DNA from: Diplonema japonicum
Lineage: Eukaryota; Protista; Euglenozoa: Diplonemea
Direction of reading: 5' to 3'
Assembly (NCBI GenBank): GCA_964019335.1
Contig: OZ025675.1
Span: forward strand, 124,001 to 188,000
DNA: 64,000 nt
Shown here: positions 1-64,000 of the stretch, in pieces
Numbering within the stretch: the first letter of the stretch is position 1
How the letters are laid out: each line of letters starts with the position of its first letter
Notes under the pieces: generated by a model
The model's database searches: none
Told to the model about the DNA's origin: nothing
What the model saw: only the letters and a program-made list of their open reading frames with translations
Translations under genes and position numbers: made by a program

Positions 1-593
1 CCCGCCCGACATGCAAATCTTCTTTTTGGTTCAAAAGATATATACGCCGCCTGGCGTACGAGCAACCTGATTGAGAATTCTTAAAAAATTCTTCGCTGCC
101 CGTTCAGCAAACCCCATAAATAAAAGGGAAGAGTTCTTTTAAGGTAGACGTATATCGGTTATAGGCCGTCAACGTGCAGCCATGAATAAACAATGACAAA
201 TAGGTTGGCGATACCACAGACTAAATAAAGGGAGCCAAAACCCCGGATAACTAATTATGGATACATTTTTCTTTTTTGTTCTTTTTTTTCTTCTTTCTTG
301 TTAAAGGAACGACGAGAGCTTTCCTACGTGTCTGCCATTTCTTACTTTTTTTTCTGTTTTTTTTTTTCGTTCATATGAGCTCGTCCGGAAAAGAAAAGAA
401 AAAAAGAAAAAAAAAGTCCATACTCCAAAATCTTCTTGTTGCACTCGCCGTTCTTTGGCAGACAGGGGGGCGTCTCCTTGGCTAAAAGCCTCTGACCAAC
501 AGAAACTAAGAAAAAGAAAAGAAAATGCGAAAATCTGTTTGAACCGCATTACTTGGATAGCAACTACAGTACATCAGTTTTGTAAGAGGGGGG

Positions 594-1150
594 GGCTATG
601 CTGGCATGGAAACGCGTTTCCATGCATTTTTTGAAAAAAAGGGAAACGGATACGGAAACGGAAACGTTAAGGAAGCCGTTTCCATAAGAATTTTGAAAAG
701 TATGGAAACGGAAACGGCTTTTGCCATTTTTCAGTTTTTCGCTAAGCCCTTAAAAAACTCTAACCACCCCAAAAGTGCCCACAAATCGTTCAAACCCCCG
801 TTTCCCCATCTGGGGCCCCCATTTGGTACAAATCAAGTGTAATCCTCTATAACGTTATAAAGGGATTAATAGGATTACACTAGATTTGGAACCAAACGGG
901 GCCCCAGAAATTAGAACATAATCATGGGCACTTTTGGGGTGGTTAGAGTCTTTTTAAGGGCTCAAAAAGCCCTTTAGCGAAAAATGGCAAAAAATGACCC
1001 CTTAAGACCCCCCCCCCCCCCCCCCCCCCCCAGGGCTATGTTGGCAAGAAACGGGAAACGTTTCCGTATCCGTTTCCTTATTTTTCAGATACTTAAAAGG
1101 AAACGCGTTTCCTTCTTAGAGGAAACCTGTTCCCTTCTTAAGGAAACGTT
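594..1150. mobile_element. Nested MITE cluster: GGGCTATG(C/T)TGGCA-ended MITE pieces (~594-716, ~1033-1150), a palindromic element (~720-1000) and an inner inverted-repeat element (~811-906)
   Basis: 594-716 is the reverse complement of the right part of 55458-55638; 1033 onward matches its left end. 720-1000 resembles the palindrome at 55138-55432. Inner IR: GGGGCCCC..TTTGGT.CAAATC.AGTGTAATCCT / AGGATTACACT.GATTTG.AACCAAA..GGGGCCCC. Confidence 0.7.
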
Positions 1151-1367
1151 TCCGCTTATTTTCAAAAAAAAGGGGGGGGTCCGGCACGTACAAACAACGG
1201 CCAGTTCCTCTTTTTATGATCCTGGGCACTTCTGGGCCGAAAACCATGGGGGAAGGGGGGGGGGGGGGAAGAAAACCTTTGTACCAAGCAAAAAAAAAGT
1301 TAAAACCCTAGCGCGTTGTAAAGAGGAACCGGACTGTTGTTTGTACATGCCGGTTAAAAGCTTTTAA

Positions 1368-3288
1368 CCCATAAAGGACAGGAGCTGAATATTCAGCTAA
1401 AGAAAAACTTTTAAATTCTGCTAAGGCATTTTTAGTGCTCTGCATGCCCACTCTTTAAAGAGGGGCCTTATTGCGCGACTTTTTTTATACTGAATGCTAT
1501 ATCGCCCGTAAATTTTTGCATCCAAACTGCAAGGGGAGAAAAAAAATAGTGGCACAGACATTGTTTTTTTACACCCCATAAGGAGTAGTGCCGAAAGCAC
1601 TTCTGAAGAAGGGCCAGTGTCACCGGATGATGGGGATATCCCGGATATGGAATGGGATGACAAAATCGAGAAGGTGGGGAGGAACATATTTCGCAAGGTG
1701 CCAGGTCCAAGTGTACCAGTAGTGGTTCTCAACGGGCTGGAGGTTTTTCCTTTGTTTTTGATAGGGTGGCCCTCCAGCAAGGGGCTTGTCCTGTACTTTG
1801 AGTTGTTTTTCACTCCTGCGGCTCTAAAAGGCTATCGTGGGGTGGGCAGCAAGCCATTCGAGTGGTATAGAGGCCTTTGGATACTTACAGGGCTCATAAT
1901 CAAGACAGATATCAAGGTCTACTGGGCATAGGATGAACTCACAGATACCCCATATTCACAATATTTCAGAACGGTAATGGAAAGAAACAGGCTCCTAAAA
2001 ATAATGCGCTAAATGCGGTTTGGGTTGCCCCCTGGTGGAGGAGAAGGAGACAGAATGGCTAACGGGCGCAATCTTATAAATCTTGTGGTTCCTTCTTGGT
2101 CATCCCTGCTGTGGATGAACCATCATACGCTGTAGAAGCCGTGTCGGGTTCATTGTTTATGAGCCGAAGAAGAGGAAGCGTTATGGGTTCAAAATGCAAA
2201 TCAGACACCGGTTACACTCTAAACATGATTGTTTGTACCGGCGCGGGCACCCGGGGGAAAGAGGCAGAGCTGCTCACCGAATATCAGCACCAGAATTACT
2301 GGATTGTCTTTGACAACTGCTTTCGCTTGTCCCATTGTTGATACGGATTTACAATGCGGATTTCCACTGCATGGGGACCATCAGGAAAACCCGGAAATTG
2401 CTCCCAGAATACCCATTCAGTGTCAGCAAGTGTGTGGCAAAGAAATCTTGTCAAACAACATCATCGCAAAAGGGTGGCACCCACATCAAGTGTTCCCCGC
2501 CGGAGCCGAAGATACCTACCCCTCAGGTTCACCTTCACGTACCAAGGGTGCACCTTCAATGTGTCCTGAAAAGATGCAAAAGGCACGGAATGGACTGTGC
2601 AACAAATTAGAGAAAAAACGCATCCAGCCATGTTCTCGTGCAGAGATTGCAACGTAGCAATGTGCCCTGTGCCCTGTTTCGAATTTTTTCACATTAACGA
2701 CACCATAAAAAACCACCTGAGAACCTCTTGAAAACTACTTGAAATAGAAATACTGTAAAACGAAAAACTCCCGGACGGAAAAATGTCCGAGTTTTTTTGG
2801 CGTCCGGGAATTTTTCCGTCCGGGAGTTTTTCCGTCCGGGAATTTTTTTTAGGTAAGGCCGTCAGGGGGCCTGGTACCTACATACTGGCCTGGGCTGCAA
2901 ACGGCAACCGCGCGAAGAAACCCCCAGGGTTCCCTTTCTGCATCTTTGTCCTCCCTTGCTGCCCCTGAGGCAATCAGCTTGTCGAGCCTTCGTGTGGCCT
3001 ACTACCTTTCTTAATAGATGCTTCTTCCCAGAAAAACTCCCGGACGGAAAAATGCCCGGGTTTTTTTGGTGTCCGGGAGTTTTTCTGTCCGAGAATTTTT
3101 CCGTCCGACATTATTCGTTTTACAGTACGTTTAAATTGGACAAGTCGCATATCTGCGGCTTCGCGCTCCAGAAATGGGGTAGTGAAAAGGTACACACCCT
3201 CTAACTCCACCCTCGCCATTTTATTTTGGTATTTGAACGAAAAGTTCACAATCGACTTTTTAGACGAAAAATAGCGGTCCTTTATGGG
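1368..3288 (+). mobile_element. Decayed piggyBac DNA transposon
   Basis: TTAA at 1364-1367 and 3289-3292 flank a perfect 12-bp TIR CCCATAAAGGAC/GTCCTTTATGGG. Broken frames carry piggyBac transposase motifs (GLWILTGLIIKTDIKVYW, DTGYTLNMIVCTG, VFDNCF, GTIRKTRKLLP) and a C-terminal Cys-rich domain (FSCRDCNVAMCPVPCFEFFH). Confidence 0.9.
2753..3125. mobile_element. TA-flanked MITE nested in the piggyBac element
   Basis: TA|CTGTAAAACGAA ... TTCGTTTTACAG|TA, with internal arrays of CCGGACGGAAAA / TTTTCCGTCCGG motifs. Confidence 0.8.
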
Positions 3289-4214
3289 TTAAAAAAAAAG
3301 AACTCGATCCATTCTTGTGCTACCGTGGACTGGGGATCCTACACACGCTGGCCGAGGAACCGCCGTTCGGGTAAAACCTGGAAAAAAGTTTGTAAAACCC
3401 GAAACATGTTTTGCCAACGAAAAAGCTTTTCAGTGTCAAGAGTGACACATTTGCGTGTGATAAGGGTGGCTCATGCAACCCGCTCGATTTTACTTCAATC
3501 AGTACACATGTACCAAAAATAGGAAGAAGAATCAGGAAAGAAAATGTTGTGGTAGAAAATAGTACCCACACTCCTACCGGCTGAAACAACTGGGTGCTGA
3601 AGGAAGTAAAACTGAGAGGAGTTAAAATAGTAAAAATATATGAGGTCTTTGTGAGACGCCCCTTGTTCTCATCCACTACCTGTATCTGTTCCATTTATCA
3701 TCAGGCTCCCGCTCGTGCTTCTTCAGCTCCACTCAGGTGGCGCATGAGTGTTTCCTTCCGTTATTTGTTCCCATGAGGTGGGTTGTACGTTTCTAGCATC
3801 TCTTGTCCTGGAGAAGCCGTCTCGTTTTGCCACCAAAAAGGAAGAAGAAAAAAACCGCTGTTGAAGAGGAATAGATGCAGGTAGAGGATGAGAAAAAGGA
3901 AAATAAAAGTAAATTAGAGTATCAGCAATCAGGTGACTAGAGGCCACAAGGCAAGAAAAGCAAAAGAGCATAAGAAATACAGTTTCTGGGGGGGGGTACG
4001 ACATTCAATTTCTTTTCTTGTTAACATTGTTCTTGTTGGGGAAAAAAAAAAAAGAAACAAGGCAACAATGTTGGGGAGGGGAAGGGAGAAACAGAATACA
4101 CGGGAAATATGCGACAGGAACAGATTTCTCGCTGGTATTTCTTTTTTTTTTTTCTTCTTCTTTCTAAGTGAATGACACTATTTTCCTTCTAAAAATATGG
4201 GGAGGGAACAGAAT

Positions 4215-7109
4215 TCATAAAACATCTTTTTCTTCTCTGCTAGGCCGCAGCATTGCGCGGGATTGCGCGCGAAGCTCAGGATACTCTGATATGGTGGAGT
4301 CGAAGGCCCGTACCTTCACCTCATACACATTCAGCCCCAAACCTGTCACAGCAGCCTCCGCATGAAGCTCGAACCGAACACCGTCCATCGCACACAGCTC
4401 CTCAGCCACGCTTCCATACAGGCAGAACACATCATCCTTCACTCCCAATGAGCACAGCGACCCTGCCACATCCACACACCTACCTAAGACTGTCACGAAC
4501 CTCTGCACTCTCCCCCCGACTGTCCCATGCTTCACCTCACTGTTCGACAGCCCGATGTGAAGCTGAACATTTGATTCAGTCACCCTTTGGAGGGTGACGA
4601 CAAAGGAGAGGGAGTTCTCGATGTGTGTGGGGCAGGGACGGGAGGTGTTCCACCCAACAGCAACCCTGCTGCCCTGAACAGATGTAATCAAACCGTGTGA
4701 CCTCTCAGTGCACATCATCACCTTCGCAAGTGTGTCGTTCACAACGAGTGAAGTCTCCGCAGCATTGCACTCATCGGGAAGCCTTATGTCCAGCAGGCCC
4801 ACGCTTGCTGAGGATGACGACAGCACAGGGATTTCATGTGTGCCGCGCTGTGTGGCATCAGAGGGCCTCCTGGACGGATGGGAAAGATGCCTGTCCTCCC
4901 TGCTGAGGAGGAGCTGTGATTCGATGTAAGGTGCCCTGAACGAGAGATTCTCAGGAAGCAAGATTAAGGGATGCAAAGGGTCGGTCACACCCTTCAACTT
5001 CACCTCACCCATCGGTATCACAACAATGCCGGAACCATCATTTACATGCCTCATGACCTCCTCAGTGACAGCAACAGCACCCCCAACACAGGCCCCTTCC
5101 ATCCGAGCCGCCTTGTTCACAGTGTTCCCGAAGTAGTCGTACCTGCCTGTCAAGGTGTTCAGCTGCACATCAACCTCACCAAAGTGAACACCAATCCGAA
5201 CACGAAGCCCACACCAAGGACCGTTCCTGTCCCAAATGCAATGTTCAAGGAGGAGAAGCTCCTGTGGCCACGCTCCCTCCAGAAGCCTTTCCTGAACAGA
5301 CAGGGAAAAAGAGACAGCATCAGAAGGGTCCTCAAAGGCCACCATGAAGGAGTCCCCAATGGTCTTCACCTCGTACCCGTTGTGCTCAGAAAGACACTCC
5401 CGCATCACATTGTTGTGAACCTTTAGACCCTCCCTCATCCCCTCAGGGCAGGCCTCCCATGTTGCCGTCGATCCTTGGATGTCGGTGAAGACAAGGGCCG
5501 CTGTCTTTGTCATGAGACCAGGTACCTCAACCTGTCCTCCTACTTCCTCCTGAAATTCGCTGCTGATCTCTTTGTTCATCAACAAGGCACTTGGAAGGAA
5601 GGCCTTGTACTCCCTCAGACCCTTGATCGCCATGAGTAACCCATCAGTGACACGGGCCACCTCCTTCAGCATCACAGGTTTGTACATCGACTTCATGTGC
5701 GCCTCAGCCCTGTCGAGATCCATCGTCTCCAGATATTGATTCCCAACAACAAGTCTCCCTAGCGGACGGGAGATCAAAGTCACCTCCAACACAGCAATGA
5801 TAAGGTCGACCACGAAGATCACAACAGAGGCGATGATGAGCCGCACCAGTGCCGCGTACACCTTGTCGTTCACAGAGGACACAGTGCGCATCCAGAGAAG
5901 CTCGTACCTGATGACGCTTCCAATTGTGTCGTAGACACTAGTGAGTCGCAAAAAGTACTCCCCGCCGTCCAGCGATGTGTCAACGAAGTAGTCCTTCTTG
6001 TACAATGGGGTGGTCTTGTTCACATCAGAAGCAGCGAAGTACTCCCCGTACCGGATGTGAGTACGCATGTTTGTGGAGGAAAGATCTGCGGTGAAGAAGG
6101 TCCCTCGGGGTCGGACCTTGGAAGCATTCACAGCACTGGACACAGTGGGGCCAAGTTCATTGGGGTGCAGGAGACAATGTTCGCTTTTGGCATCCTCACA
6201 GTTGAAGCATGTCAATAAACACTCAAACTTGATGGCAGCGCCATCATGAATGGTGTGTGCGAAGACGTGATCCGCAGAGGAGTCCAGTACCACCAGCTCG
6301 GTATTTGCTGTTGAAAACTCACGAATGACGGCTATCCAGGGGCGGTACGTGAACCAGTTAACGAGGACGATCTCATACTGGGTGTCACCAGGAGCCCTGG
6401 GGAGGGAGTACCTGAGTTGATACTCTACATACGCATAGGGGGTCCCATCAACCGCATTCCAGAGGTAGGTCGGGGTCCACGTCCCAGTTCTTGGGATAGA
6501 CATCAAATGTTCGGTCACCCAATGTCTGGGGTCCTCTGACCACGAAGCGGAATACACCTCTGGTTCAGGTGTACCCGTCTCGTTGCCAATGGCTGTGGAG
6601 GTCCGCGTCCAGATTACTTGGAGGGTGCTGGAGTTGAGCTTCCCAACGGTCTGAGATCCAAGCCAGTACTTGGCTTCGGAACCGTTGACCTCAAGGACAG
6701 GGTCGTACCAGACGTACTGCCGACCGTAGCCGTCAATGTCCTCCCAAGGGGGGGACCCAAGCTTCGCTATGTGGTACCCTCCTCCGTAGTGGTACTCTGT
6801 CGACCGAAGAGCTGCAAACTTGTGTGCACTATAGGTACGTCTGATGTATTCAAGTCCCAACGAGAGGTTCATCACGTCGCCCCTGCTGAAGAGGAGGAGA
6901 TCTTCAAATGTAGTCTCTACCACGTTGTCTAACATCCCTGCAAGCCGAAGCTTTGCGCTTTTGGACACTGCCGCACTCGTGTCGTCCACAGCAGAGCGAA
7001 GGACCGAGATACTCTCCGCGTACAGTAGATACCCTGCCAGGAGGGAGATGAAGGTGGACACAATCGTTGAGACGAAGATGATCAGCTTCGATGGGACGTG
7101 GAGCGGCAT
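4215..7109 (-). CDS. Receptor-type adenylate cyclase, family A, catalytically complete (A1)
   Basis: 964-aa ORF: N-terminal TM, ~390-aa ectodomain, second TM, class III cyclase with VFTDIQGST, VKTIGDSFM and YDYFGNTVNKAARME (both metal Asp, ATP-specifying Lys/Asp, Asn/Arg), then a degenerate second cyclase domain. Confidence 0.93.
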   Translation of the reverse strand: MPLHVPSKLIIFVSTIVSTFISLLAGYLLYAESISVLRSAVDDTSAAVSKSAKLRLAGMLDNVVETTFEDLLLFSRGDVMNLSLGLEYIRRTYSAHKFAALRSTEYHYGGGYHIAKLGSPPWEDIDGYGRQYVWYDPVLEVNGSEAKYWLGSQTVGKLNSSTLQVIWTRTSTAIGNETGTPEPEVYSASWSEDPRHWVTEHLMSIPRTGTWTPTYLWNAVDGTPYAYVEYQLRYSLPRAPGDTQYEIVLVNWFTYRPWIAVIREFSTANTELVVLDSSADHVFAHTIHDGAAIKFECLLTCFNCEDAKSEHCLLHPNELGPTVSSAVNASKVRPRGTFFTADLSSTNMRTHIRYGEYFAASDVNKTTPLYKKDYFVDTSLDGGEYFLRLTSVYDTIGSVIRYELLWMRTVSSVNDKVYAALVRLIIASVVIFVVDLIIAVLEVTLISRPLGRLVVGNQYLETMDLDRAEAHMKSMYKPVMLKEVARVTDGLLMAIKGLREYKAFLPSALLMNKEISSEFQEEVGGQVEVPGLMTKTAALVFTDIQGSTATWEACPEGMREGLKVHNNVMRECLSEHNGYEVKTIGDSFMVAFEDPSDAVSFSLSVQERLLEGAWPQELLLLEHCIWDRNGPWCGLRVRIGVHFGEVDVQLNTLTGRYDYFGNTVNKAARMEGACVGGAVAVTEEVMRHVNDGSGIVVIPMGEVKLKGVTDPLHPLILLPENLSFRAPYIESQLLLSREDRHLSHPSRRPSDATQRGTHEIPVLSSSSASVGLLDIRLPDECNAAETSLVVNDTLAKVMMCTERSHGLITSVQGSRVAVGWNTSRPCPTHIENSLSFVVTLQRVTESNVQLHIGLSNSEVKHGTVGGRVQRFVTVLGRCVDVAGSLCSLGVKDDVFCLYGSVAEELCAMDGVRFELHAEAAVTGLGLNVYEVKVRAFDSTISEYPELRAQSRAMLRPSREEKDVL

Positions 7110-7995
7110 CCCCCCCCCCCCCCCCCTTCCCTTGATATATGCTTTTGAATAAGGTAATCAATACATAAAAGGTCATGGATGGGAACGTTTTGAGTGCATC
7201 GCACACCAAAAGGGCAATAAAGTAGAACAATTATTGCTCCTGTAGAAAGGTGGGAGAAGAAATGTGTAAAAAAGAAAGGGGGAGGTTGACAATACAGAAT
7301 CCAAGGGCTGTTCTTCTTTCGGTACCCTCCAGGTCTTTGCAGGCTTCTGTAAGCCCACACCTTTCCCCTTAATAAACTGTTTTCTTTCTTTTTTCTTTTT
7401 TTAAAATAGAGGAAACTGAACAAAAGAAACTCAACAAAGTACTGAGTGACCCCTCATATTTCTAAACTGACTCTGCTACTCCCATGGTAGGGCATGCAAC
7501 CATAGGGAGCAGGATCGAGGCACGTAAGAAAAAAGAATCACAAATGGGAGAGAAAAAAAAAAAGGTGTGTCAAGATTATCAGGACGTAGCTTGGACAAGC
7601 AGGGCAACTTATACGCTGGAAACGTTCCCTTTCCTCTCAAAAGGCTTGTTATAGAGACCCTAGGAGCTTGTAACAATTCATTTTAGTATTGCTGTTCTCC
7701 ATAGGGTGGGGTGTTTGTAGGCAAACCAAAGATTTGTTTCCCACACCGCTGCCTGACCCTGCCTAAGGTCATCACGTTCATCCCTAAAGAGAATAGTGAG
7801 GGGTTAGTATCTTTTGGTCCTGCAGAAAACAGCATATTGCCACGCTATTCAAACGCATACCTCTAGAATAATAATGGGAAAAGCGTTCAAAAAAATCAAA
7901 AAAAAAAAGAATCTTAAAAAAGAAATGTAGCTATTTATTCATTAGTGAATTTTATGTCACTGAAAAAAAAGAAAAAAAACCCCATTTCTTTTAGG

Positions 7996-9795
7996 TCACA
8001 CCCACCCTGGCACTGAATGGGGTTGCGGGGGTGCCGAAGGCACCGGAGGTGCCTGTGCGGGCACCCACGGAGTGGGTTGGGGCACCGACGGAGTGGGTTC
8101 GGGCACCCACGGAGTGGCTGCCAGTTCCATCGGTCCCTCATTGTACGAAGCCCTCCTCTCTTTCTCTCTCCTCTTTTCTCCTCTTCTCTTCATTACAAAA
8201 TACCCACCGACTGCAGCAAGTATCAGAACGACTATCACAATTGGAATCACCACTTTTGGTGCCGACCCTCCTGTCTCCCCGCATGAGACCACATCATCAT
8301 AGCTCTTACTAGACTCTGATGAATCTGAAGGAAGCCCAGTGGACGGGTTGAGGTTCTGGCACATCGCGTCTGAAAACGAGAAACCAAAAGACCCGCACTC
8401 CTGCTTGAGTTCTCCAGCGCACTGCGACAGCGGTACAGCAGGGGCAGGGCATTCTTGGCCGACCTTCTTCCGCAAGATCTGCAAGTCACACTGCGACAAT
8501 GATGCAGATGGGCACACCTTGGACCTCGATATAAGTTCGGATGTAACCTGCTGGTACCCTGCGAGAACTGTCAGATCCTCCAGTACCACGTCTATCCCCG
8601 CCACTCCAATGAGAAAAGGTACCGATCCAGACCGGTCGTACGCTCCTATGGCGACAGTAACGAGGGATCCAAGCCCGAAGGCGTCTTCATATACTGTAGT
8701 CCAGCGGGGGCGGGTATCGTGCACACCAGCAGCAAGGTACAGATAATAATTCGTCATATATGTGAGGGGATCGTCCCCATCTGGGATGGCAGCCCACACC
8801 CCTTCATTGTCGCACGACATTTGTTGCGGGACGACGTGGTCAGCGTCTGTCCCCATGGAGTAGGTGAAGATCTTCACGCTTCCGAATATGGGTTTGACCT
8901 CTGCCTGCATGGCCGCGATGCCTTGTAGGATGTTGGAGTCCGTGGCGGCACCGTCCGTTAGAAACAGGATCGAGTGGGAGCACTTCGATGTCAGTTCATT
9001 GGAATGCCCGGACTTGAAGAGGTCGAAGGCTGCGCGAAGACCCTTCAAGAAGTACGTCGCACCAGCGGCAACGATTGTACCCAGCTCGTCTTGGAGCTTC
9101 TTGACGTTCTCCGCTGTTGCTTGAAGAGGGCTACCGGTGTTGACCAACGGCACAGCTTCGTTCGAGAAGACCACGATGCCCACATAATCGTTCAGGGTTA
9201 GTGTGTTGAGGACCTCGTGTGCAGCATTAACGACAGCCTGCAATCGCGACATAGATCCACGGGCACTGTTGTGGGGCCTCGACATAGAGCCAGATACATC
9301 AAGTACCAAGATGATGTCCTTTGGCCCCGAAGCGGCAGTGACGTACCAAGGACGGATCCGGGGGTCGTAGTCAGAGCACTTTCCATTGTCGCGTTCCTGC
9401 GGTATTCCTGGGAACATTCTCAGTGTCCCCGTCCAATGCGAGACGTACTGATAGGCTGTGATGCCGTAGGTGTTCTTGTTTGATTTGAAAGTTGATTCGA
9501 TCTCTTTTGACGAGCAAATGTCGGCCCTTAGCTCTGCGCTGTCGAAGTCGGAGCCTGCAGGGAGCCGCACCACGCTCGACTCAGTACCGCGAATCTTGCC
9601 TTCGGTGCACTCGAAACCATTTGCGGAATCAAACCTTGTCCCGCAAGCAGGGACCGAACAAGGACACTTCCCAACACCGCACCGCGATGAGTAAAGCGCT
9701 TCGTGGTGCGCAGCAAGCTTCTTGAGAGCCGTTTCTTTCTTCGTCACGAGGTCTTCTAAGGCACCACCGAGGCACAGCATTAGTATTAAGATCAT
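7996..9795 (-). CDS. alpha2delta/CACHD1-like type I membrane protein (dCache with inserted VWA domain)
   Basis: ATG at 9795 gives signal peptide MILILMLCLGG. YDPRIRPWYVTAASGPKDIILVLDVSGSM (Cache half plus MIDAS DxSxS), LFLTDG, second Cache half WTTVYEDAFGLG...GVAGIDV, TM helix, Pro-rich tail. Confidence 0.88.
   Translation of the reverse strand: MILILMLCLGGALEDLVTKKETALKKLAAHHEALYSSRCGVGKCPCSVPACGTRFDSANGFECTEGKIRGTESSVVRLPAGSDFDSAELRADICSSKEIESTFKSNKNTYGITAYQYVSHWTGTLRMFPGIPQERDNGKCSDYDPRIRPWYVTAASGPKDIILVLDVSGSMSRPHNSARGSMSRLQAVVNAAHEVLNTLTLNDYVGIVVFSNEAVPLVNTGSPLQATAENVKKLQDELGTIVAAGATYFLKGLRAAFDLFKSGHSNELTSKCSHSILFLTDGAATDSNILQGIAAMQAEVKPIFGSVKIFTYSMGTDADHVVPQQMSCDNEGVWAAIPDGDDPLTYMTNYYLYLAAGVHDTRPRWTTVYEDAFGLGSLVTVAIGAYDRSGSVPFLIGVAGIDVVLEDLTVLAGYQQVTSELISRSKVCPSASLSQCDLQILRKKVGQECPAPAVPLSQCAGELKQECGSFGFSFSDAMCQNLNPSTGLPSDSSESSKSYDDVVSCGETGGSAPKVVIPIVIVVLILAAVGGYFVMKRRGEKRREKERRASYNEGPMELAATPWVPEPTPSVPQPTPWVPAQAPPVPSAPPQPHSVPGWV
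8059..8117. repeat. Coding 21-bp tandem repeat x3 (TPWVPEP / TPSVPQP / TPWVPAQ)
   Basis: gggcacccacggagtgggttg / gggcaccgacggagtgggttc / gggcacccacggagtgg. Confidence 0.85.
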
Positions 9796-10285
9796 TATTT
9801 CTTTTTTTTTTTTTCCTTTAACCTTTGTAGAGATAGTCGGGGGGAGGGGGGCAATCTGAAAATGATAAAAATAAGAAATATATGAGTCGTCCGGCAAGCT
9901 CTTTCTTTTCTTCTTTTTCTTTTCGGGTTTGCCGTTAAAAGTACTAAAGCAGAAAACACATTGTGCCCTGTAGGTTGTCCGTCTGCACACAAAGTACCGG
10001 GCTACTTTTTTACTTAGAAACCCTTCAGACACTTTCAAGGCGAGCTCATATTAAAGGAGGACTGTAGGGGACTTAAAAAAAGTGTCTTAATTCCGCCTGA
10101 GGGAACTGGTCTCCCTTTGTACTACTAGTCGGCTAACAGCACAGTTTTCCATCTCACCGCGCCGCCGGTGAGAGTGCCACCATGGGTCATTACTCTAGGT
10201 TTTGAAATATTGGTACCTTGAAGTAAGCCAGCGACGTCCTTGACCCAGCGGTGTGGCAGTGTTTACTGCAGAGCCCTGAGGCTAG

Positions 10286-10325
10286 AGTGTTGCTGCATAG
10301 GGGTTAACCCCTATGCAGCAACACT
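10286..10325. repeat. Perfect 40-bp palindrome
   Basis: AGTGTTGCTGCATAGGGGTT|AACCCCTATGCAGCAACACT. Confidence 0.9.
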
Positions 10326-10847
10326 GGCCCGACATTTTAAAAGGGGGTTTCATGTCAGGGTGATGATAGTACGACTACTGTTGGGGAGTGCAATGGCTCA
10401 AGGCCGGCCAACACCCTTGCATAATCTTGTCTCAGGTGACGTCACCCACCACCCCAACATGAGGAAAGCACTCGCTAGAGGAGGTGTCGTTACGCACCTA
10501 GACCCGGTAAAAGGTCTTGCTGCCCCTTTTATATTTATATTTATAGAATCAAACATTCTTTCTTAAGGTTTTGCGCTTTCTTTCGCTGTCACCAGTAGTC
10601 CTAAAAGAAAGAATGAAAAGGGAGAGGATTGTTTTTTTTTTTTTTTTATACATATGAACCCTCCCCCCCGTAAAAGAGAAAAAAAAAACAAGAATAAAAA
10701 TAAATTACTGTCGAAAGAATCGACTTGCTTTTTTACTTTCTTTTCTTTCTTTCTCTTTTTTTAAATCTGATTCCGCTTGGCAAGAAAAAGACAAAAAAAG
10801 AAGAAGAAAAAAAAGGGGAGGAGGAAGAAAGAGAGAAAATATTTCTC

Positions 10848-10878
<31 letters not shown>

Positions 10879-10936
10879 TTTTCTTTTGCTTGTACAAGAA
10901 ACTGAGTAGTACTTTGTTAAATACATTAAAAAAAAA

Positions 10937-11260
10937 ATATATGAGTTAAAGGAAGTCGACGAAGTTGTGAGACGCCCCCTTGTTCTCATCTTCTACCTGC
11001 ACCTATCCCCTTTCAGCAGCGGTTTCTCCTCCTTTGGTGGTCTTGCCGGCCTTCTCCCCAGCTCAACGCTGATGCAAATATCGCCCTCCTGTACCATCTG
11101 ATCACCGCCTTTGTCATCCCGGATCGTAGTGTGTGCACCCTAGTGCACAGTTCCGCTGGGAAGGCCCTCCTTCCATTCACCTTCTTCAGTACCCTCCCTA
11201 GCTCCCATGTGTGCCAGATCTTCTTCATCAGTCCATGCAATCTCCTCTCCTACCGTACTT
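10937..11260 (-). mobile_element. 5'-truncated retroelement 3' end (family R1)
   Basis: Homologous to 56498-56880 (MKKIWHTWELGRVLKKVNGRRAFPAELCTRVHTLRS) with the same terminal hairpin sequence; A-runs on both sides on the + strand. Confidence 0.8.
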
Positions 11261-11662
11261 CTGTTCTCTCTAAAAAAATAAAATAAAAAAAAAAAAGGCA
11301 GCCCTTACTTACTGCTTCGGAAGAATAATAAAAAAGGCTCAGGGAGATAAATTGGAGAAAGGCGAACCCAGTCTCACAAAGCAAGCAGGCAGAAAGCAAA
11401 GGAAATAGGAGGAGGAGGGTTGCTTGCACGTGCCGGATAAAACCTGGAGGAGTTTATAAACCCGAAACACGTTGCCAACATTCCCCTTTTGTTTAGACGG
11501 GTCGACGACCCGTTCTTGCAAAAAAGAGAGCGAGAACAGCGAAACCTAACAAAGTAGAGCTTTTTAAAGAAATGTACTCGGTTCTTTATTACAGCATTCG
11601 ATGTCTCTGGTTCTTTCATCCATAGGTTAAAGCATTTCCGCGGGGGGAGTCAAAAAAAAAAA

Positions 11663-11950
11663 ATGGGGCTTTGATTGCAACACTAGGTGGCGTTAAGCGT
11701 GCAACGAAGCACGAAATACCTACTTGATTACAGGGGGCGCTCCTCGGCCGAGCAGTAGCTTCTTCTGCGTTCCGCGTCGTGTCCTTAATGCATGCGGTGT
11801 GCTCAACCCTAGCCGGGGCGTCCCGGGTAACCAAGATTCTGCGCTCATGCAGTTTGCTGCCTGTTCGTCACCCTGAGCATCTGCGATACGTTCTTCCACT
11901 CGGGCGCTACCGGTGATGACCGACGAGGAGGTCAACAGCGAACAACACAT
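11663..11950 (-). mobile_element. Dispersed repeat family R2, probable retroelement 3' end (also ~54696-54960, ~56072-56240, ~62168-62344)
   Basis: Four similar copies in the same orientation. The minus frame ends ...LLLGRGAPPVIK*, followed here by a stem-loop and a T-run. Confidence 0.7.
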
Positions 11951-12300
11951 CTGATGTACTTCTTATATTTCCATGTTATCCCCACCACCTTTAAAAAAAA
12001 AAAAAAAAAAAAAAAAGAGAGATGAGATAAAGGAGGTTCCTGTTTTGAAACGTCCCTAAAAAAAAAAAAAAAGAAGAGTTGAAATGCTTGGTTCCCCTAC
12101 CAACTTCAGAAGAAGTAATAAGGCACATGAAACAGACAGGGTTATTCAAGTTTCTTTTTTTAAGATCTCCGCTGCCTGGGATGGAAACCCCATGACCACG
12201 CGCACATAGGGCGGGGGGAATTATATGAGTTAAAGGAAGTCTTTGTGAGACGCCCCCAATTATTAATTCATACTTTCCCAGAGATCTGCGTGTCGTGGCT

Positions 12301-14424
12301 TCATAGTCTAGAGCTAACCCTACACACTACCGCCGGCTGATCACGTACAGTACATCTATAGCACACGCTTGTCATCTCGCCCACACTGTTGTCATCCAAA
12401 GCCGAGCAAACGGTAACTTGTTGAAACTGCACATCGTTGCTCTCCAGCTTCCCGAGATACGCGTAAAAACAGAAGGCATCGTCCTTAACAGCAGCCGAAC
12501 ACACCCACCTAGCTGTGTCTACACAAGCTCCAAGCACTGTCACGAACTTCTGTTTCCGGCACCCCACTGTCCCATACACTATTCTGCTAGACGAGAGCCC
12601 AATGGACATGCTGAAGTTGGGCCTCTCACACCTGTTCATTTGGACAATGAACGCTATGGAGCATTCAAGGTGATCAGCGCAGTTTCGTGAAGTGTTCCAC
12701 CCGACGGCAACCCTGCTTCCTTGCACGGAAAAGAGAACGCCGTTCGAGCGCTCAACGCACATCATCACCTTCGCCAACATTTCGTTTACAAGAGCAGCAG
12801 TAGATTCCCCCACCCTGAGGTCAACGTTGCCCACACAGGCTGACTGCCTTTCTTGCAGCTCAACATCAGTCTTCTGGAAGATACCTTCAGGTATCGATGA
12901 CAAGCCGCTGCTAGTTTTGACTAGCCTTCTGTCTTCTAAGCTTAGCTGCATCTTCTCTTCCATATATACTGCGCGCCCTTCCAGCTTCCTCGGGAGAAGC
13001 AAGTGCGATGCGACCCTTTCTGCCACACCATTCAGCCTCAGGTCACCCATCGGAATAGTTATGTATTCCAAGCCGGTGCCTATAACCAGATCCATGACCT
13101 GCTCAGTGACAGCAACAGCACCCCCAACACAGACCCCTTCCATCCGAGCCGCCTTGTTCACAGTGCTCCCGAAGTAGTCGTACCTGCCTGTCAAGGTGTT
13201 CAGCTGCACATCAACCTCACCAAAGTGAACACCAATCCGAACACGAAGCCCACACCAAGGACCGTCCTCATTCCGGGAACAGTGGCTAAGATTAAGAAGA
13301 TCAGCGGGCCAGTTGCCGCTTAGTAACTTCTCTTGTACAGATAAACCAAAGCCTACAGCATCGCTAGGCTCTTCAAAGGCCACCATGAAGGAGTCCCCAA
13401 TGGTCTTCACCTCGTACCCGTTGTGCTCAGAAAGACACTCCCGCATCACATTGTTGTGAACCTTCAGACCCTCAGTCATCCCCTCAGGGCAGGCCTCCCA
13501 TGTTGCCGTTGAACCTTGGATGTCGGTGAAGACAAGGGCGGCCTTCGCTGATTTCTGTCCGGGGACTAGGCTTTCGCGTGTGGCGCACTTGTGGTGGAGC
13601 TCGTCGAAGAGTGCGTCGGGGATGTAAGGGCGGTAGATGTTCAGGTGTTTGAGGATGTTCGTGAACTCGTCACGGAGCGCTTCGGGCAGCTTTGTTTCTT
13701 TTTTGATGATTGCCTCTGCCTCATCAAGGTCGAAGCGTGAGAAGGCCTTAGATATCTCCTCAGAGGCATGTATTACACTGTTCATCTTTTCCATTTCTCT
13801 GTGCATGCCCTGCGCAAATGTCTGCGTGAAGTAGAAATCAAGATAGAAGATAGAAAGCTGAGGCAGAGCTGTACTGATCGCAGCACCCATGTACACAGGA
13901 CAAGGCAGGTCTGAACAGGAACATACTTTCCCCCGTTCCTCCAGTGAGGTACCGCCGGGGAAGTCAAAAAGCCCGTACCTCGTAGAACGCTCTGTGGCCA
14001 CAGCAGAGATCCATAGAATTACAAGCACGAGCAAGTTACGGGAGACACGGGCGTCCACCCTGATCACCAGACAAAGATCGAGAAGAATGACGAAAGCCGA
14101 CCACATCGCTGGGGTGTTGTTCATATAGGCCACTAGATCGCTTAACAAAAAGCTCAGCGAGCTCATGTACAAGGTCACCTCCACAATGAGGTCAGAGCAC
14201 CTCTTCCACACCACCAAGCAGTAAATCCCTGCCAGAGACGCTACTACAGCGGGTATACCCTGCAGCTTCTTCAACGCTCGCTGATCGCTCGTTAACACCC
14301 ACATCAGTGTCACGGAAAAGTATAAGGAAAACCCTACAGCGTACGACAAAAAGAGTACTTTCTTTCTATAAATATCGCTGGCTGTGTCATCAGACACAGA
14401 GAGAAGACGTGTCAAGCATCCCAT
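12301..14424 (-). CDS. Multi-pass membrane adenylate cyclase, family B, catalytically complete (B1)
   Basis: Probable ATG at 14424 (MGCLTRLL). About 5-6 hydrophobic segments; intact VFTDIQGST / VKTIGD / YDYFGSTVNKAARME; degenerate second cyclase domain. Confidence 0.92.
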   Translation of the reverse strand: MGCLTRLLSVSDDTASDIYRKKVLFLSYAVGFSLYFSVTLMWVLTSDQRALKKLQGIPAVVASLAGIYCLVVWKRCSDLIVEVTLYMSSLSFLLSDLVAYMNNTPAMWSAFVILLDLCLVIRVDARVSRNLLVLVILWISAVATERSTRYGLFDFPGGTSLEERGKVCSCSDLPCPVYMGAAISTALPQLSIFYLDFYFTQTFAQGMHREMEKMNSVIHASEEISKAFSRFDLDEAEAIIKKETKLPEALRDEFTNILKHLNIYRPYIPDALFDELHHKCATRESLVPGQKSAKAALVFTDIQGSTATWEACPEGMTEGLKVHNNVMRECLSEHNGYEVKTIGDSFMVAFEEPSDAVGFGLSVQEKLLSGNWPADLLNLSHCSRNEDGPWCGLRVRIGVHFGEVDVQLNTLTGRYDYFGSTVNKAARMEGVCVGGAVAVTEQVMDLVIGTGLEYITIPMGDLRLNGVAERVASHLLLPRKLEGRAVYMEEKMQLSLEDRRLVKTSSGLSSIPEGIFQKTDVELQERQSACVGNVDLRVGESTAALVNEMLAKVMMCVERSNGVLFSVQGSRVAVGWNTSRNCADHLECSIAFIVQMNRCERPNFSMSIGLSSSRIVYGTVGCRKQKFVTVLGACVDTARWVCSAAVKDDAFCFYAYLGKLESNDVQFQQVTVCSALDDNSVGEMTSVCYRCTVRDQPAVVCRVSSRL

Positions 14425-14814
14425 TTTCCCCTTGATCCCGTGTGTTGAACTGGTTGGTGAGGTGGAATGTAAAGGGGGGGATAACATAAAAAGAAAATCA
14501 AATTATAACCGCTTGGTAAAGAAACACGTGACTAGAAAGTTCGCGAAGCTTACCATTTGTCATTTTTGCAAAACCAACCCTCCTAATGTTATGTGGTATC
14601 AAACGCTGTTTACACGCAGCAGCCACACCTACACACCTACACACCTACCCAACACCGTCACGAGCTTCTTTGTAGACTGCCAGAAAGCCTCATCGATGGG
14701 AACTCGAGTGTGGCACGTGACAATTTCCTTTTCAGCGTGTGCAGTCAGAATAATACAGATGTGTGTGAACAACGAAAATTTGCAAAGTTTTGCAGGCGTG
14801 TTAACACCCGCGCA

Positions 14815-16605
14815 TCAGTATGTTACTGACCTTGTCTCAACAGGGACCGCTCTGGTTATCAAGTGGGACATCATTTCAGCGTGTGGCTCATCTTTATATG
14901 ACTGGAGCAGTCCTAGCGCGGTCTGCTCCATCTTCTTGTCCTTCAAACACTGTTCCTGAAGGTACATCTTAGCTGCCTCGTTGTAGTCCGCCCACTTCCC
15001 TGCCTTCGAGTTCTGCAGCTCATACATCCATTCATTACCATTTTCTTCTTGCTTTATTATGCTTTGTACCTTTCTTAGTGCGTTCCTGCCCGGATCAAAT
15101 GACAGTCCCAAACTCTCTCCCTCGATGATGATCTCCCACAAGGCTTGCACTTTAGATGTTCTTCCTTTCACGAAGGTGACCGCCTTGAGGACAATGCGTA
15201 TTTCTTGCGTGACAGAAGCGTCAGAGTAAGTAAGGGAGTTGCACACAACCCCAATACCCCACTCCGCACCGAGCCTCTCGTACACAGATGACAGCACAGC
15301 AGCATGACCATGAATGCTGAACCTCCTTACCTCATCGTTTCCAAGGTCACCCACCTGAACCCTTCCACTGCACACTGCCACGTTCACTTCCATTCCCAAT
15401 TCTAGCTTGCTGCGTCTTAGCATCACACCTGCTTTCACTGCCGCCACTGCGTGCTGTGCACACCTTTTTGATGCGTTGAACGAGGCGTGCACGTGGTCCC
15501 CGACGAACAGGTCCAGCATCCCCTTCTGTGAGCGAATCACGCGGAGTGCGAAGCCAACCAATCTTGAGTGCTGACTTATGAAATCTGTCGGATCGAACTC
15601 TGCTGCTGTAATCGAGTTTCTCATGTTCATAACCAACATAGTGGCTCGCGTGAACTCCAGTGACTTTTCACGTGTAGAGATAGACGAGGATCTGGCTGTA
15701 CTGATGTCGTTGTCTGGTGCAACGTCGCTTGCGGTCGACTCCTCGTCGCCCGTTCTAACGAAACAGGACTGCGGGAGGTACGGACGATACGAACGGAGAT
15801 TGGTTAGAATATTCTGCAGCACCTCATGAAGTCCCTTAGGGACCTCGTCTTCCGAGCTGAGCAGGCGGTCGCTCGCTTCGTCGAGCTGGAATTCTGCAAG
15901 GAACGTCGCAACACCGTGGGCAGTGAGGATACCGAGTTCCAGCTTATGCTTCTCAGCGAGAACCTCTTGAGCGAAGCCTCTTGTGAAGTGGAAGTCGAGG
16001 AGGAAGATGGACAGCATGAGGAAAAGAACTAAGGCAGCCTCATCAATCCCAATCTTGCAGGGCAGCTTTGCGCATGAACAAACTCTTTCGAAACGGTACG
16101 GGTGGTTACCAAGAAAGCTCCCGGAGTTACCTACCTCAATGTCGAGGAGGCCAAAGCGGAAGGACTCTTCGATGCTCGTGAATAAGAACCACAAGCATAG
16201 GCAGCTTACAACAACCTTTGTTGCGTGAGCCCTGACCCTACACACGAGAAAGATGTCAATCACGACGACTGTCAAGGCCCAAACCCGTGGTAACATCGCG
16301 CCCATTGAGTTGATATCCACAAGGATAATCGCTATCAAATCACAGTACCCCACGGATTCTATCAGCAAGTCGCTGGGGTTCTTTGTGACGAATAATATTA
16401 CCAAGCCTGCACCGCTCGACAGAACTGCCAGAAAAGCAGCTATATATGCCACCGTGAAGCCTACCGTAGGTATCGCCAGAATCCCCATTGTGAAGCTCGC
16501 ACCGAAGAAGTAAACAACAACCTGCTTCCTCTTCGCCATCACCTCATCGTCGTCTGGGAGCTCGAGCTTGCTGACCAGCCAGTTGTGAAAATTGTTACAA
16601 CACAT
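14815..16605 (-). CDS. Multi-pass membrane pseudo-cyclase, family B (B2)
   Basis: 596 aa, TM region homologous to B1. Cyclase-fold motifs are degenerate (LVMNMRNS, LDLFVGD, RFSIHGHAAVLSSVYE); EWMYEL motif present. Confidence 0.88.
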   Translation of the reverse strand: MCCNNFHNWLVSKLELPDDDEVMAKRKQVVVYFFGASFTMGILAIPTVGFTVAYIAAFLAVLSSGAGLVILFVTKNPSDLLIESVGYCDLIAIILVDINSMGAMLPRVWALTVVVIDIFLVCRVRAHATKVVVSCLCLWFLFTSIEESFRFGLLDIEVGNSGSFLGNHPYRFERVCSCAKLPCKIGIDEAALVLFLMLSIFLLDFHFTRGFAQEVLAEKHKLELGILTAHGVATFLAEFQLDEASDRLLSSEDEVPKGLHEVLQNILTNLRSYRPYLPQSCFVRTGDEESTASDVAPDNDISTARSSSISTREKSLEFTRATMLVMNMRNSITAAEFDPTDFISQHSRLVGFALRVIRSQKGMLDLFVGDHVHASFNASKRCAQHAVAAVKAGVMLRRSKLELGMEVNVAVCSGRVQVGDLGNDEVRRFSIHGHAAVLSSVYERLGAEWGIGVVCNSLTYSDASVTQEIRIVLKAVTFVKGRTSKVQALWEIIIEGESLGLSFDPGRNALRKVQSIIKQEENGNEWMYELQNSKAGKWADYNEAAKMYLQEQCLKDKKMEQTALGLLQSYKDEPHAEMMSHLITRAVPVETRSVTY

Positions 16606-16777
16606 GGCTCCTTGCTTGGCAAACCTTGGTATAAAGTATGTACGGAGCTACGGGGAAGAGAAAAAAAAAAAAGAAGAAGAAAACTAAACCTGGGGAGGAA
16701 TGACATCATGCCATGAATTGATTTGATTTGATTTAAAGAGTCAGAGCGTGGAAACGCTGCTTTGCTACTATCTTCCA

Positions 16778-18541
16778 TCAATAGGCCTGTCTGTGTCGTT
16801 CTACCGTAATACCTTCTTTTATAAAATGCAGCACTGCTTCAGCAACGGGTTCACTGTAGTAGCTTTTTAAAAGGCCTACTGCTATTTGCTGCTGTCTGCT
16901 ATCGCTGAAGCACTTCTCATGAAGGTACATCTTCGCCGCATCGTTGTAGTTCGCCCAGTACTCTGCCTTGGACCCTTCTATCTGGTACATCCATTCCGCA
17001 ACAACTTCTGGCTTGGGAAGCTCGCTTTGTGCTGAAATACTGTTCTCAAGCGTCATCGGTACGTAATTGTCATGTCTAGCCTCCCACAAGAAAGCGTCGG
17101 TCTCTTTCCCATGCTTCACAAAGGTGACCGCCTTGAGGACAATGCGCATCTCCAGCGTGACAGAGGCGTCCATGTAGGCAGCAGTGTTGCACACAACCCC
17201 AATGCCCCACTCCGCACCAAGTCTCTCGTACACAGACGACAGCACAGCAGCATGACCATATATACTGAACCTCCTTACCTCATCGTTTCCAAGGTCACCC
17301 ACCTGAACCCTTCCACTGCACACTGCCACGTTCACTTCCATGTCCTTCTCAAGTTTCCCACGCCTTAATGTTGTGGCTGCCTTCACCCCTGCCAACGCAT
17401 GCTGTGCGCATTTCTTTGATGCGTTGAACGAGGCGTGCACGTGGTCCCCGACGAACAGGTCCAGCATCCCCTTCTGTGAGCGGATCACGCGGAGTGCGAA
17501 GCTGATCACCCTGGAGTGAAGATTGGTGAAGTCAACAGGGCATGCACCAGCTGCTACAATTGAATCTCTCATGTTCATCACCAGCATCGTGGCATGTACA
17601 TGGGTCAGCGAAAGCAGCGACGTCTCAATCGGGAACTCCAGGGGCGATGAGGTATTGGGCTGCATGAAACACTGTGAAGCACTGCCATCCGAGCTTTCTA
17701 GCTCATTGTCGTGCAGGCAGGACTGGGGGAGGTACGGTTTGTACGACTGGAGGTTGACGAGTATCGTGTGCAGCGCTTCGAAGAGCTTGTCAGGGAGGTC
17801 AGCCTCAGAAGCGTGCAGGGTTGTCCCCGCCTCGTCAAGTTGGAAACAGGCAAGGAAGGAGGCGACGTCGCGTGCTGCGAGGACACCCAGTTCGAGTTTC
17901 CGTTTCTCGGAGAGAACCTCATCCGCGAAGCCTCTTGTGAAGTAGAAATCGAAACATACACAACAAATCATGACACAGAAGGTGATTAGAGGATTACCTA
18001 AATAACTTGACGTACAAGGGAGGCGAGTGCAGCTACAAGCCTCTCTATAACGATAGGTTTGACCACCATTGAAAGCATCACCACCAATGTCAAGGAGGCC
18101 AAAGCGGAGCAACTCTTCCAATACTGTGAGAATGAGCCACAAGCAGAGACACATCATGAGCAGAACCGCCGACCTTCGTCTGACTCTGCACACGAGCATA
18201 ACGTTCACGACAATAACTGACAAGGGCCACGCCCTCTGCAGCATGGCACCCATGTTGTTGTAGTCCAACATGCATATCGAAGCAAGGTCCAGGAAACACA
18301 TCGCCTCGATAAAGGCTTCAGAGGGCTTCTTCTTGACAAACAGCCAGACGGAAGCAAAAGCGTTAGCTGTCGCACATAACAACGAGGCAGCCTTTCCAGA
18401 ATTAAACCCACACGCAAAGAACCCAACAATCCCAAACATTGCCGGTAGCAGATAGAACCATACAAGAACCCTCTTCCTTTTCACCATCATCTCATCGTCG
18501 TCGGGGAGAGCGATCTTGCTCACTACCCACGTGTGCAACAT
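16778..18541 (-). CDS. Multi-pass membrane pseudo-cyclase, family B (B3)
   Basis: ATG at 18541 (MLHTWVVSK) chosen by alignment with paralogues; same architecture as B2. Confidence 0.88.
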   Translation of the reverse strand: MLHTWVVSKIALPDDDEMMVKRKRVLVWFYLLPAMFGIVGFFACGFNSGKAASLLCATANAFASVWLFVKKKPSEAFIEAMCFLDLASICMLDYNNMGAMLQRAWPLSVIVVNVMLVCRVRRRSAVLLMMCLCLWLILTVLEELLRFGLLDIGGDAFNGGQTYRYREACSCTRLPCTSSYLGNPLITFCVMICCVCFDFYFTRGFADEVLSEKRKLELGVLAARDVASFLACFQLDEAGTTLHASEADLPDKLFEALHTILVNLQSYKPYLPQSCLHDNELESSDGSASQCFMQPNTSSPLEFPIETSLLSLTHVHATMLVMNMRDSIVAAGACPVDFTNLHSRVISFALRVIRSQKGMLDLFVGDHVHASFNASKKCAQHALAGVKAATTLRRGKLEKDMEVNVAVCSGRVQVGDLGNDEVRRFSIYGHAAVLSSVYERLGAEWGIGVVCNTAAYMDASVTLEMRIVLKAVTFVKHGKETDAFLWEARHDNYVPMTLENSISAQSELPKPEVVAEWMYQIEGSKAEYWANYNDAAKMYLHEKCFSDSRQQQIAVGLLKSYYSEPVAEAVLHFIKEGITVERHRQAY

Positions 18542-18664
18542 CGTACTCTTCTGTGTTTTCCCTTTTATGTCGGTGATGAAATATAAATGGAGTCGACGAT
18601 GGAACACCCCGCAACACTATGAAAGAAATGGGCATGGAAACACCCTTTCATTCTATATTATTGC

Positions 18665-20437
18665 TCAATACGTCTGCCGGTGCCTTTCCACCGGAACCTT
18701 CTTCGAAACGAAGTGTGACACGATCTCGGCAAGGGGCTCGTTCTTATACGTTGCAAGAAGTCCTTGCGCCGTGCGTTCCGCCTTTTCGTCCTCGAAGCAT
18801 TTCTCATGAAGGTACATCTTCGCCGCCTCATTGTAGTTCGCCCAGTACCCTGCCTTCGACCCCTGTAGTGAGTACATCCACTCTTCGTTGGTGTCTTTGG
18901 CGGCGCTCTTTGAATTGCTGGCCTCAAGATGCAAAGACTGCGACACATTGAGTGCCTCCCACAAGAAAGCCTCTGTTCCGTTCCCATGCTTCACAAAGGT
19001 GACCACCTTGAGGACAATGAGCATCTCCAGCGTGACAGAGGCGTCCATGTAGGCAGCAGTGTTGCACACAACCCCAATGCCCCACTCCGCACCGAGCCTC
19101 TCGTACACAGATGTCAGCACAGCAGCATGACCATATATACTGAACCTCCTTACCTCATCGTTTCCAAGGTCACCCACCTGAACCTTCCCACTGCACACTG
19201 CCACGTTCACTTCCATGTCCTTCTCAAGTTTCCCACGCCTTAATGTTGTGGCTGCCTTCACCCCTGCCAACGCATGCTGTGCGCATTTCTTTGATGCGTT
19301 GAACGAGGCGTGCACGTGGTCCCCGACGAACAGGTCCAGCATCCCCTTCTGTGAGCGGATCACGCGGAGTGCGAAGCTGATCACCCTGGAGTGAAGACTG
19401 GTGAAGTCAGCAGGGTCTGCTTCCATGGCACTGGTGGAATGCTTTATGTTCATCACCAGCATCGTAGCCCGAGCGGGTGAAAGCATCTGCACCACTAATG
19501 ACTCAGAGAGAGCAGGGGTGACCCGTGGTGACCCTGATGCAGTGGACTGCTTGCTGCTATGCGACAGGCCACTGACGTCGTCTGCCTGGTCCGACTGGTC
19601 ATGCTGCAGGCAGGACTGGGGGAGGTACGGTTTGTACGACTGGAGGTTGACGAGTATCGTGTGCAGCGCTTCGAAGAGCTTGTCAGGGAGGTCAGCCTCA
19701 GAAGCGTGCAGGGTTGTCCCCGCCTCGTCAAGTTGGAAACAGGCAAGGAAGGAGGCGACGTCGCGTGCTGCGAGGACACCCAGTTCGAGTTTCCGTTTCT
19801 CGGAGAGAACCTCATCCGCGAAGCCTCTTGTGAAGTAGAAATCTAATAAGAAAATAGAAACCATGATTACAAAGGTAAGCGTAGAGCTCAAGAAGCTCCT
19901 TTTGCACGGCATCGCAGAGCACATGCAGGTGTTCTCGTAACGGTATACGTGATCGCCGTTGAAGTTAGCGTCGCCGATGTCAAGGAGGCCGAAGCGGGTG
20001 ATCTGCTCTATGGTGGTGACGAAAAGCCACACAGAGAGCGCGATCAAAACACCATAAGAGGACCGTCGCCGAACCCGGCACACCAGCAGCACGTCCACAA
20101 TAATGACGGCGAACGGCCATAACCTCGGCAGTATCGCACCCATATTGTTATAGTCCGTGAGGAAAACAACACAAAGTTCCGCGTAGCCTACAATCTCTAT
20201 GAAAGTATCAGAAGGCTTCTTGTTCACGAACAGCCAGGTAAGCCCCGAGAGGCTGACGACTATGATCGCGATACACGCGATGAGCGCAGAGGTGAACTCC
20301 GTAATGAAAATCCCAGATATACCGAAAAACAAGGGAATGAAAAAAAGCCATAGAAGCACCTTCTTGCGCTTCGCCATCACCTCATCGTCGTCGGGGAGGG
20401 CGAGCTTGCTGATAAGCCAACGGTGCAGACACATCAT
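18665..20437 (-). CDS. Multi-pass membrane pseudo-cyclase, family B (B4, mosaic)
   Basis: ATG at 20437 (MMCLHRWL). 3' part identical to B6, middle block identical to B3. Confidence 0.88.
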   Translation of the reverse strand: MMCLHRWLISKLALPDDDEVMAKRKKVLLWLFFIPLFFGISGIFITEFTSALIACIAIIVVSLSGLTWLFVNKKPSDTFIEIVGYAELCVVFLTDYNNMGAILPRLWPFAVIIVDVLLVCRVRRRSSYGVLIALSVWLFVTTIEQITRFGLLDIGDANFNGDHVYRYENTCMCSAMPCKRSFLSSTLTFVIMVSIFLLDFYFTRGFADEVLSEKRKLELGVLAARDVASFLACFQLDEAGTTLHASEADLPDKLFEALHTILVNLQSYKPYLPQSCLQHDQSDQADDVSGLSHSSKQSTASGSPRVTPALSESLVVQMLSPARATMLVMNIKHSTSAMEADPADFTSLHSRVISFALRVIRSQKGMLDLFVGDHVHASFNASKKCAQHALAGVKAATTLRRGKLEKDMEVNVAVCSGKVQVGDLGNDEVRRFSIYGHAAVLTSVYERLGAEWGIGVVCNTAAYMDASVTLEMLIVLKVVTFVKHGNGTEAFLWEALNVSQSLHLEASNSKSAAKDTNEEWMYSLQGSKAGYWANYNEAAKMYLHEKCFEDEKAERTAQGLLATYKNEPLAEIVSHFVSKKVPVERHRQTY

Positions 20438-20675
20438 TTTCAACAAAAACCTTAAAGCCCTCCGGGCCTTTTCAAAAATTTAGGTTTAAAAAAGAAAAAG
20501 AGACTATTTAAAAAAAGGAACTCTTCGAAAGAACATTCATGTAGCCATTGATGGCATCGGGAAATTATGCAAATCTGATCTTATGTGTCGCAATGCAGGA
20601 GACCTTCAAGCAGGGCTTTTAACTTGAAGATCTCCAGCGGGCACCACAGTGTGTAAACACTGTGATGTTCGCTTT

Positions 20676-22418
20676 CTATATCAGCTGCCGCCTCTTTTCC
20701 AAGGGAGCATTGCTTGAAATAAAGTGCGTTACTATGTCAACGAGTGGCTCGTTTTTGTATTCAGCAAGCAGCCCAAGAGCAGTGTGCTCTACTTGCTTGT
20801 TTTGGAAACACTTCTGTTGTAAATACATCTTCGCCGCCGCGTTGTAGTTCGCCCAGTACCCCACCTTCGAGTCCTGCAGCGCGTACATCCACTCATCCTT
20901 GTCTAATGGAATACAACCGAGACTATCAACTTCCATGCTACCTTCTATTAATTCCCACAAGAAAGCCTCTGTCTCTTGCCCATGTTTCACAAAGGACACT
21001 GACCTGAGGACAATGCGCATCTCCTGCGTGACAGAGGCGTCCGAGTAAGAGAAGGTATTGCACACAACCCCAATGCCCCACTCCGCACCGAGCCTCTCGT
21101 ACATTGATACAACGAGCGGAGTTATGCCGTAAATACTGAACCTCCTTATCTCGTTGCTCCCAAGGTCTCCCACCTGAACCTTCCCACTGCACACGGCAAT
21201 GTTTGTATCTATATTCTTATGTTCTTCTTTCCTAAGTAACTTAGCTGCTTTCACTGCTGAAAGTGCGTGCTGTGCGCACTTTCTAGACGCGTTGAAAGAG
21301 GCGTGCACGTGGTCCCCGACGAACAGGTCCAGCATCCCTTTCTGTGAGCGGATCACGCTCAGTGCCCTGCAAATCATGCGCGAGTGTGTGGACACGAAAT
21401 CTGCAGGGTCGTTTTCCGCAGCCTTTATCGAGCCTTTCATGTTCATCAACAGCAACGTTGCTCGCGTGGATCCGAGAGAAGCCTCCGCGAGTAGCGTGGA
21501 TGTTGTTGAACATCGCATCTCAGCTGTATTATTTTGGACGGACTGTGGTTCGTTCTCGACCTCTGAGGATTCTGAAATTAAAGTCGCAGCCTCACCGTCG
21601 ACAAGACAGCTCTGCGGGAGGTACGGCTTGTAAGACTGCAGATTGATCAGAATGGAGAACAATGCATCATACAACTTATCCGGAAGACAGGCCTCGGAAG
21701 AGGACAGGATTGCGTTGGCTTCTTCGAGTTTGAACGTTGCAAGGAAGGCGGCGATGTCGCGTGCCGAAAGGACAGCGAGTTCCAGCTTTTGTTTCTCAGC
21801 GAGAACCTCTTCAGAGAAGCCTCTTGTGAAATGGAAGTCGAGGAGGAACACGGCGCACATAGTCGACAATGAGGCTGCGGTGCCAATGGCGTTCCTCGCA
21901 CACGGTAGGTTATCACACTCGCAAGTGTATTTAAAACGATATTCGTGATCGCCGTTGAATTCTGCGCCGCCGAAGTCGAGGAGGCCGAAGTGAGTGGCCT
22001 GTTCAACGCTAGTAAGAACCAACCAGAATATCAGCGTCACGATGACAATAACAGTCGATTTCTTCTTCACCCTGCAGACCAACAACACATCGACAACAAT
22101 AACGGCAAGCGCCCACTGTCTGGGATACATCAATCCCATAGTGCTGTAGTCAAAGAGAATAATGCTCACTATGTCCGCAAAGCCTGCCACTTCAATCAGC
22201 GTATCAGTTGGATTCTTGCTTCTGAAGAGGTACACCATGCAGCATCCGTTCACCACAGTCGCAATGACTGAGGCACACCGTGAGCTGTTAAAATTCGAAA
22301 ACAGCAGACCGAGCACCCCCATCAACATGGGTGCAAAGAAGAACCACTCGAGGACCTTCTTTCGCTTGGTGGTCACCTCGTCATCGTCGGGGTGGGCAAT
22401 CTTGTTGTAGAACCACAT
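20676..22418 (-). CDS. Multi-pass membrane pseudo-cyclase, family B (B5)
   Basis: ATG at 22418 (MWFYNKIAHPDDDEV) by alignment; same degenerate cyclase motifs. Confidence 0.87.
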   Translation of the reverse strand: MWFYNKIAHPDDDEVTTKRKKVLEWFFFAPMLMGVLGLLFSNFNSSRCASVIATVVNGCCMVYLFRSKNPTDTLIEVAGFADIVSIILFDYSTMGLMYPRQWALAVIVVDVLLVCRVKKKSTVIVIVTLIFWLVLTSVEQATHFGLLDFGGAEFNGDHEYRFKYTCECDNLPCARNAIGTAASLSTMCAVFLLDFHFTRGFSEEVLAEKQKLELAVLSARDIAAFLATFKLEEANAILSSSEACLPDKLYDALFSILINLQSYKPYLPQSCLVDGEAATLISESSEVENEPQSVQNNTAEMRCSTTSTLLAEASLGSTRATLLLMNMKGSIKAAENDPADFVSTHSRMICRALSVIRSQKGMLDLFVGDHVHASFNASRKCAQHALSAVKAAKLLRKEEHKNIDTNIAVCSGKVQVGDLGSNEIRRFSIYGITPLVVSMYERLGAEWGIGVVCNTFSYSDASVTQEMRIVLRSVSFVKHGQETEAFLWELIEGSMEVDSLGCIPLDKDEWMYALQDSKVGYWANYNAAAKMYLQQKCFQNKQVEHTALGLLAEYKNEPLVDIVTHFISSNAPLEKRRQLI

Positions 22419-22530
22419 GTTCTTTTTATGTCTCCCCTGTTGTGGAATAATAATGGCCAGCAGACAAAAGGCCGTAAGGCCATTAAAGAATACAAGAGCA
22501 TGGAAACACCCTTTCATTCTATATTATTGC

Positions 22531-24276
22531 TCAATACGTCTGCCGGTGCCTTTCCACCGGAACCTTCTTCGAAACGAAGTGTGACACGATCTCGGCAAGG
22601 GGCTCGTTCTTATACGTTGCAAGAAGTCCTTGCGCCGTGCGTTCCGCCTTTTCGTCCTCGAAGCATTTCTCATGAAGGTACATCTTCGCCGCCTCATTGT
22701 AGTTCGCCCAGTACCCTGCCTTCGACCCCTGTAGTGAGTACATCCACTCTTCGTTGGTGTCTTTGGCGGCGCTCTTTGAATTGCTGGCCTCAAGATGCAA
22801 AGACTGCGACACATTGAGTGCCTCCCACAAGAAAGCCTCTGTTCCGTTCCCATGCTTCACAAAGGTGACCACCTTGAGGACAATGAGCATCTCCAGCGTG
22901 ACAGAGGCGTCCATGTAGGCAGCAGTGTTGCACACAACCCCAATGCCCCACTCCGCACCGAGCCTCTCGTACACAGATGTCAGCACAGCAGCATGACCAT
23001 ATATACTGAACCTCCTTACCTCATCGTTTCCAAGGTCACCCACCTGAACCTTCCCACTGCACACTGCCACGTTCACTTCCATGTCCTTCTCAAGTTTCCC
23101 ACGCCTTAATGTTGTGGCTGCCTTCACCCCTGCCAACGCATGCTGTGCGCATTTCTTTGATGCGTTGAACGAGGCGTGCACGTGGTCCCCGACGAACAGG
23201 TCCAGCATCCCCTTCTGTGAGCGGATCACGCGGAGTGCGAAGCTGATCACCCTGGAGTGAAGACTGGTGAAGTCAGCAGGGTCTGCTTCCATGGCACTGG
23301 TGGAATGCTTTATGTTCATCACCAGCATCGTAGCCCGTGTGGTGAGCATCTCTGTGGACAAGGAAATCTCAAGGACGGGAGTCGAAAGGACACGCTGTGA
23401 GCTTGCCGGGCTGGTTGCATCCAGATCTTCAAAGCTCTCCTCTAAGCTGTTCTGTCGCAGGCAGGACTGAGGAAGGTATGGTTTGTACGACTGGAGGTTG
23501 ACGAGTATCGTGTGCAGCGCTTCGTGGAGTTTGTCAGGGAGGTCAGCAGAGTTGTGCAGAATGGACCCTGCCGCCTCTAGTTCGAAGTGAGCAAGGTGTG
23601 ACGCAATGTCACGCGCGGTACAAACAGCGATCTCAAGCTTATGCTTCTCGGAAAGAACCTCGTTGGCGAAGCCCCTTGTGAAGTAGAAGTCGAGGACGAA
23701 GATAGAGGTCATCATGAGGAAATTCACAAAAGACCCTATGAAGTGTCTTCTACAAGGTAAGATATCGCAGCATGACCTCTCCTGTCGGTAAGAGTAATCA
23801 CCGCTAAACCCATCGCCGCCGATGTCGAGGAGGCCAAAACGAAAGATCTGCTCTATGGTGGTGACGAAAAGCCACACGGAGAGCACGGTGATGACGATAA
23901 CTGTAGACCGCCGCCGAACCCTGCACACCAGCAGCACGTCCACAACTATGACACCCAACGGCCATAACCTCGGCAAAATCGCACATATGTTACCGAAGTC
24001 GATTATGATGATGGAAACCACATCGGCGTAGGCAGTTACCTCTATGAACGCGTCAGTAGGCTTCTTAGTCACGAACAAATAAACTAACGCAGCCACGTTG
24101 GACGCTATAGTAATGTAGGAGGCTAATGATGTAGCCCCAAGGCTGCTAGCCAACAAGCCGGTAGTTCCCATGAATATCGGGATGCTGACGAACCATATGA
24201 GAGTCTGCTTCCTCTTCGCCATCACCTCATCGTCGCCGGGGAGGGCGAGCTTGCTGACCAGCCAGTTGTGCAACAT
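22531..24276 (-). CDS. Multi-pass membrane pseudo-cyclase, family B (B6)
   Basis: ATG at 24276 (MLHNWLVSK) by alignment; C-terminal portion identical to B4. Confidence 0.88.
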   Translation of the reverse strand: MLHNWLVSKLALPGDDEVMAKRKQTLIWFVSIPIFMGTTGLLASSLGATSLASYITIASNVAALVYLFVTKKPTDAFIEVTAYADVVSIIIIDFGNICAILPRLWPLGVIVVDVLLVCRVRRRSTVIVITVLSVWLFVTTIEQIFRFGLLDIGGDGFSGDYSYRQERSCCDILPCRRHFIGSFVNFLMMTSIFVLDFYFTRGFANEVLSEKHKLEIAVCTARDIASHLAHFELEAAGSILHNSADLPDKLHEALHTILVNLQSYKPYLPQSCLRQNSLEESFEDLDATSPASSQRVLSTPVLEISLSTEMLTTRATMLVMNIKHSTSAMEADPADFTSLHSRVISFALRVIRSQKGMLDLFVGDHVHASFNASKKCAQHALAGVKAATTLRRGKLEKDMEVNVAVCSGKVQVGDLGNDEVRRFSIYGHAAVLTSVYERLGAEWGIGVVCNTAAYMDASVTLEMLIVLKVVTFVKHGNGTEAFLWEALNVSQSLHLEASNSKSAAKDTNEEWMYSLQGSKAGYWANYNEAAKMYLHEKCFEDEKAERTAQGLLATYKNEPLAEIVSHFVSKKVPVERHRQTY

Positions 24277-24406
24277 AGTCTTCCCCCTTTTAAAAGAGGT
24301 AGAGGCGGGGTGATCCATCAAAAAAGAAAAATTAAAAAAAAAGCTTTTATAGAAAGAAGAAAAAAAAAAGGAAGCGGGGTGGAGATTAAAAAAAAAAAAC
24401 AATTAA

Positions 24407-25956
24407 AGGGCCCCCCCGAATAATCCCTTTATTTGGGCAGTGGAGGGGGGGTGTTAGGGCTCCAAAAAAAAAAAGAATTATTTGGAATACACTGATTTGG
24501 ATTGTACTTATTTGGGCTGGGTCGCCTGCCACATGGAAAGCAGGGAGCGGGGCTTAGAGCACTTCGGAAATCTTAGCATCCAAATCGTGCCAAGATTTTT
24601 TTTCATGCCCTTTTTTTTTCCAAGGGACATTTTAAAACAGTTTTTCCCCCAGGCTGTGGAGAACCCACAAACGTTGCAGACAGACCGCCTGGTTTTGGCG
24701 TTAGGTGGTTGCTGGGAGGTTGCAGGGGTCTGAGAGGCTTGAGAATCTGTCAGGGCTTGAGAAGCTGCAAGGGCTTGGGAGGCTGCTGGAGTCTCGTCAG
24801 GTGCAGTGTCTATTGTAACACCCGCAACTACGTTCTGTGCTGCACTGTCTAAAGCCCGACCCCTTCAAAGTGCTTACTTCGTTAAGTGCTCTTAGCTGTA
24901 TGGTCTCCTCGGAACTACCTGGAAGGTAGCCGCGAGACCGCATACAGCTAAAGGTGTCGAGCAGTTGCATGACCTTTCTCATGTGCCGCCCTACCCACAG
25001 TTCCACGTTGATTCGGCGCTCTGCTGCAGTCATCACCAATGTCCCGCCTCGGCTGCTTGCCGCAGCCCCTAACCCCTCAAAATGGCGGGAGGTCTGAATT
25101 GCCGGTGCCACACAGAAGCAGCCTCACAATACGTACTTTTCCTTTTCAATCGATTGTTATATTTGTACTAATAAAATATAGCGCGCATTCGACGGCACTG
25201 GTCAAGCGACTGGCACCTTCCGAAGAAGGGCCTCCCACGTCCGCCGGGTTGAGCAGAGGATCCCACGGGGCGGCCGTTCCAGTCTGATCATGTCGCATTA
25301 TAATATATTTCTCATCTTCTAGAAGAAAATGGGGTTTTTGCCCTCGTAGCTCACCGGGCCAGCACTCTTACTTGCGTAAGCAGCCTCACAATACTGCCAG
25401 TGGGCTACAGCACAGCTTTGGGATCTTGCTCAAGAATGGAATATTGACATTGCGGGCCATGAAAGCAAATACTGGATAGTTGTCAACACATGAATCCACG
25501 TGCCCTTCCGGCAACGCAGAAGCACCCGGGCCACCCACAAAGCGCCTTCGAACTAAGTAGTTCCATGAAATTTTGAACCATTCATCACGAACCATCTAGC
25601 TTCTTGCGTTAAGAAAAATAGTCCCCCACAATAACCCAGGGGTCCCTGTTCAAAATGCAAAAGAATTGCTCGTAAGTGCCCAAAAAGTGCCCAAAACCAG
25701 GCGGAAATCGAGTTTTTGGTCAAAAAAGGGGTGTATACATGGGTTAGGTCGGCTAGTACCCTGCACAGGCGTGACTGAGAAAAGCCCGTCGCACGACTTA
25801 CCATGTGACCCCCTCACCCCCCCGATCCCCCCAAAAAAAAAAAGAAAGGGGTCGGGAATTATTTGGGAAATTTGGAGCGGAAAAATCCCCGAAAAAAAAA
25901 AAGAATTATTTGGGAAAAAACACATTATTTGGGAGGGAATTATTCGGGCCCCCCCT
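24407..25956. mobile_element. TTAA-flanked TIR element with AG...CT termini (Kolobok-like), decayed
   Basis: TTAA|AGGGCCCCCCCGAATAATCCCT at 24403 and AGGGAATTATTCGGGCCCCCCCT|TTAA ending at 25960. Only broken ORFs inside, including a Cys cluster GSGFRQCSTERSCGCYNRHC on the minus strand. Confidence 0.65.
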
Positions 25957-25999
25957 TTAAATTAATCACACTTTTTAATTCTTTTTAGTCCGTCATCGC

Positions 26000-28750
26000 T
26001 TAGCGGATATTCATATGAGCCAGCACGGCGGTGCTATGAGCACACATATCTTGTTCGCCGGAGTAGAAATCGTAGCGGCCTATCTCCCATTGGGTGCCTA
26101 TGATGCCCCACATAAGCGCGCTGCAGTCGGAGGGGCAGAGCACCCCAACACGTTGGTTACGTTTAGCAAGTTCGACAGAAAGGAACTTGGTATCGCAAGA
26201 ATGGAGGACAATGGAGCATCGGAGAGGCCAGCGTGACCTTTCGATCACATTACACAGGGCCGAGGTTACTTCTTCACGGTCAAGCACGTTTAGGTAGTAC
26301 GTCGCGAAGCCCCAGTCCTCTTCACATAGAAGCTCGAACTGCGCTTCATGATATGCTATCCGAACGTCTTTCTTGTGTGTTTCTGGAATCCCGCTGAGGA
26401 AGATGCCCAACCCCATTGCCAGCATTGACATGCATTTCACCTTGTGATGACTGGCGCATTCAAACACGGATCGGTAGATGTTTTTTAATCTTTGTTTCAG
26501 TCTGTGCTTCCCAAGATCGCGGAAGCCCTCCCATTCCCCCGTCGTCGCTGATCTCTTGAAATACTTCGGCATCTCGCGGTCCTTCACAGCAGGCTTTCTG
26601 AAGTCGATCCCTGCAGAGGACAGAAATGTGATCGGAACTGGGGTCTTGTTGGTCAGCTGGTTGTAAGAGTACGCCTTTACTTCCTCATTGTAACAGCCTT
26701 CGACAAGGAAATACCCCAGCTGCGAGATGCATGTAGATGAACATAGCTCGGTGACAGATTGACTGAAGACTGCCTTGGCATCCGCAGAGGATGGGAAGCC
26801 ATGTTCGAAAGTAGACACCCTGACGTCGCTGCGCCAGGTGGTGACGAGGTCACGCATTCCATTCACATCTTTTTTAAACTCTTCGACCTGGTACTGGCGG
26901 GCCCAATGATCGCTGTGGAGGCCTACGTACCCAACGTCTCCGGTGTTTTCTCCGGCTTTGCTTTTGTTATGTCCGATCTCGTTGAGCAACGCTGCTATCT
27001 CGCCATCCGTCTCGGTCCCAACCTTCGCTAAGGGCATTGCTCTGAGAAGCGACCAGTATTTTGTCGCGGTCTGGAACTCAACCGCGCCGTTGCCTGTCAG
27101 TACTGCGGTCAGCTCTTTGTGAAACTTCTTGCTGAAGTCTTCGGTGGTTGCGATGTATGTGGATGCCACAAGCCACTTCAACTCCCGCACTGTGATCGTG
27201 AACTCTCCAGCGCCGTACACATCCTTAGCCGACACTCCTTGTATCCCTTCCATCGTTGCTTCCACAGGATCAAGGAACTCTCCATTCTCTAATTCCTTTT
27301 TGTAAATCCTGTCGATGGTCTCCGCGCTGACCCGCACGATCTGATCCTCGTTCATGTTCTCGTTCAGCGACGGTTCTAGAACGACGTTTGGAGTCCCCAG
27401 CTCGATGAGCGTGCGGTTCGGCGTCCTCCCGATCTGCGCGAGGAGCGAGTAAGCGGGACGCAGCTTCGAAGGGTAGGCCTTGAACACCCCTCTGTTGCAG
27501 TATTTCTCATCCTCCGCCGCTCCTGCTCGGTGTATGCAGTTCTTATACGGCGAAGCAGAGTTAACGGCGGATTCTGTTCCCAGGATCTCCTCTATCTCGT
27601 CCCCACTTGGCGTCTCGTTGAGCTTGTAAAAGAGCTGTACGGAGTGCCCGCTCCGCATTTTCCTGCTTTCGGTAAAAAGTTCGTTCGGGTACGCAACGCG
27701 GCGGTGTGCCGGGTGGCTCTTCTCTTGCAAGAACTTATGGTCGAGCAGTTCGTTGCAATCGCTGACCTCTTCGCTGAAGCACATCTTGGCAAGTCCAAGC
27801 AACGCGGGGTCCAACGAGCTCATATCGATCTCATCATACGGCGATTTACCAAGCTCACGTTTGGCAATGTGGTAGTACCATTGAACAGGGCTTTCGAGCG
27901 TGGCCTCTGGCCACGGGTGGAGACCGGTGGCCATTTGCATAATGGAGCACCCGAATGCCCAGATGTCATTGCTCCTAGGTGTTCCCGTTCCTGATCTGGT
28001 GATGGTGGAGGGTGATAGGTAACGGGCAGTGCCACGGATCTCGTCTTGCCCTGCTGTGAAGACGATGTTGCAAAGACCGAAATCTGTCAAGGCAACGGCG
28101 CCTGTTGAATCGACTAACATGTTCTCAGGTTTGATGTCCGCGTGGATCACATCGCACGAGTGTAGATACTGCAGGCCCTTGAGGATCTGGGCGGCATAGC
28201 GACGAACAGTTGGGAGGGGGAGCTTTCCAAACTCTTGCAGTTGGTGGGAAATGGATCCTTGTGTCCAGAAAGACATGATGATCTCTGCCCATGTCTCGCC
28301 CTTGACGAAGTCCCACACCTTGACAATGTTTCTGTGGGACAACATCTTGAGGGTTTCGTATTCCTTCGCTGCGGTTTCGCTGATCTGTTCCTCGTGGATT
28401 ACCTTTACTGCGAAGACGGTGCCGTCGTCGTCTATACATTTCCATACATCTCCAAATCCCCCACGGCCTATCTGTCGGCCTGGGCGCATTCCGCATAACA
28501 TTTGCTTTCCGTTCCCTGGTGTTGGTGCTTCTTCTTCTTCCTTCCCCTCCGGCTCCTTTATCTCGCAAAACTCGGACAATGTTTCATACACTAGCTGCCA
28601 CGCCTCTTCAGTTGACTTTGGAAGCCCGCTTGTTACCGATCTCGCCAGTTTTCCCACGACGTCCACCGTTGCCTCAATATCTGTGCTGCCCTCGGCAAGG
28701 GACTGTATGAACTGTGTTGTGAGCGGGTCCATTTCTTGTGTAGGATCCAT
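26000..28750 (-). CDS. Ser/Thr protein kinase (MAP3K/STE-like) with long C-terminal region ending in a putative permuted macrodomain/PARG-like domain
   Basis: 916 aa; GRGGFG, AVK, HADIKPEN, DFG, DIWAFGC. C-terminal motifs are described in findings. Confidence 0.88.
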   Translation of the reverse strand: MDPTQEMDPLTTQFIQSLAEGSTDIEATVDVVGKLARSVTSGLPKSTEEAWQLVYETLSEFCEIKEPEGKEEEEAPTPGNGKQMLCGMRPGRQIGRGGFGDVWKCIDDDGTVFAVKVIHEEQISETAAKEYETLKMLSHRNIVKVWDFVKGETWAEIIMSFWTQGSISHQLQEFGKLPLPTVRRYAAQILKGLQYLHSCDVIHADIKPENMLVDSTGAVALTDFGLCNIVFTAGQDEIRGTARYLSPSTITRSGTGTPRSNDIWAFGCSIMQMATGLHPWPEATLESPVQWYYHIAKRELGKSPYDEIDMSSLDPALLGLAKMCFSEEVSDCNELLDHKFLQEKSHPAHRRVAYPNELFTESRKMRSGHSVQLFYKLNETPSGDEIEEILGTESAVNSASPYKNCIHRAGAAEDEKYCNRGVFKAYPSKLRPAYSLLAQIGRTPNRTLIELGTPNVVLEPSLNENMNEDQIVRVSAETIDRIYKKELENGEFLDPVEATMEGIQGVSAKDVYGAGEFTITVRELKWLVASTYIATTEDFSKKFHKELTAVLTGNGAVEFQTATKYWSLLRAMPLAKVGTETDGEIAALLNEIGHNKSKAGENTGDVGYVGLHSDHWARQYQVEEFKKDVNGMRDLVTTWRSDVRVSTFEHGFPSSADAKAVFSQSVTELCSSTCISQLGYFLVEGCYNEEVKAYSYNQLTNKTPVPITFLSSAGIDFRKPAVKDREMPKYFKRSATTGEWEGFRDLGKHRLKQRLKNIYRSVFECASHHKVKCMSMLAMGLGIFLSGIPETHKKDVRIAYHEAQFELLCEEDWGFATYYLNVLDREEVTSALCNVIERSRWPLRCSIVLHSCDTKFLSVELAKRNQRVGVLCPSDCSALMWGIIGTQWEIGRYDFYSGEQDMCAHSTAVLAHMNIR

Positions 28751-29512
28751 TCTTTTTCTTTTTTCTTTTTCTTTTTTTTCTTATATTTGATTCCCTTTCC
28801 CCCTTTTTCTTTTTTTTATCGTGTGAACGTTGATATATATAAAATAGAAAAAGGGAAATATATACGAGATAAAGGAAGCCAGTGTTTCTTTTTTTTTTTT
28901 TTTTTTTTTTTTTTGGTGGCGCCCTGCACAAACTGTCTACTTGAGTACAGGAATACAGTATTAAAAGAGTCGGTTTGATTGTTGTTTGTGCACAGCCGGG
29001 GTTAACCTGTAGAAGGATAAGCCCAACAATGCTACCACCACTCTTTTTAAGCAATAACAATTCGTTATCAATATATATATTGTTCTTGTTCAAGCAAAAA
29101 AAAAAAAAAACAAAAAAAAGGAATATTGAAAAGTAGGGTGTATCTATTATTCTCTTCATTCGTCTTTTTTTAAAAAAAAAACCTTCTTTTTTTCATTCAA
29201 CGAGAAAAAAAAGGGGGGAGGGAGGTAGAAGGAAAGAGGAAGGAAAGAAGAACTCAGGGGGTTGGGGAGAAGAGGTCGGTAGGAGAACTCTTTCTTCTTT
29301 TTCTTTTTTTTTCTCGTTCAACGAATTATCCTTATATGAAGAGGGAGGGGAGGGGAAGAGAGAGAGAAAAAAAAGAATCGGGTTGATAGACACAAACCCC
29401 TTTACCTTGTAAACAGGAAGAAAAGGAAAAGAAATTTTAGTTAGGGACAGATAGTCTTATTCTATTAACAAAAAAAAAAATATATATAAAAGGAAAGGGG
29501 GTATCTTTCGTG

Positions 29513-29544
<32 letters not shown>

Positions 29545-29621
29545 TTTTTTTTTTTTCAGATCGCAGGTGTGTAGAAAAACTAATAGAAAAATGCTTTCTT
29601 TGTGTATAGAGGGGGGTGTTG

Positions 29622-30635
29622 CTAAATGCCCAACAACATAACTGCCGAAGGGAGCATTCTGCAGTCCTTCAGAAAATGCTGCCCCTTCTCAACAGATGTA
29701 AGGTCGGGCAGCGACAGCGCGTTGAGAACGGGACAGCTGGCAAGGAAATAGGGACCGATGGAAACCAGAGAACCGAGGCCAGTGAGGTCCAGCTTGTTCA
29801 GCGACAAGCACACCGACAGAAACCCTGCTGCTATCTCCGTAAGAGACGAGAGAGGCGAAGCATCGAGATCACACAAAGAAACACAGTTTCCAAGGAAGTT
29901 GTCCCCAACAGAACGAAGCCTTGGGGGGAGGACAACAGAGGTTAAGTTCGTGCAAGAGTACAAGAATCTGCAACCTGTACTTCTAAGACGAGACATGAAC
30001 GACAAATCGAGCTTTGTGACCGCCTGGCAGTACACGAGGAACTCATCGTCTATCTGCCTAACGGAGGAGAAGCACTCCACATTGACCGATTCGATATTCC
30101 TACAGCTTGCCATGAACCCGCTGCCGATGTGCTCCACCGAAGAGAATTCCTCGGAGAACCCAACATATCTCAAGGTGGCGCACCTTCTGAGAAACCCAGA
30201 TGAGATGCTCCTTACCTTTTTAGAAGACTTCACCCACAAGCTGCGCACCGCCTTCGGGACATCCTCGGAAACATTGTCCAGCCGAAGCTTTCCGTTCTGC
30301 GTCACCTTTCCTGAAACATTGAGCACAAGTGTCAACATGGGGTTGTCTTTGAACATTCTGCGGATGGTTGCAGCGTCTTTCCGCAGGTCCGCCACCGTCA
30401 CCTCCAGCTCTGTCTTCTGTCTCACGGTGAAGGTGTCCCCGTCCACGTAAGGGCCGTCTTTGAACTGGTCTCCGTTGGCGTCCGCTCCTAGAACCTCGCC
30501 ATTTGCATCTATTATTTCGGTGTGGTCCGTTGACACCCCCACCATCTCATAGAAGGAACTGAATTTCGTGTCGCCTTCAACTTCTACCTGCTGCGTGCCC
30601 GACCCTGGCAGCGATATGAAGACGTTCAGGGACAT
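29622..30635 (-). CDS. BspA-type leucine-rich repeat protein with ubiquitin-like N-terminus
   Basis: 337 aa. Repeats such as VRSISSGFLRRCATL, VEHIGSGFMASCRNI, LRSVGDNFLGNCVSL, LVSIGPYFLASCPVL. N-terminal ~75 aa has a beta-grasp-like pattern (inference). Confidence 0.82.
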   Translation of the reverse strand: MSLNVFISLPGSGTQQVEVEGDTKFSSFYEMVGVSTDHTEIIDANGEVLGADANGDQFKDGPYVDGDTFTVRQKTELEVTVADLRKDAATIRRMFKDNPMLTLVLNVSGKVTQNGKLRLDNVSEDVPKAVRSLWVKSSKKVRSISSGFLRRCATLRYVGFSEEFSSVEHIGSGFMASCRNIESVNVECFSSVRQIDDEFLVYCQAVTKLDLSFMSRLRSTGCRFLYSCTNLTSVVLPPRLRSVGDNFLGNCVSLCDLDASPLSSLTEIAAGFLSVCLSLNKLDLTGLGSLVSIGPYFLASCPVLNALSLPDLTSVEKGQHFLKDCRMLPSAVMLLGI

Positions 30636-30816
30636 TTTAATTTAGAAAAAAAAAGAAGAAAAAAAAGAACCTGGGTAAACCTTTTTTCTTCTTCTTTTTT
30701 TGGTGGTTTATTCATAGGAAGGAAATATGAAAAAATGGTGGGGGGGTTTGGTTAGACACGGCAAAGTGGGGGATAGAAAGTAAAAGCGGAGAGGTAAAGG
30801 TATTTTAAAAAGAATT

Positions 30817-31846
30817 GAGCTCGTCCGGACGAAAATGTCAACACTTTTTTTGGGCATCTCCGAAAACTTCTTGTTTTGATTATTTGAGCAAAAAAAGGGC
30901 AACATGCAACCATAGGAAGATGACATATATGGTGTACCTGTTGCCGTTCTTTCAATTGCGATGCTTGTTTTGCCATGAGGGTGGCAGGCTTTGCAATCGG
31001 CTGCCCCCGGGAAGCGAAAAATAGAGGTCAGAAAAACGCCGGAAAATGTTTAAAATGCAATTTTATTGCTTAAAATGCAGCATCTAGGGTGCATAAAATT
31101 GGTGATCAAGCGCACTTGTGACCCCTGGGTACAACCCAGGGTCGGGTTACTGTTTAAAGTACTTAGCGAAAAATATATGGCGTCGCATAGCCCCCGAAAA
31201 TCCGGTTTTTTACACCCTATTTTTTGGCTTTTTCAAGGGGTTCGTAAGGGATTTTGGCCTTTTTCAGAAAAACCAATTCTTAACACTTGCCTGCTCATGC
31301 AGAGCTTCGACATTGGTATCTATGGGGTCAAACTTTCATTCTCAACCCATCTGCTGAGGTTTTTCCTTTTCTTTTGCACTCATAATACTTTAAAAGTGAA
31401 AATTCTGCTTTTTTAAGGGGTTTTAAAGGGATTTTAGCCTTAAATAGGCCAAAATGGCACTGTAAGGGTAAGTTCTCCCCACCCTATTTTAATAGTGATT
31501 TAGAGTCCAGCCCACCCAAAATGACCCCAAAGATTTCACAGATTTTCAGTCTGCGTCCATTCCTCCTGTCGCTTTTCACGGAAAAAAAGAAAATAAAAAA
31601 TGGAGTCTGGGTTATTTGTAACTTCCAAATTGAATCGTTTGCCAAAAACCATTCTAAAAAACATGTTTTTGCACGTGCGTTTTAAAAATAAAACAAACGG
31701 CGAGCATTTTGACCTATATGGTGATCAAGCTTAGACTGCATTTCTGCACACAAAGTGGTGTCGGACTACTTTTTACTTAGAAATTTAACGGGGGTTTTCC
31801 GCCGCATGGGAGGGTCATTTGTTGACATTTTCTTCCGGACGAGCTT
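30817..31846. mobile_element. Non-autonomous TIR element with GAG- terminus (Sola-like)
   Basis: GAGCTCGTCCGGACGAAAATGTCAACA ... TGTTGACATTTTCTTCCGGACGAGCTT. Related ends at ~377 and ~9885. No TSD resolved. Confidence 0.65.
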
Positions 31847-32278
31847 GTATTAAAATTAAAATTAAAATAAAAAAAGAGTCAGTTGATTGCTGTTTGTGTA
31901 CATGGCCGGAAGTAGTACCAAACTATAAACCTTGCCTTATATATATATATAACATGCTGCTCTTTCAATATGTAGAAGGTGGGAGGAAGAAAGTTGCAGG
32001 AAGAAGGGGAAAAGAAACGAGGGCAAGAAAAGTACTTTTCTTGGATGGAACCTCTTGAAAAAGAAGCATATCAGCCGGCGGCAGCGAAACACAAGGTATT
32101 TAAGTTTTGCGGTCACCCCGTTCTGTTTGTTGGGGTGCAACGCCAGTCAGGGTCTTACTTAGATACACAGTCGAGACAGCCCCCTCTGCCGGATGCATCT
32201 CAGCTTGTGGCTTATCGACCACAGTTGGTTCTCTCCCTGTTTCGTCACCTACGACTTGTAAAGGGGAACAAAAAAAAA

Positions 32279-32480
32279 TATATATATGAGTTAAAGGAAG
32301 TCTTTGTGAGACGCCCCCTTGTTCTCATGCTCTACCTGCACCTATCCCCTTTCAGCAGCGGTTTCTCCTTCTTCGGTGGTCGTGCCGGCCTCCTCCCCAG
32401 CTTGGCTACTTTTTCCCTTCTTTCCTTTGCCCATTGCTTCCCCAGCTCCTCCAGGTCGTACTTGGTCTTCTACTCCACCC
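32279..32480 (-). mobile_element. 5'-truncated retroelement 3' end (family R1)
   Basis: Nearly identical to 56498-56720 with one internal deletion; A-runs on both sides. Confidence 0.85.
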
Positions 32481-32618
32481 GAAATAAAAAAGGGAGGGAA
32501 CAGAAAAAAAAAGGCTGTATGAAATAGACCCTTCTTGTAAAAGAAGGGTCTATTTATCAGCCAGCATCTAACGTAGTAGTCTGTTTAAAGAAAAGGCGTA
32601 AAAGAAAATTCAGATATA

Positions 32619-34151
32619 TGGCATCGTTTCAAAACCCCCCCCCAAAATGAGGCCAATTGACACTTTCAATATTTCTCTAAGTACTTTTTTCCAAAGAAAA
32701 AGATTTCTACAACTTTCCCGGCACAGGTTAGGAAAGAAAACACCCCAGAAAATGGGAAAGTGAGTGTTACTAGTACCCAGAAAATTCAGTCCTAGGGGCA
32801 AAAATGGGTTTTTTCACTTTGCACAAATTCAGTAAAAGAGGGGGTGACAAAAATGGATGGAGCTTTTAAACTTGCTGTTGAGGAGCTAGGGGTAAAAAAG
32901 AAAAAAAATGGTATTCGGACCGAGAAAGGGTAAATGGGAACACTTCGGCGATCAGGACACCCGCCACAGAGGTTCTTGAGGAGCTCAGTGGCAACTACTG
33001 TGCTGCACTAGTTTGTGGCGTAGTGTGTAAAGGGGAACCTTTAGCGGCACTTCTGCATTTTCTGGTTGATTTAGTAGCCAACAAGACACCACACGGCGCC
33101 AATTGGTCAGAGGCATGAGGCTTGACCACATCACACATGATGAAATAAGGGCATCTGGCCTTACTGTTGGAAAAAACTTGTTCCACAGTAGCATGGGCAT
33201 AGAAAAAAATAAAGAAAAAAATGGAGTGGATACTCTGGACTGACGGTGGGCGTCACTTTGTCGTGCAAAGGAATTTTGCTACTTTGTTCTTTTGGTCTTC
33301 GTTATGTATATCCCGATCGGACGTTTTACCTGTGGTTTCTGGGGGAGAAACACGGCAAAAACAGCAGGGACAGCCACTTTGGTGTGCTCTCTCGTGTTTG
33401 GCTTTGGGTGCCTCGTTCCACAACAATTAAAACTGTGGAACAAATAGCTAACATCACCAATACGATACGGTGCGCCGCGCATGTAGTTACTGATGTCTTT
33501 GGCCCGTACAAAAAGAAGATTCTTGAGTTTCCAGATTTTACAGGTGCATATGAGCTCAGGAGCAAAGTACATCATCAAAGAACTCGATGCAGACAGGGCA
33601 GAGAAAAGGCCCCCAGTCTATGAATCTTGTGATGAGTATGAGGACGTTCCTGATAGCCTTCCCGGACTTGAAAAACGAGAAAGAATAGCAACCAAATTAC
33701 AAAAATACTCGACACCCCATGACAAGCCCAAAGCACCAAGTACACCTACGAATGAGCCTCTTAAAACCCCCCCAAAATGCGGTAGATAGTATGAAAAAGA
33801 AACGAGGTCGCCCACTCAGCAGCAGCACATCTCAGCCGCAGAAGACTAGGAAATGAAGGTTTCCACTTCCAACATCATTTCAGCCACCTTCTAGCAGTGA
33901 GTTCCACTATTTCTTGCTATTGAAAGCATACTCTCTGACTTTACCAAAACCACTAAAACCCGATTTTGACCCTAAAACTGAATTTTTCATAGGTCAAAAT
34001 AGCACTCTTGAGCAATTTCTGACCCGGGTTCTTTCCTAATATGGGCCGGGAAATATGGAGAATCTTTTTTAAAGGGGGCGGCATGCCCAAAGATGCAACG
34101 AAAGTGTCAATTGGCCTCATTTTTTTGGGGGGGGGGTTTGAAATCGACCCA
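32619..34151 (+). mobile_element. Decayed DNA transposon with ~55-bp TIRs and a transposase remnant (Sola-like)
   Basis: TIR TTTCAAAACCCC..CAAAATGAGGCCAATTGACACTTT and its inverse at ~34100-34145, both in TA-rich flanks. Frameshifted WILWTDGGRHF ... FLGEKHGKNSRDSHFGVLSR resembles the SDG...HGKxxxD motifs of Sola transposases. Confidence 0.6.
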
Positions 34152-34214
34152 TATATATCGTCGCAGTGCGCCGTTGTGGGTTCTACTTGTTTCGCTTCTT
34201 CCTAAAAAAAAAAG

Positions 34215-35625
34215 AAAAAAATATTCTTTTAAGGTATGCGTTTTTGCGCTCACCGGCCGCGCTGTCCGTCGGCGTCGGGTGTGCCCTTCCCGTCACGACC
34301 ACCCGCCACGGGTATGTCTGCGTCTGCAATGCGCGGTTCGCTTCCACCGCCGTATCCCTCAGCGTGACCACCTCCAGCAGGTACCTTTGCACCAACAGGG
34401 CCCTCGGCTTGTCTTGGCATCCCCTGGGCACTATCCCGTGGAGCGCCGTCGCGTTCGGCATGGTCGCCGGGTCGAGGCTCGCATACTCTGCCTTGCCCCG
34501 CACCGCGGCGTGCTCCAGCACCTCGGTGTAGCTGCCGTAACGCTCCCCACACACGTCACAGAGGTGCTGCAGCGGGTTGTCCGGCCCCTCCGCCACTCCC
34601 CGCACCGCAGGGTACACCGCAAACACCGCCCCAGCAATCAGCCTCCTCAACCTGTACGCCGCCATCGGGTTGTTCGCGAGCGCCCTCCACCACCCGTTCG
34701 TGACCGGGTCGGCCCCCTCCGGCATGCCGCTGTAGGAGGTCCTCCCTTCTGCTTGTTCCGCTGCTGTCATGGCCCGTGTCACTTGGCGGATCTCGTGCTT
34801 GCGTTCCCGCTCGGTCGCGGTACTCAGCCCTTCCACAAAACTCCAGCTCTTCCCGATCGCCGGCAGCCATCGTCTCACTAGGGTTCCCACTGGTCCCTGG
34901 GCTTCCACGTCGCTCTGTAGGTACAGGACGGCACACCTTCCCATCCGGTCCCACAGCCCTGCATCCGACCTACCAACCTTCACCACCGTGCACAACAGTC
35001 GATAAAGCGTCACCACCAGTGGGTCCGTCGTGTGCCCCGGCAGCAAGATGTTCGCTACAGCACACGGTGAGCGCATCTTGAACTTCGGTCCCCAGAGGCA
35101 TGTCGCAACTCTCGACCGGATTGTGCCTGCATCCACTTTCGAGGGGGGGGCATACGCAACACCGTAGAGGCAAGAGGGGAGGATGGAGCTGGAGATGATC
35201 CTTGCCTTCTGTGAGAATCCCAACGGCATGGCAGCCAGCCTTCCGCACGCCCGTTCCATTCCTACAAGGGGCTTGGCCCTGTGCTCGCCGTCCATGCAAA
35301 CCTTGATGCCCAGGGCGCTGATCTCCGTCTTGGCTGCAAGCACTTCCCGCCCGCATTTCACCGACCCGGACCCTTCTGTGGAGAACATGTCTTCTCCAGG
35401 TTGAGACTCATCCCCGTTAGCAGAGAGAACTCGCCTACCCCCGCTGCCGCCTTCTCCAGTGCGCTGAGCAGAGCTGCAATCAGGTACACGTCATCTGCGT
35501 ACGACAGGGAATCTGCCCCGGGCACCTCCGCCATGATCGCCCTCACCATCACCCCCACCGCGCGTTCACCATCACCACCGAGATCGGGCACCCCTGCAAA
35601 ATGCCGTTCGATGTGGCGAAGCGGC
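34215..35625 (-). mobile_element. Truncated, frameshifted non-LTR retrotransposon (RT C-terminal half plus Zn-knuckle region)
   Basis: LSYADDVYLIA and GMSLNLEKTC in 35358-35684; post-RT region in 34183-35388 (ISSSILPSCLYG, CDVCGERYGSYTEVLEHAAVRG). A-runs at both ends on the + strand. Confidence 0.85.
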
Positions 35626-35822
35626 GAAAAAAAAAACAGAATGGACGAAAAGGAAAAAAAGGTTTTCCCGTCATCCACCCCCAAATCCGGAATCTTGGTT
35701 TCGTAGTTTCAAAAACCATTCAAGTACTCATCCGACGTCGTGGCCGAGCCCGTAAAAAATCACCAATTCTATGGCAAATCCAGACGGGGCTTTAAAGAAA
35801 TAGGGCAAATAATATCTTCCTT

Positions 35823-38264
35823 TTACATCTCTGAGATCCTCTGCTGATCGGAGCAGGACCACGTGGCAGCGCGATTGAACACCATAGTTGTTTGTCCCTC
35901 TTGTAGATTGTTGGCAGCCCACAACTGGATATCGTTAGTACTTCCGTTCGTCTCGATGACATTCGGTGCCTTGCCGGCCAAGATGTCTTTCAATGCCAGA
36001 GCAATGGGGTCCTCCACAGAAGTGCCTTCGAGTTGGTACATCCATTCCTCCTCTTTCGCTTGAATCTCATTCTTAGCCTCACGAATAATGACCCCAACCT
36101 TGTTGCCCTCGACCTTCAGTATTGCCACCGCGAACATTTCAAATCTCCCTGTCATCCCCTCAGCCACAGTGGGGGACACCAAGGTGACGGAGCGACTGAG
36201 CGCGCTGCTTACAACACATGCCATGGCAGAGACCCCCCTTAGTTCCTGCAAGGATGCACCCTTTATCCCGAAACCCTTGCTTGTCGCGGACCCGAGGTTC
36301 CCCGCACTAAACTCCCCATACACTACAGCCATAGTAGGTGTTGCAGTTTGTGACACTGCTGACTTGGACATTAATCCACAGAAGCTGACAGCACGAAACA
36401 TGGGGTCAACGCAACGTAGCCCAACATTCCACGTGAGTGTAAAGACAAGAGGGTCAGAGACGGAGAACCCATGGGCAATCCCTCTTGTTGCCTGTGCCGC
36501 CTCATGCATCACCTCGACAAGTGTTCCGAACGACTTCTGTTGCAGATCAGCTGTGACGAAGGACAGCCTCACTACGGTGCCTCTGTAGCTCTGAAGCTGC
36601 ATCGAGAGGTTCTGACCCGCTGCTGCTGCTGCTGCTGATGCCGACATTCTCGAATGAGATTTCGTGGAGAACGTACGCTTGCTTCTTTCAGTCATTGAGT
36701 CATTGCCACTTTCATTTTCTGTTTCTTCCTCAACAAACAAGGTGTTTGGAAGGTAAGCCTTGTACTCCCTCAGGCCATTGATTGCCATGATCATCCCATC
36801 AGTGACACGGGCCACCTCCTGCACCATGATAGGCTTGTACATCGCATTCATGTGTGCCTCAGCCCCGTCAAGATCCATTATTCTCAAAAACCTGTTCCCA
36901 ACAACAAGCCTCCCCAGCGGACGGGCGATCAGAACAATCTCCAAAGCAGCAATGATAAGGTCGACCACGAAGATCAAAACAGAGGCGATGATGAGCTGCA
37001 CCAGTGCCGCGTACACCTTGTCGTTCACAGAGGACACAGTGCGCATCCAGAGAAGCTCGAAAGCTGTTCCCCCAGCGGTGTAGACATGGGTGAGTCGCAG
37101 GAAGTACTCCCCGCCGTCCAGCGATGTGTCAACGAAGTAGTCCTTCTTGTACAATGGGGTGGTCTTGTTCACATCAGAAGCAGCGAAGTACTCCCCGTAC
37201 TGGATGTGAGTACGCATGTTTGTGGAGGAAAGATCTGCGGTGAAGAAGGTCCCTCGGGGTCGGACCTTGGAGGCATTCACAGCACTGGAAACAGTGGGGC
37301 CAAGTTCATTGGGGTGCAGGAGGCAGTCTGATCCTTGCAAATTAATGCAGTTGAAGCATCTCGTGTAACATTCGAACTTGATGGCAGGCCCAGTGTAAAT
37401 GGTGTGCGCGAAGATCTTCCCAGCAGCTGAGTCGAGTGCCACAAGTTCTGTGTTCTCTGTTTCGAACTCACGGACAACAGTCGTCCACGGACGGTAGTTG
37501 AAAAAGTTCACTAAAACGATCTCATACCCTTGCAGCCAAGGGAGTGTGTGCCTGATGCGGTACTCGGTGTAGGCATAAGGGGACCCGTCCACAGCATTCC
37601 AGAAAAAGGTTGGGGACCACGATCCCTCGTAGGGCATTGTTCGCATCCAGCTCACCCAATGCTGTGGGTCCTCCCCCCACACTTGTCGATACACATCAGG
37701 GGCAAAGACACCTGTGTCGTTGTCCAGCGCCACGAACTCTCTGATCCACTCCACCCCACCAGTTGAGTTCCTGACACCGTAGGAGTCTCCATGGAGCCAG
37801 TACTTGGCATCATCGCCATTGGAGGCAACGACAGGGTCGTACCACACGTACTGCCTCCCGAACCACTCAGGGTCACTCCAAGGTGCAGCACACGTCGCGC
37901 ACGAGGGGTCGTACTGCTTCGCGAGGTAGTACCCTCCTCCATAGCCCCACTCTGTGGAACGGAGTGCTGCAAAGTACTGTGCAGCGTAGGTGATACGTAT
38001 GCTGTTCAACCCCAGCGAGATGTTCATGGCATCCGCTCTGTTGAAGAGGAGGACTGCCTCGCGTGAGCCAGCCACCACATCGTCCAGCATCCCTGCCAGC
38101 CGAAGCCTCGCACTCTTCGACGCCGCCGCACTGCTGTCGTCCACAGCAGAGCGCAGGACTGAGATACTCTCTGTGTACAGTAGAAACCCTGCCAGGAGGG
38201 AGATGAAGGTGGACACAATCGTTGAGACGAAGATGATCAGCTTCGATGGGACGTGGACCGGCAT
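35823..38264 (-). CDS. Family A receptor with catalytically dead cyclase-like tail (A2)
   Basis: 813 aa. Ectodomain nearly identical to A4 and A5. The tail lacks all cyclase catalytic motifs but keeps the TWN..RC, GNLGS and EEEWMYQLEG elements. Confidence 0.9.
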   Translation of the reverse strand: MPVHVPSKLIIFVSTIVSTFISLLAGFLLYTESISVLRSAVDDSSAAASKSARLRLAGMLDDVVAGSREAVLLFNRADAMNISLGLNSIRITYAAQYFAALRSTEWGYGGGYYLAKQYDPSCATCAAPWSDPEWFGRQYVWYDPVVASNGDDAKYWLHGDSYGVRNSTGGVEWIREFVALDNDTGVFAPDVYRQVWGEDPQHWVSWMRTMPYEGSWSPTFFWNAVDGSPYAYTEYRIRHTLPWLQGYEIVLVNFFNYRPWTTVVREFETENTELVALDSAAGKIFAHTIYTGPAIKFECYTRCFNCINLQGSDCLLHPNELGPTVSSAVNASKVRPRGTFFTADLSSTNMRTHIQYGEYFAASDVNKTTPLYKKDYFVDTSLDGGEYFLRLTHVYTAGGTAFELLWMRTVSSVNDKVYAALVQLIIASVLIFVVDLIIAALEIVLIARPLGRLVVGNRFLRIMDLDGAEAHMNAMYKPIMVQEVARVTDGMIMAINGLREYKAYLPNTLFVEEETENESGNDSMTERSKRTFSTKSHSRMSASAAAAAAGQNLSMQLQSYRGTVVRLSFVTADLQQKSFGTLVEVMHEAAQATRGIAHGFSVSDPLVFTLTWNVGLRCVDPMFRAVSFCGLMSKSAVSQTATPTMAVVYGEFSAGNLGSATSKGFGIKGASLQELRGVSAMACVVSSALSRSVTLVSPTVAEGMTGRFEMFAVAILKVEGNKVGVIIREAKNEIQAKEEEWMYQLEGTSVEDPIALALKDILAGKAPNVIETNGSTNDIQLWAANNLQEGQTTMVFNRAATWSCSDQQRISEM

Positions 38265-38504
38265 TCTCTTTTACTTTATCTTTCTTTCATTCTTTGTGTT
38301 GTTGCGAAGGATGAAATGGAAAGCAAAAGAAAGGCATGCCCAAGCCCAAGCAAAATAACGCTTTCACTTCTTGAAAAAAGAAAGTTCCGCAAGCAGCTTT
38401 ATGAGCGTGCAAAACGAAAAAAGTAAAAACTAGGGTACTCGCTGCAATCAAAATGAGCTCACATCAGTACCAGGGCTTTCGACTCATGCCATTAGCATGA
38501 CGCC

Positions 38505-38760
38505 CGTGCCACGGATCTCGACTTGCCCTGCGTGAAGACGCGCCTCTTGAACCGACTAACATGTTCTCCGGTTTGATGTCCTCAAGTGAAGATACTGCTG
38601 GCCCTTGAGACTGGGCGGCGTAACGATAGTTAATCGTGAGTTCTGCCGTCGTGCTTTTTCAATACTTCATACACTCATACACTAGCTGCATCGTCGTCTA
38701 TGCACTTCCATACGTCTTCTCACCCCCGTCCACTGGTCCATTCCATATTTGTTCGTAGAA
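38505..38760 (-). pseudogene. Heavily deleted relic of the kinase gene
   Basis: Collinear patches matching 28028-28740 (gtgccacggatctcg, cgactaacatgttctc.ggtttgatgtcc, agatactgc.ggcccttgag, tcatacactagctgc). Confidence 0.8.
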
Positions 38761-38810
38761 ACGGAAATTTAAAATGAAAATGTGTTTTTGAAGGGAACCT
38801 GCAGTATGTG

Positions 38811-39119
38811 CGTGCAGGGTGAAGTCGTGCTGGCTACTCTTCGCCTTGTTGGGGTCGTTGCAGGTCTGACCAGTCCCACAGGGGGCGGGGTCGCAGCACA
38901 TTCATCAATATCGCAGCGGAGGTAACAATGGTGAAGTCGTTCAAGCTCTTCAAACCAGTGTTGGGATCCTTACAAGTTTGACCAGTGCCACAAGGGTTTC
39001 GCATCACACTCATTCTTATCGCACCTTGCTGGACCGTCAATCTTGACAATAGTGGTGTCAGCATCACAGGTGCAGGTGAAGTCGTGCTGTTTGTTCTTCG
39101 CCTTGTTGGGGTCGTTGCA
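38811..39119 (-). pseudogene. Inserted fragment of a Cys-rich EGF-like repeat gene, flanked by 8-bp duplication AGTATGTG
   Basis: Frameshifted repeats PCGTGQTCNDPNKAKSSQHDFT and CGTGQTCKDPNTGLKSLNDFT. AGTATGTG at 38803-38810 and 39120-39127. Confidence 0.75.
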
Positions 39120-39326
39120 AGTATGTGACAGGATCGCCTAACGATAATCAACTCATCTAGTGTTTGATCCCTTCTGTCGTGGTAGTGCTTTAGGGCCAAA
39201 AATGGAAAAGGGTGAAAGAGCTGGAAGAGATCGCAGCAGGATGGCAAGATGCAGACTCGAGCAGCAAGAAGAACAGATGGAGAAGACCGATCCCCTGGGG
39301 GAAGGTGGGAGGGCCGGCACAAGGAA

Positions 39327-39789
39327 TCTCAGGGTGGCGCACCTTCTGAGAAACCCAGATGAGATGCTCCTTACCTTTTTAGAAGACTTCACCCACAAGC
39401 TGCGCACCGCCTTCGGGACATCCTCGGAAACATTGTCCAGCCGAAGCTTTCCGTTCTGCGTCACCTTTCCTGAAACATTGAGCACAAGTGTCAACATGGG
39501 GTTGTCTTTGAACATTCTGCGGATGGTTGCAGCGTCTTTCCGCAGGTCCGCCACCGTCACCTCCAGCTCTGTCTTCTGTCTCACGGTGAAGGTGTCCCCG
39601 TCCACGTAAGGGCCGTCTTTGAACTGGTCTCCGTTGGCGTCCGCTCCTAGAACCTCGCCATTTGCATCTATTATTTCGGTGTGGTCCGTTGACACCCCCA
39701 CCATCTCATAGAAGGAACTGAATTTCGTGTCGCCTTCAACTTCTACCTGCTGCGTGCCCGACCCTGGCAGCGATATGAAGACGTTACAT
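39327..39789 (-). pseudogene. 5' half of the LRR gene, pseudogenised
   Basis: Almost identical to 30167-30635. A 5-bp deletion (CCCTG) turns ATG TCC CTG AAC into ATG TAA; the 3' half is missing. Confidence 0.9.
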
Positions 39790-39971
39790 TTTAATTTTAA
39801 GTGGGGGAATGCCTATGCTGTATGTGGTACTTCATACATTTGAAAGTAATAAAAGGAAACATGGGGGGGGGTTGGTTAGACACTCAGCGCGAAGTGGGAT
39901 AGAAAGTAAAGTGGAGAGGTAAAGAAAGCGTTTTTCTTTGTGTGTGAATGGACCACCACCTGACAGGCTAA

Positions 39972-40635
39972 CCCATAAAGGACCTCTGTTTTTAGTCGAA
40001 AAAACCAATTTTGAACTTTTCGTTCTGATACAAAAATAAAAGGCGATGTTTAAGGGTAAATCCCACTTGAGGACCACCCATAGGGCTAAGTTGTCGGCGT
40101 ACGCGTACGCAGCAAAATCTGAAAAAGTGCGTACGGCGTACGGCTGTGCGTAAGGCTCCTTACACCTACAGGTACAGGCTACGGGTTAAAGGAATCAGTT
40201 ACCCCGAGCTCCCCACACCGCATGCCTGAACCAAAAACCTCATGCCAATAGGTCGCAAGAGAGGCCACGCATCCCACCATGCCCGGTGACTATTGCCTTT
40301 GACTTTTCTTGAAGACTTTCCAAAATGAGTGCCGTACGCAGCAAAAAAGTGCGTACGGCGTACGTTCGAATACGCGTACGTACGGCCGTACGCCGACAAC
40401 GTAGCCCTAGGGGGGGGGGGGGGGGGGGGGGGGGGAGGGTAGGTATCTTCAGCTCCGGCAACGCTTGATGTGGATGCCACCTTTTGACACTGAATGGGTA
40501 TTCTGGGAGCAATTTCCGGGTTTTCTTGATGCAGTGGAAACTCACTTTGAAAATCCGTATCATCAATGGGACAAGCGAAAGCAGTTGTCAAAAGACAATC
40601 CAGCAACTGATAAATCAACTCTGGTCCTTTATGCG
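39972..40635 (-). mobile_element. Internally deleted piggyBac copy containing a GGGCTA-ended MITE (40083-40407)
   Basis: CTAA|CCCATAAAGGAC ... GTCCTTTATGCG|TTAA. 40440-40610 is homologous to 2280-2520 (inverted). MITE TIR GGGCTA(A/C)GTTGTCGGCGTACG with TA on both sides. Confidence 0.8.
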
Positions 40636-41289
40636 TTAAATTAAAAAAGAACAAAAAAGAGATATTCGTACATAACGGGCAAAGTTCCGTGTGGCTGACT
40701 TATTGGTGACCACTTTTATCACTATGCTTCGCGTGTTAGCACAGTACACCAAACCCAAACCTTGCTAATACGGCATGAGGCTAGAAGGTGAGAGGAAGAA
40801 AATTATCGGGCGGGAAGAAAGGGGAAAAAAAAAGAAAGTCAAGACAAGAAGATTATCTCGGGATGGAGTAAGAGTACTTTCTTGGATAGAACCTCTTGAA
40901 AAAGAAGTATATCAGCCAGCGGCAGCGAAAAACACACAGTCACCCCGTTCTGTTGCCTCACCATCCACAGAGCAAGGTCGAGACGGCCCCCTCTGCAGAG
41001 GTCTGGAAACAGTCCCTCAACGATGAGCGGATGCACCTCAGCTTGTGACTAGCTACCAGCTGGCTCCCTGATTCCTGTCCACGACGCGTAAAGGGGAACA
41101 ATAAAAAAGGGAGCAAAAAAGAGTCGGCTGTTTGTGCGAGCCGGAAAAAAAGAAAAAAAGAGAAGAAGAAAAAAAAGAAAAAAAAAGACTGCGTTCCTTT
41201 CGCCCTCTTGAAAAAGAAGATTTAGTCAGCTTCGGTTTGTTTAAAAATCTGTAAGAAAGAAAAAAAAAAAAGAAAAGAGAGAGAGAAAA

Positions 41290-41635
41290 AAACTCAGAGT
41301 AAAAGACAACCCCACGTGAGGACAGCCTCTTTCTTGGTGTGTCCTATCTATTAATGCTCCCCTTCTGGAGCATTGCCTTCGTTCCTACCGTGGCTTACAG
41401 CATCTTGCGTAGTTTTATCAAACGGTCTTTCTTGTACGCCTCCTTCAACTCTCTGCTGTCTGGTTTTTGACACAAAAATTGGCCTCGTTTTCCCTCCAAT
41501 TGCGGTGAGCGACCTGTCCCGTCTGCTGCGCTCTATCCTGCGTGCCTGCACATCGCATACTCCCAGTGCGTTCTAGTAGCCCGCTCACCTTCCCCAACCG
41601 TGTTGCTGTCGGCGTTGGGGCCTTCTTCCCCGTCA
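41290..41635 (-). mobile_element. Diverged retroelement 3' end fragment
   Basis: Minus-strand coding remnant (RSLTAIGGKTRPIF, weakly like R1 HTLRSIGGTKAVIG) ending in a stop, a possible hairpin and a pyrimidine run; A-run at the other end. Confidence 0.4.
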
Positions 41636-42216
41636 AAAAAAAAAAAAGAGAATGAATGAAAGAGGCAAGGTAACCCCAAAGATTTTAACCACTAAAGGAC
41701 CGGGGGTTTTCGCGCCAAAAGCGCCAAAAAGACCGTCCATTTATGAACCCGGAAAAAAAGAAATGCGAGTTTAACCATAGGAAAGTAGACTACATACCTT
41801 TTAAAAAGCACGTGACCTTGGTGATAAAAAAAACACTTTATTTCTTATGCAGGGGGGTCCACTAACCACTGGGCAAGAAATCCTTACAAAAAATCCCTTA
41901 GTGTTCATACGGGGTCGGGAGAGGGAATATACGACAAAGTACTAACCATCACGAGCGATATTGCTCATCCCGCTCAGGGTGGAGGCCTCCCTCACTTGAT
42001 TTTTCCTCACAGTCGATTTTCTTCCAACATGGGGTCCTATCGGACGCTGTAACCTTGAGGATTTCTTTTTCCAGCATCCCCAGAATTGTTGGGATTTTAT
42101 CAGGTCAGGGTCAAAGCAATCAGGGCACAGGGCAACTTGCACGTTTTGCAGGTGTAAAATTGTTTTTTTATTGACTTTTAGAAATCCTAAGGTTTTTGAA
42201 ATCTTTGTCATTCTTT

Positions 42217-44673
42217 TTACAAAGCTGAAACCCTCTGCTGATCGGAGCAGGACCACGTGGCAGCGCGATTGAACACCATAGTTGTTTGTCCCTCTTGTAA
42301 ATTGCTGGCAGCCCACAACTGGAGATCATTTGTAATGCCGCTCGTCTCGATGACATTCGGTGCCTTGCCGGCCAAGATGTCTTTCAATGCCAGAGCAATG
42401 GGGTCCTCCACAGAAGTGCCTTCGAGTTGGTACATCCATTCCTCCTCTTTCGCTTGAATCTCATTCTTAGCCTCACGAATAATGACCCCAACCTTGTTGC
42501 CCTCGACCTTCAGTATTGCCACCGCGAACATTTCAAATCTCCCTGTCATCCCCTCAGCCACAGTGGGGGACACCAAGGTGACGGAGCGACTGAGCGCGCT
42601 GCTTACAACACATGCCATGGCAGAGACCCCCCTTAGTTCCTGCAAGGATGCACCCTTTATCCCGAAACCCTTGCTTGTCGCGGACCCGAGGTTCCCCGCA
42701 CTAAACTCCCCATACACTACAGCCATAGTAGGTGTTGCAGTTTGTGACACTGCTGACTTGGACATTAATCCACAGAAGCTGACAGCACGTAACATGGGGT
42801 CAACGCAACGTAGCCCAACATTCCACGTGAGTGTAAAGACAAGAGGGTCAGAGACGGAGAACCCATGGGCGATCCCTCTTGTTGTCTGTGCCGCCTCATG
42901 CATCACCTCGACAAGTGTTCCGAACGACTTCTGTTGCAGATCAGCTGTGACGAAGGACAGCCTCACTACGGTGCCTCTGTAGCTCTGAAGCTGCATCGAG
43001 AGGTTCTGACTTGCTGCTGCTGCTGCTGCTGCTGCTGTTGATGGGGACATTCTCGACTTCGAATAAGATGAGCAAGAGCGTTTACTTCTTTCAGTCAGTG
43101 CGCCATTGTCACTTCCATCTTCTGTTTCATCAACGAACAAGGTGTTCGGAAGGAAGGCCTTGTACTCCCTCAGACCCTTGATCGCCATGAGTAACCCATC
43201 AGTGACACGGGCCACCTCCTGCACCATGATAGGTTTGTACATCGACTTCATGTGTGTTTCTGCGCCGTCGAGATCCATTATTCTCAAAAACCTGTTCCCA
43301 ACAACAAGCCTCCCCAGCGGACGGGCGATCAGAACAATCTCCAACACAGCAATGATAAGGTCGACCACGAAGATCAAAACAGAGGCGATGATGAGCTGCA
43401 CCAGTGCCGCGTACACCTTGTCGTTCACAGAGGACACAGTGCGCATCCAGAGAAGCTCGAAAGCTGTTCCCCCAGCGGTGTAGACATGGGTGAGTCGCAG
43501 GAAGTACTCCCCGCCGTCCAGCGATGTGTCAACGAAGTAGTCCTTCTTGTACAATGGGGTGGTCTTGTTCACATCAGAAGCAGCGAAGTACTCCCCGTAC
43601 TGGATGTGAGTACGCATGTTTGTGGAGGAAAGATCTGCGGTGAAGAAGGTCCCTCGGGGTCGGACCTTGGAAGCATTCACAGCACTGGAAACAGTGGGGC
43701 CAAGGTCGTTGGGGTGCAGGAGGCAGTCCCACCCTTGCATGTTCTTGCAGCTGAAGCATCTCGTGTAACATTCAAACTTGATGGCAGGTCCATCGTAAAT
43801 GGTGTGCGCGAAGATCTGACCTTTGGTGGGGTCAAGTGCCACTAGCTCAGTGTTTACCGTTTCGAACTCACGCACGATCTGCGTCCAGGGACGGTAGATG
43901 AAGAAGTTCACTACTACAATCTCATATGCTCGGGTCCAGGGGAGTCTTAGCCTGATGCGGTACTCGGTGTAGGCATAAGGGGACCCGTCCACAGCATTCC
44001 AGAAAAAGGTCGGGGACCACGACCCGTTGTAAGGGACAGTCATCATCCACTCCACTCTCTCTTTTGTATTCTCTGGAAATTCGATATGATAAACTTCTGG
44101 GGTAAGCACGCCCGTGTCGTTGTTCAGTGCCGTGAAGGACCTAGTCCACGCTACCTCGGTTCCTGTGGGTGCAGGCGATACCGCACCGACCGTCTTCCCG
44201 CCGATCCAAAACTTTGTTTCATTGCCATGTGCATCAAGGATGGGGTCGTACCACACGTACTGTCGAGCGTAGCCCTCTGTGTCATTCCATGCCGGTTGGC
44301 AGGTGGTGCATGAAGGTTCCTGTATCTTGGCGAGGAAGTACCCCCCGCCATGCTTGTACTCCGCAGATCGCAGTGCCGCAAAGGCGTTTGTCGTATACAA
44401 CTTTCGCAGCTCGGCAAGACCAAGTGACACGTTCATGACGTCTTCCCTGTTGAACAGCAGCAGTGTTTCTTGAGCTGAACGCGTCACATCGTCCAGCATC
44501 CCAGCAAGCCGAAGCCTCGCACTCTTCGATGCCGCTGCACTGCTGTCGTCCACAGCAGAGCGAAGGACCGAGATACTCTCTGTGTACAGTAGAAACCCTG
44601 CCAGGAGGGAGATGAAGGTGGACACAATCGTTGAGACGAAGATGATCAGCTTCGATGGGACGTGGAGCGGCAT
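42217..44673 (-). CDS. Family A receptor with catalytically dead cyclase-like tail (A3)
   Basis: ATG at 44673 (MPLHVPSK). Tail near-identical to A2; distal ectodomain distinct. Confidence 0.9.
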   Translation of the reverse strand: MPLHVPSKLIIFVSTIVSTFISLLAGFLLYTESISVLRSAVDDSSAAASKSARLRLAGMLDDVTRSAQETLLLFNREDVMNVSLGLAELRKLYTTNAFAALRSAEYKHGGGYFLAKIQEPSCTTCQPAWNDTEGYARQYVWYDPILDAHGNETKFWIGGKTVGAVSPAPTGTEVAWTRSFTALNNDTGVLTPEVYHIEFPENTKERVEWMMTVPYNGSWSPTFFWNAVDGSPYAYTEYRIRLRLPWTRAYEIVVVNFFIYRPWTQIVREFETVNTELVALDPTKGQIFAHTIYDGPAIKFECYTRCFSCKNMQGWDCLLHPNDLGPTVSSAVNASKVRPRGTFFTADLSSTNMRTHIQYGEYFAASDVNKTTPLYKKDYFVDTSLDGGEYFLRLTHVYTAGGTAFELLWMRTVSSVNDKVYAALVQLIIASVLIFVVDLIIAVLEIVLIARPLGRLVVGNRFLRIMDLDGAETHMKSMYKPIMVQEVARVTDGLLMAIKGLREYKAFLPNTLFVDETEDGSDNGALTERSKRSCSSYSKSRMSPSTAAAAAAAASQNLSMQLQSYRGTVVRLSFVTADLQQKSFGTLVEVMHEAAQTTRGIAHGFSVSDPLVFTLTWNVGLRCVDPMLRAVSFCGLMSKSAVSQTATPTMAVVYGEFSAGNLGSATSKGFGIKGASLQELRGVSAMACVVSSALSRSVTLVSPTVAEGMTGRFEMFAVAILKVEGNKVGVIIREAKNEIQAKEEEWMYQLEGTSVEDPIALALKDILAGKAPNVIETSGITNDLQLWAASNLQEGQTTMVFNRAATWSCSDQQRVSAL

Positions 44674-45134
44674 TTTATTTCTTTTTTCTTCCTTCTTTCC
44701 TTGTAATGACGAAGAAAGGCATGCCAGCCCCAAAAAAATGCAAATAACGTTTTCACCTCTTGAAAAAGAAGTACTGTAGCAGCTATATGGGCGTGCAAAA
44801 AAAAGAAGAAGTAAAAACTAGGGCACTCACCGACTCATTGTCGACAGTACCAAAAAGCACAGGTGTCTGGTCCTCTGAATAAATCTTTAATGACTTGAGG
44901 AAAACTTGGAAATAAACACCTAGCCCCCTTCCCCTCCCCCGGAAAGCAAGCTGAGGAAGGGTGAGCTGCAGAGGCAGAGGGCGCTATGAACGCTTAGCAA
45001 CCACACTAAAATAAAAATATTGCTTGCCAAACGGTTACAAACACAATACCAAGTGATTCTGATGCTGTAAGATTAAAATCCTCGGCAGTACTTGGAGTTC
45101 TAGGTATCTCTCAAACGCTTCTACCAGTAGCTTT

Positions 45135-47984
45135 TTAGAAGGCGCATATGGTATCGCTACTGCCGCTCGAGCTAAAGGCATCAGCCTTCACCTCATACAC
45201 ATTCAACCCAAAACCTGACACAGCAGCCTCCGCATGAAGCTCGAACTGCATCTCTGTTTTGCACAACTCCTCCGCCACGCTCCCATACAGGCAGAACACA
45301 TCATCCTTCACTCCCAATGAGCACAGCGACCCTGCCACATCCACACACCTACCTAAGACTGTCACGAACTTCTGATTCCTTCCCCCGACTGTCCCATGCT
45401 TCACCTCACTGTTCGACAGCCCGATGTGAATACAGCACAGAGATCGGCTAAATAGAGCTCGGAAGAGAGTGACGACGAAGGAGAGGGAGTTCTCGATGTG
45501 TGTGGGGCAGGGACGGGAGGTGTTCCACCCAACAGCGACTCTGCTTCCTTGAACAGAGATGAGGACCCCATGTGACCTCTCAGTGCACATCATCACCTTC
45601 GCAAGTGTGTCGTTAATTAGTTGTGAGGTCTCCGCAGCATCGCACTCATCGGGAATCCTAGTATCCAGCAGGCCCACACTTGCTACTGTCTTTGACAAAA
45701 GTACTACCTCTTGTGTGCTATGTCTTGACGAAGTGACAGAGCTCTTCCTTACCAGTCTGACAAGGCGCCTGTCCCCCCTGCAGAGCAGAAGCTGTGACTC
45801 GATGAAAGGTACCCTGCCAGAGAGACTGCTGGGAAGCAAGATGAAGGGATGCACGGGGTCAGACACACCCTTCAGCCTCACCTCACCCATTGGTATCACA
45901 ATAGCTTCATTGGTCTGTGCCCCAATCTTCTCCATGACCTCCTCAGTGACAGCAACAGCACCCCCAACACAGGCCCCTTCCATCCGAGCCGCCTTGTTCA
46001 CAGTGTTCCCGAAGTAGTCGTACCTGCCTGTCAAGGTGTTCAGCTGCACATCAACCTCACCAAAGTGAACACCAATCCGAACACGAAGCCCACACCAAGG
46101 ACCGTCCTCATCCCAAGCACAGTGGTCAAGGAGGAGAAGCTCCTGTGGCCAGTTGCAGTTCACGAGCCCTTCCTGAACAGACAGGGAAAAGGAGACAGCA
46201 TCAGAAGGGTCCTCGAAGGCCACCATGAAGGAGTCCCCAATGGTCTTCACCTCGTACCCGTTGTGCTCAGACACACACTCCCGCGTCACCTTGTTGTGAA
46301 CCTTCAGACCCTCCCTCATCCCCTCAGGGCAGGCCTCCCATGTTGCCGTCGATCCTTGGATGTCGGTGAAGACAACAGCTGCCTGCCCCGTTTTGAGACC
46401 AGGAAAAGGGAAATCCCTCAAGTGTTCCGTCGTGTGGACAGGATAAGTTTCAACAAACAAGGTGTTTGGAAGGTAAGCCTTGTACTCCCTCAGACCATTA
46501 ATCGCCATGAGTAACCCATCAGTGACAAGAGCCACCTCCTGCACCATGATAGGTTTGTACATCGACTTCATGTGTGCTTCTGCCTTGTCCAGATTCATCG
46601 TCTCAAGAAACCTGTTCCCAACAACAAGCTTCTCAAGTGGACGGGCGATCAGGGTCACCTCCAACACAGCAATGATAAGGTCGACCACGAAGATCACAAC
46701 AGAGGCGATGATGAGCTGCACCAGTGCCGCGTACACCTTGTCGTTCACAGAGGACACAGTGCGCATCCAGAGAAGCTCGTAGGTGGTGCTAGAGGCGGTG
46801 TAGACATGGGTGAGTCGCAGGAAGTACTCCCCGCCGTCCAGCGATGTGTCAACGAAGTAGTCCTTCTTGTACAATGGGGTGGTCTTGTTCACATCAGAAG
46901 CAGCGAAGTACTCCCCGTACCGGATGTGGGTACGCATGCTTGTGGAGGAAAGATCTGCGGTGAAGAAGGTCCCTCGGGGTCGGACCTTGGAGGCATTCAC
47001 AGCACTGGAAACAGTGGGGCCAAGTTCATTGGGGTGCAGGAAGCAGTCTGATCCTTGCAAATTAATGCAGTTGAAGCATCTCGTGTAACATTCGAACTTG
47101 ATGGCAGGCCCAGTGTAAATGGTGTGCGCGAAGATCTTCCCAGCAGCTGAGTCGAGTGCCACAAGTTCTGTGTTCTCTGTTTCGAACTCACGGACAACAG
47201 TCGTCCACGGACGGTAGTTGAAAAAGTTCACTAAAACGATCTCATACCCTTGCAGCCAAGGGAGTGTGTGCCTGATGCGGTACTCGGTGTAGGCATAAGG
47301 GGACCCGTCCACAGCATTCCAGAAGTAGGTCGGGGACCACGATCCCTCGTAGGGCATTGTTCGCATCCAGCTCACCCAATGTTCTGTGTCCTCCCCCCAC
47401 ACTTGACGATACACATCAGGGGCAAGGATGCCTGTGTCGTTGTCCAGCGCCACGAACTCTCTGATCCACTCCACCCCACCAGTTGAGTTCCTGACACCGT
47501 AGGAGTCTCCATGGAGCCAGTACTTGGCATCATCGCCATTGGAGGCAACGACAGGGTCGTACCACACGTACTGCCTCCCGAACCACTCAGGGTCACTCCA
47601 AGGTGCAGCACACGTCGCGCACGAGGGGTCGTACTGCTTCGCGAGGTAGTACCCTCCTCCAAAGCCCCACTCTGTGGAACGGAGTGCTGCAAAGTACTGT
47701 GCAGCGTAATTGATACGTATGCTGTCCAGCCCCAGCGAGATGTTCATGGCATCCGCTCTGTTGAAGAGGAGGACTGCCTCGCGTGAGCCAGCCACCACAT
47801 CGTCCAGCATCCCTGCCAGCCGAAGCCTCGCACTCTTCGACGCCGCCGCACTGCTGTCGTCCACAGCAGAGCGAAGGACTGAGATACTCTCTGTGTACAG
47901 TAGAAACCCTGCCAGGAGGGAGATGAAGGTGGACACAATCGTTGAGACGAAGATGATCAGCTTCGATGGGACGTGGAGCGGCAT
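45135..47984 (-). CDS. Receptor-type adenylate cyclase, family A, catalytically complete (A4)
   Basis: ATG at 47984. Ectodomain near-identical to A2 and A5; intact VFTDIQGST / VKTIGD / YDYFGNTVNKAARME plus degenerate second domain. Confidence 0.93.
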   Translation of the reverse strand: MPLHVPSKLIIFVSTIVSTFISLLAGFLLYTESISVLRSAVDDSSAAASKSARLRLAGMLDDVVAGSREAVLLFNRADAMNISLGLDSIRINYAAQYFAALRSTEWGFGGGYYLAKQYDPSCATCAAPWSDPEWFGRQYVWYDPVVASNGDDAKYWLHGDSYGVRNSTGGVEWIREFVALDNDTGILAPDVYRQVWGEDTEHWVSWMRTMPYEGSWSPTYFWNAVDGSPYAYTEYRIRHTLPWLQGYEIVLVNFFNYRPWTTVVREFETENTELVALDSAAGKIFAHTIYTGPAIKFECYTRCFNCINLQGSDCFLHPNELGPTVSSAVNASKVRPRGTFFTADLSSTSMRTHIRYGEYFAASDVNKTTPLYKKDYFVDTSLDGGEYFLRLTHVYTASSTTYELLWMRTVSSVNDKVYAALVQLIIASVVIFVVDLIIAVLEVTLIARPLEKLVVGNRFLETMNLDKAEAHMKSMYKPIMVQEVALVTDGLLMAINGLREYKAYLPNTLFVETYPVHTTEHLRDFPFPGLKTGQAAVVFTDIQGSTATWEACPEGMREGLKVHNKVTRECVSEHNGYEVKTIGDSFMVAFEDPSDAVSFSLSVQEGLVNCNWPQELLLLDHCAWDEDGPWCGLRVRIGVHFGEVDVQLNTLTGRYDYFGNTVNKAARMEGACVGGAVAVTEEVMEKIGAQTNEAIVIPMGEVRLKGVSDPVHPFILLPSSLSGRVPFIESQLLLCRGDRRLVRLVRKSSVTSSRHSTQEVVLLSKTVASVGLLDTRIPDECDAAETSQLINDTLAKVMMCTERSHGVLISVQGSRVAVGWNTSRPCPTHIENSLSFVVTLFRALFSRSLCCIHIGLSNSEVKHGTVGGRNQKFVTVLGRCVDVAGSLCSLGVKDDVFCLYGSVAEELCKTEMQFELHAEAAVSGFGLNVYEVKADAFSSSGSSDTICAF

Positions 47985-50709
47985 TTTCCTTCTCCTGGGT
48001 GTGTTTAGCAACAGTTATTTAACTTAAACAATGAATTATTCCGGACACACAGCTCCCACGGCTCTCCCCACCTTTTATTCCAACATTATAACGCTTCTCT
48101 GTGCTATGTTTCACAGCAAACCTGTCTCATACTATTCTAGGCGACAGCCGATCAGAAATAGATAAACAAATGGCAAAAGAAAAGCATGTTCTCCTTTCTT
48201 CACACATCTCACCTCCATATCATAATGCCCTCCACAGAGCGATAGCCGCGTCGCCTGTCGCCATACAACTGAATCGTTATGCTTTGGTGTCCACTGTGCC
48301 CACCGCAGCAACGGCTGTTGCCAACATCTTTCCCTTTTAAGACACTTGGGGGAAACGCAGATACACAACAAAAAAAAAAGAGAAAAGTAAAAAAAAAAAA
48401 TAAAATAAAAAATAAAAAGGAAGTTAGAGGTTTTTTTAAAAAAAAGGGGGGGGGGAGGGCGGTGGGGGGGCAAGAAAAGAAAAATCGCGCAAATTCGAGA
48501 ATTACAGGGTAAAAGGTCTTCGTTCCCCTTCCTTCCTGTGCGCTTTTTTTTTCTTTTTCTTTCATGTTTTTCTTTTTTTTCTTTTTTTCTTCAACAGCAA
48601 ATGAATCGGCTCTGTGTTTGGTGGAAAGGCGTACACCAAAGCGTAGTTGAGCGAGGGAATAGTTTGAACCGTGAGACTTTTGTTCAGCTTTTTTCTTTTT
48701 GGCTTTTCCGACCAGAAGTCTAGATAACTGAATATTGTTTAGCAGGAACTTGGGCATGCAATAGAAAGCCTTTTTTGTCAGGTGTTGGAACCCACCTTTT
48801 GTTCCTGAGTGACAAAATTCTATTTCCTTTTGTTTTTTTTTTTTTCTTCTTTCTTTACCGCGACAGTTTTTTTCCCTCCCACGATTTTGTACCATTATGC
48901 AACAGTGCGCCAGAAAACACATCTATATTAATCACGAGTAACCAGTAGCAACTAGACGAAAAAGATGTCTTTGAAGGGAACCTGCAGTATGTGACAGGAT
49001 CGCCTGAAAAAGAAATGGAGCTGGGGCTGAGAGGAGAGAAGTAGGAGAGTAAATAATTTCCCCCCCCCCCTTTTTTTTTTTCTGGAGCAAAACGAGGAAT
49101 AAAGATGGAGAGAAAGGGAACCGCCTGGAGATATACGGATTCTGTGGTTTCCCCTGGGCTGACTGGCTTCGGTGGCGTGAGCCCCATCATAACCCATTAT
49201 AAAGCACAGTGTCAGGGTTAACCGATCAATCACAATCGGGTTTAGAATTGAATGTCAGGGTTAAACCCAACCAAGCAACCCTAGCTTAAAACCCTTCCAG
49301 GCCCCGTAGCCGTGTGCCGTCAGGCCCCCAAGATGTCGAAGGGTATGCACCCTTGCTTTGTCGTTGGCGGGGAAGGCTGACCTTACACATCGTGCTGTGA
49401 AAGGTAAAAAAAGAAAAAAAAAAAAAAAAAAAAGAAATTGAGCATAGTCTGTCGGTATTTCTTGCCCGAAATATGGGTTTTGGATTGGGTTTCAAAACCC
49501 GAAGGTGATCGGCTAACCCTGAATACCATGATAAGAGGATATTGGTATCGTATAATCCCCCCCCCAAAAAAAAAAATTGCAGACCGACTAACCCTCATGC
49601 TACGAACTGCTTCTGTAGCAGCAGAAAAATGTGGGAATTTCGTATCTCCACCTGGACCGAAAGAAAGAAAAAAACGCGTCGGAAACCTCAGTACTTCATT
49701 CCTAAAATTGGTACTTTTGTAGCCTTCTTGCAGACTTTAAAATCGACTTGGCAAGGCAGCTTGTCGTAAAAAACGCAACTTTACGGCGGGGTGCGGAGAG
49801 CCGTCTGCAACTCAGTCTTTTCGGAGGTTGGACAATACTGTTACAAAATGTTTCAGCACCGGCCAATCAAGGGCAATCAGAGATCTGTGAAGAAGAAAAC
49901 AAGTGAAGGAGGCTGTCCTCCGCCCATCGCCCCTTAGTGGGTTTGAGCAATAACTGTTTTCTCTTTTAAACTCTCACATTTCTTCTTTTTCCGGGTTCAT
50001 AAATAGACGGTCCTTTGGCACCTTTTTCAAATCACCTCTGTTTCTTCTTTATTCTAAATTTAGAGATATCGAATCGACCGGAAAATTATTTAAAAAAAAA
50101 AAGGGGGGGGCTCTTTCTTTGGGAACTTTCTTTTGAATACAATATCCCACATTCTGGTAAAAAAAAAAAAAAACTTTTTTTTTTTTGTTCCTTACCTTAG
50201 AGTCATAAGCGTGCAGAAGGCTACGGGTTAGCTGTTAAACCCCAACAAACAAAGAAGGTTTGTGGGCAGATGGGAGGGGAGAAAAAAGAAACACAAAGGA
50301 AAAACAAAACAAAAAAGAAAAGAGGAAAAAATAAAAAACCTTCGAAGCGGGATGCATGACAATGGCAAAGCCTGATGATGGGGGTGGGAAGGGAAGAGAT
50401 CAGTTGTTACACCACCTACCGTGGGGAAAATAAATACTGTAAAAACGAAAAAAAAATCTGGAAGAGAAATATTCGAGCTTTTCTTTTTTCCCGGGTGTCT
50501 CGGTTGATACAAAAAAAAAAGCACAAAAAAAGGGGGGGGTAAAAAAAACAGGCAAATGGAAGGTTCGAAGGCACTACTTAAAGTATGGTTTAAAAAAAAA
50601 AAAAAAGAAATATAAGAGGAGTCGCCAGGTGTCGGCGGCGCCCTCAAAAAAGAAAATAGCACACATCGCAACGAATAAATGAATTTTAATGTTCACTCGA
50701 GTGGGAATG

Positions 50710-50748
<39 letters not shown>

Positions 50749-50834
50749 GCATACCAGATTTGTACTTATTTTGTTCATGTGTCGGAACGTTACGGAATGT
50801 TACGGGAACAATACAAAAAAAAAAAAAAAGATTA

Positions 50835-52031
50835 CTGTAAAACAAATTAACCACCACAAATCTACCGGAAGATAAAATATCCGGACCGCCGACGGTGATT
50901 TTATCTTCCGGACATTTTTTTGCACTTTTCAAGTGGGTACCAAGCCTGTCCTACGCACTGTCCCCTCCCCCTGTCTGCTGTATGTTTCCCTGGAAAAACT
51001 TATGTTTCTTTTGCAAGAGTCTTAAAAATGGCAAAAATAAGATTTAAAAAAAAAAGGGGGTGAAGAACGTCCTACCTGTCCGTCTTGTTTGCTGCTTTCG
51101 CAGCCTTGGCAGTGTGCCTGACCTCGGCCTCAGCAAGTCTTTGCTGGGTCAAGAAGGGGGGACCATTTCTACCGAAGAAAAAGAAGAAACGGAAAACGAA
51201 GCTTCGTCCACCCAAGAAGCGGCGGAAACCGTACTTGTGTTGCTTCCTCGTTCAGAAGAGGCTTGCGACCCGCAGTAACGGGTGCGACTGGGATCGACCT
51301 TGGAGCATACCAAAGCGGTGTTCCCAGTCTGATATACTAGACGTTGGCACCGTGAAGTTCCTTCGCGCGGTACCAGCCCCTGGGCCGCCGTGGTACCATG
51401 GGTGGCCGCTGAGTACAAACGGCCTATTTTGGCCTTTTCAGCTCATTTACACGGGAAAAACAGAACCAGCTCGCTGCAGGAAATACCCCGGGTCCGTCCC
51501 TCGTGTTGCACCCCCCCCCAAAAGGCTGGAGTTTAACAGCTTCGAAATCTCACTGGGCCACCCAAGAAACGCTTCAGCTCTGGGTAAAACGTGTCTTTCT
51601 CCTGTTGCTATAAACTTATTAATGTTTAGGGGGCTCGGAAAATGAGAAAATAAAAAGCACAAGAACAACCCTAAAGCAAGCACAAGGAGTGGTTCGGTTC
51701 GACAAGTCTGAGGTAGAAGCGAACAATCAGGATCTGAGGTATCTTTTAGTTCTTGGAAAAGTCCGTAATTCAATTCTCTCTGATTTTCGTTTGATTTTTT
51801 CTCTTGCTACAGAAACTAGTTCATCCGTTTTCGGGTCCAGTCCTTTAAAAAAAAAAAAAAAGAAAATATATATGAGTTAAAGGAGGCCGGTGTTGGCGGC
51901 GCCCTGCACAAGAACTGTCTACTTGATTACAGAAGAAAAGGGGGTCCTGGGAAAAAAATGTCCGGAAGAAAAAATAGCCGGACCGCCAGAGCTTCCGGAC
52001 ATTTTATCTTACGGTGATTTTTGTTTTACAG
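50835..52031. mobile_element. TA-flanked TIR element (CTGTAAAAC family) with ~1 kb of internal sequence
   Basis: TA|CTGTAAAACAAA ... TTTGTTTTACAG|TA with inverted subterminal CCGGAAGA / TCTTCCGG motifs; same terminus type as 2753-3125. Confidence 0.7.
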
Positions 52032-52500
52032 TATTTTAAAATTTAGAAAAAACTCATGATGGCTGAAAGGCCCTCAACTGAATTATTCTCTCTCTTTTTT
52101 TTTTTTCTCCCCCCCCAGAGTGAACAGAAAACTCATTGAGCGTGAATAAGGTGGTGTTTATTTATTAGATTTTTTTTTTTTTTTTTTCTTTTTACTCTCC
52201 TCAGCTCAGTTTTACTTCATTTCAGGTACCATGCCCCAAACGAGGTCGGCAAAAAAAAAAAAAAAGGGTGTCTTTGAGGGAGCCTGCAGTATGTGACAGG
52301 ATCGCCTAACGACAATCAACTCATCTAGTGTTTGATCCCTTCTGTCGTGGTAGTGATACCACCTTAGGCCCGCAGTAGTATCTTATCAGCTTGGGCGTGA
52401 AGCTTGGGGAAAAAAAAAAAAAAAAAAAAAAAAATCAAGTTTTTCACGGTCAAATTTGAAAGGTATCACCAGGTCGGGAATGACCCACTAAACTGAGAGT

Positions 52501-52536
<36 letters not shown>

Positions 52537-53386
52537 TAGTTTGGCGCTTCATTTGTTTGTGCGCACAAGTGGCAAAAAATAGAAGTTCGGCAGTGGTAAG
52601 GGAAACTACTTTTAAGCCGGGGGGGGCGGGGGACGGGGGGGTTTCTTTTCGATTTTCTTTCTTTCTTTCGGAAATCATGTGTTATCTATTTAAATGTTTC
52701 GTAGTGACAGTAAATAATAATAAATACTCCCCTACCTGTGAAATAATTGGGGGGGAGGGTAGGGGGCCGGGGGGTGAATGAGGAGTGAAGGCGAAAAAGA
52801 AATAGAAGAGAGAGCTTTAATTGAATCGTTGGGGGGGGGGGGGGGAAGAAAAGTTTCTTTTTTTTCTTTCTTTCTCGATACTTTTTAATGCAGCATTTCT
52901 TTTGTTTTCTTTCTTTCGTTTCTTCCCCCCCCCCCCCCTTCTTTCCCCTTTTTTCTTTGAATATTACTCACACACTTTAAGCACAAAACAGTTACAAAAA
53001 AAATTAAAAGAAAAAAATTAAAAAAATCTTCTCTTTGAGCAGATAAACCTATTGGCAAAGGAACATGCGTGCAAAACCTTAGAACCCGTTTTCACCAAAA
53101 AAGAGGCCTTTAGCGAAAGGCAGTGCTGCTCATTCCCACAGCCTGTGATATCTGGAACATTTGAGGAGCAGCACGACCTGAAACCTGCAATTCCCATCAC
53201 AGCCGCCTTACCCATAGGCATTTCAAATGAAGAATAAAAAACGGGGGGGGGGGGGAATCATAATTTCGGGTTTCTTTCAGCGAGGCACCTGCCCCCCTGG
53301 TGCCTATTTTTCGCAACGGGTGGGGGGATGGGGGGAGGGTTTACAAAAAAAAAAAAAGAAAATCAGAAAAATAAAAGTAAAAAAAG

Positions 53387-54110
53387 AGTCGGCTGATTGT
53401 TTGTGCAAGCCGTTTTCACCTACAGTAGGGGTAAACGGGCAAGCTGCTCTCTACTCTTTTTTGCAATAACAATTCTTTTCAAAAATTTGTTTACTTGTTC
53501 CAGCAAAAAAAAAAAAAAAAAAAAAAAAAGAAAAATTCATTTCCTGGTTTTTTTCCCATCTTAGAGCAAATTCCGGGGATTGGAATTAAAAAAAAAAAAT
53601 ATATATATATATATGAGTTAAAGGAGGCCGGTGTTGGCGGCGCCCTGCTTGAAAAAAAAAAAAAAAATGAGTTAAAGGAAGTCTTTGTGAGACGCCCCCT
53701 TGTTCTCATTTTCTACCTGCACCTATCCCCCCAAAAAAAAATGTTTGTGCACAGCCGGGGTTAACCTGTAGAAGGATAAGCCCAACAATGCTACCACTAC
53801 TCTTTTTAAGCAATAACAATTCATCATCAATATTGTTTTTTCTCGTTCATGCAAAAAGAAAAAAAAAAAAGAAGAAGAAGAACTGGCCGTTGTTTGTACG
53901 TGCCGGGTAAAACCTGGAGAAGTTTTGTAAAACCCGAAACACGTTGCCAATGTTTCCCCTTTTGTTTAGACAAGTTCTTTTTCAAAAAAAAAAAAAGAAG
54001 AAAACAAAATAAATATGAATTCTCATCAGCAGCGGTTAGTTGGTGGTCTTGCCGGCCTTCTCCCAGCCTGGCCGCTTTTCCCCTTCTTTCTCTTGCCCAT
54101 TGTCCTTTCA
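53387..54110 (-). repeat. Pile-up of short dispersed repeat ends separated by A-runs
   Basis: R1-type ends at 53613 and 53667; 53742-53830 matches 28985-29070; 53877-53975 matches 11410-11500 and 3355-3420; 54025-54100 is R1-like. Confidence 0.75.
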
Positions 54111-54196
54111 AAAAAGGGAAAAAAAAAGGGACGTTTTCTTTTGTTACTTCTCTCCTGCTGGAGAATTAGGAGCCACAATTGTTGCATTTTCGAATA

Positions 54197-54536
54197 CCGG
54201 ATTTGTACTTATATTGTTATGTGAAAAGAAATTTGAAAAAGGTACATAATATTTACAGAACACAAGAAGCCATGGAGCGACATGTTTCATTCAGAGTATA
54301 GGGTTGGATTTTTTTAAATAATTATTTATGTTGGAACTGCTTTAAGGTGGTAAATAAGTAGGAAAACGTGACTTTGATTTTAGTGGAGCCTGTCCTGGGG
54401 GGGGGGATCAGGTTTTTTGTATTGTTCTGTAAAAAGCCCCAAGTTGGGTCCAAAATCCGAAAAGGGTACATAATTTATACAGCACACTAAATCCCCAGAC
54501 CATTATTAAAACTGAACAATATAAATACAAATCCGG
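54197..54536. mobile_element. TA-flanked MITE with CCG terminus
   Basis: TA|CCGGATTTGTACTTATATTGTT ... AACAATATAAATACAAATCCGG|TA; related end at ~50752. Confidence 0.75.
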
Positions 54537-55137
54537 TATAAAAAAAAAAAAAAAAAAGCTTTGGAAGACTATTCGTCTTTAGTTCTTATCTCTCGCATGA
54601 TTTCTTTCTTTATTTCCTTCTTTCTTCTTGAAATATTGCCAGAAGGTCTAGAATCCGTGTAGGCTAATTACAAAAAAAAAAATACTAAAATAAAATGGGG
54701 CTTTGATTGCAACACTTTAAGCGCGCAACGAAGCACGAACTACCTACTTATAACAGGGGGCGCTCCTCGGCCGAGCAGTAGCTTCTTCTGCGTTCCGCGT
54801 CGTGTCCTTAATGCGTGCGGTGTGCTCAACCCCAGCCGGGACGTCCCGGGTAACCAAGATTCTGCGCTCGTGCAGTTTGCTGCCTGTTCCCTGAGCATCT
54901 GCGTTACGTTCTTCCACTCGGGTGCTACCGGTGATGACCGACGAGGAGGTCATGTTATCCCCGCGACCTAAAAAAAAAAAAAAAAAAAAAAAAAAACTAC
55001 TTACAGGATTCAGGAAACCGTAAGGCAGGGACTTATGTTTTTCTTTCTCATTTTCTTTTTCCTTTTGTTCACGACTTAACAAATCCTTTGTCTTTGGAAA
55101 TACGTTTAAAGAGGGGGGGGGGGGGGGGGGGGGCCTT

Positions 55138-55432
55138 TTTGCCCTTTTTCAGGCTCTTCGCCAAGGCATTTTGGGCCCTTAAAAAAACTTTAACCACCCT
55201 AAAAGTGCCCACAAATCACCCAAATCCCCGTTTCCCGATGGTTTCCGGCCCCAAAAGTGCCCAGAATCATGTTCTAATTTTGGGCCCAAAATTAGAACAT
55301 GATTCTGGGCACTTCTGGGGCCGGAAACCATCGGGAAACGGGGGTTTGGGTGATTTGTGGGCACTTTTGGGGTGGTTAAAGTTTTTTTAAGGGCCCAAAA
55401 TGCCCTTGGCGAAGAGCCTGAAAAAGGGCAAA
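55138..55432. repeat. Near-perfect ~295-bp spacerless palindrome (foldback element)
   Basis: Centre ...CATGTTCTAATTTTGGG|CCCAAAATTAGAACATG... at 55284/55285; arms match with few mismatches. Confidence 0.9.
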
Positions 55433-55457
55433 TAACGACCCCCTTATGACCCCCCCA

Positions 55458-55638
55458 GGGCTATGCTGGCAGGAAACGTGGAAACGTTTCCGTTTCCGTT
55501 CCCGTTTCCATACTTTTCAAAATTCTTATGGAAACGCGTTTCCTTCTTAAGGAAACATAAGGAAACGTTTCCGTTTCCGTTTCCGTTTCCCTTTTTTCAA
55601 AAAATGCATGGAAACGCGTTTCCATGCCAGCATAGCCC
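55458..55638. mobile_element. MITE with GGGCTATGCTGGCA TIRs and internal GGAAAC/GTTTCC arrays
   Basis: GGGCTATGCTGGCAGGAAACG ... CGTTTCCATGCCAGCATAGCCC. Confidence 0.8.
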
Positions 55639-56497
55639 TAGGGGGGGGGGGGGGGTCCCGTATATTTCTTTTATCAGAAGAACTCCTTTTCCCCCTTTTG
55701 TTTTTTCAAAGACTCGTTCTTGCAAAAAAAAAAAAAATAATTCTTTTTTTTTTTCTCCTCCTTTCTTTTTGTGACAAATAAATTTGCCGTGAAAAGAATT
55801 CCAAGTGAGTGTCAGAGAAGACGTTAGTCTCTACTGAAAATCATGTACTTTGTTTCAGTTTGGGACTTCTTTTTTCATTTGCACGGTATATACATATATA
55901 TAAATATGAGTTAAAGGGGATCCTTGCGAGACCCCCTTGTTCTCATTCACTACTATATAAGCAGCTATGATTGCTAGAATAGAAAAAAAGTGAAGAAAAA
56001 AAAACTAAGGCTGACGTTCCACATCGCGCTGTCCTCTTTACAAAAGAAAAAAAAAAAGCAAAATATATAAGAGATGGAGGCGCACCTCGTCCGAGCTCTA
56101 GCTTCTGCATTCCGCTTTGTGTCCTTAATGCGTGCGGTGCTAACCCAGGGATGACCAAGATTCCAGAAGCTATTCCCATTCTTCCACTCGGGCGCCGGTG
56201 ATGACCGACGAGGAGGTCAACAGCGAACAACCACCAGGAGACACAAAAAAAAAAAATGAAATAGCCGATGTCACTCTTAGCTTCTGCGCAATGGGTTACA
56301 AAACCGTTGTTACCAATAAAGAGTTTATTTGTATAACGCATAACACTGCTGACATTCTGTTTTTTTTTTTTTTTTTATCTGTTCATCATAAAAGGGGTGG
56401 TGTGGAATGTGTTGCAAGCGAAAAAAAAAGCTTCTGCGGGTTTTCTAGCCCGCTTCGTCCTATTGGTTAAAAGAAAAAAATACAAAAAAAAAAAAAA

Positions 56498-57445
56498 TAT
56501 ATATATGAGTTAAAGGAAGTCTTTGTGAGACGCCCCCTTGTTCTCATGCTCTACCTGCACCTATCCCCCTTCAGCAGCGGTTTCTCCTTCTTCGGTGGTC
56601 GTGCCGGCCTCCTCCCCAGCTTGGCTACTTTTTCCCTTCTTTCCTTTGCCCATTGCTTCCCCAGCTCCTCCAGGTCGTACTTGGTCTTCGTTGATGCAAA
56701 GATTGCTCTTCTACTCCACCCGATCACCGCCTTCGTCCCTCCGATTGATCGCAGCGTATGTACTCTCTTGCATGGTTCAGCAGGGAAGGCCCTCCTTCCT
56801 TTCACCTTCTTCTGCAGTCTCCCTAGTTCCCATGTGTTCCACACCTTCTTCATCACCGTGTGCAGTCTCCTGGCCTTCTGTCGCACCTCTGCCAACTCCC
56901 CTAGCTTCCCTCCAAGGGATTTCTGGGTCACGTTTTCGAAATCCAGCGCCAGCTCCACCGTCGACACTGCCGTGCTTCTGTTCCCTCCATACCAGCGCAG
57001 CTGCTTGAGCCATTTCAGCACCGGCTTCGTGTACTCCTTCAGGGTGTTGCCGGTCTGCAGCCTCGCGAACTCCTCCTCTGTTGGTGCTGGGTGTGCCTCC
57101 CCCTCCGTGATCTCCAGCCATTGGTGTGTCCGGTAGATCTGCTGCCTCTTTGCCTGCAAGGCTGCGTCGCGTTCCCCCACCACAGCCAGCAGGTAACGCT
57201 GGGTCTTCTCGAGCCTGTCCTTGTCCTCCTTGGCCGCTTTCCCTCGGGAGGATGCCATGGAGCCTCATGCATGGTTCTAGGCCTGTTCGTGTCGTGCCTG
57301 CATGTGCCTCCCGTTGCCTTACTTCGACAGCCAGTTCGCACTCCCACAGTGCATGCTCCAGGATGTTGGATACCTGTTGCATCTGACCGCATACGTCGCA
57401 GCGTGCCGTTGCGGGTTCGTCCTGCTGCCTCTGCTCCGCCAGCAA
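56498..57445 (-). mobile_element. Longest 5'-truncated non-LTR retroelement end (family R1): CCHC knuckle, basic C-terminus, terminal hairpin
   Basis: RCDVCGQMQQVSNILEHALWECE (CCHC-type), frameshift, ORF ending KGDRCR* at 56551, hairpin 56505-56547, then (AT)n and a T-run on the sense strand. Confidence 0.82.
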
Positions 57446-57468
57446 AAAAACGAAAGCAAAAAAACGAA

Positions 57469-57506
<38 letters not shown>

Positions 57507-57510
57507 CCCT

Positions 57511-59925
57511 TCACCAGGTAGCAGACTGGGTGAAGGTCATCACCGAACGCCCCATCCGAATATTGCTCACAGCCCATTCCTGTACGTCATAAGGTTCTAT
57601 AATAGGACCTATCACTGGCTTTGTTTTTGGATCTGACAGGATCTGTTCAAGAGCTTCGCCCACAGGATCGTTAACCTCGGCACCTTCCAGCTGGTACATC
57701 CACTCCTCCTCGTTTAGTTCGATACTCCTCCCAAGCTCGTAAAGGAGCATTGTTTTCTTCACCCCGACGACCTTAAGCAAGGTGACGGCAAGGACTTTAA
57801 ACCTACCGAAAACGCCCTCTACGACAGCCTTTGGTGCCAAGGCAGTGGGTCTCATGAGCGATTTGCAAACAATATCCGCAGCGGCTGAGATACCTTTCAA
57901 CTCCAACAGAGCAGAGCCTCTCATCCCGAAACCCTTTTGTGTAGCAGACCCGAGGTTTCCAACAAGGAATGTCCCATGGGATACCGCTAAGGCAGGCTTT
58001 GCTATCTGTGTTACTCTAGGTGAGTCGGTCATCGCTTCACAGAAGGCGACGGCGCGGATCATGGACTCAGAGCAGCGGCTCCCCACATTCCATGTAAGGG
58101 TGAAGACGAGAGGTTCGGATACAGAGAACCCATGAGCGAGCCCTCTTGTTGCCTGTGCCGCCTCTTGCATCACCTCGACAAGTGTTCCAAAATTGTCCGG
58201 ATAGCCACTGTCACCCATGCATGCTGCGTAAGACAGCCTCACCACAGTGCCTCTGCAGTTCTGCAGCTGCATCGAGAGATTCTGACCTGCTGCTGGTGTT
58301 GCAACCGTTTTCGTCCTCGACCGAGTGTATGTGTCAATACTTGAGTTTTCCGTGCTCAGTTTGCCTTCGCTCACTTCCTCGTCAGTCTCGTTAACGAATA
58401 AAGTGCCAGGGAGGAAGGCCTTGTACTCCCTCAGGCCCTTGATCGCCATGAGTAACCCATCAGTGACACGGGCCACCTCCTGCACCATTATAGGTTTGTA
58501 CATCGACTTCATGTGTGTTTCTGCGCCGTCGAGATCCATCGTCTCAAGAAACCTGTTCCCAACAACAAGCTTCTCAAGTGGACGGGCGATCAGGGTCACC
58601 TCCAAAGCAGCAATGATAAGGTCGACCACGAAGATCACAACAGAGGCGATGATGAGCTGCACCAGTGCCGCGTACACCTTGTCGTTCACAGAGGACACGG
58701 AACGCATCCAGAGAAGCTCGAAAGTGGTGTCAGAGGCGGTGTAGACATGGGTGAGACGCAGGAAGTACTCCCCGCCGTCCAGCGATGTGTCAACGAAGTA
58801 GTCCTTCTTGTACAATGGGGTGGTCTTGTTCACATCAGAAGCAGCGAAGTACTCCCCGTACCGGATGTGGGTACGCATGTTTGTGGAGGAAAGATCTGCG
58901 GTGAAGAAGGTCCCTCGGGGTCGGACCTTGGAAGCATTCACAGCACTGGAAACAGTGGGGCCAAGTTCATTGGGGTGCAGGAGGCAGTCTGATCCTTGCA
59001 AATTAATGCAGTTGAAGCATCTCGTGTAACATTCGAACTTGATGGCAGGCCCAGTGTAAATGGTGTGCGCGAAGATCTTCCCAGCAGCTGAGTCGAGTGC
59101 CACAAGTTCTGTGTTCTCTGTTTCGAACTCACGGACAACAGTCGTCCACGGACGGTAGTTGAAAAAGTTCACTAAAACGATCTCATACCCTTGCAGCCAA
59201 GGGAGTGTGTGCCTGATGCGGTACTCGGTGTAGGCATAAGGGGACCCGTCCACAGCATTCCAGAAAAAGGTTGGGGACCACGATCCCTCGTAGGGCATTG
59301 TTCGCATCCAGCTCACCCAATGTTCTGTGTCCTCCTCCCACACTTGACGATACACATCAGGGGCAAAGACACCTGTGTCGTTGTCCAGCGCCACGAACTC
59401 TCTGATCCACTCCACCCCACCAGTTGAGTTCCTGACACCGTAGGAGTCTCCATGGAGCCAGTACTTGGCATCATCGCCATTGGAGGCAACGACAGGGTCG
59501 TACCACACGTACTGCCTCCCGAACCACTCAGGGTCACTCCAAGGTGCAGCACACGTCGCGCACGAGGGGTCGTACTGCTTCGCGAGGTAGTACCCGCCTC
59601 CATAGCCCCACTCTGTGGAACGGAGTGCTGCAAAGTACTGTGCAGCGTAGGTGATACGTATGCTGTCCAGCCCCAGCGAGATGTTCATGGCATCCGCTCT
59701 GTTGAAGAGGAGGACTGCCTCGCGTGAGCCAGCCACCACATCGTCCAGCATCCCTGCCAGCCGAAGCCCTGCACTCTTCGACGCCGCTGCACTGTTGTCG
59801 TCCACAGCAGAGCGAAGGACCGAGATACTCTCCGCGTACAGTAGATACCCTGCCAGGAGGGAGATGAAGGTGGACACAATCGTTGAGACAGAAATGATCA
59901 GCTTCGATGGGACGTGGACCGGCAT
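57511..59925 (-). CDS. Family A receptor with a second, diverged dead cyclase-like tail (A5)
   Basis: ATG at 59925 (MPVHVPSK). Ectodomain near-identical to A2 and A4. Tail homologous to but clearly diverged from A2/A3; EEEWMYQLEG retained. Confidence 0.9.
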   Translation of the reverse strand: MPVHVPSKLIISVSTIVSTFISLLAGYLLYAESISVLRSAVDDNSAAASKSAGLRLAGMLDDVVAGSREAVLLFNRADAMNISLGLDSIRITYAAQYFAALRSTEWGYGGGYYLAKQYDPSCATCAAPWSDPEWFGRQYVWYDPVVASNGDDAKYWLHGDSYGVRNSTGGVEWIREFVALDNDTGVFAPDVYRQVWEEDTEHWVSWMRTMPYEGSWSPTFFWNAVDGSPYAYTEYRIRHTLPWLQGYEIVLVNFFNYRPWTTVVREFETENTELVALDSAAGKIFAHTIYTGPAIKFECYTRCFNCINLQGSDCLLHPNELGPTVSSAVNASKVRPRGTFFTADLSSTNMRTHIRYGEYFAASDVNKTTPLYKKDYFVDTSLDGGEYFLRLTHVYTASDTTFELLWMRSVSSVNDKVYAALVQLIIASVVIFVVDLIIAALEVTLIARPLEKLVVGNRFLETMDLDGAETHMKSMYKPIMVQEVARVTDGLLMAIKGLREYKAFLPGTLFVNETDEEVSEGKLSTENSSIDTYTRSRTKTVATPAAGQNLSMQLQNCRGTVVRLSYAACMGDSGYPDNFGTLVEVMQEAAQATRGLAHGFSVSEPLVFTLTWNVGSRCSESMIRAVAFCEAMTDSPRVTQIAKPALAVSHGTFLVGNLGSATQKGFGMRGSALLELKGISAAADIVCKSLMRPTALAPKAVVEGVFGRFKVLAVTLLKVVGVKKTMLLYELGRSIELNEEEWMYQLEGAEVNDPVGEALEQILSDPKTKPVIGPIIEPYDVQEWAVSNIRMGRSVMTFTQSATW

Positions 59926-62900
59926 TTTCTTTTCCTTTTCTTCTTTTTTTCTTTTCTTTTCTTCCAACAGCTGAGTATTAGGTTAGGGGGGGGGGGGGGA
60001 AGGGGGAGAAAGAAAAATACTATTCGAAAAAACGCCAGTGTGCAGGGGGCGATGCTTACATCTTCCATAACCGTACTTGCCGCTATCTCGAGGAGAAGGG
60101 TGGTCTCCCCCTCATGTGCCAAACGCCATCTCCAGTACCTACATTCGTATGGTCAAACCCTCAGCCCCTTGTGTTATGCTTTTGATGAGCTGCTTTAGAT
60201 ATGGTGGGGGGGGTTGTTAAAATAAGTTAAATATAAAAATATAAGAGGAGCCACAAAAAGAGAGAAAAAAAAAGAAGAAGAAAAAAAAGATATACAACAA
60301 AAAAAAAGAGATTAAAAAAAAATGCCGCCTGATGTCTTTTTGTTTTCACTTTTTTTTTTTTTTTCTTCTCTTCTTCTTTTTTTTCCTTTTTCCCTTCTCC
60401 CCTTCGTTTTTCTCGCGTGAAAGAGGAGCTGGGCCGTCTTTTTTTTTTTTAAATTCTTTTTATTAATGACGCAGCGATGGGTGTCACCCGAGAAGCAGGG
60501 GGGGGGGGAAGGAAAAAAAAGGGGGGTGAAAAAAAGGAAATGAGAAGGAGCGGGGCTAGAGGGGAACGGTAATGATTGGAAAAGAAAAAAAAATCACAAA
60601 CAAAACAGGACCTTGTGCATATAATAGAAGACACTGGGTATGCATCGACCATCAATTAGTTAAGAATTCCGATTCTTAATTAAGGCCCGTTTCTTGAAAG
60701 ACGCATTTTGCACTATTCTTGTTGGGTAGGCTCGGCAGCTGTTACGTTGAAGAAGATAAAGAATTCACTATGATGGGAAGGGGGGGGGGGGGGGAGAGAG
60801 AGAGAGAGAGTTATGACAATGGTTAAAGCCGAACAAAATAGCTGCAAAGCCAACTCTCCCATTAAATAAAAAAAAAAGAAAAAAGAAAGAAAGGAGTTCT
60901 TTTTCCGATAAAACAATTTTCATTTTTTTTTTTTTTTTTTTTTTTTCCTGCCAAAAAAAAAAAAAAAAAAAAAAAATTAAAAAAAAAAGTCTTGTCAAAC
61001 ACAAAGAAATACTGTTTTGCTTTTTTTTTTTTTTTTTTTCGCTTTCTTTGCCCCACGCGCAAAACATTAAAAAAAAAAAAAGAAAAAGTATAAGAAAATT
61101 AAAAAAAAAAAGGGGGAAGGAATTAAATTATAAAAAAGAGACTACTACCCCCTCCCTTTTCATCGCGAGCTTCAGGTTTGATTTGGCTGCAGCATCAAAG
61201 GGGAAACATGGGGTAGAAACCTGGAGAAGCTTAGAACCCGTACACGCTGGTGTCCCCCTTTGTTTTTTTTTTTTTTTTGTTGTTTGGCAACTCAAAGACT
61301 CGTTTCTTGCAAGGGAGGGGGGAAAAAAAAGAAGACCCTGTGTATTTGGTACTTTTCGATCTACATTTCCCTTTCTCTATGTAACGGCTTAGAAAAAGAA
61401 ATAAGAGAAGGGAGTGAGCGAGGTGGAGGGAAGGGGGAGGCTCTCAAGAATCTCTGTACTACTCCTGCAAGAATCTGACCAGCTCGTTGTTTATTGTTGA
61501 ATAAGAAAAAGAATTCATGATGGGAAAGGGGGGGGAAAGAAACGGCTTGGATGTGTTTATTCTTTCTTTCTTTTCTTTTTTTCTTTTTTTTTTGCTTAGC
61601 TTTTTTTTCTTTTTTTTGGGAGTCATTTCCGCATTTCTTCGTTGTTTCTCATTTTATTTTAAAATTATTATAACTTATAAACTTGTATTATGTGGTATTC
61701 CGTAGGTAAATATAAGGCTTTCTTGTTATTCTTCTTCTTTCTTTTTTTTTTCCTTTTTTTTTTCTTCCTTATTTTCTTGTTGAAGCCAAACGAGCAGACA
61801 AGTTTCTTACCATAACTTTTTTGGATTTGGGGGAGGGAGGTGTGTGGCTTGCTTTGTGGCCGCCACGTGACACGTTCGGGAAGAGATAAAATTCAAATTA
61901 ACATGCAAACTCCCTGAGACGAAAGCCGCATGCATAAACAAAAAAAAAAAAAAGAAAAAAGCAAAAAAAAACTTTTTTACGGAGAGGTTTTAGGCCCTCC
62001 AAGCACCCTTTTTAGCATTTTCCTTTTTCTTTCTTTTTTTTTTTTTCTTCTTTTTTTTTTTTTTTTTTAAAACCATCTACCAACGAGCGTCTATACATAG
62101 ACGATTTGAAAAAAAATATTTTGCGCAAAAAGACTTTTCAATGCAATACGGCCCGGCCACTTCTCGCTAGCCGGGGTCGTATTGCATTAATGCATGCGGT
62201 GTACAGCTCAACCCCAGCCGGGGTCTCAGGTAACCAAGATTCTGCGCTCGTGCAGTTTGCTCACCCTGAGCATCTGCTTTATGATCTTCCACTCGGGCGC
62301 TACCGGTGATGACCGACGAGGAGGTCAACAGCGACAACCACCACAAAAAAAAACGAAAAAAATAAAAAAAACGCCAGCCCAAATTTACCCTCGTCCCAAA
62401 CGTTATATTCGGGTCATTGTCTCGAAAAAATAACAAAGGCAAATGCGGGCGTAAGTTTTGAAAAATTACCTGGGGCAAAAAACAAATGGTCCGTTGGTAG
62501 ATGGTTAAAAAAAAAAAAAAAGAGAGATGAGATAAAGGAGGTCCCAGTCTTGGAACGTCCCCCTTGTCTCTACTTATCTACCCCTTTCTCCCTTCTGGGG
62601 CCTCGGCCTTTCTTTCTTTTTTGGCTGTGTTAAAAAAAAAAAAAAAAAGAAAAATGGCACTACACCGTTTATTTAAATACTGTGAAAAAAAAAAAAAAAA
62701 AGAAGTTCGGACTGACAAATGTCCAACCCGTGCACCGGCCTCCTCGCGCTCAGTCCTGTTGTCCCCTTTCTGGGGCCTTTGGCGGGGTTTCGACAGGCAT
62801 CTCGACTTCATTGTCTTCATTGAACACAGTAGAGTCGGCTCTGCAAGATTGCTTTCCTGTCTTACCCGTCTGTGGTACTGATGCAGCGCAGGAGACGCGC

Positions 62901-62984
62901 CAGGGAAAAAAAAGTTAAAAAATTAAAACACAGAAAACCGATTCTGGACGCAGGGCATCTTGCTTTTTTACAGTAATTAATAGC

Positions 62985-63118
62985 TATTTACTGCCAACAA
63001 GTAATGTTGTCATTACCGTTACCTCGAGGTTCCGCATTTTACCGTCGAGGGCCCGCAGGGCCCGAGATGGTAAAATGCGGAACCGAGAGGTCGGTAAAGC
63101 ATTACTTGGCGGTAGGTA
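62985..63118. repeat. ~130-bp imperfect hairpin
   Basis: TTACCG..ACCTC..GGTTCCGCATTTTACC..GGGCCC gca GGGCCC..GGTAAAATGCGGAACC..GAGGT.CGGTAA, with outer CAAGTAATG / CATTACTTG. Confidence 0.75.
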
Positions 63119-64000
63119 AGTGGTTTTATTTCACGACACTCTGAAATTACTTCACCACGAGGGGCACAACAGGGTGACAAGGGGTACAACAAGAGAGGGG
63201 TTACAAAGGTTACAATACAAGTTGTTTTTCCTCCTTTTGTTGACTAAGAGCTGCCGCTGTCGCTGGCATTGCCACTGTCACCATCTCTTATCAGGCCTTC
63301 CCATACCTAGCGCGGCCGCTGGCTCCTTTTTTTCTGCTGCTTCGGTATTTTGAAGTCTTTTGGGGTGCTTGGGTAAGCTGACTAAGTTACCCTTACCCAC
63401 AGAAGAGTTACCCACAGAAACTGGGAACAAGGCCAAAAGTGGGCAAATTGGGAGGAAAAAGTAGTCCAACTTGGAACTGAGCCGAGGCAAAAGTGGCCAA
63501 TTGAGCTGAACCTGGGGGGAAATAGCAAGCTGAGAGGAAAAAGTAGCCCCACTGGGAACCGAACCGAGGCAAAAATTGGCCTACCGAGGCATATTATTTA
63601 ACGGAAACCCCCTATTACTTCACGGAAAACAGGCCATTATTTCACCGTGAAGTAATGAGATTTAGCGTGAAGTAATGGGCCCCCCAGTGCGTGAAGTAAT
63701 TTCTGAAGAGTGAAATAAAAAAAAAAAAAAAAGGGGTAGCTGAAAAATCCTGCGCTTTACCGAAAGAAGGAAAAAAAAAATTCACTGTGATAGGAACGAA
63801 GTGGTTAGCAACGGCCCGCCAAGGAAAAAAAAAAAAAAAAAAAAGGAATTTTTTTTTCCCCTTTTTTTTTTCCTTTTTTTTTTTCTCCCCTTCTTTGTTT
63901 TAATTGACAGAATTAAACAAAAAAAAAGAAAATTGAATTTTTTGAGTTGTTTGTTTTTTTTTTTTTTTTTTCCTTTCTTTTTTTTTGAAAAAAATTTTAG

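Follow-up and report, generated by a model that had tools for sequence, protein, structure and literature searches.

Analysis of a 64,000-nt stretch of contig C28 from Diplonema japonicum YPF1604 (the window) points to a locus belonging to a large, tandemly arrayed receptor family, in which sensors shuffled by gene conversion are joined to one of two tail modules: an active cyclase, or a "dead" pseudo-cyclase that would signal without catalysis. We assign this reading as a whole a probability of about 0.62. Few heterotrophic protists of the ocean are as abundant and diverse as the diplonemids, and to our knowledge next to nothing is known of how they perceive their environment. A literature search on diplonemid and papillatum cyclases found no paper describing such a system, and the genome note (PMC13598402) says nothing of cyclases.

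Receptor architecture and the two tail modules

The five family-A open reading frames (A1–A5), all on the minus strand, encode receptors with two transmembrane (TM) helices that combine three ectodomain types (X, Y, and Z) with one active and two dead tails (P1 and P2; Table 1). The predicted architecture is type-II-like. TM1 leads into a double-Cache sensor outside the cell, and TM2 into a helical, possibly HAMP-like linker whose last residues are LREYKA[FY]LP and which joins a cytoplasmic module. This last module would take one of two forms: either CHD1, an entire class III cyclase domain, with a degenerate CHD2 behind it, or, lacking CHD1, a single pseudo-cyclase domain (pseudo-CHD) homologous to CHD2 and followed by a short C-terminal extension that starts with EWMY. 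Five genes of common architecture and mixed parts had been proposed in the original prediction, and the open reading frames, sliding identity, and breakpoints confirm them.

Table 1 Genes, domains, and recombination junctions in the window
Feature	Coordinates	Strand	Description
A1	4215..7109	-	Ectodomain X + active tail; CHD1 4830-5513, degenerate CHD2 4218-4829; PF00211 E 1.6e-32
B1	12301..14487	-	Polytopic (~6 TM) receptor; predicted active CHD1 12862-13554, CHD2 12304-12861
B2-B6	14815..24402	-	Five tandem polytopic receptors (14815-16605, 16778-18607, 18665-20446, 20676-22517, 22531-24402), each with pseudo-cyclase domain + EWMY tail
A2	35823..38264	-	Ectodomain Z + dead tail P1; disordered linker, then pseudo-CHD + EWMY 35826-36614
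A2 Z-to-P1 junction	37305..37209	-	Informative sites 236:2 left, 15:355 right; Fisher p 1.7e-147
A3	42217..44673	-	Ectodomain Y + dead tail P1
A4	45135..47984	-	Ectodomain Z + active tail; CHD1 45705-46394, CHD2 45138-45704
A4 head	46494-47984	-	Modelled as TM1, double-Cache domain, TM2, helical linker
A4 receptor/active-tail junction	46541..46494	-	Informative sites 315:18 left, 56:448 right; Fisher p 2.8e-144
Central block (A4 aa 325-390)	46815..47012	-	97-98% identical to A4 in the 4 other window genes
A5	57511..59925	-	Ectodomain Z + dead tail P2

In the AF2 model of the ectodomain (pLDDT 80), a double PAS-like fold lies between the two TM helices and includes a long N-terminal helix. The top Foldseek matches of the model (E 1e-7 to 1e-4) are all ligand-binding dCache domains, from chemoreceptors and histidine kinases. 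The ectodomain is accordingly modelled as a double-Cache sensor whose variable part is the membrane-distal module, probably the one that binds ligand; the central block is the membrane-proximal Cache module. No Pfam match to dCache_1 (PF02743) was obtained for the ectodomain even at E ≤ 10, and the same Pfam domain is present in related diplonemid cyclases. Extra Cys-rich insertions in the ectodomain suggest disulfide bonds. Following TM2, helices are predicted at residues 411–461, 465–475, and 480–496, with pLDDT <50 beyond residue 463, and no HAMP profile in Pfam matched the linker; solely on these low-confidence predicted helices, it may be HAMP-like.

The distinction between live and dead outputs proved correct at both residue level (catalytic motifs) and fold level (AF2 cyclase fold). 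The Pfam cyclase domain (PF00211) is found above threshold in A1, A4, and B1 only (E 1e-31 to 1e-32; 108–113 bits against a cut-off of 21.9 bits), and the catalytic motifs FTD, KTIGD, YDYFG, and TVNKAAR are invariant in these three proteins and in L005, L021, and L022, encoded elsewhere in the genome. CHD1 has all six catalytic residues (two metal-binding Asp, the substrate Lys and Asp, and the transition-state Asn and Arg) and is predicted to be a catalytically competent class III cyclase domain in A1, A4, and B1. Its companion CHD2, present in every active tail examined (family A and B1), is a degenerate cyclase domain that matches the C2 domain of AC5 (E 3e-4) and PF00211 (E 1e-3), and 29 of its 30 language-model neighbours are Guanylate_cyc. 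Class III cyclases form their active site at a dimer interface, and inactive subunits can be dominant-negative or regulate their partners. Since CHD1 has six catalytic residues and CHD2 essentially none, a CHD1–CHD2 pair would not be catalytic, and CHD1–CHD1 pairing would be required for activity.

No Pfam cyclase domain was detected in A2, A3, or A5, and B4–B6 gave sub-threshold matches only. An AF2 model of the A2 tail matched 172 PDB chains at E ≤ 1e-3, the listed top matches all being cyclase domains (best E 1e-8, TM-score 0.74), and the modelled fold is that of a true cyclase. When the dead-tail profile was aligned with hhalign, it matched CHD2 at 99.0% (E 7.6e-17 over 201 columns, in a register anchored by the W-N-x4-C motif by which the CHD2 set had been chosen) versus 12% for CHD1 (E 5.7e-4). 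Deeper profiles were needed for this result, as shallow alignments returned the linker motif only, or a weak CHD2 match (E 2e-3). Both W-N-x4-C and G-x-G..K.F motifs are common to the dead tail and CHD2, and the profile comparison identifies the dead tail as a specific homologue of CHD2 and not of CHD1. The A5 tail (P2) is 51% identical to the A2 tail (P1), with dS 1.54.

The catalytic motifs are absent from all 22 family-A dead tails and from the 150 best homologues. In the alignments, the Asp, Asn, and Arg positions are occupied by Gly, Gln/Leu, and Gly, and the second metal Asp alone is commonly kept. CHD2 and the pseudo-CHD have the same losses: Lys, Asp, Asn, and Arg, together with one of the metal-binding Asp residues. 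An invariant EWMY motif opens the C-terminal extension of the dead tail, and invariant motifs are retained across the dead tails of families A and B. The extension has no PDB match and no detectable relative; a weak match to DUF1935 in 1 of 18 members (E 2e-3) was rejected as unconvincing.

Family B had been expected to repeat the logic of family A with a different sensor, which holds in part: B1 does adjoin five dead genes, but it is not a live version of the same sensor, the membrane domains of B1 and B2 being only ~32% identical in protein and 33–50% in nucleotides. Family-B heads have no detectable sequence similarity to known families in Pfam. Mosaicism in this family is real, with tails 100% identical between B4 and B6 but head dS of 1.1. 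B3 and B4 have in common a 239-nt tract at 100% identity. For B2–B6, dN/dS is 0.2–0.4 in heads and tails alike.

Mosaic genes and the exchange of sensors

Ectodomain Z is 96–100% identical (sliding nucleotide identity) in A2, A4, and A5 over aa 46–320, with dS 0.02–0.04, and A1 (X) and A3 (Y) are only 42–74% identical to it over the same interval. The presence of one sensor on active A4 and on two different dead tails was therefore correctly recognised in the original prediction, as were the two complementary combinations. The P1 tail, joined to Z in A2 and to Y in A3, is 92% identical in protein (tail dS 0.089, ectodomain dS 1.03), and the active tails of A1 and A4, which carry X and Z, respectively, are 74% identical with a near-invariant catalytic core. 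The switch in A2 from Z-like to A3/P1-like sequence falls inside the central block that is invariant family-wide, and in A4 an A5-like receptor part meets an A1-like active tail at the conserved LREYKA[FY]LP motif. AU tree tests, a check for incongruence that had been suggested at the outset, reject congruence in both directions (p 3e-6 to 8e-16). The proposal that recombination reshuffles the wiring is strongly supported by the sharp breakpoints, this two-way incongruence, and the contrast in dS.

Strong purifying selection on the protein could in principle account for the shared blocks without recombination, and the N-terminal, central, and linker blocks are indeed protein-conserved family-wide. 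However, synonymous sites in the constant blocks are near-identical within the C28 cluster (dS 0.03–0.3, while the distal ectodomain exceeds 1) and not between contigs (0.6–1.5), and the tree topologies conflict significantly, which makes this account very unlikely. For the central block, dS to A4 is 0.02–0.11 in the other window genes and 0.05–0.21 in the rest of the C28 cluster.

The mosaics might also be assembly chimeras from collapsed near-identical paralogues, because near-identical blocks, such as those that hold the junctions, let assemblers jump between copies, and Logan unitig contigs (of unspecified library type) on 42100–48099 broke at every repeat and bridged no junction. However, the assembly derives from 102x PacBio HiFi reads (QV 59) averaging ~9 kb (PMC13598402), against identical blocks of ~0.2–1.5 kb. 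The same decoupling of parts recurs in 27 genes on six contigs, and the unique A3 and A4 segments and their spacer are present in unitigs of three independent studies, so that we consider a chimeric origin extremely improbable.

Together these comparisons establish, at the sequence level, gene conversion or unequal exchange among neighbouring copies, with junctions in conserved blocks, that homogenises the constant parts. The same exchange spreads the variable membrane-distal Cache module among genes, and one sensor is thereby found on an active tail and on different dead tails. Outside the five genes described above, one ectodomain is likewise found on two different dead tails in L001/L002 versus L004/L006 and in L008 versus L009.

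Maintenance and possible function of the dead tails

Lacking both a Pfam cyclase match and catalytic residues, A2, A3, and A5 could be taken for pseudogenes decaying after a cyclase duplication. This is scarcely credible, as open reading frames of ~800 aa are intact in all 22 family-A dead-tail copies, even where dS is saturated, and the median dead-tail dN/dS is 0.25 instead of the value of ~1 named in the original prediction as a possible refutation. The invariant motifs shared by families A and B, and the occurrence of the module across diplonemids and in full-length transcripts, also speak against decay. The substitution pattern shows the dead tails to be kept by purifying selection.

A word-based homologue search with the dead tail alone gave no match; a full HMM scan matched 1027 cluster representatives, with 241 clusters at E ≤ 1e-10. 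These homologues come from transcriptomes or genomes of six diplonemid species, and EW[ML]Y is present in 144 of the top 150, which places the module across diplonemids as judged by profile similarity. Two full-length D. japonicum transcripts in EukProt (P0004 and P0011) are 100% identical to genome copies on contigs C77 and C97. Two others under the same species name, P0001 (65% match to the genome) and P0003 (85%), fell too far short to count as expression evidence. An exact look-up of A1–A5, B1, and B2 in the protein collection found no identical protein. The poly-T loose ends at 42169 coincide with a run of T in the genome and were rejected as evidence of poly(A).

The original prediction interpreted the locus as paired activating and decoy receptors, in which dead-tail receptors would be decoys or dominant-negative partners of the active receptor with the same sensor, acting through ligand competition or mixed CHD1/pseudo-CHD dimers. 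A4 and A5 are 93–98% identical in nucleotides through four segments up to aa 505 (TM1 block, distal Cache, central block, and TM2/linker), falling to 79–93% in short linker windows, so that mixed dimers are plausible, with nothing obvious preventing them. Since CHD2 and the pseudo-CHD lack the catalytic residues, a CHD1/pseudo-CHD pair would have no complete active site and would be dead at both sites. Just outside the window, L005 and L003 form another pair of adjacent active and dead genes with a common sensor (ectodomain dS 0.16). In Trypanosoma brucei, an engineered, catalytically dead ESAG4 is dominant negative when over-expressed and reduces total cyclase activity (PMC6027212). Inhibition by heterodimers is thus plausible. 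However, family A comprises 22 dead-tail and 5 active genes genome-wide (27 genes on six contigs), most of its ectodomain clades have no active member, and the dead tail is fused to many other sensors without a live twin. In addition, the dead tail has its own invariant EWMY extension, conserved across diplonemids, and with 5 of 27 genes active, chance conversion predicts 1–2 mixed pairs among the five recent sensor-sharing groups. Dead tails outnumber active ones 22:5, and two different dead tails can carry identical sensors. The genes are therefore not organised by active/decoy pairing, which the genome-wide gene content weakens as a general rule. We regard the decoy role as unlikely, although plausible.

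In the preferred reading, of two receptor classes with a non-catalytic output in one of them, ligand binding at the distal Cache module would act on the tail dimer by way of TM2 and the linker. This relay would set CHD1–CHD1 pairing, and hence cAMP synthesis, in CHD1 receptors, and the state of a non-catalytic CHD2-type dimer with its EWMY extension in pseudo-cyclase receptors. As to the output mechanism of the pseudo-cyclase tail, we can only infer that such a dimer would signal by binding a partner, either some other effector or the CHD1 of active receptors. More speculatively, and on balance improbably, CHD2-type domains would be built-in competitors for the CHD1 dimer interface, both in cis and in trans. 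CHD2 may hold CHD1 in an inactive CHD1–CHD2 pair until ligand permits CHD1–CHD1 pairing, and hundreds of pseudo-cyclase receptors may supply the same inhibitory domain under their own sensors. If so, stimulatory and inhibitory receptor classes would meet on the cyclase itself with no G protein in between, and it would be gene conversion that picks which ligand reads "on" and which "off".

Relation to known receptors and cyclases

Trypanosomatid ESAG4/GRESAG4 proteins are likewise an expanded euglenozoan multigene family of membrane receptors with a class III cyclase active as a dimer. These proteins have a single TM and a single CHD, with an ectodomain of the Venus-flytrap (periplasmic-binding-protein-like) type. 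In family A of D. japonicum, by contrast, there are two TMs, a double-Cache ectodomain, and CHD1 and CHD2 in tandem, and a conserved pseudo-cyclase class occurs naturally. The order of TM1, double-Cache, TM2, and helical linker, and the fold itself (Foldseek E 1e-7), recur in bacterial dCache chemoreceptors and sensor kinases such as PctD, TlpQ, TlpA/TlpC, and MkcA, which bind ligand in the membrane-distal module, the same module that varies in family A. The outputs differ, being cyclase or pseudo-cyclase instead of MCP or kinase, and the similarity is below Pfam detection.

Mammalian membrane adenylyl cyclases and soluble guanylyl cyclase alpha/beta also contain tandem cyclase-fold domains, one of them degenerate, and CHD2 aligns best to the C2 domains of mammalian AC5 and AC8. 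Unlike mammalian C1 and C2, which complement into one active site, CHD1 and CHD2 are predicted from their residues not to do so. Chytrid NeoR/RGC rhodopsin-guanylyl cyclases, described as obligate heterodimers of different sensor subunits (PMC8815786), offer a precedent for mixing sensors on one cyclase dimer. They differ in having rhodopsin sensors and two subunits that both contribute to catalysis, with no known CHD2-type pseudo-domain and no evidence of shuffling by gene conversion. Family B resembles the mycobacterial Rv1625c-type 6TM cyclases in its polytopic (~6 TM) anchor, helical linker, and CHD, but most family-B copies in the window carry a pseudo-cyclase/EWMY tail.

A large share of the diplonemid receptor repertoire thus ends in a conserved pseudo-enzyme and not in a cyclase. 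This pseudo-enzyme is the counterpart of the second domain of all active tails examined (family A and B1), and there is active copying of sensor modules from one output class to the other. The locus offers a concrete, testable entry to a logic of cAMP signalling without G proteins, and an example from nature of receptors evolving combinatorially by gene conversion.

Mosaic receptor genes and their neighbourhood

A codon alignment of the five family-A genes (A1–A5, two-transmembrane receptors), read with sliding identity, agrees with the original prediction that these genes mix their parts. Residues 1–45 are 82–100% identical in all five (92–100% over the first 30 codons), as are residues 325–390 (93–100%), and residues 46–320 take three forms: X in A1, Y in A3, and Z in A2, A4, and A5, whose copies are 96–100% identical to one another (dS 0.02–0.04). 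Across TM2 and the linker, A2 is the same as A3, and A4 is similar to A5. The Pfam cyclase domain occurs only in A1, A4, and B1, the last a polytopic family-B receptor. The active tails of A1 and A4 share 74% identity; among the dead tails, A2 and A3 share 92%, and A5 is only 51% identical to A2 (dS 1.54). Maximum-chi-square analysis placed the A2 breakpoint, from Z-like to A3-like sequence, at 37305 to 37209 within the invariant central block (p 1.7e-147), and the A4 breakpoint, from A5-like to A1-like sequence, at 46541 to 46494, at the motif LREYKA[FY]LP (p 2.8e-144).

That these mosaics are assembly chimeras is unlikely, since HiFi read length relative to the length of the identical blocks speaks against it and the pattern is consistent family-wide. 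The assembly containing the window, which is contig C28, 124001–188000 (62,535,345 bp in all; D. japonicum YPF1604, peDipJapo1.1), has 102x PacBio HiFi coverage and a QV of 59.4 (PMC13598402). Two EukProt D. japonicum transcripts match loci of this genome outside the window at 100% over their full length. Two others, P0001 and P0003, match at only 65% and 85%, which may reflect cross-sample contamination, Trinity chimeras of paralogues, or unassembled copies. An exact search of the protein collection for A1–A5, B1, and B2 found none of them.

Every long ORF in the window is encoded on the minus strand, which fits the polycistronic gene arrays of euglenozoans. A duplicate of a piece of the leucine-rich-repeat gene lies between A2 and A3, and a 204-bp repeat accompanies the GC-rich ORF fragments found directly downstream of A2 and A5; fragments and repeat resemble remnants of retroelements, and they might mark the limits of duplication or conversion. 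The gap between A4 and A5 is unusually gene-poor compared with the rest of the array.

Family-A genes and neighbouring features, in window positions
Feature	Position	Strand	Description
A1	4215–7109	-	ORF
vWA protein	7996–10038	-	between A1 and B1; von Willebrand factor A domain, C-terminal TM helix, proline-rich tail
Kinase protein	26000–28750	-	916 aa; N-terminal Ser/Thr kinase domain (PF00069, E 1e-47), long C-terminal region without Pfam match
Leucine-rich-repeat gene	29622–30635	-	BspA-type (PF13306, E 3e-18)
204-bp repeat	32267–32470; 56486–56689		99% identity
GC-rich ORF fragments	34183–35388; 56525–57577		no Pfam match
A2	35823–38264	-	ORF
Leucine-rich-repeat copy	39326–39785		460 bp, 99.8% identity
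A3	42217–44673	-	ORF
A4	45135–47984	-	ORF
A4–A5 gap	48000–56500		~8.5 kb, AT-rich (38–43% GC), longest ORF ≤237 aa
A5	57511–59925	-	ORF

Sensor head, active tail, and dead tail

The predicted model of the A4 head, from TM1 to the linker (pLDDT 80), finds its best structural matches in the double-Cache ligand-binding domains of bacterial chemoreceptors and sensor kinases (E 1e-7 to 1e-4). On this model, the variable segment corresponds to the membrane-distal Cache module and the invariant block to the membrane-proximal one. A Pfam search of the family-A head did not detect a double-Cache domain; PF02743 is present in related diplonemid cyclases.

The active tail contains a catalytic domain, CHD1, with every catalytic residue present, and an adjoining second domain, CHD2. 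The protein sequence of CHD1 hardly varies, even from family A to family B, and its dS is low (0.17–0.5) next to a saturated linker. Between the families, the core (4830–5513, 12862–13554, 45705–46394) has a dS of 0.39–0.5, again beside a saturated linker, which points to conversion of this core across receptor-family boundaries. CHD2 resembles the AC5 and AC8 C2 domains as well as soluble guanylyl cyclase beta (E 3e-4 to 8e-3), falls just under threshold against PF00211 (E 1e-3), and has Guanylate_cyc among its language-model feature neighbours. In the alignments to these cyclases, the places of the substrate Asp, Asn, and Arg are taken in CHD2 by Thr, Asp, and Ser; as read by eye from the CHD2 alignment, it also appears to lack the substrate Lys and second metal Asp. 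The tandem tail is common in diplonemids (many matches with 84–99% coverage), and in D. papillatum such proteins are annotated merely as "Adenylate cyclase". Diplonemid assemblies, that of D. papillatum among them, further contain this tail joined to ammonium transporters (PF00909), bacterial solute-binding proteins (PF13416/PF01547), Kelch repeats, and Pfam-detectable dCache domains.

The A2 dead tail has a predicted cyclase fold (pLDDT 70.6), whose Foldseek search returned 172 chains at E≤1e-3, led by cyclase catalytic domains (E 1e-8, TM 0.74). In profile alignments built from 102 pseudo-domains and 15 CHD1/CHD2 pairs taken genome-wide, the pseudo-domain matches CHD2 with 99.0% probability (E 7.6e-17, 201 columns) and CHD1 with only 12% (E 5.7e-4), which rules out a decayed CHD1. 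The dead tail is therefore a CHD2-type domain without CHD1, followed by an extension beginning at an invariant E-W-M-Y.

Pairwise dN/dS among dead tails has a median of 0.25 (81 informative pairs; 0.2–0.4 in family B), rather than the value near 1 that was to count against the original prediction. A profile of the dead-tail module matched 1027 cluster representatives, of which 241 reached E≤1e-10; among the best 150, EW[ML]Y occurs in 144, about 70–100 residues before the C-terminus, and no catalytic motifs were found. The module is joined to many N-termini in proteins of 329–1713 aa, and its sampled sources include transcriptomes of D. japonicum, D. ambulator, Flectonema neradi, Sulcionema specki, and Artemidia motanka, together with the D. 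papillatum genome and large contigs. By several criteria, namely selection, a conserved module, transcriptome sources, and many fusions, the dead tails are thus functional. This genome holds at least 135 matches to the B-type dead tail, at least 131 to the B-type membrane head, and at least 151 to PF00211.

Recombination between sensors and tails

Genome-wide, family A comprises about 27 full genes, and the 22 retrieved beyond A1–A5 were analyzed alongside these and outgroups. Only five carry the active tail (A1, A4, L005, L021, and L022); the other 22 all have dead tails, intact ORFs of ~800 aa, and EWMY at the same position. Active genes are scattered over the ectodomain tree, with A4 nested in A2/A5 and L005 sister to dead L003, requiring five changes, at least three of them forced by well-supported branches. 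The incongruence that the original prediction proposed to test is borne out by AU tests, in which each partition rejects the other's groupings: on the ectodomain data, neither a clade of active genes (p 5e-13) nor one of A2+A3 (p 3e-6) is accepted, and on the tail data the groupings A2+A5 (p 8e-16) and L001/L002/L004/L006, which have one common ectodomain (p 2e-4), are rejected. Decoupling of sensor and tail is general and extends to genes with different dead tails. L001/L002 differ from L004/L006 by an ectodomain dS of 0.03–0.06 and a saturated tail dS, and L008/L009 by 0.018 and 1.38; L006/L007 and L011/L014 show the opposite pattern.

In the C28 cluster, dS is 0.03–0.3 for the N-terminal, central, and TM2/linker blocks (0.6–1.5 for copies on other contigs) and exceeds 1 for the distal ectodomain. 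The constant parts are under concerted evolution, from which the variable module escapes or in which it is copied wholesale. Since Z (dS 0.03) is far younger than its three tails, the recent events were copying of the sensor segment into genes already bearing different tails. Sharp breakpoints, conflicting AU trees, and the dS block pattern together uphold the proposed reshuffling of the wiring by recombination.

Conversion is evident in family B as well: from ~aa 381 on, the tail of B4 is identical to that of B6, and their heads have a dS of 1.1; B3 and B4 have a common tract of 239 nt at 100% identity. B1 is indeed active and B2–B6 dead, but the membrane domains of B1 and B2 share only ~32% protein identity (33–50% nucleotide identity in a sliding comparison), so B1 is no live counterpart of the dead genes.

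Proposed signalling by active and dead receptors

In class III cyclase dimers, each active site draws its metal-binding aspartates from one protomer and its Lys, Asp, Asn, and Arg residues from the partner (PMC6027212). All six catalytic residues are present in CHD1 and essentially none in CHD2 or the pseudo-domain, so catalysis would be by CHD1–CHD1 pairs only. A CHD1 opposite a CHD2-type domain would be dead at both sites, which makes the original idea of heterodimeric decoys chemically sound. Trans-inhibition of CHD1 by pseudo-cyclase receptors could also draw on the near identity of A4 and A5 through the parts that dimerise such receptors, and in T. brucei an engineered dead ESAG4 acts as a dominant negative (PMC6027212). 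However, since only 5 of the 27 genes are active, random conversion between neighbours would be expected to yield one or two mixed pairs in five recent sensor-sharing groups. Dead tails outnumber active ones 22:5 in family A, some sensor clades are without any active member, different dead tails carry common sensors, the EWMY extension is invariant on the pseudo-cyclase tail, and the module is spread over many unrelated sensors. These patterns speak for the pseudo-cyclase tail as a probable output module of its own and against active/dead pairing as the organising principle. Together with the expectation from random conversion, they lead us to rank the independent output first and trans-inhibition of CHD1 second, as the main rival.
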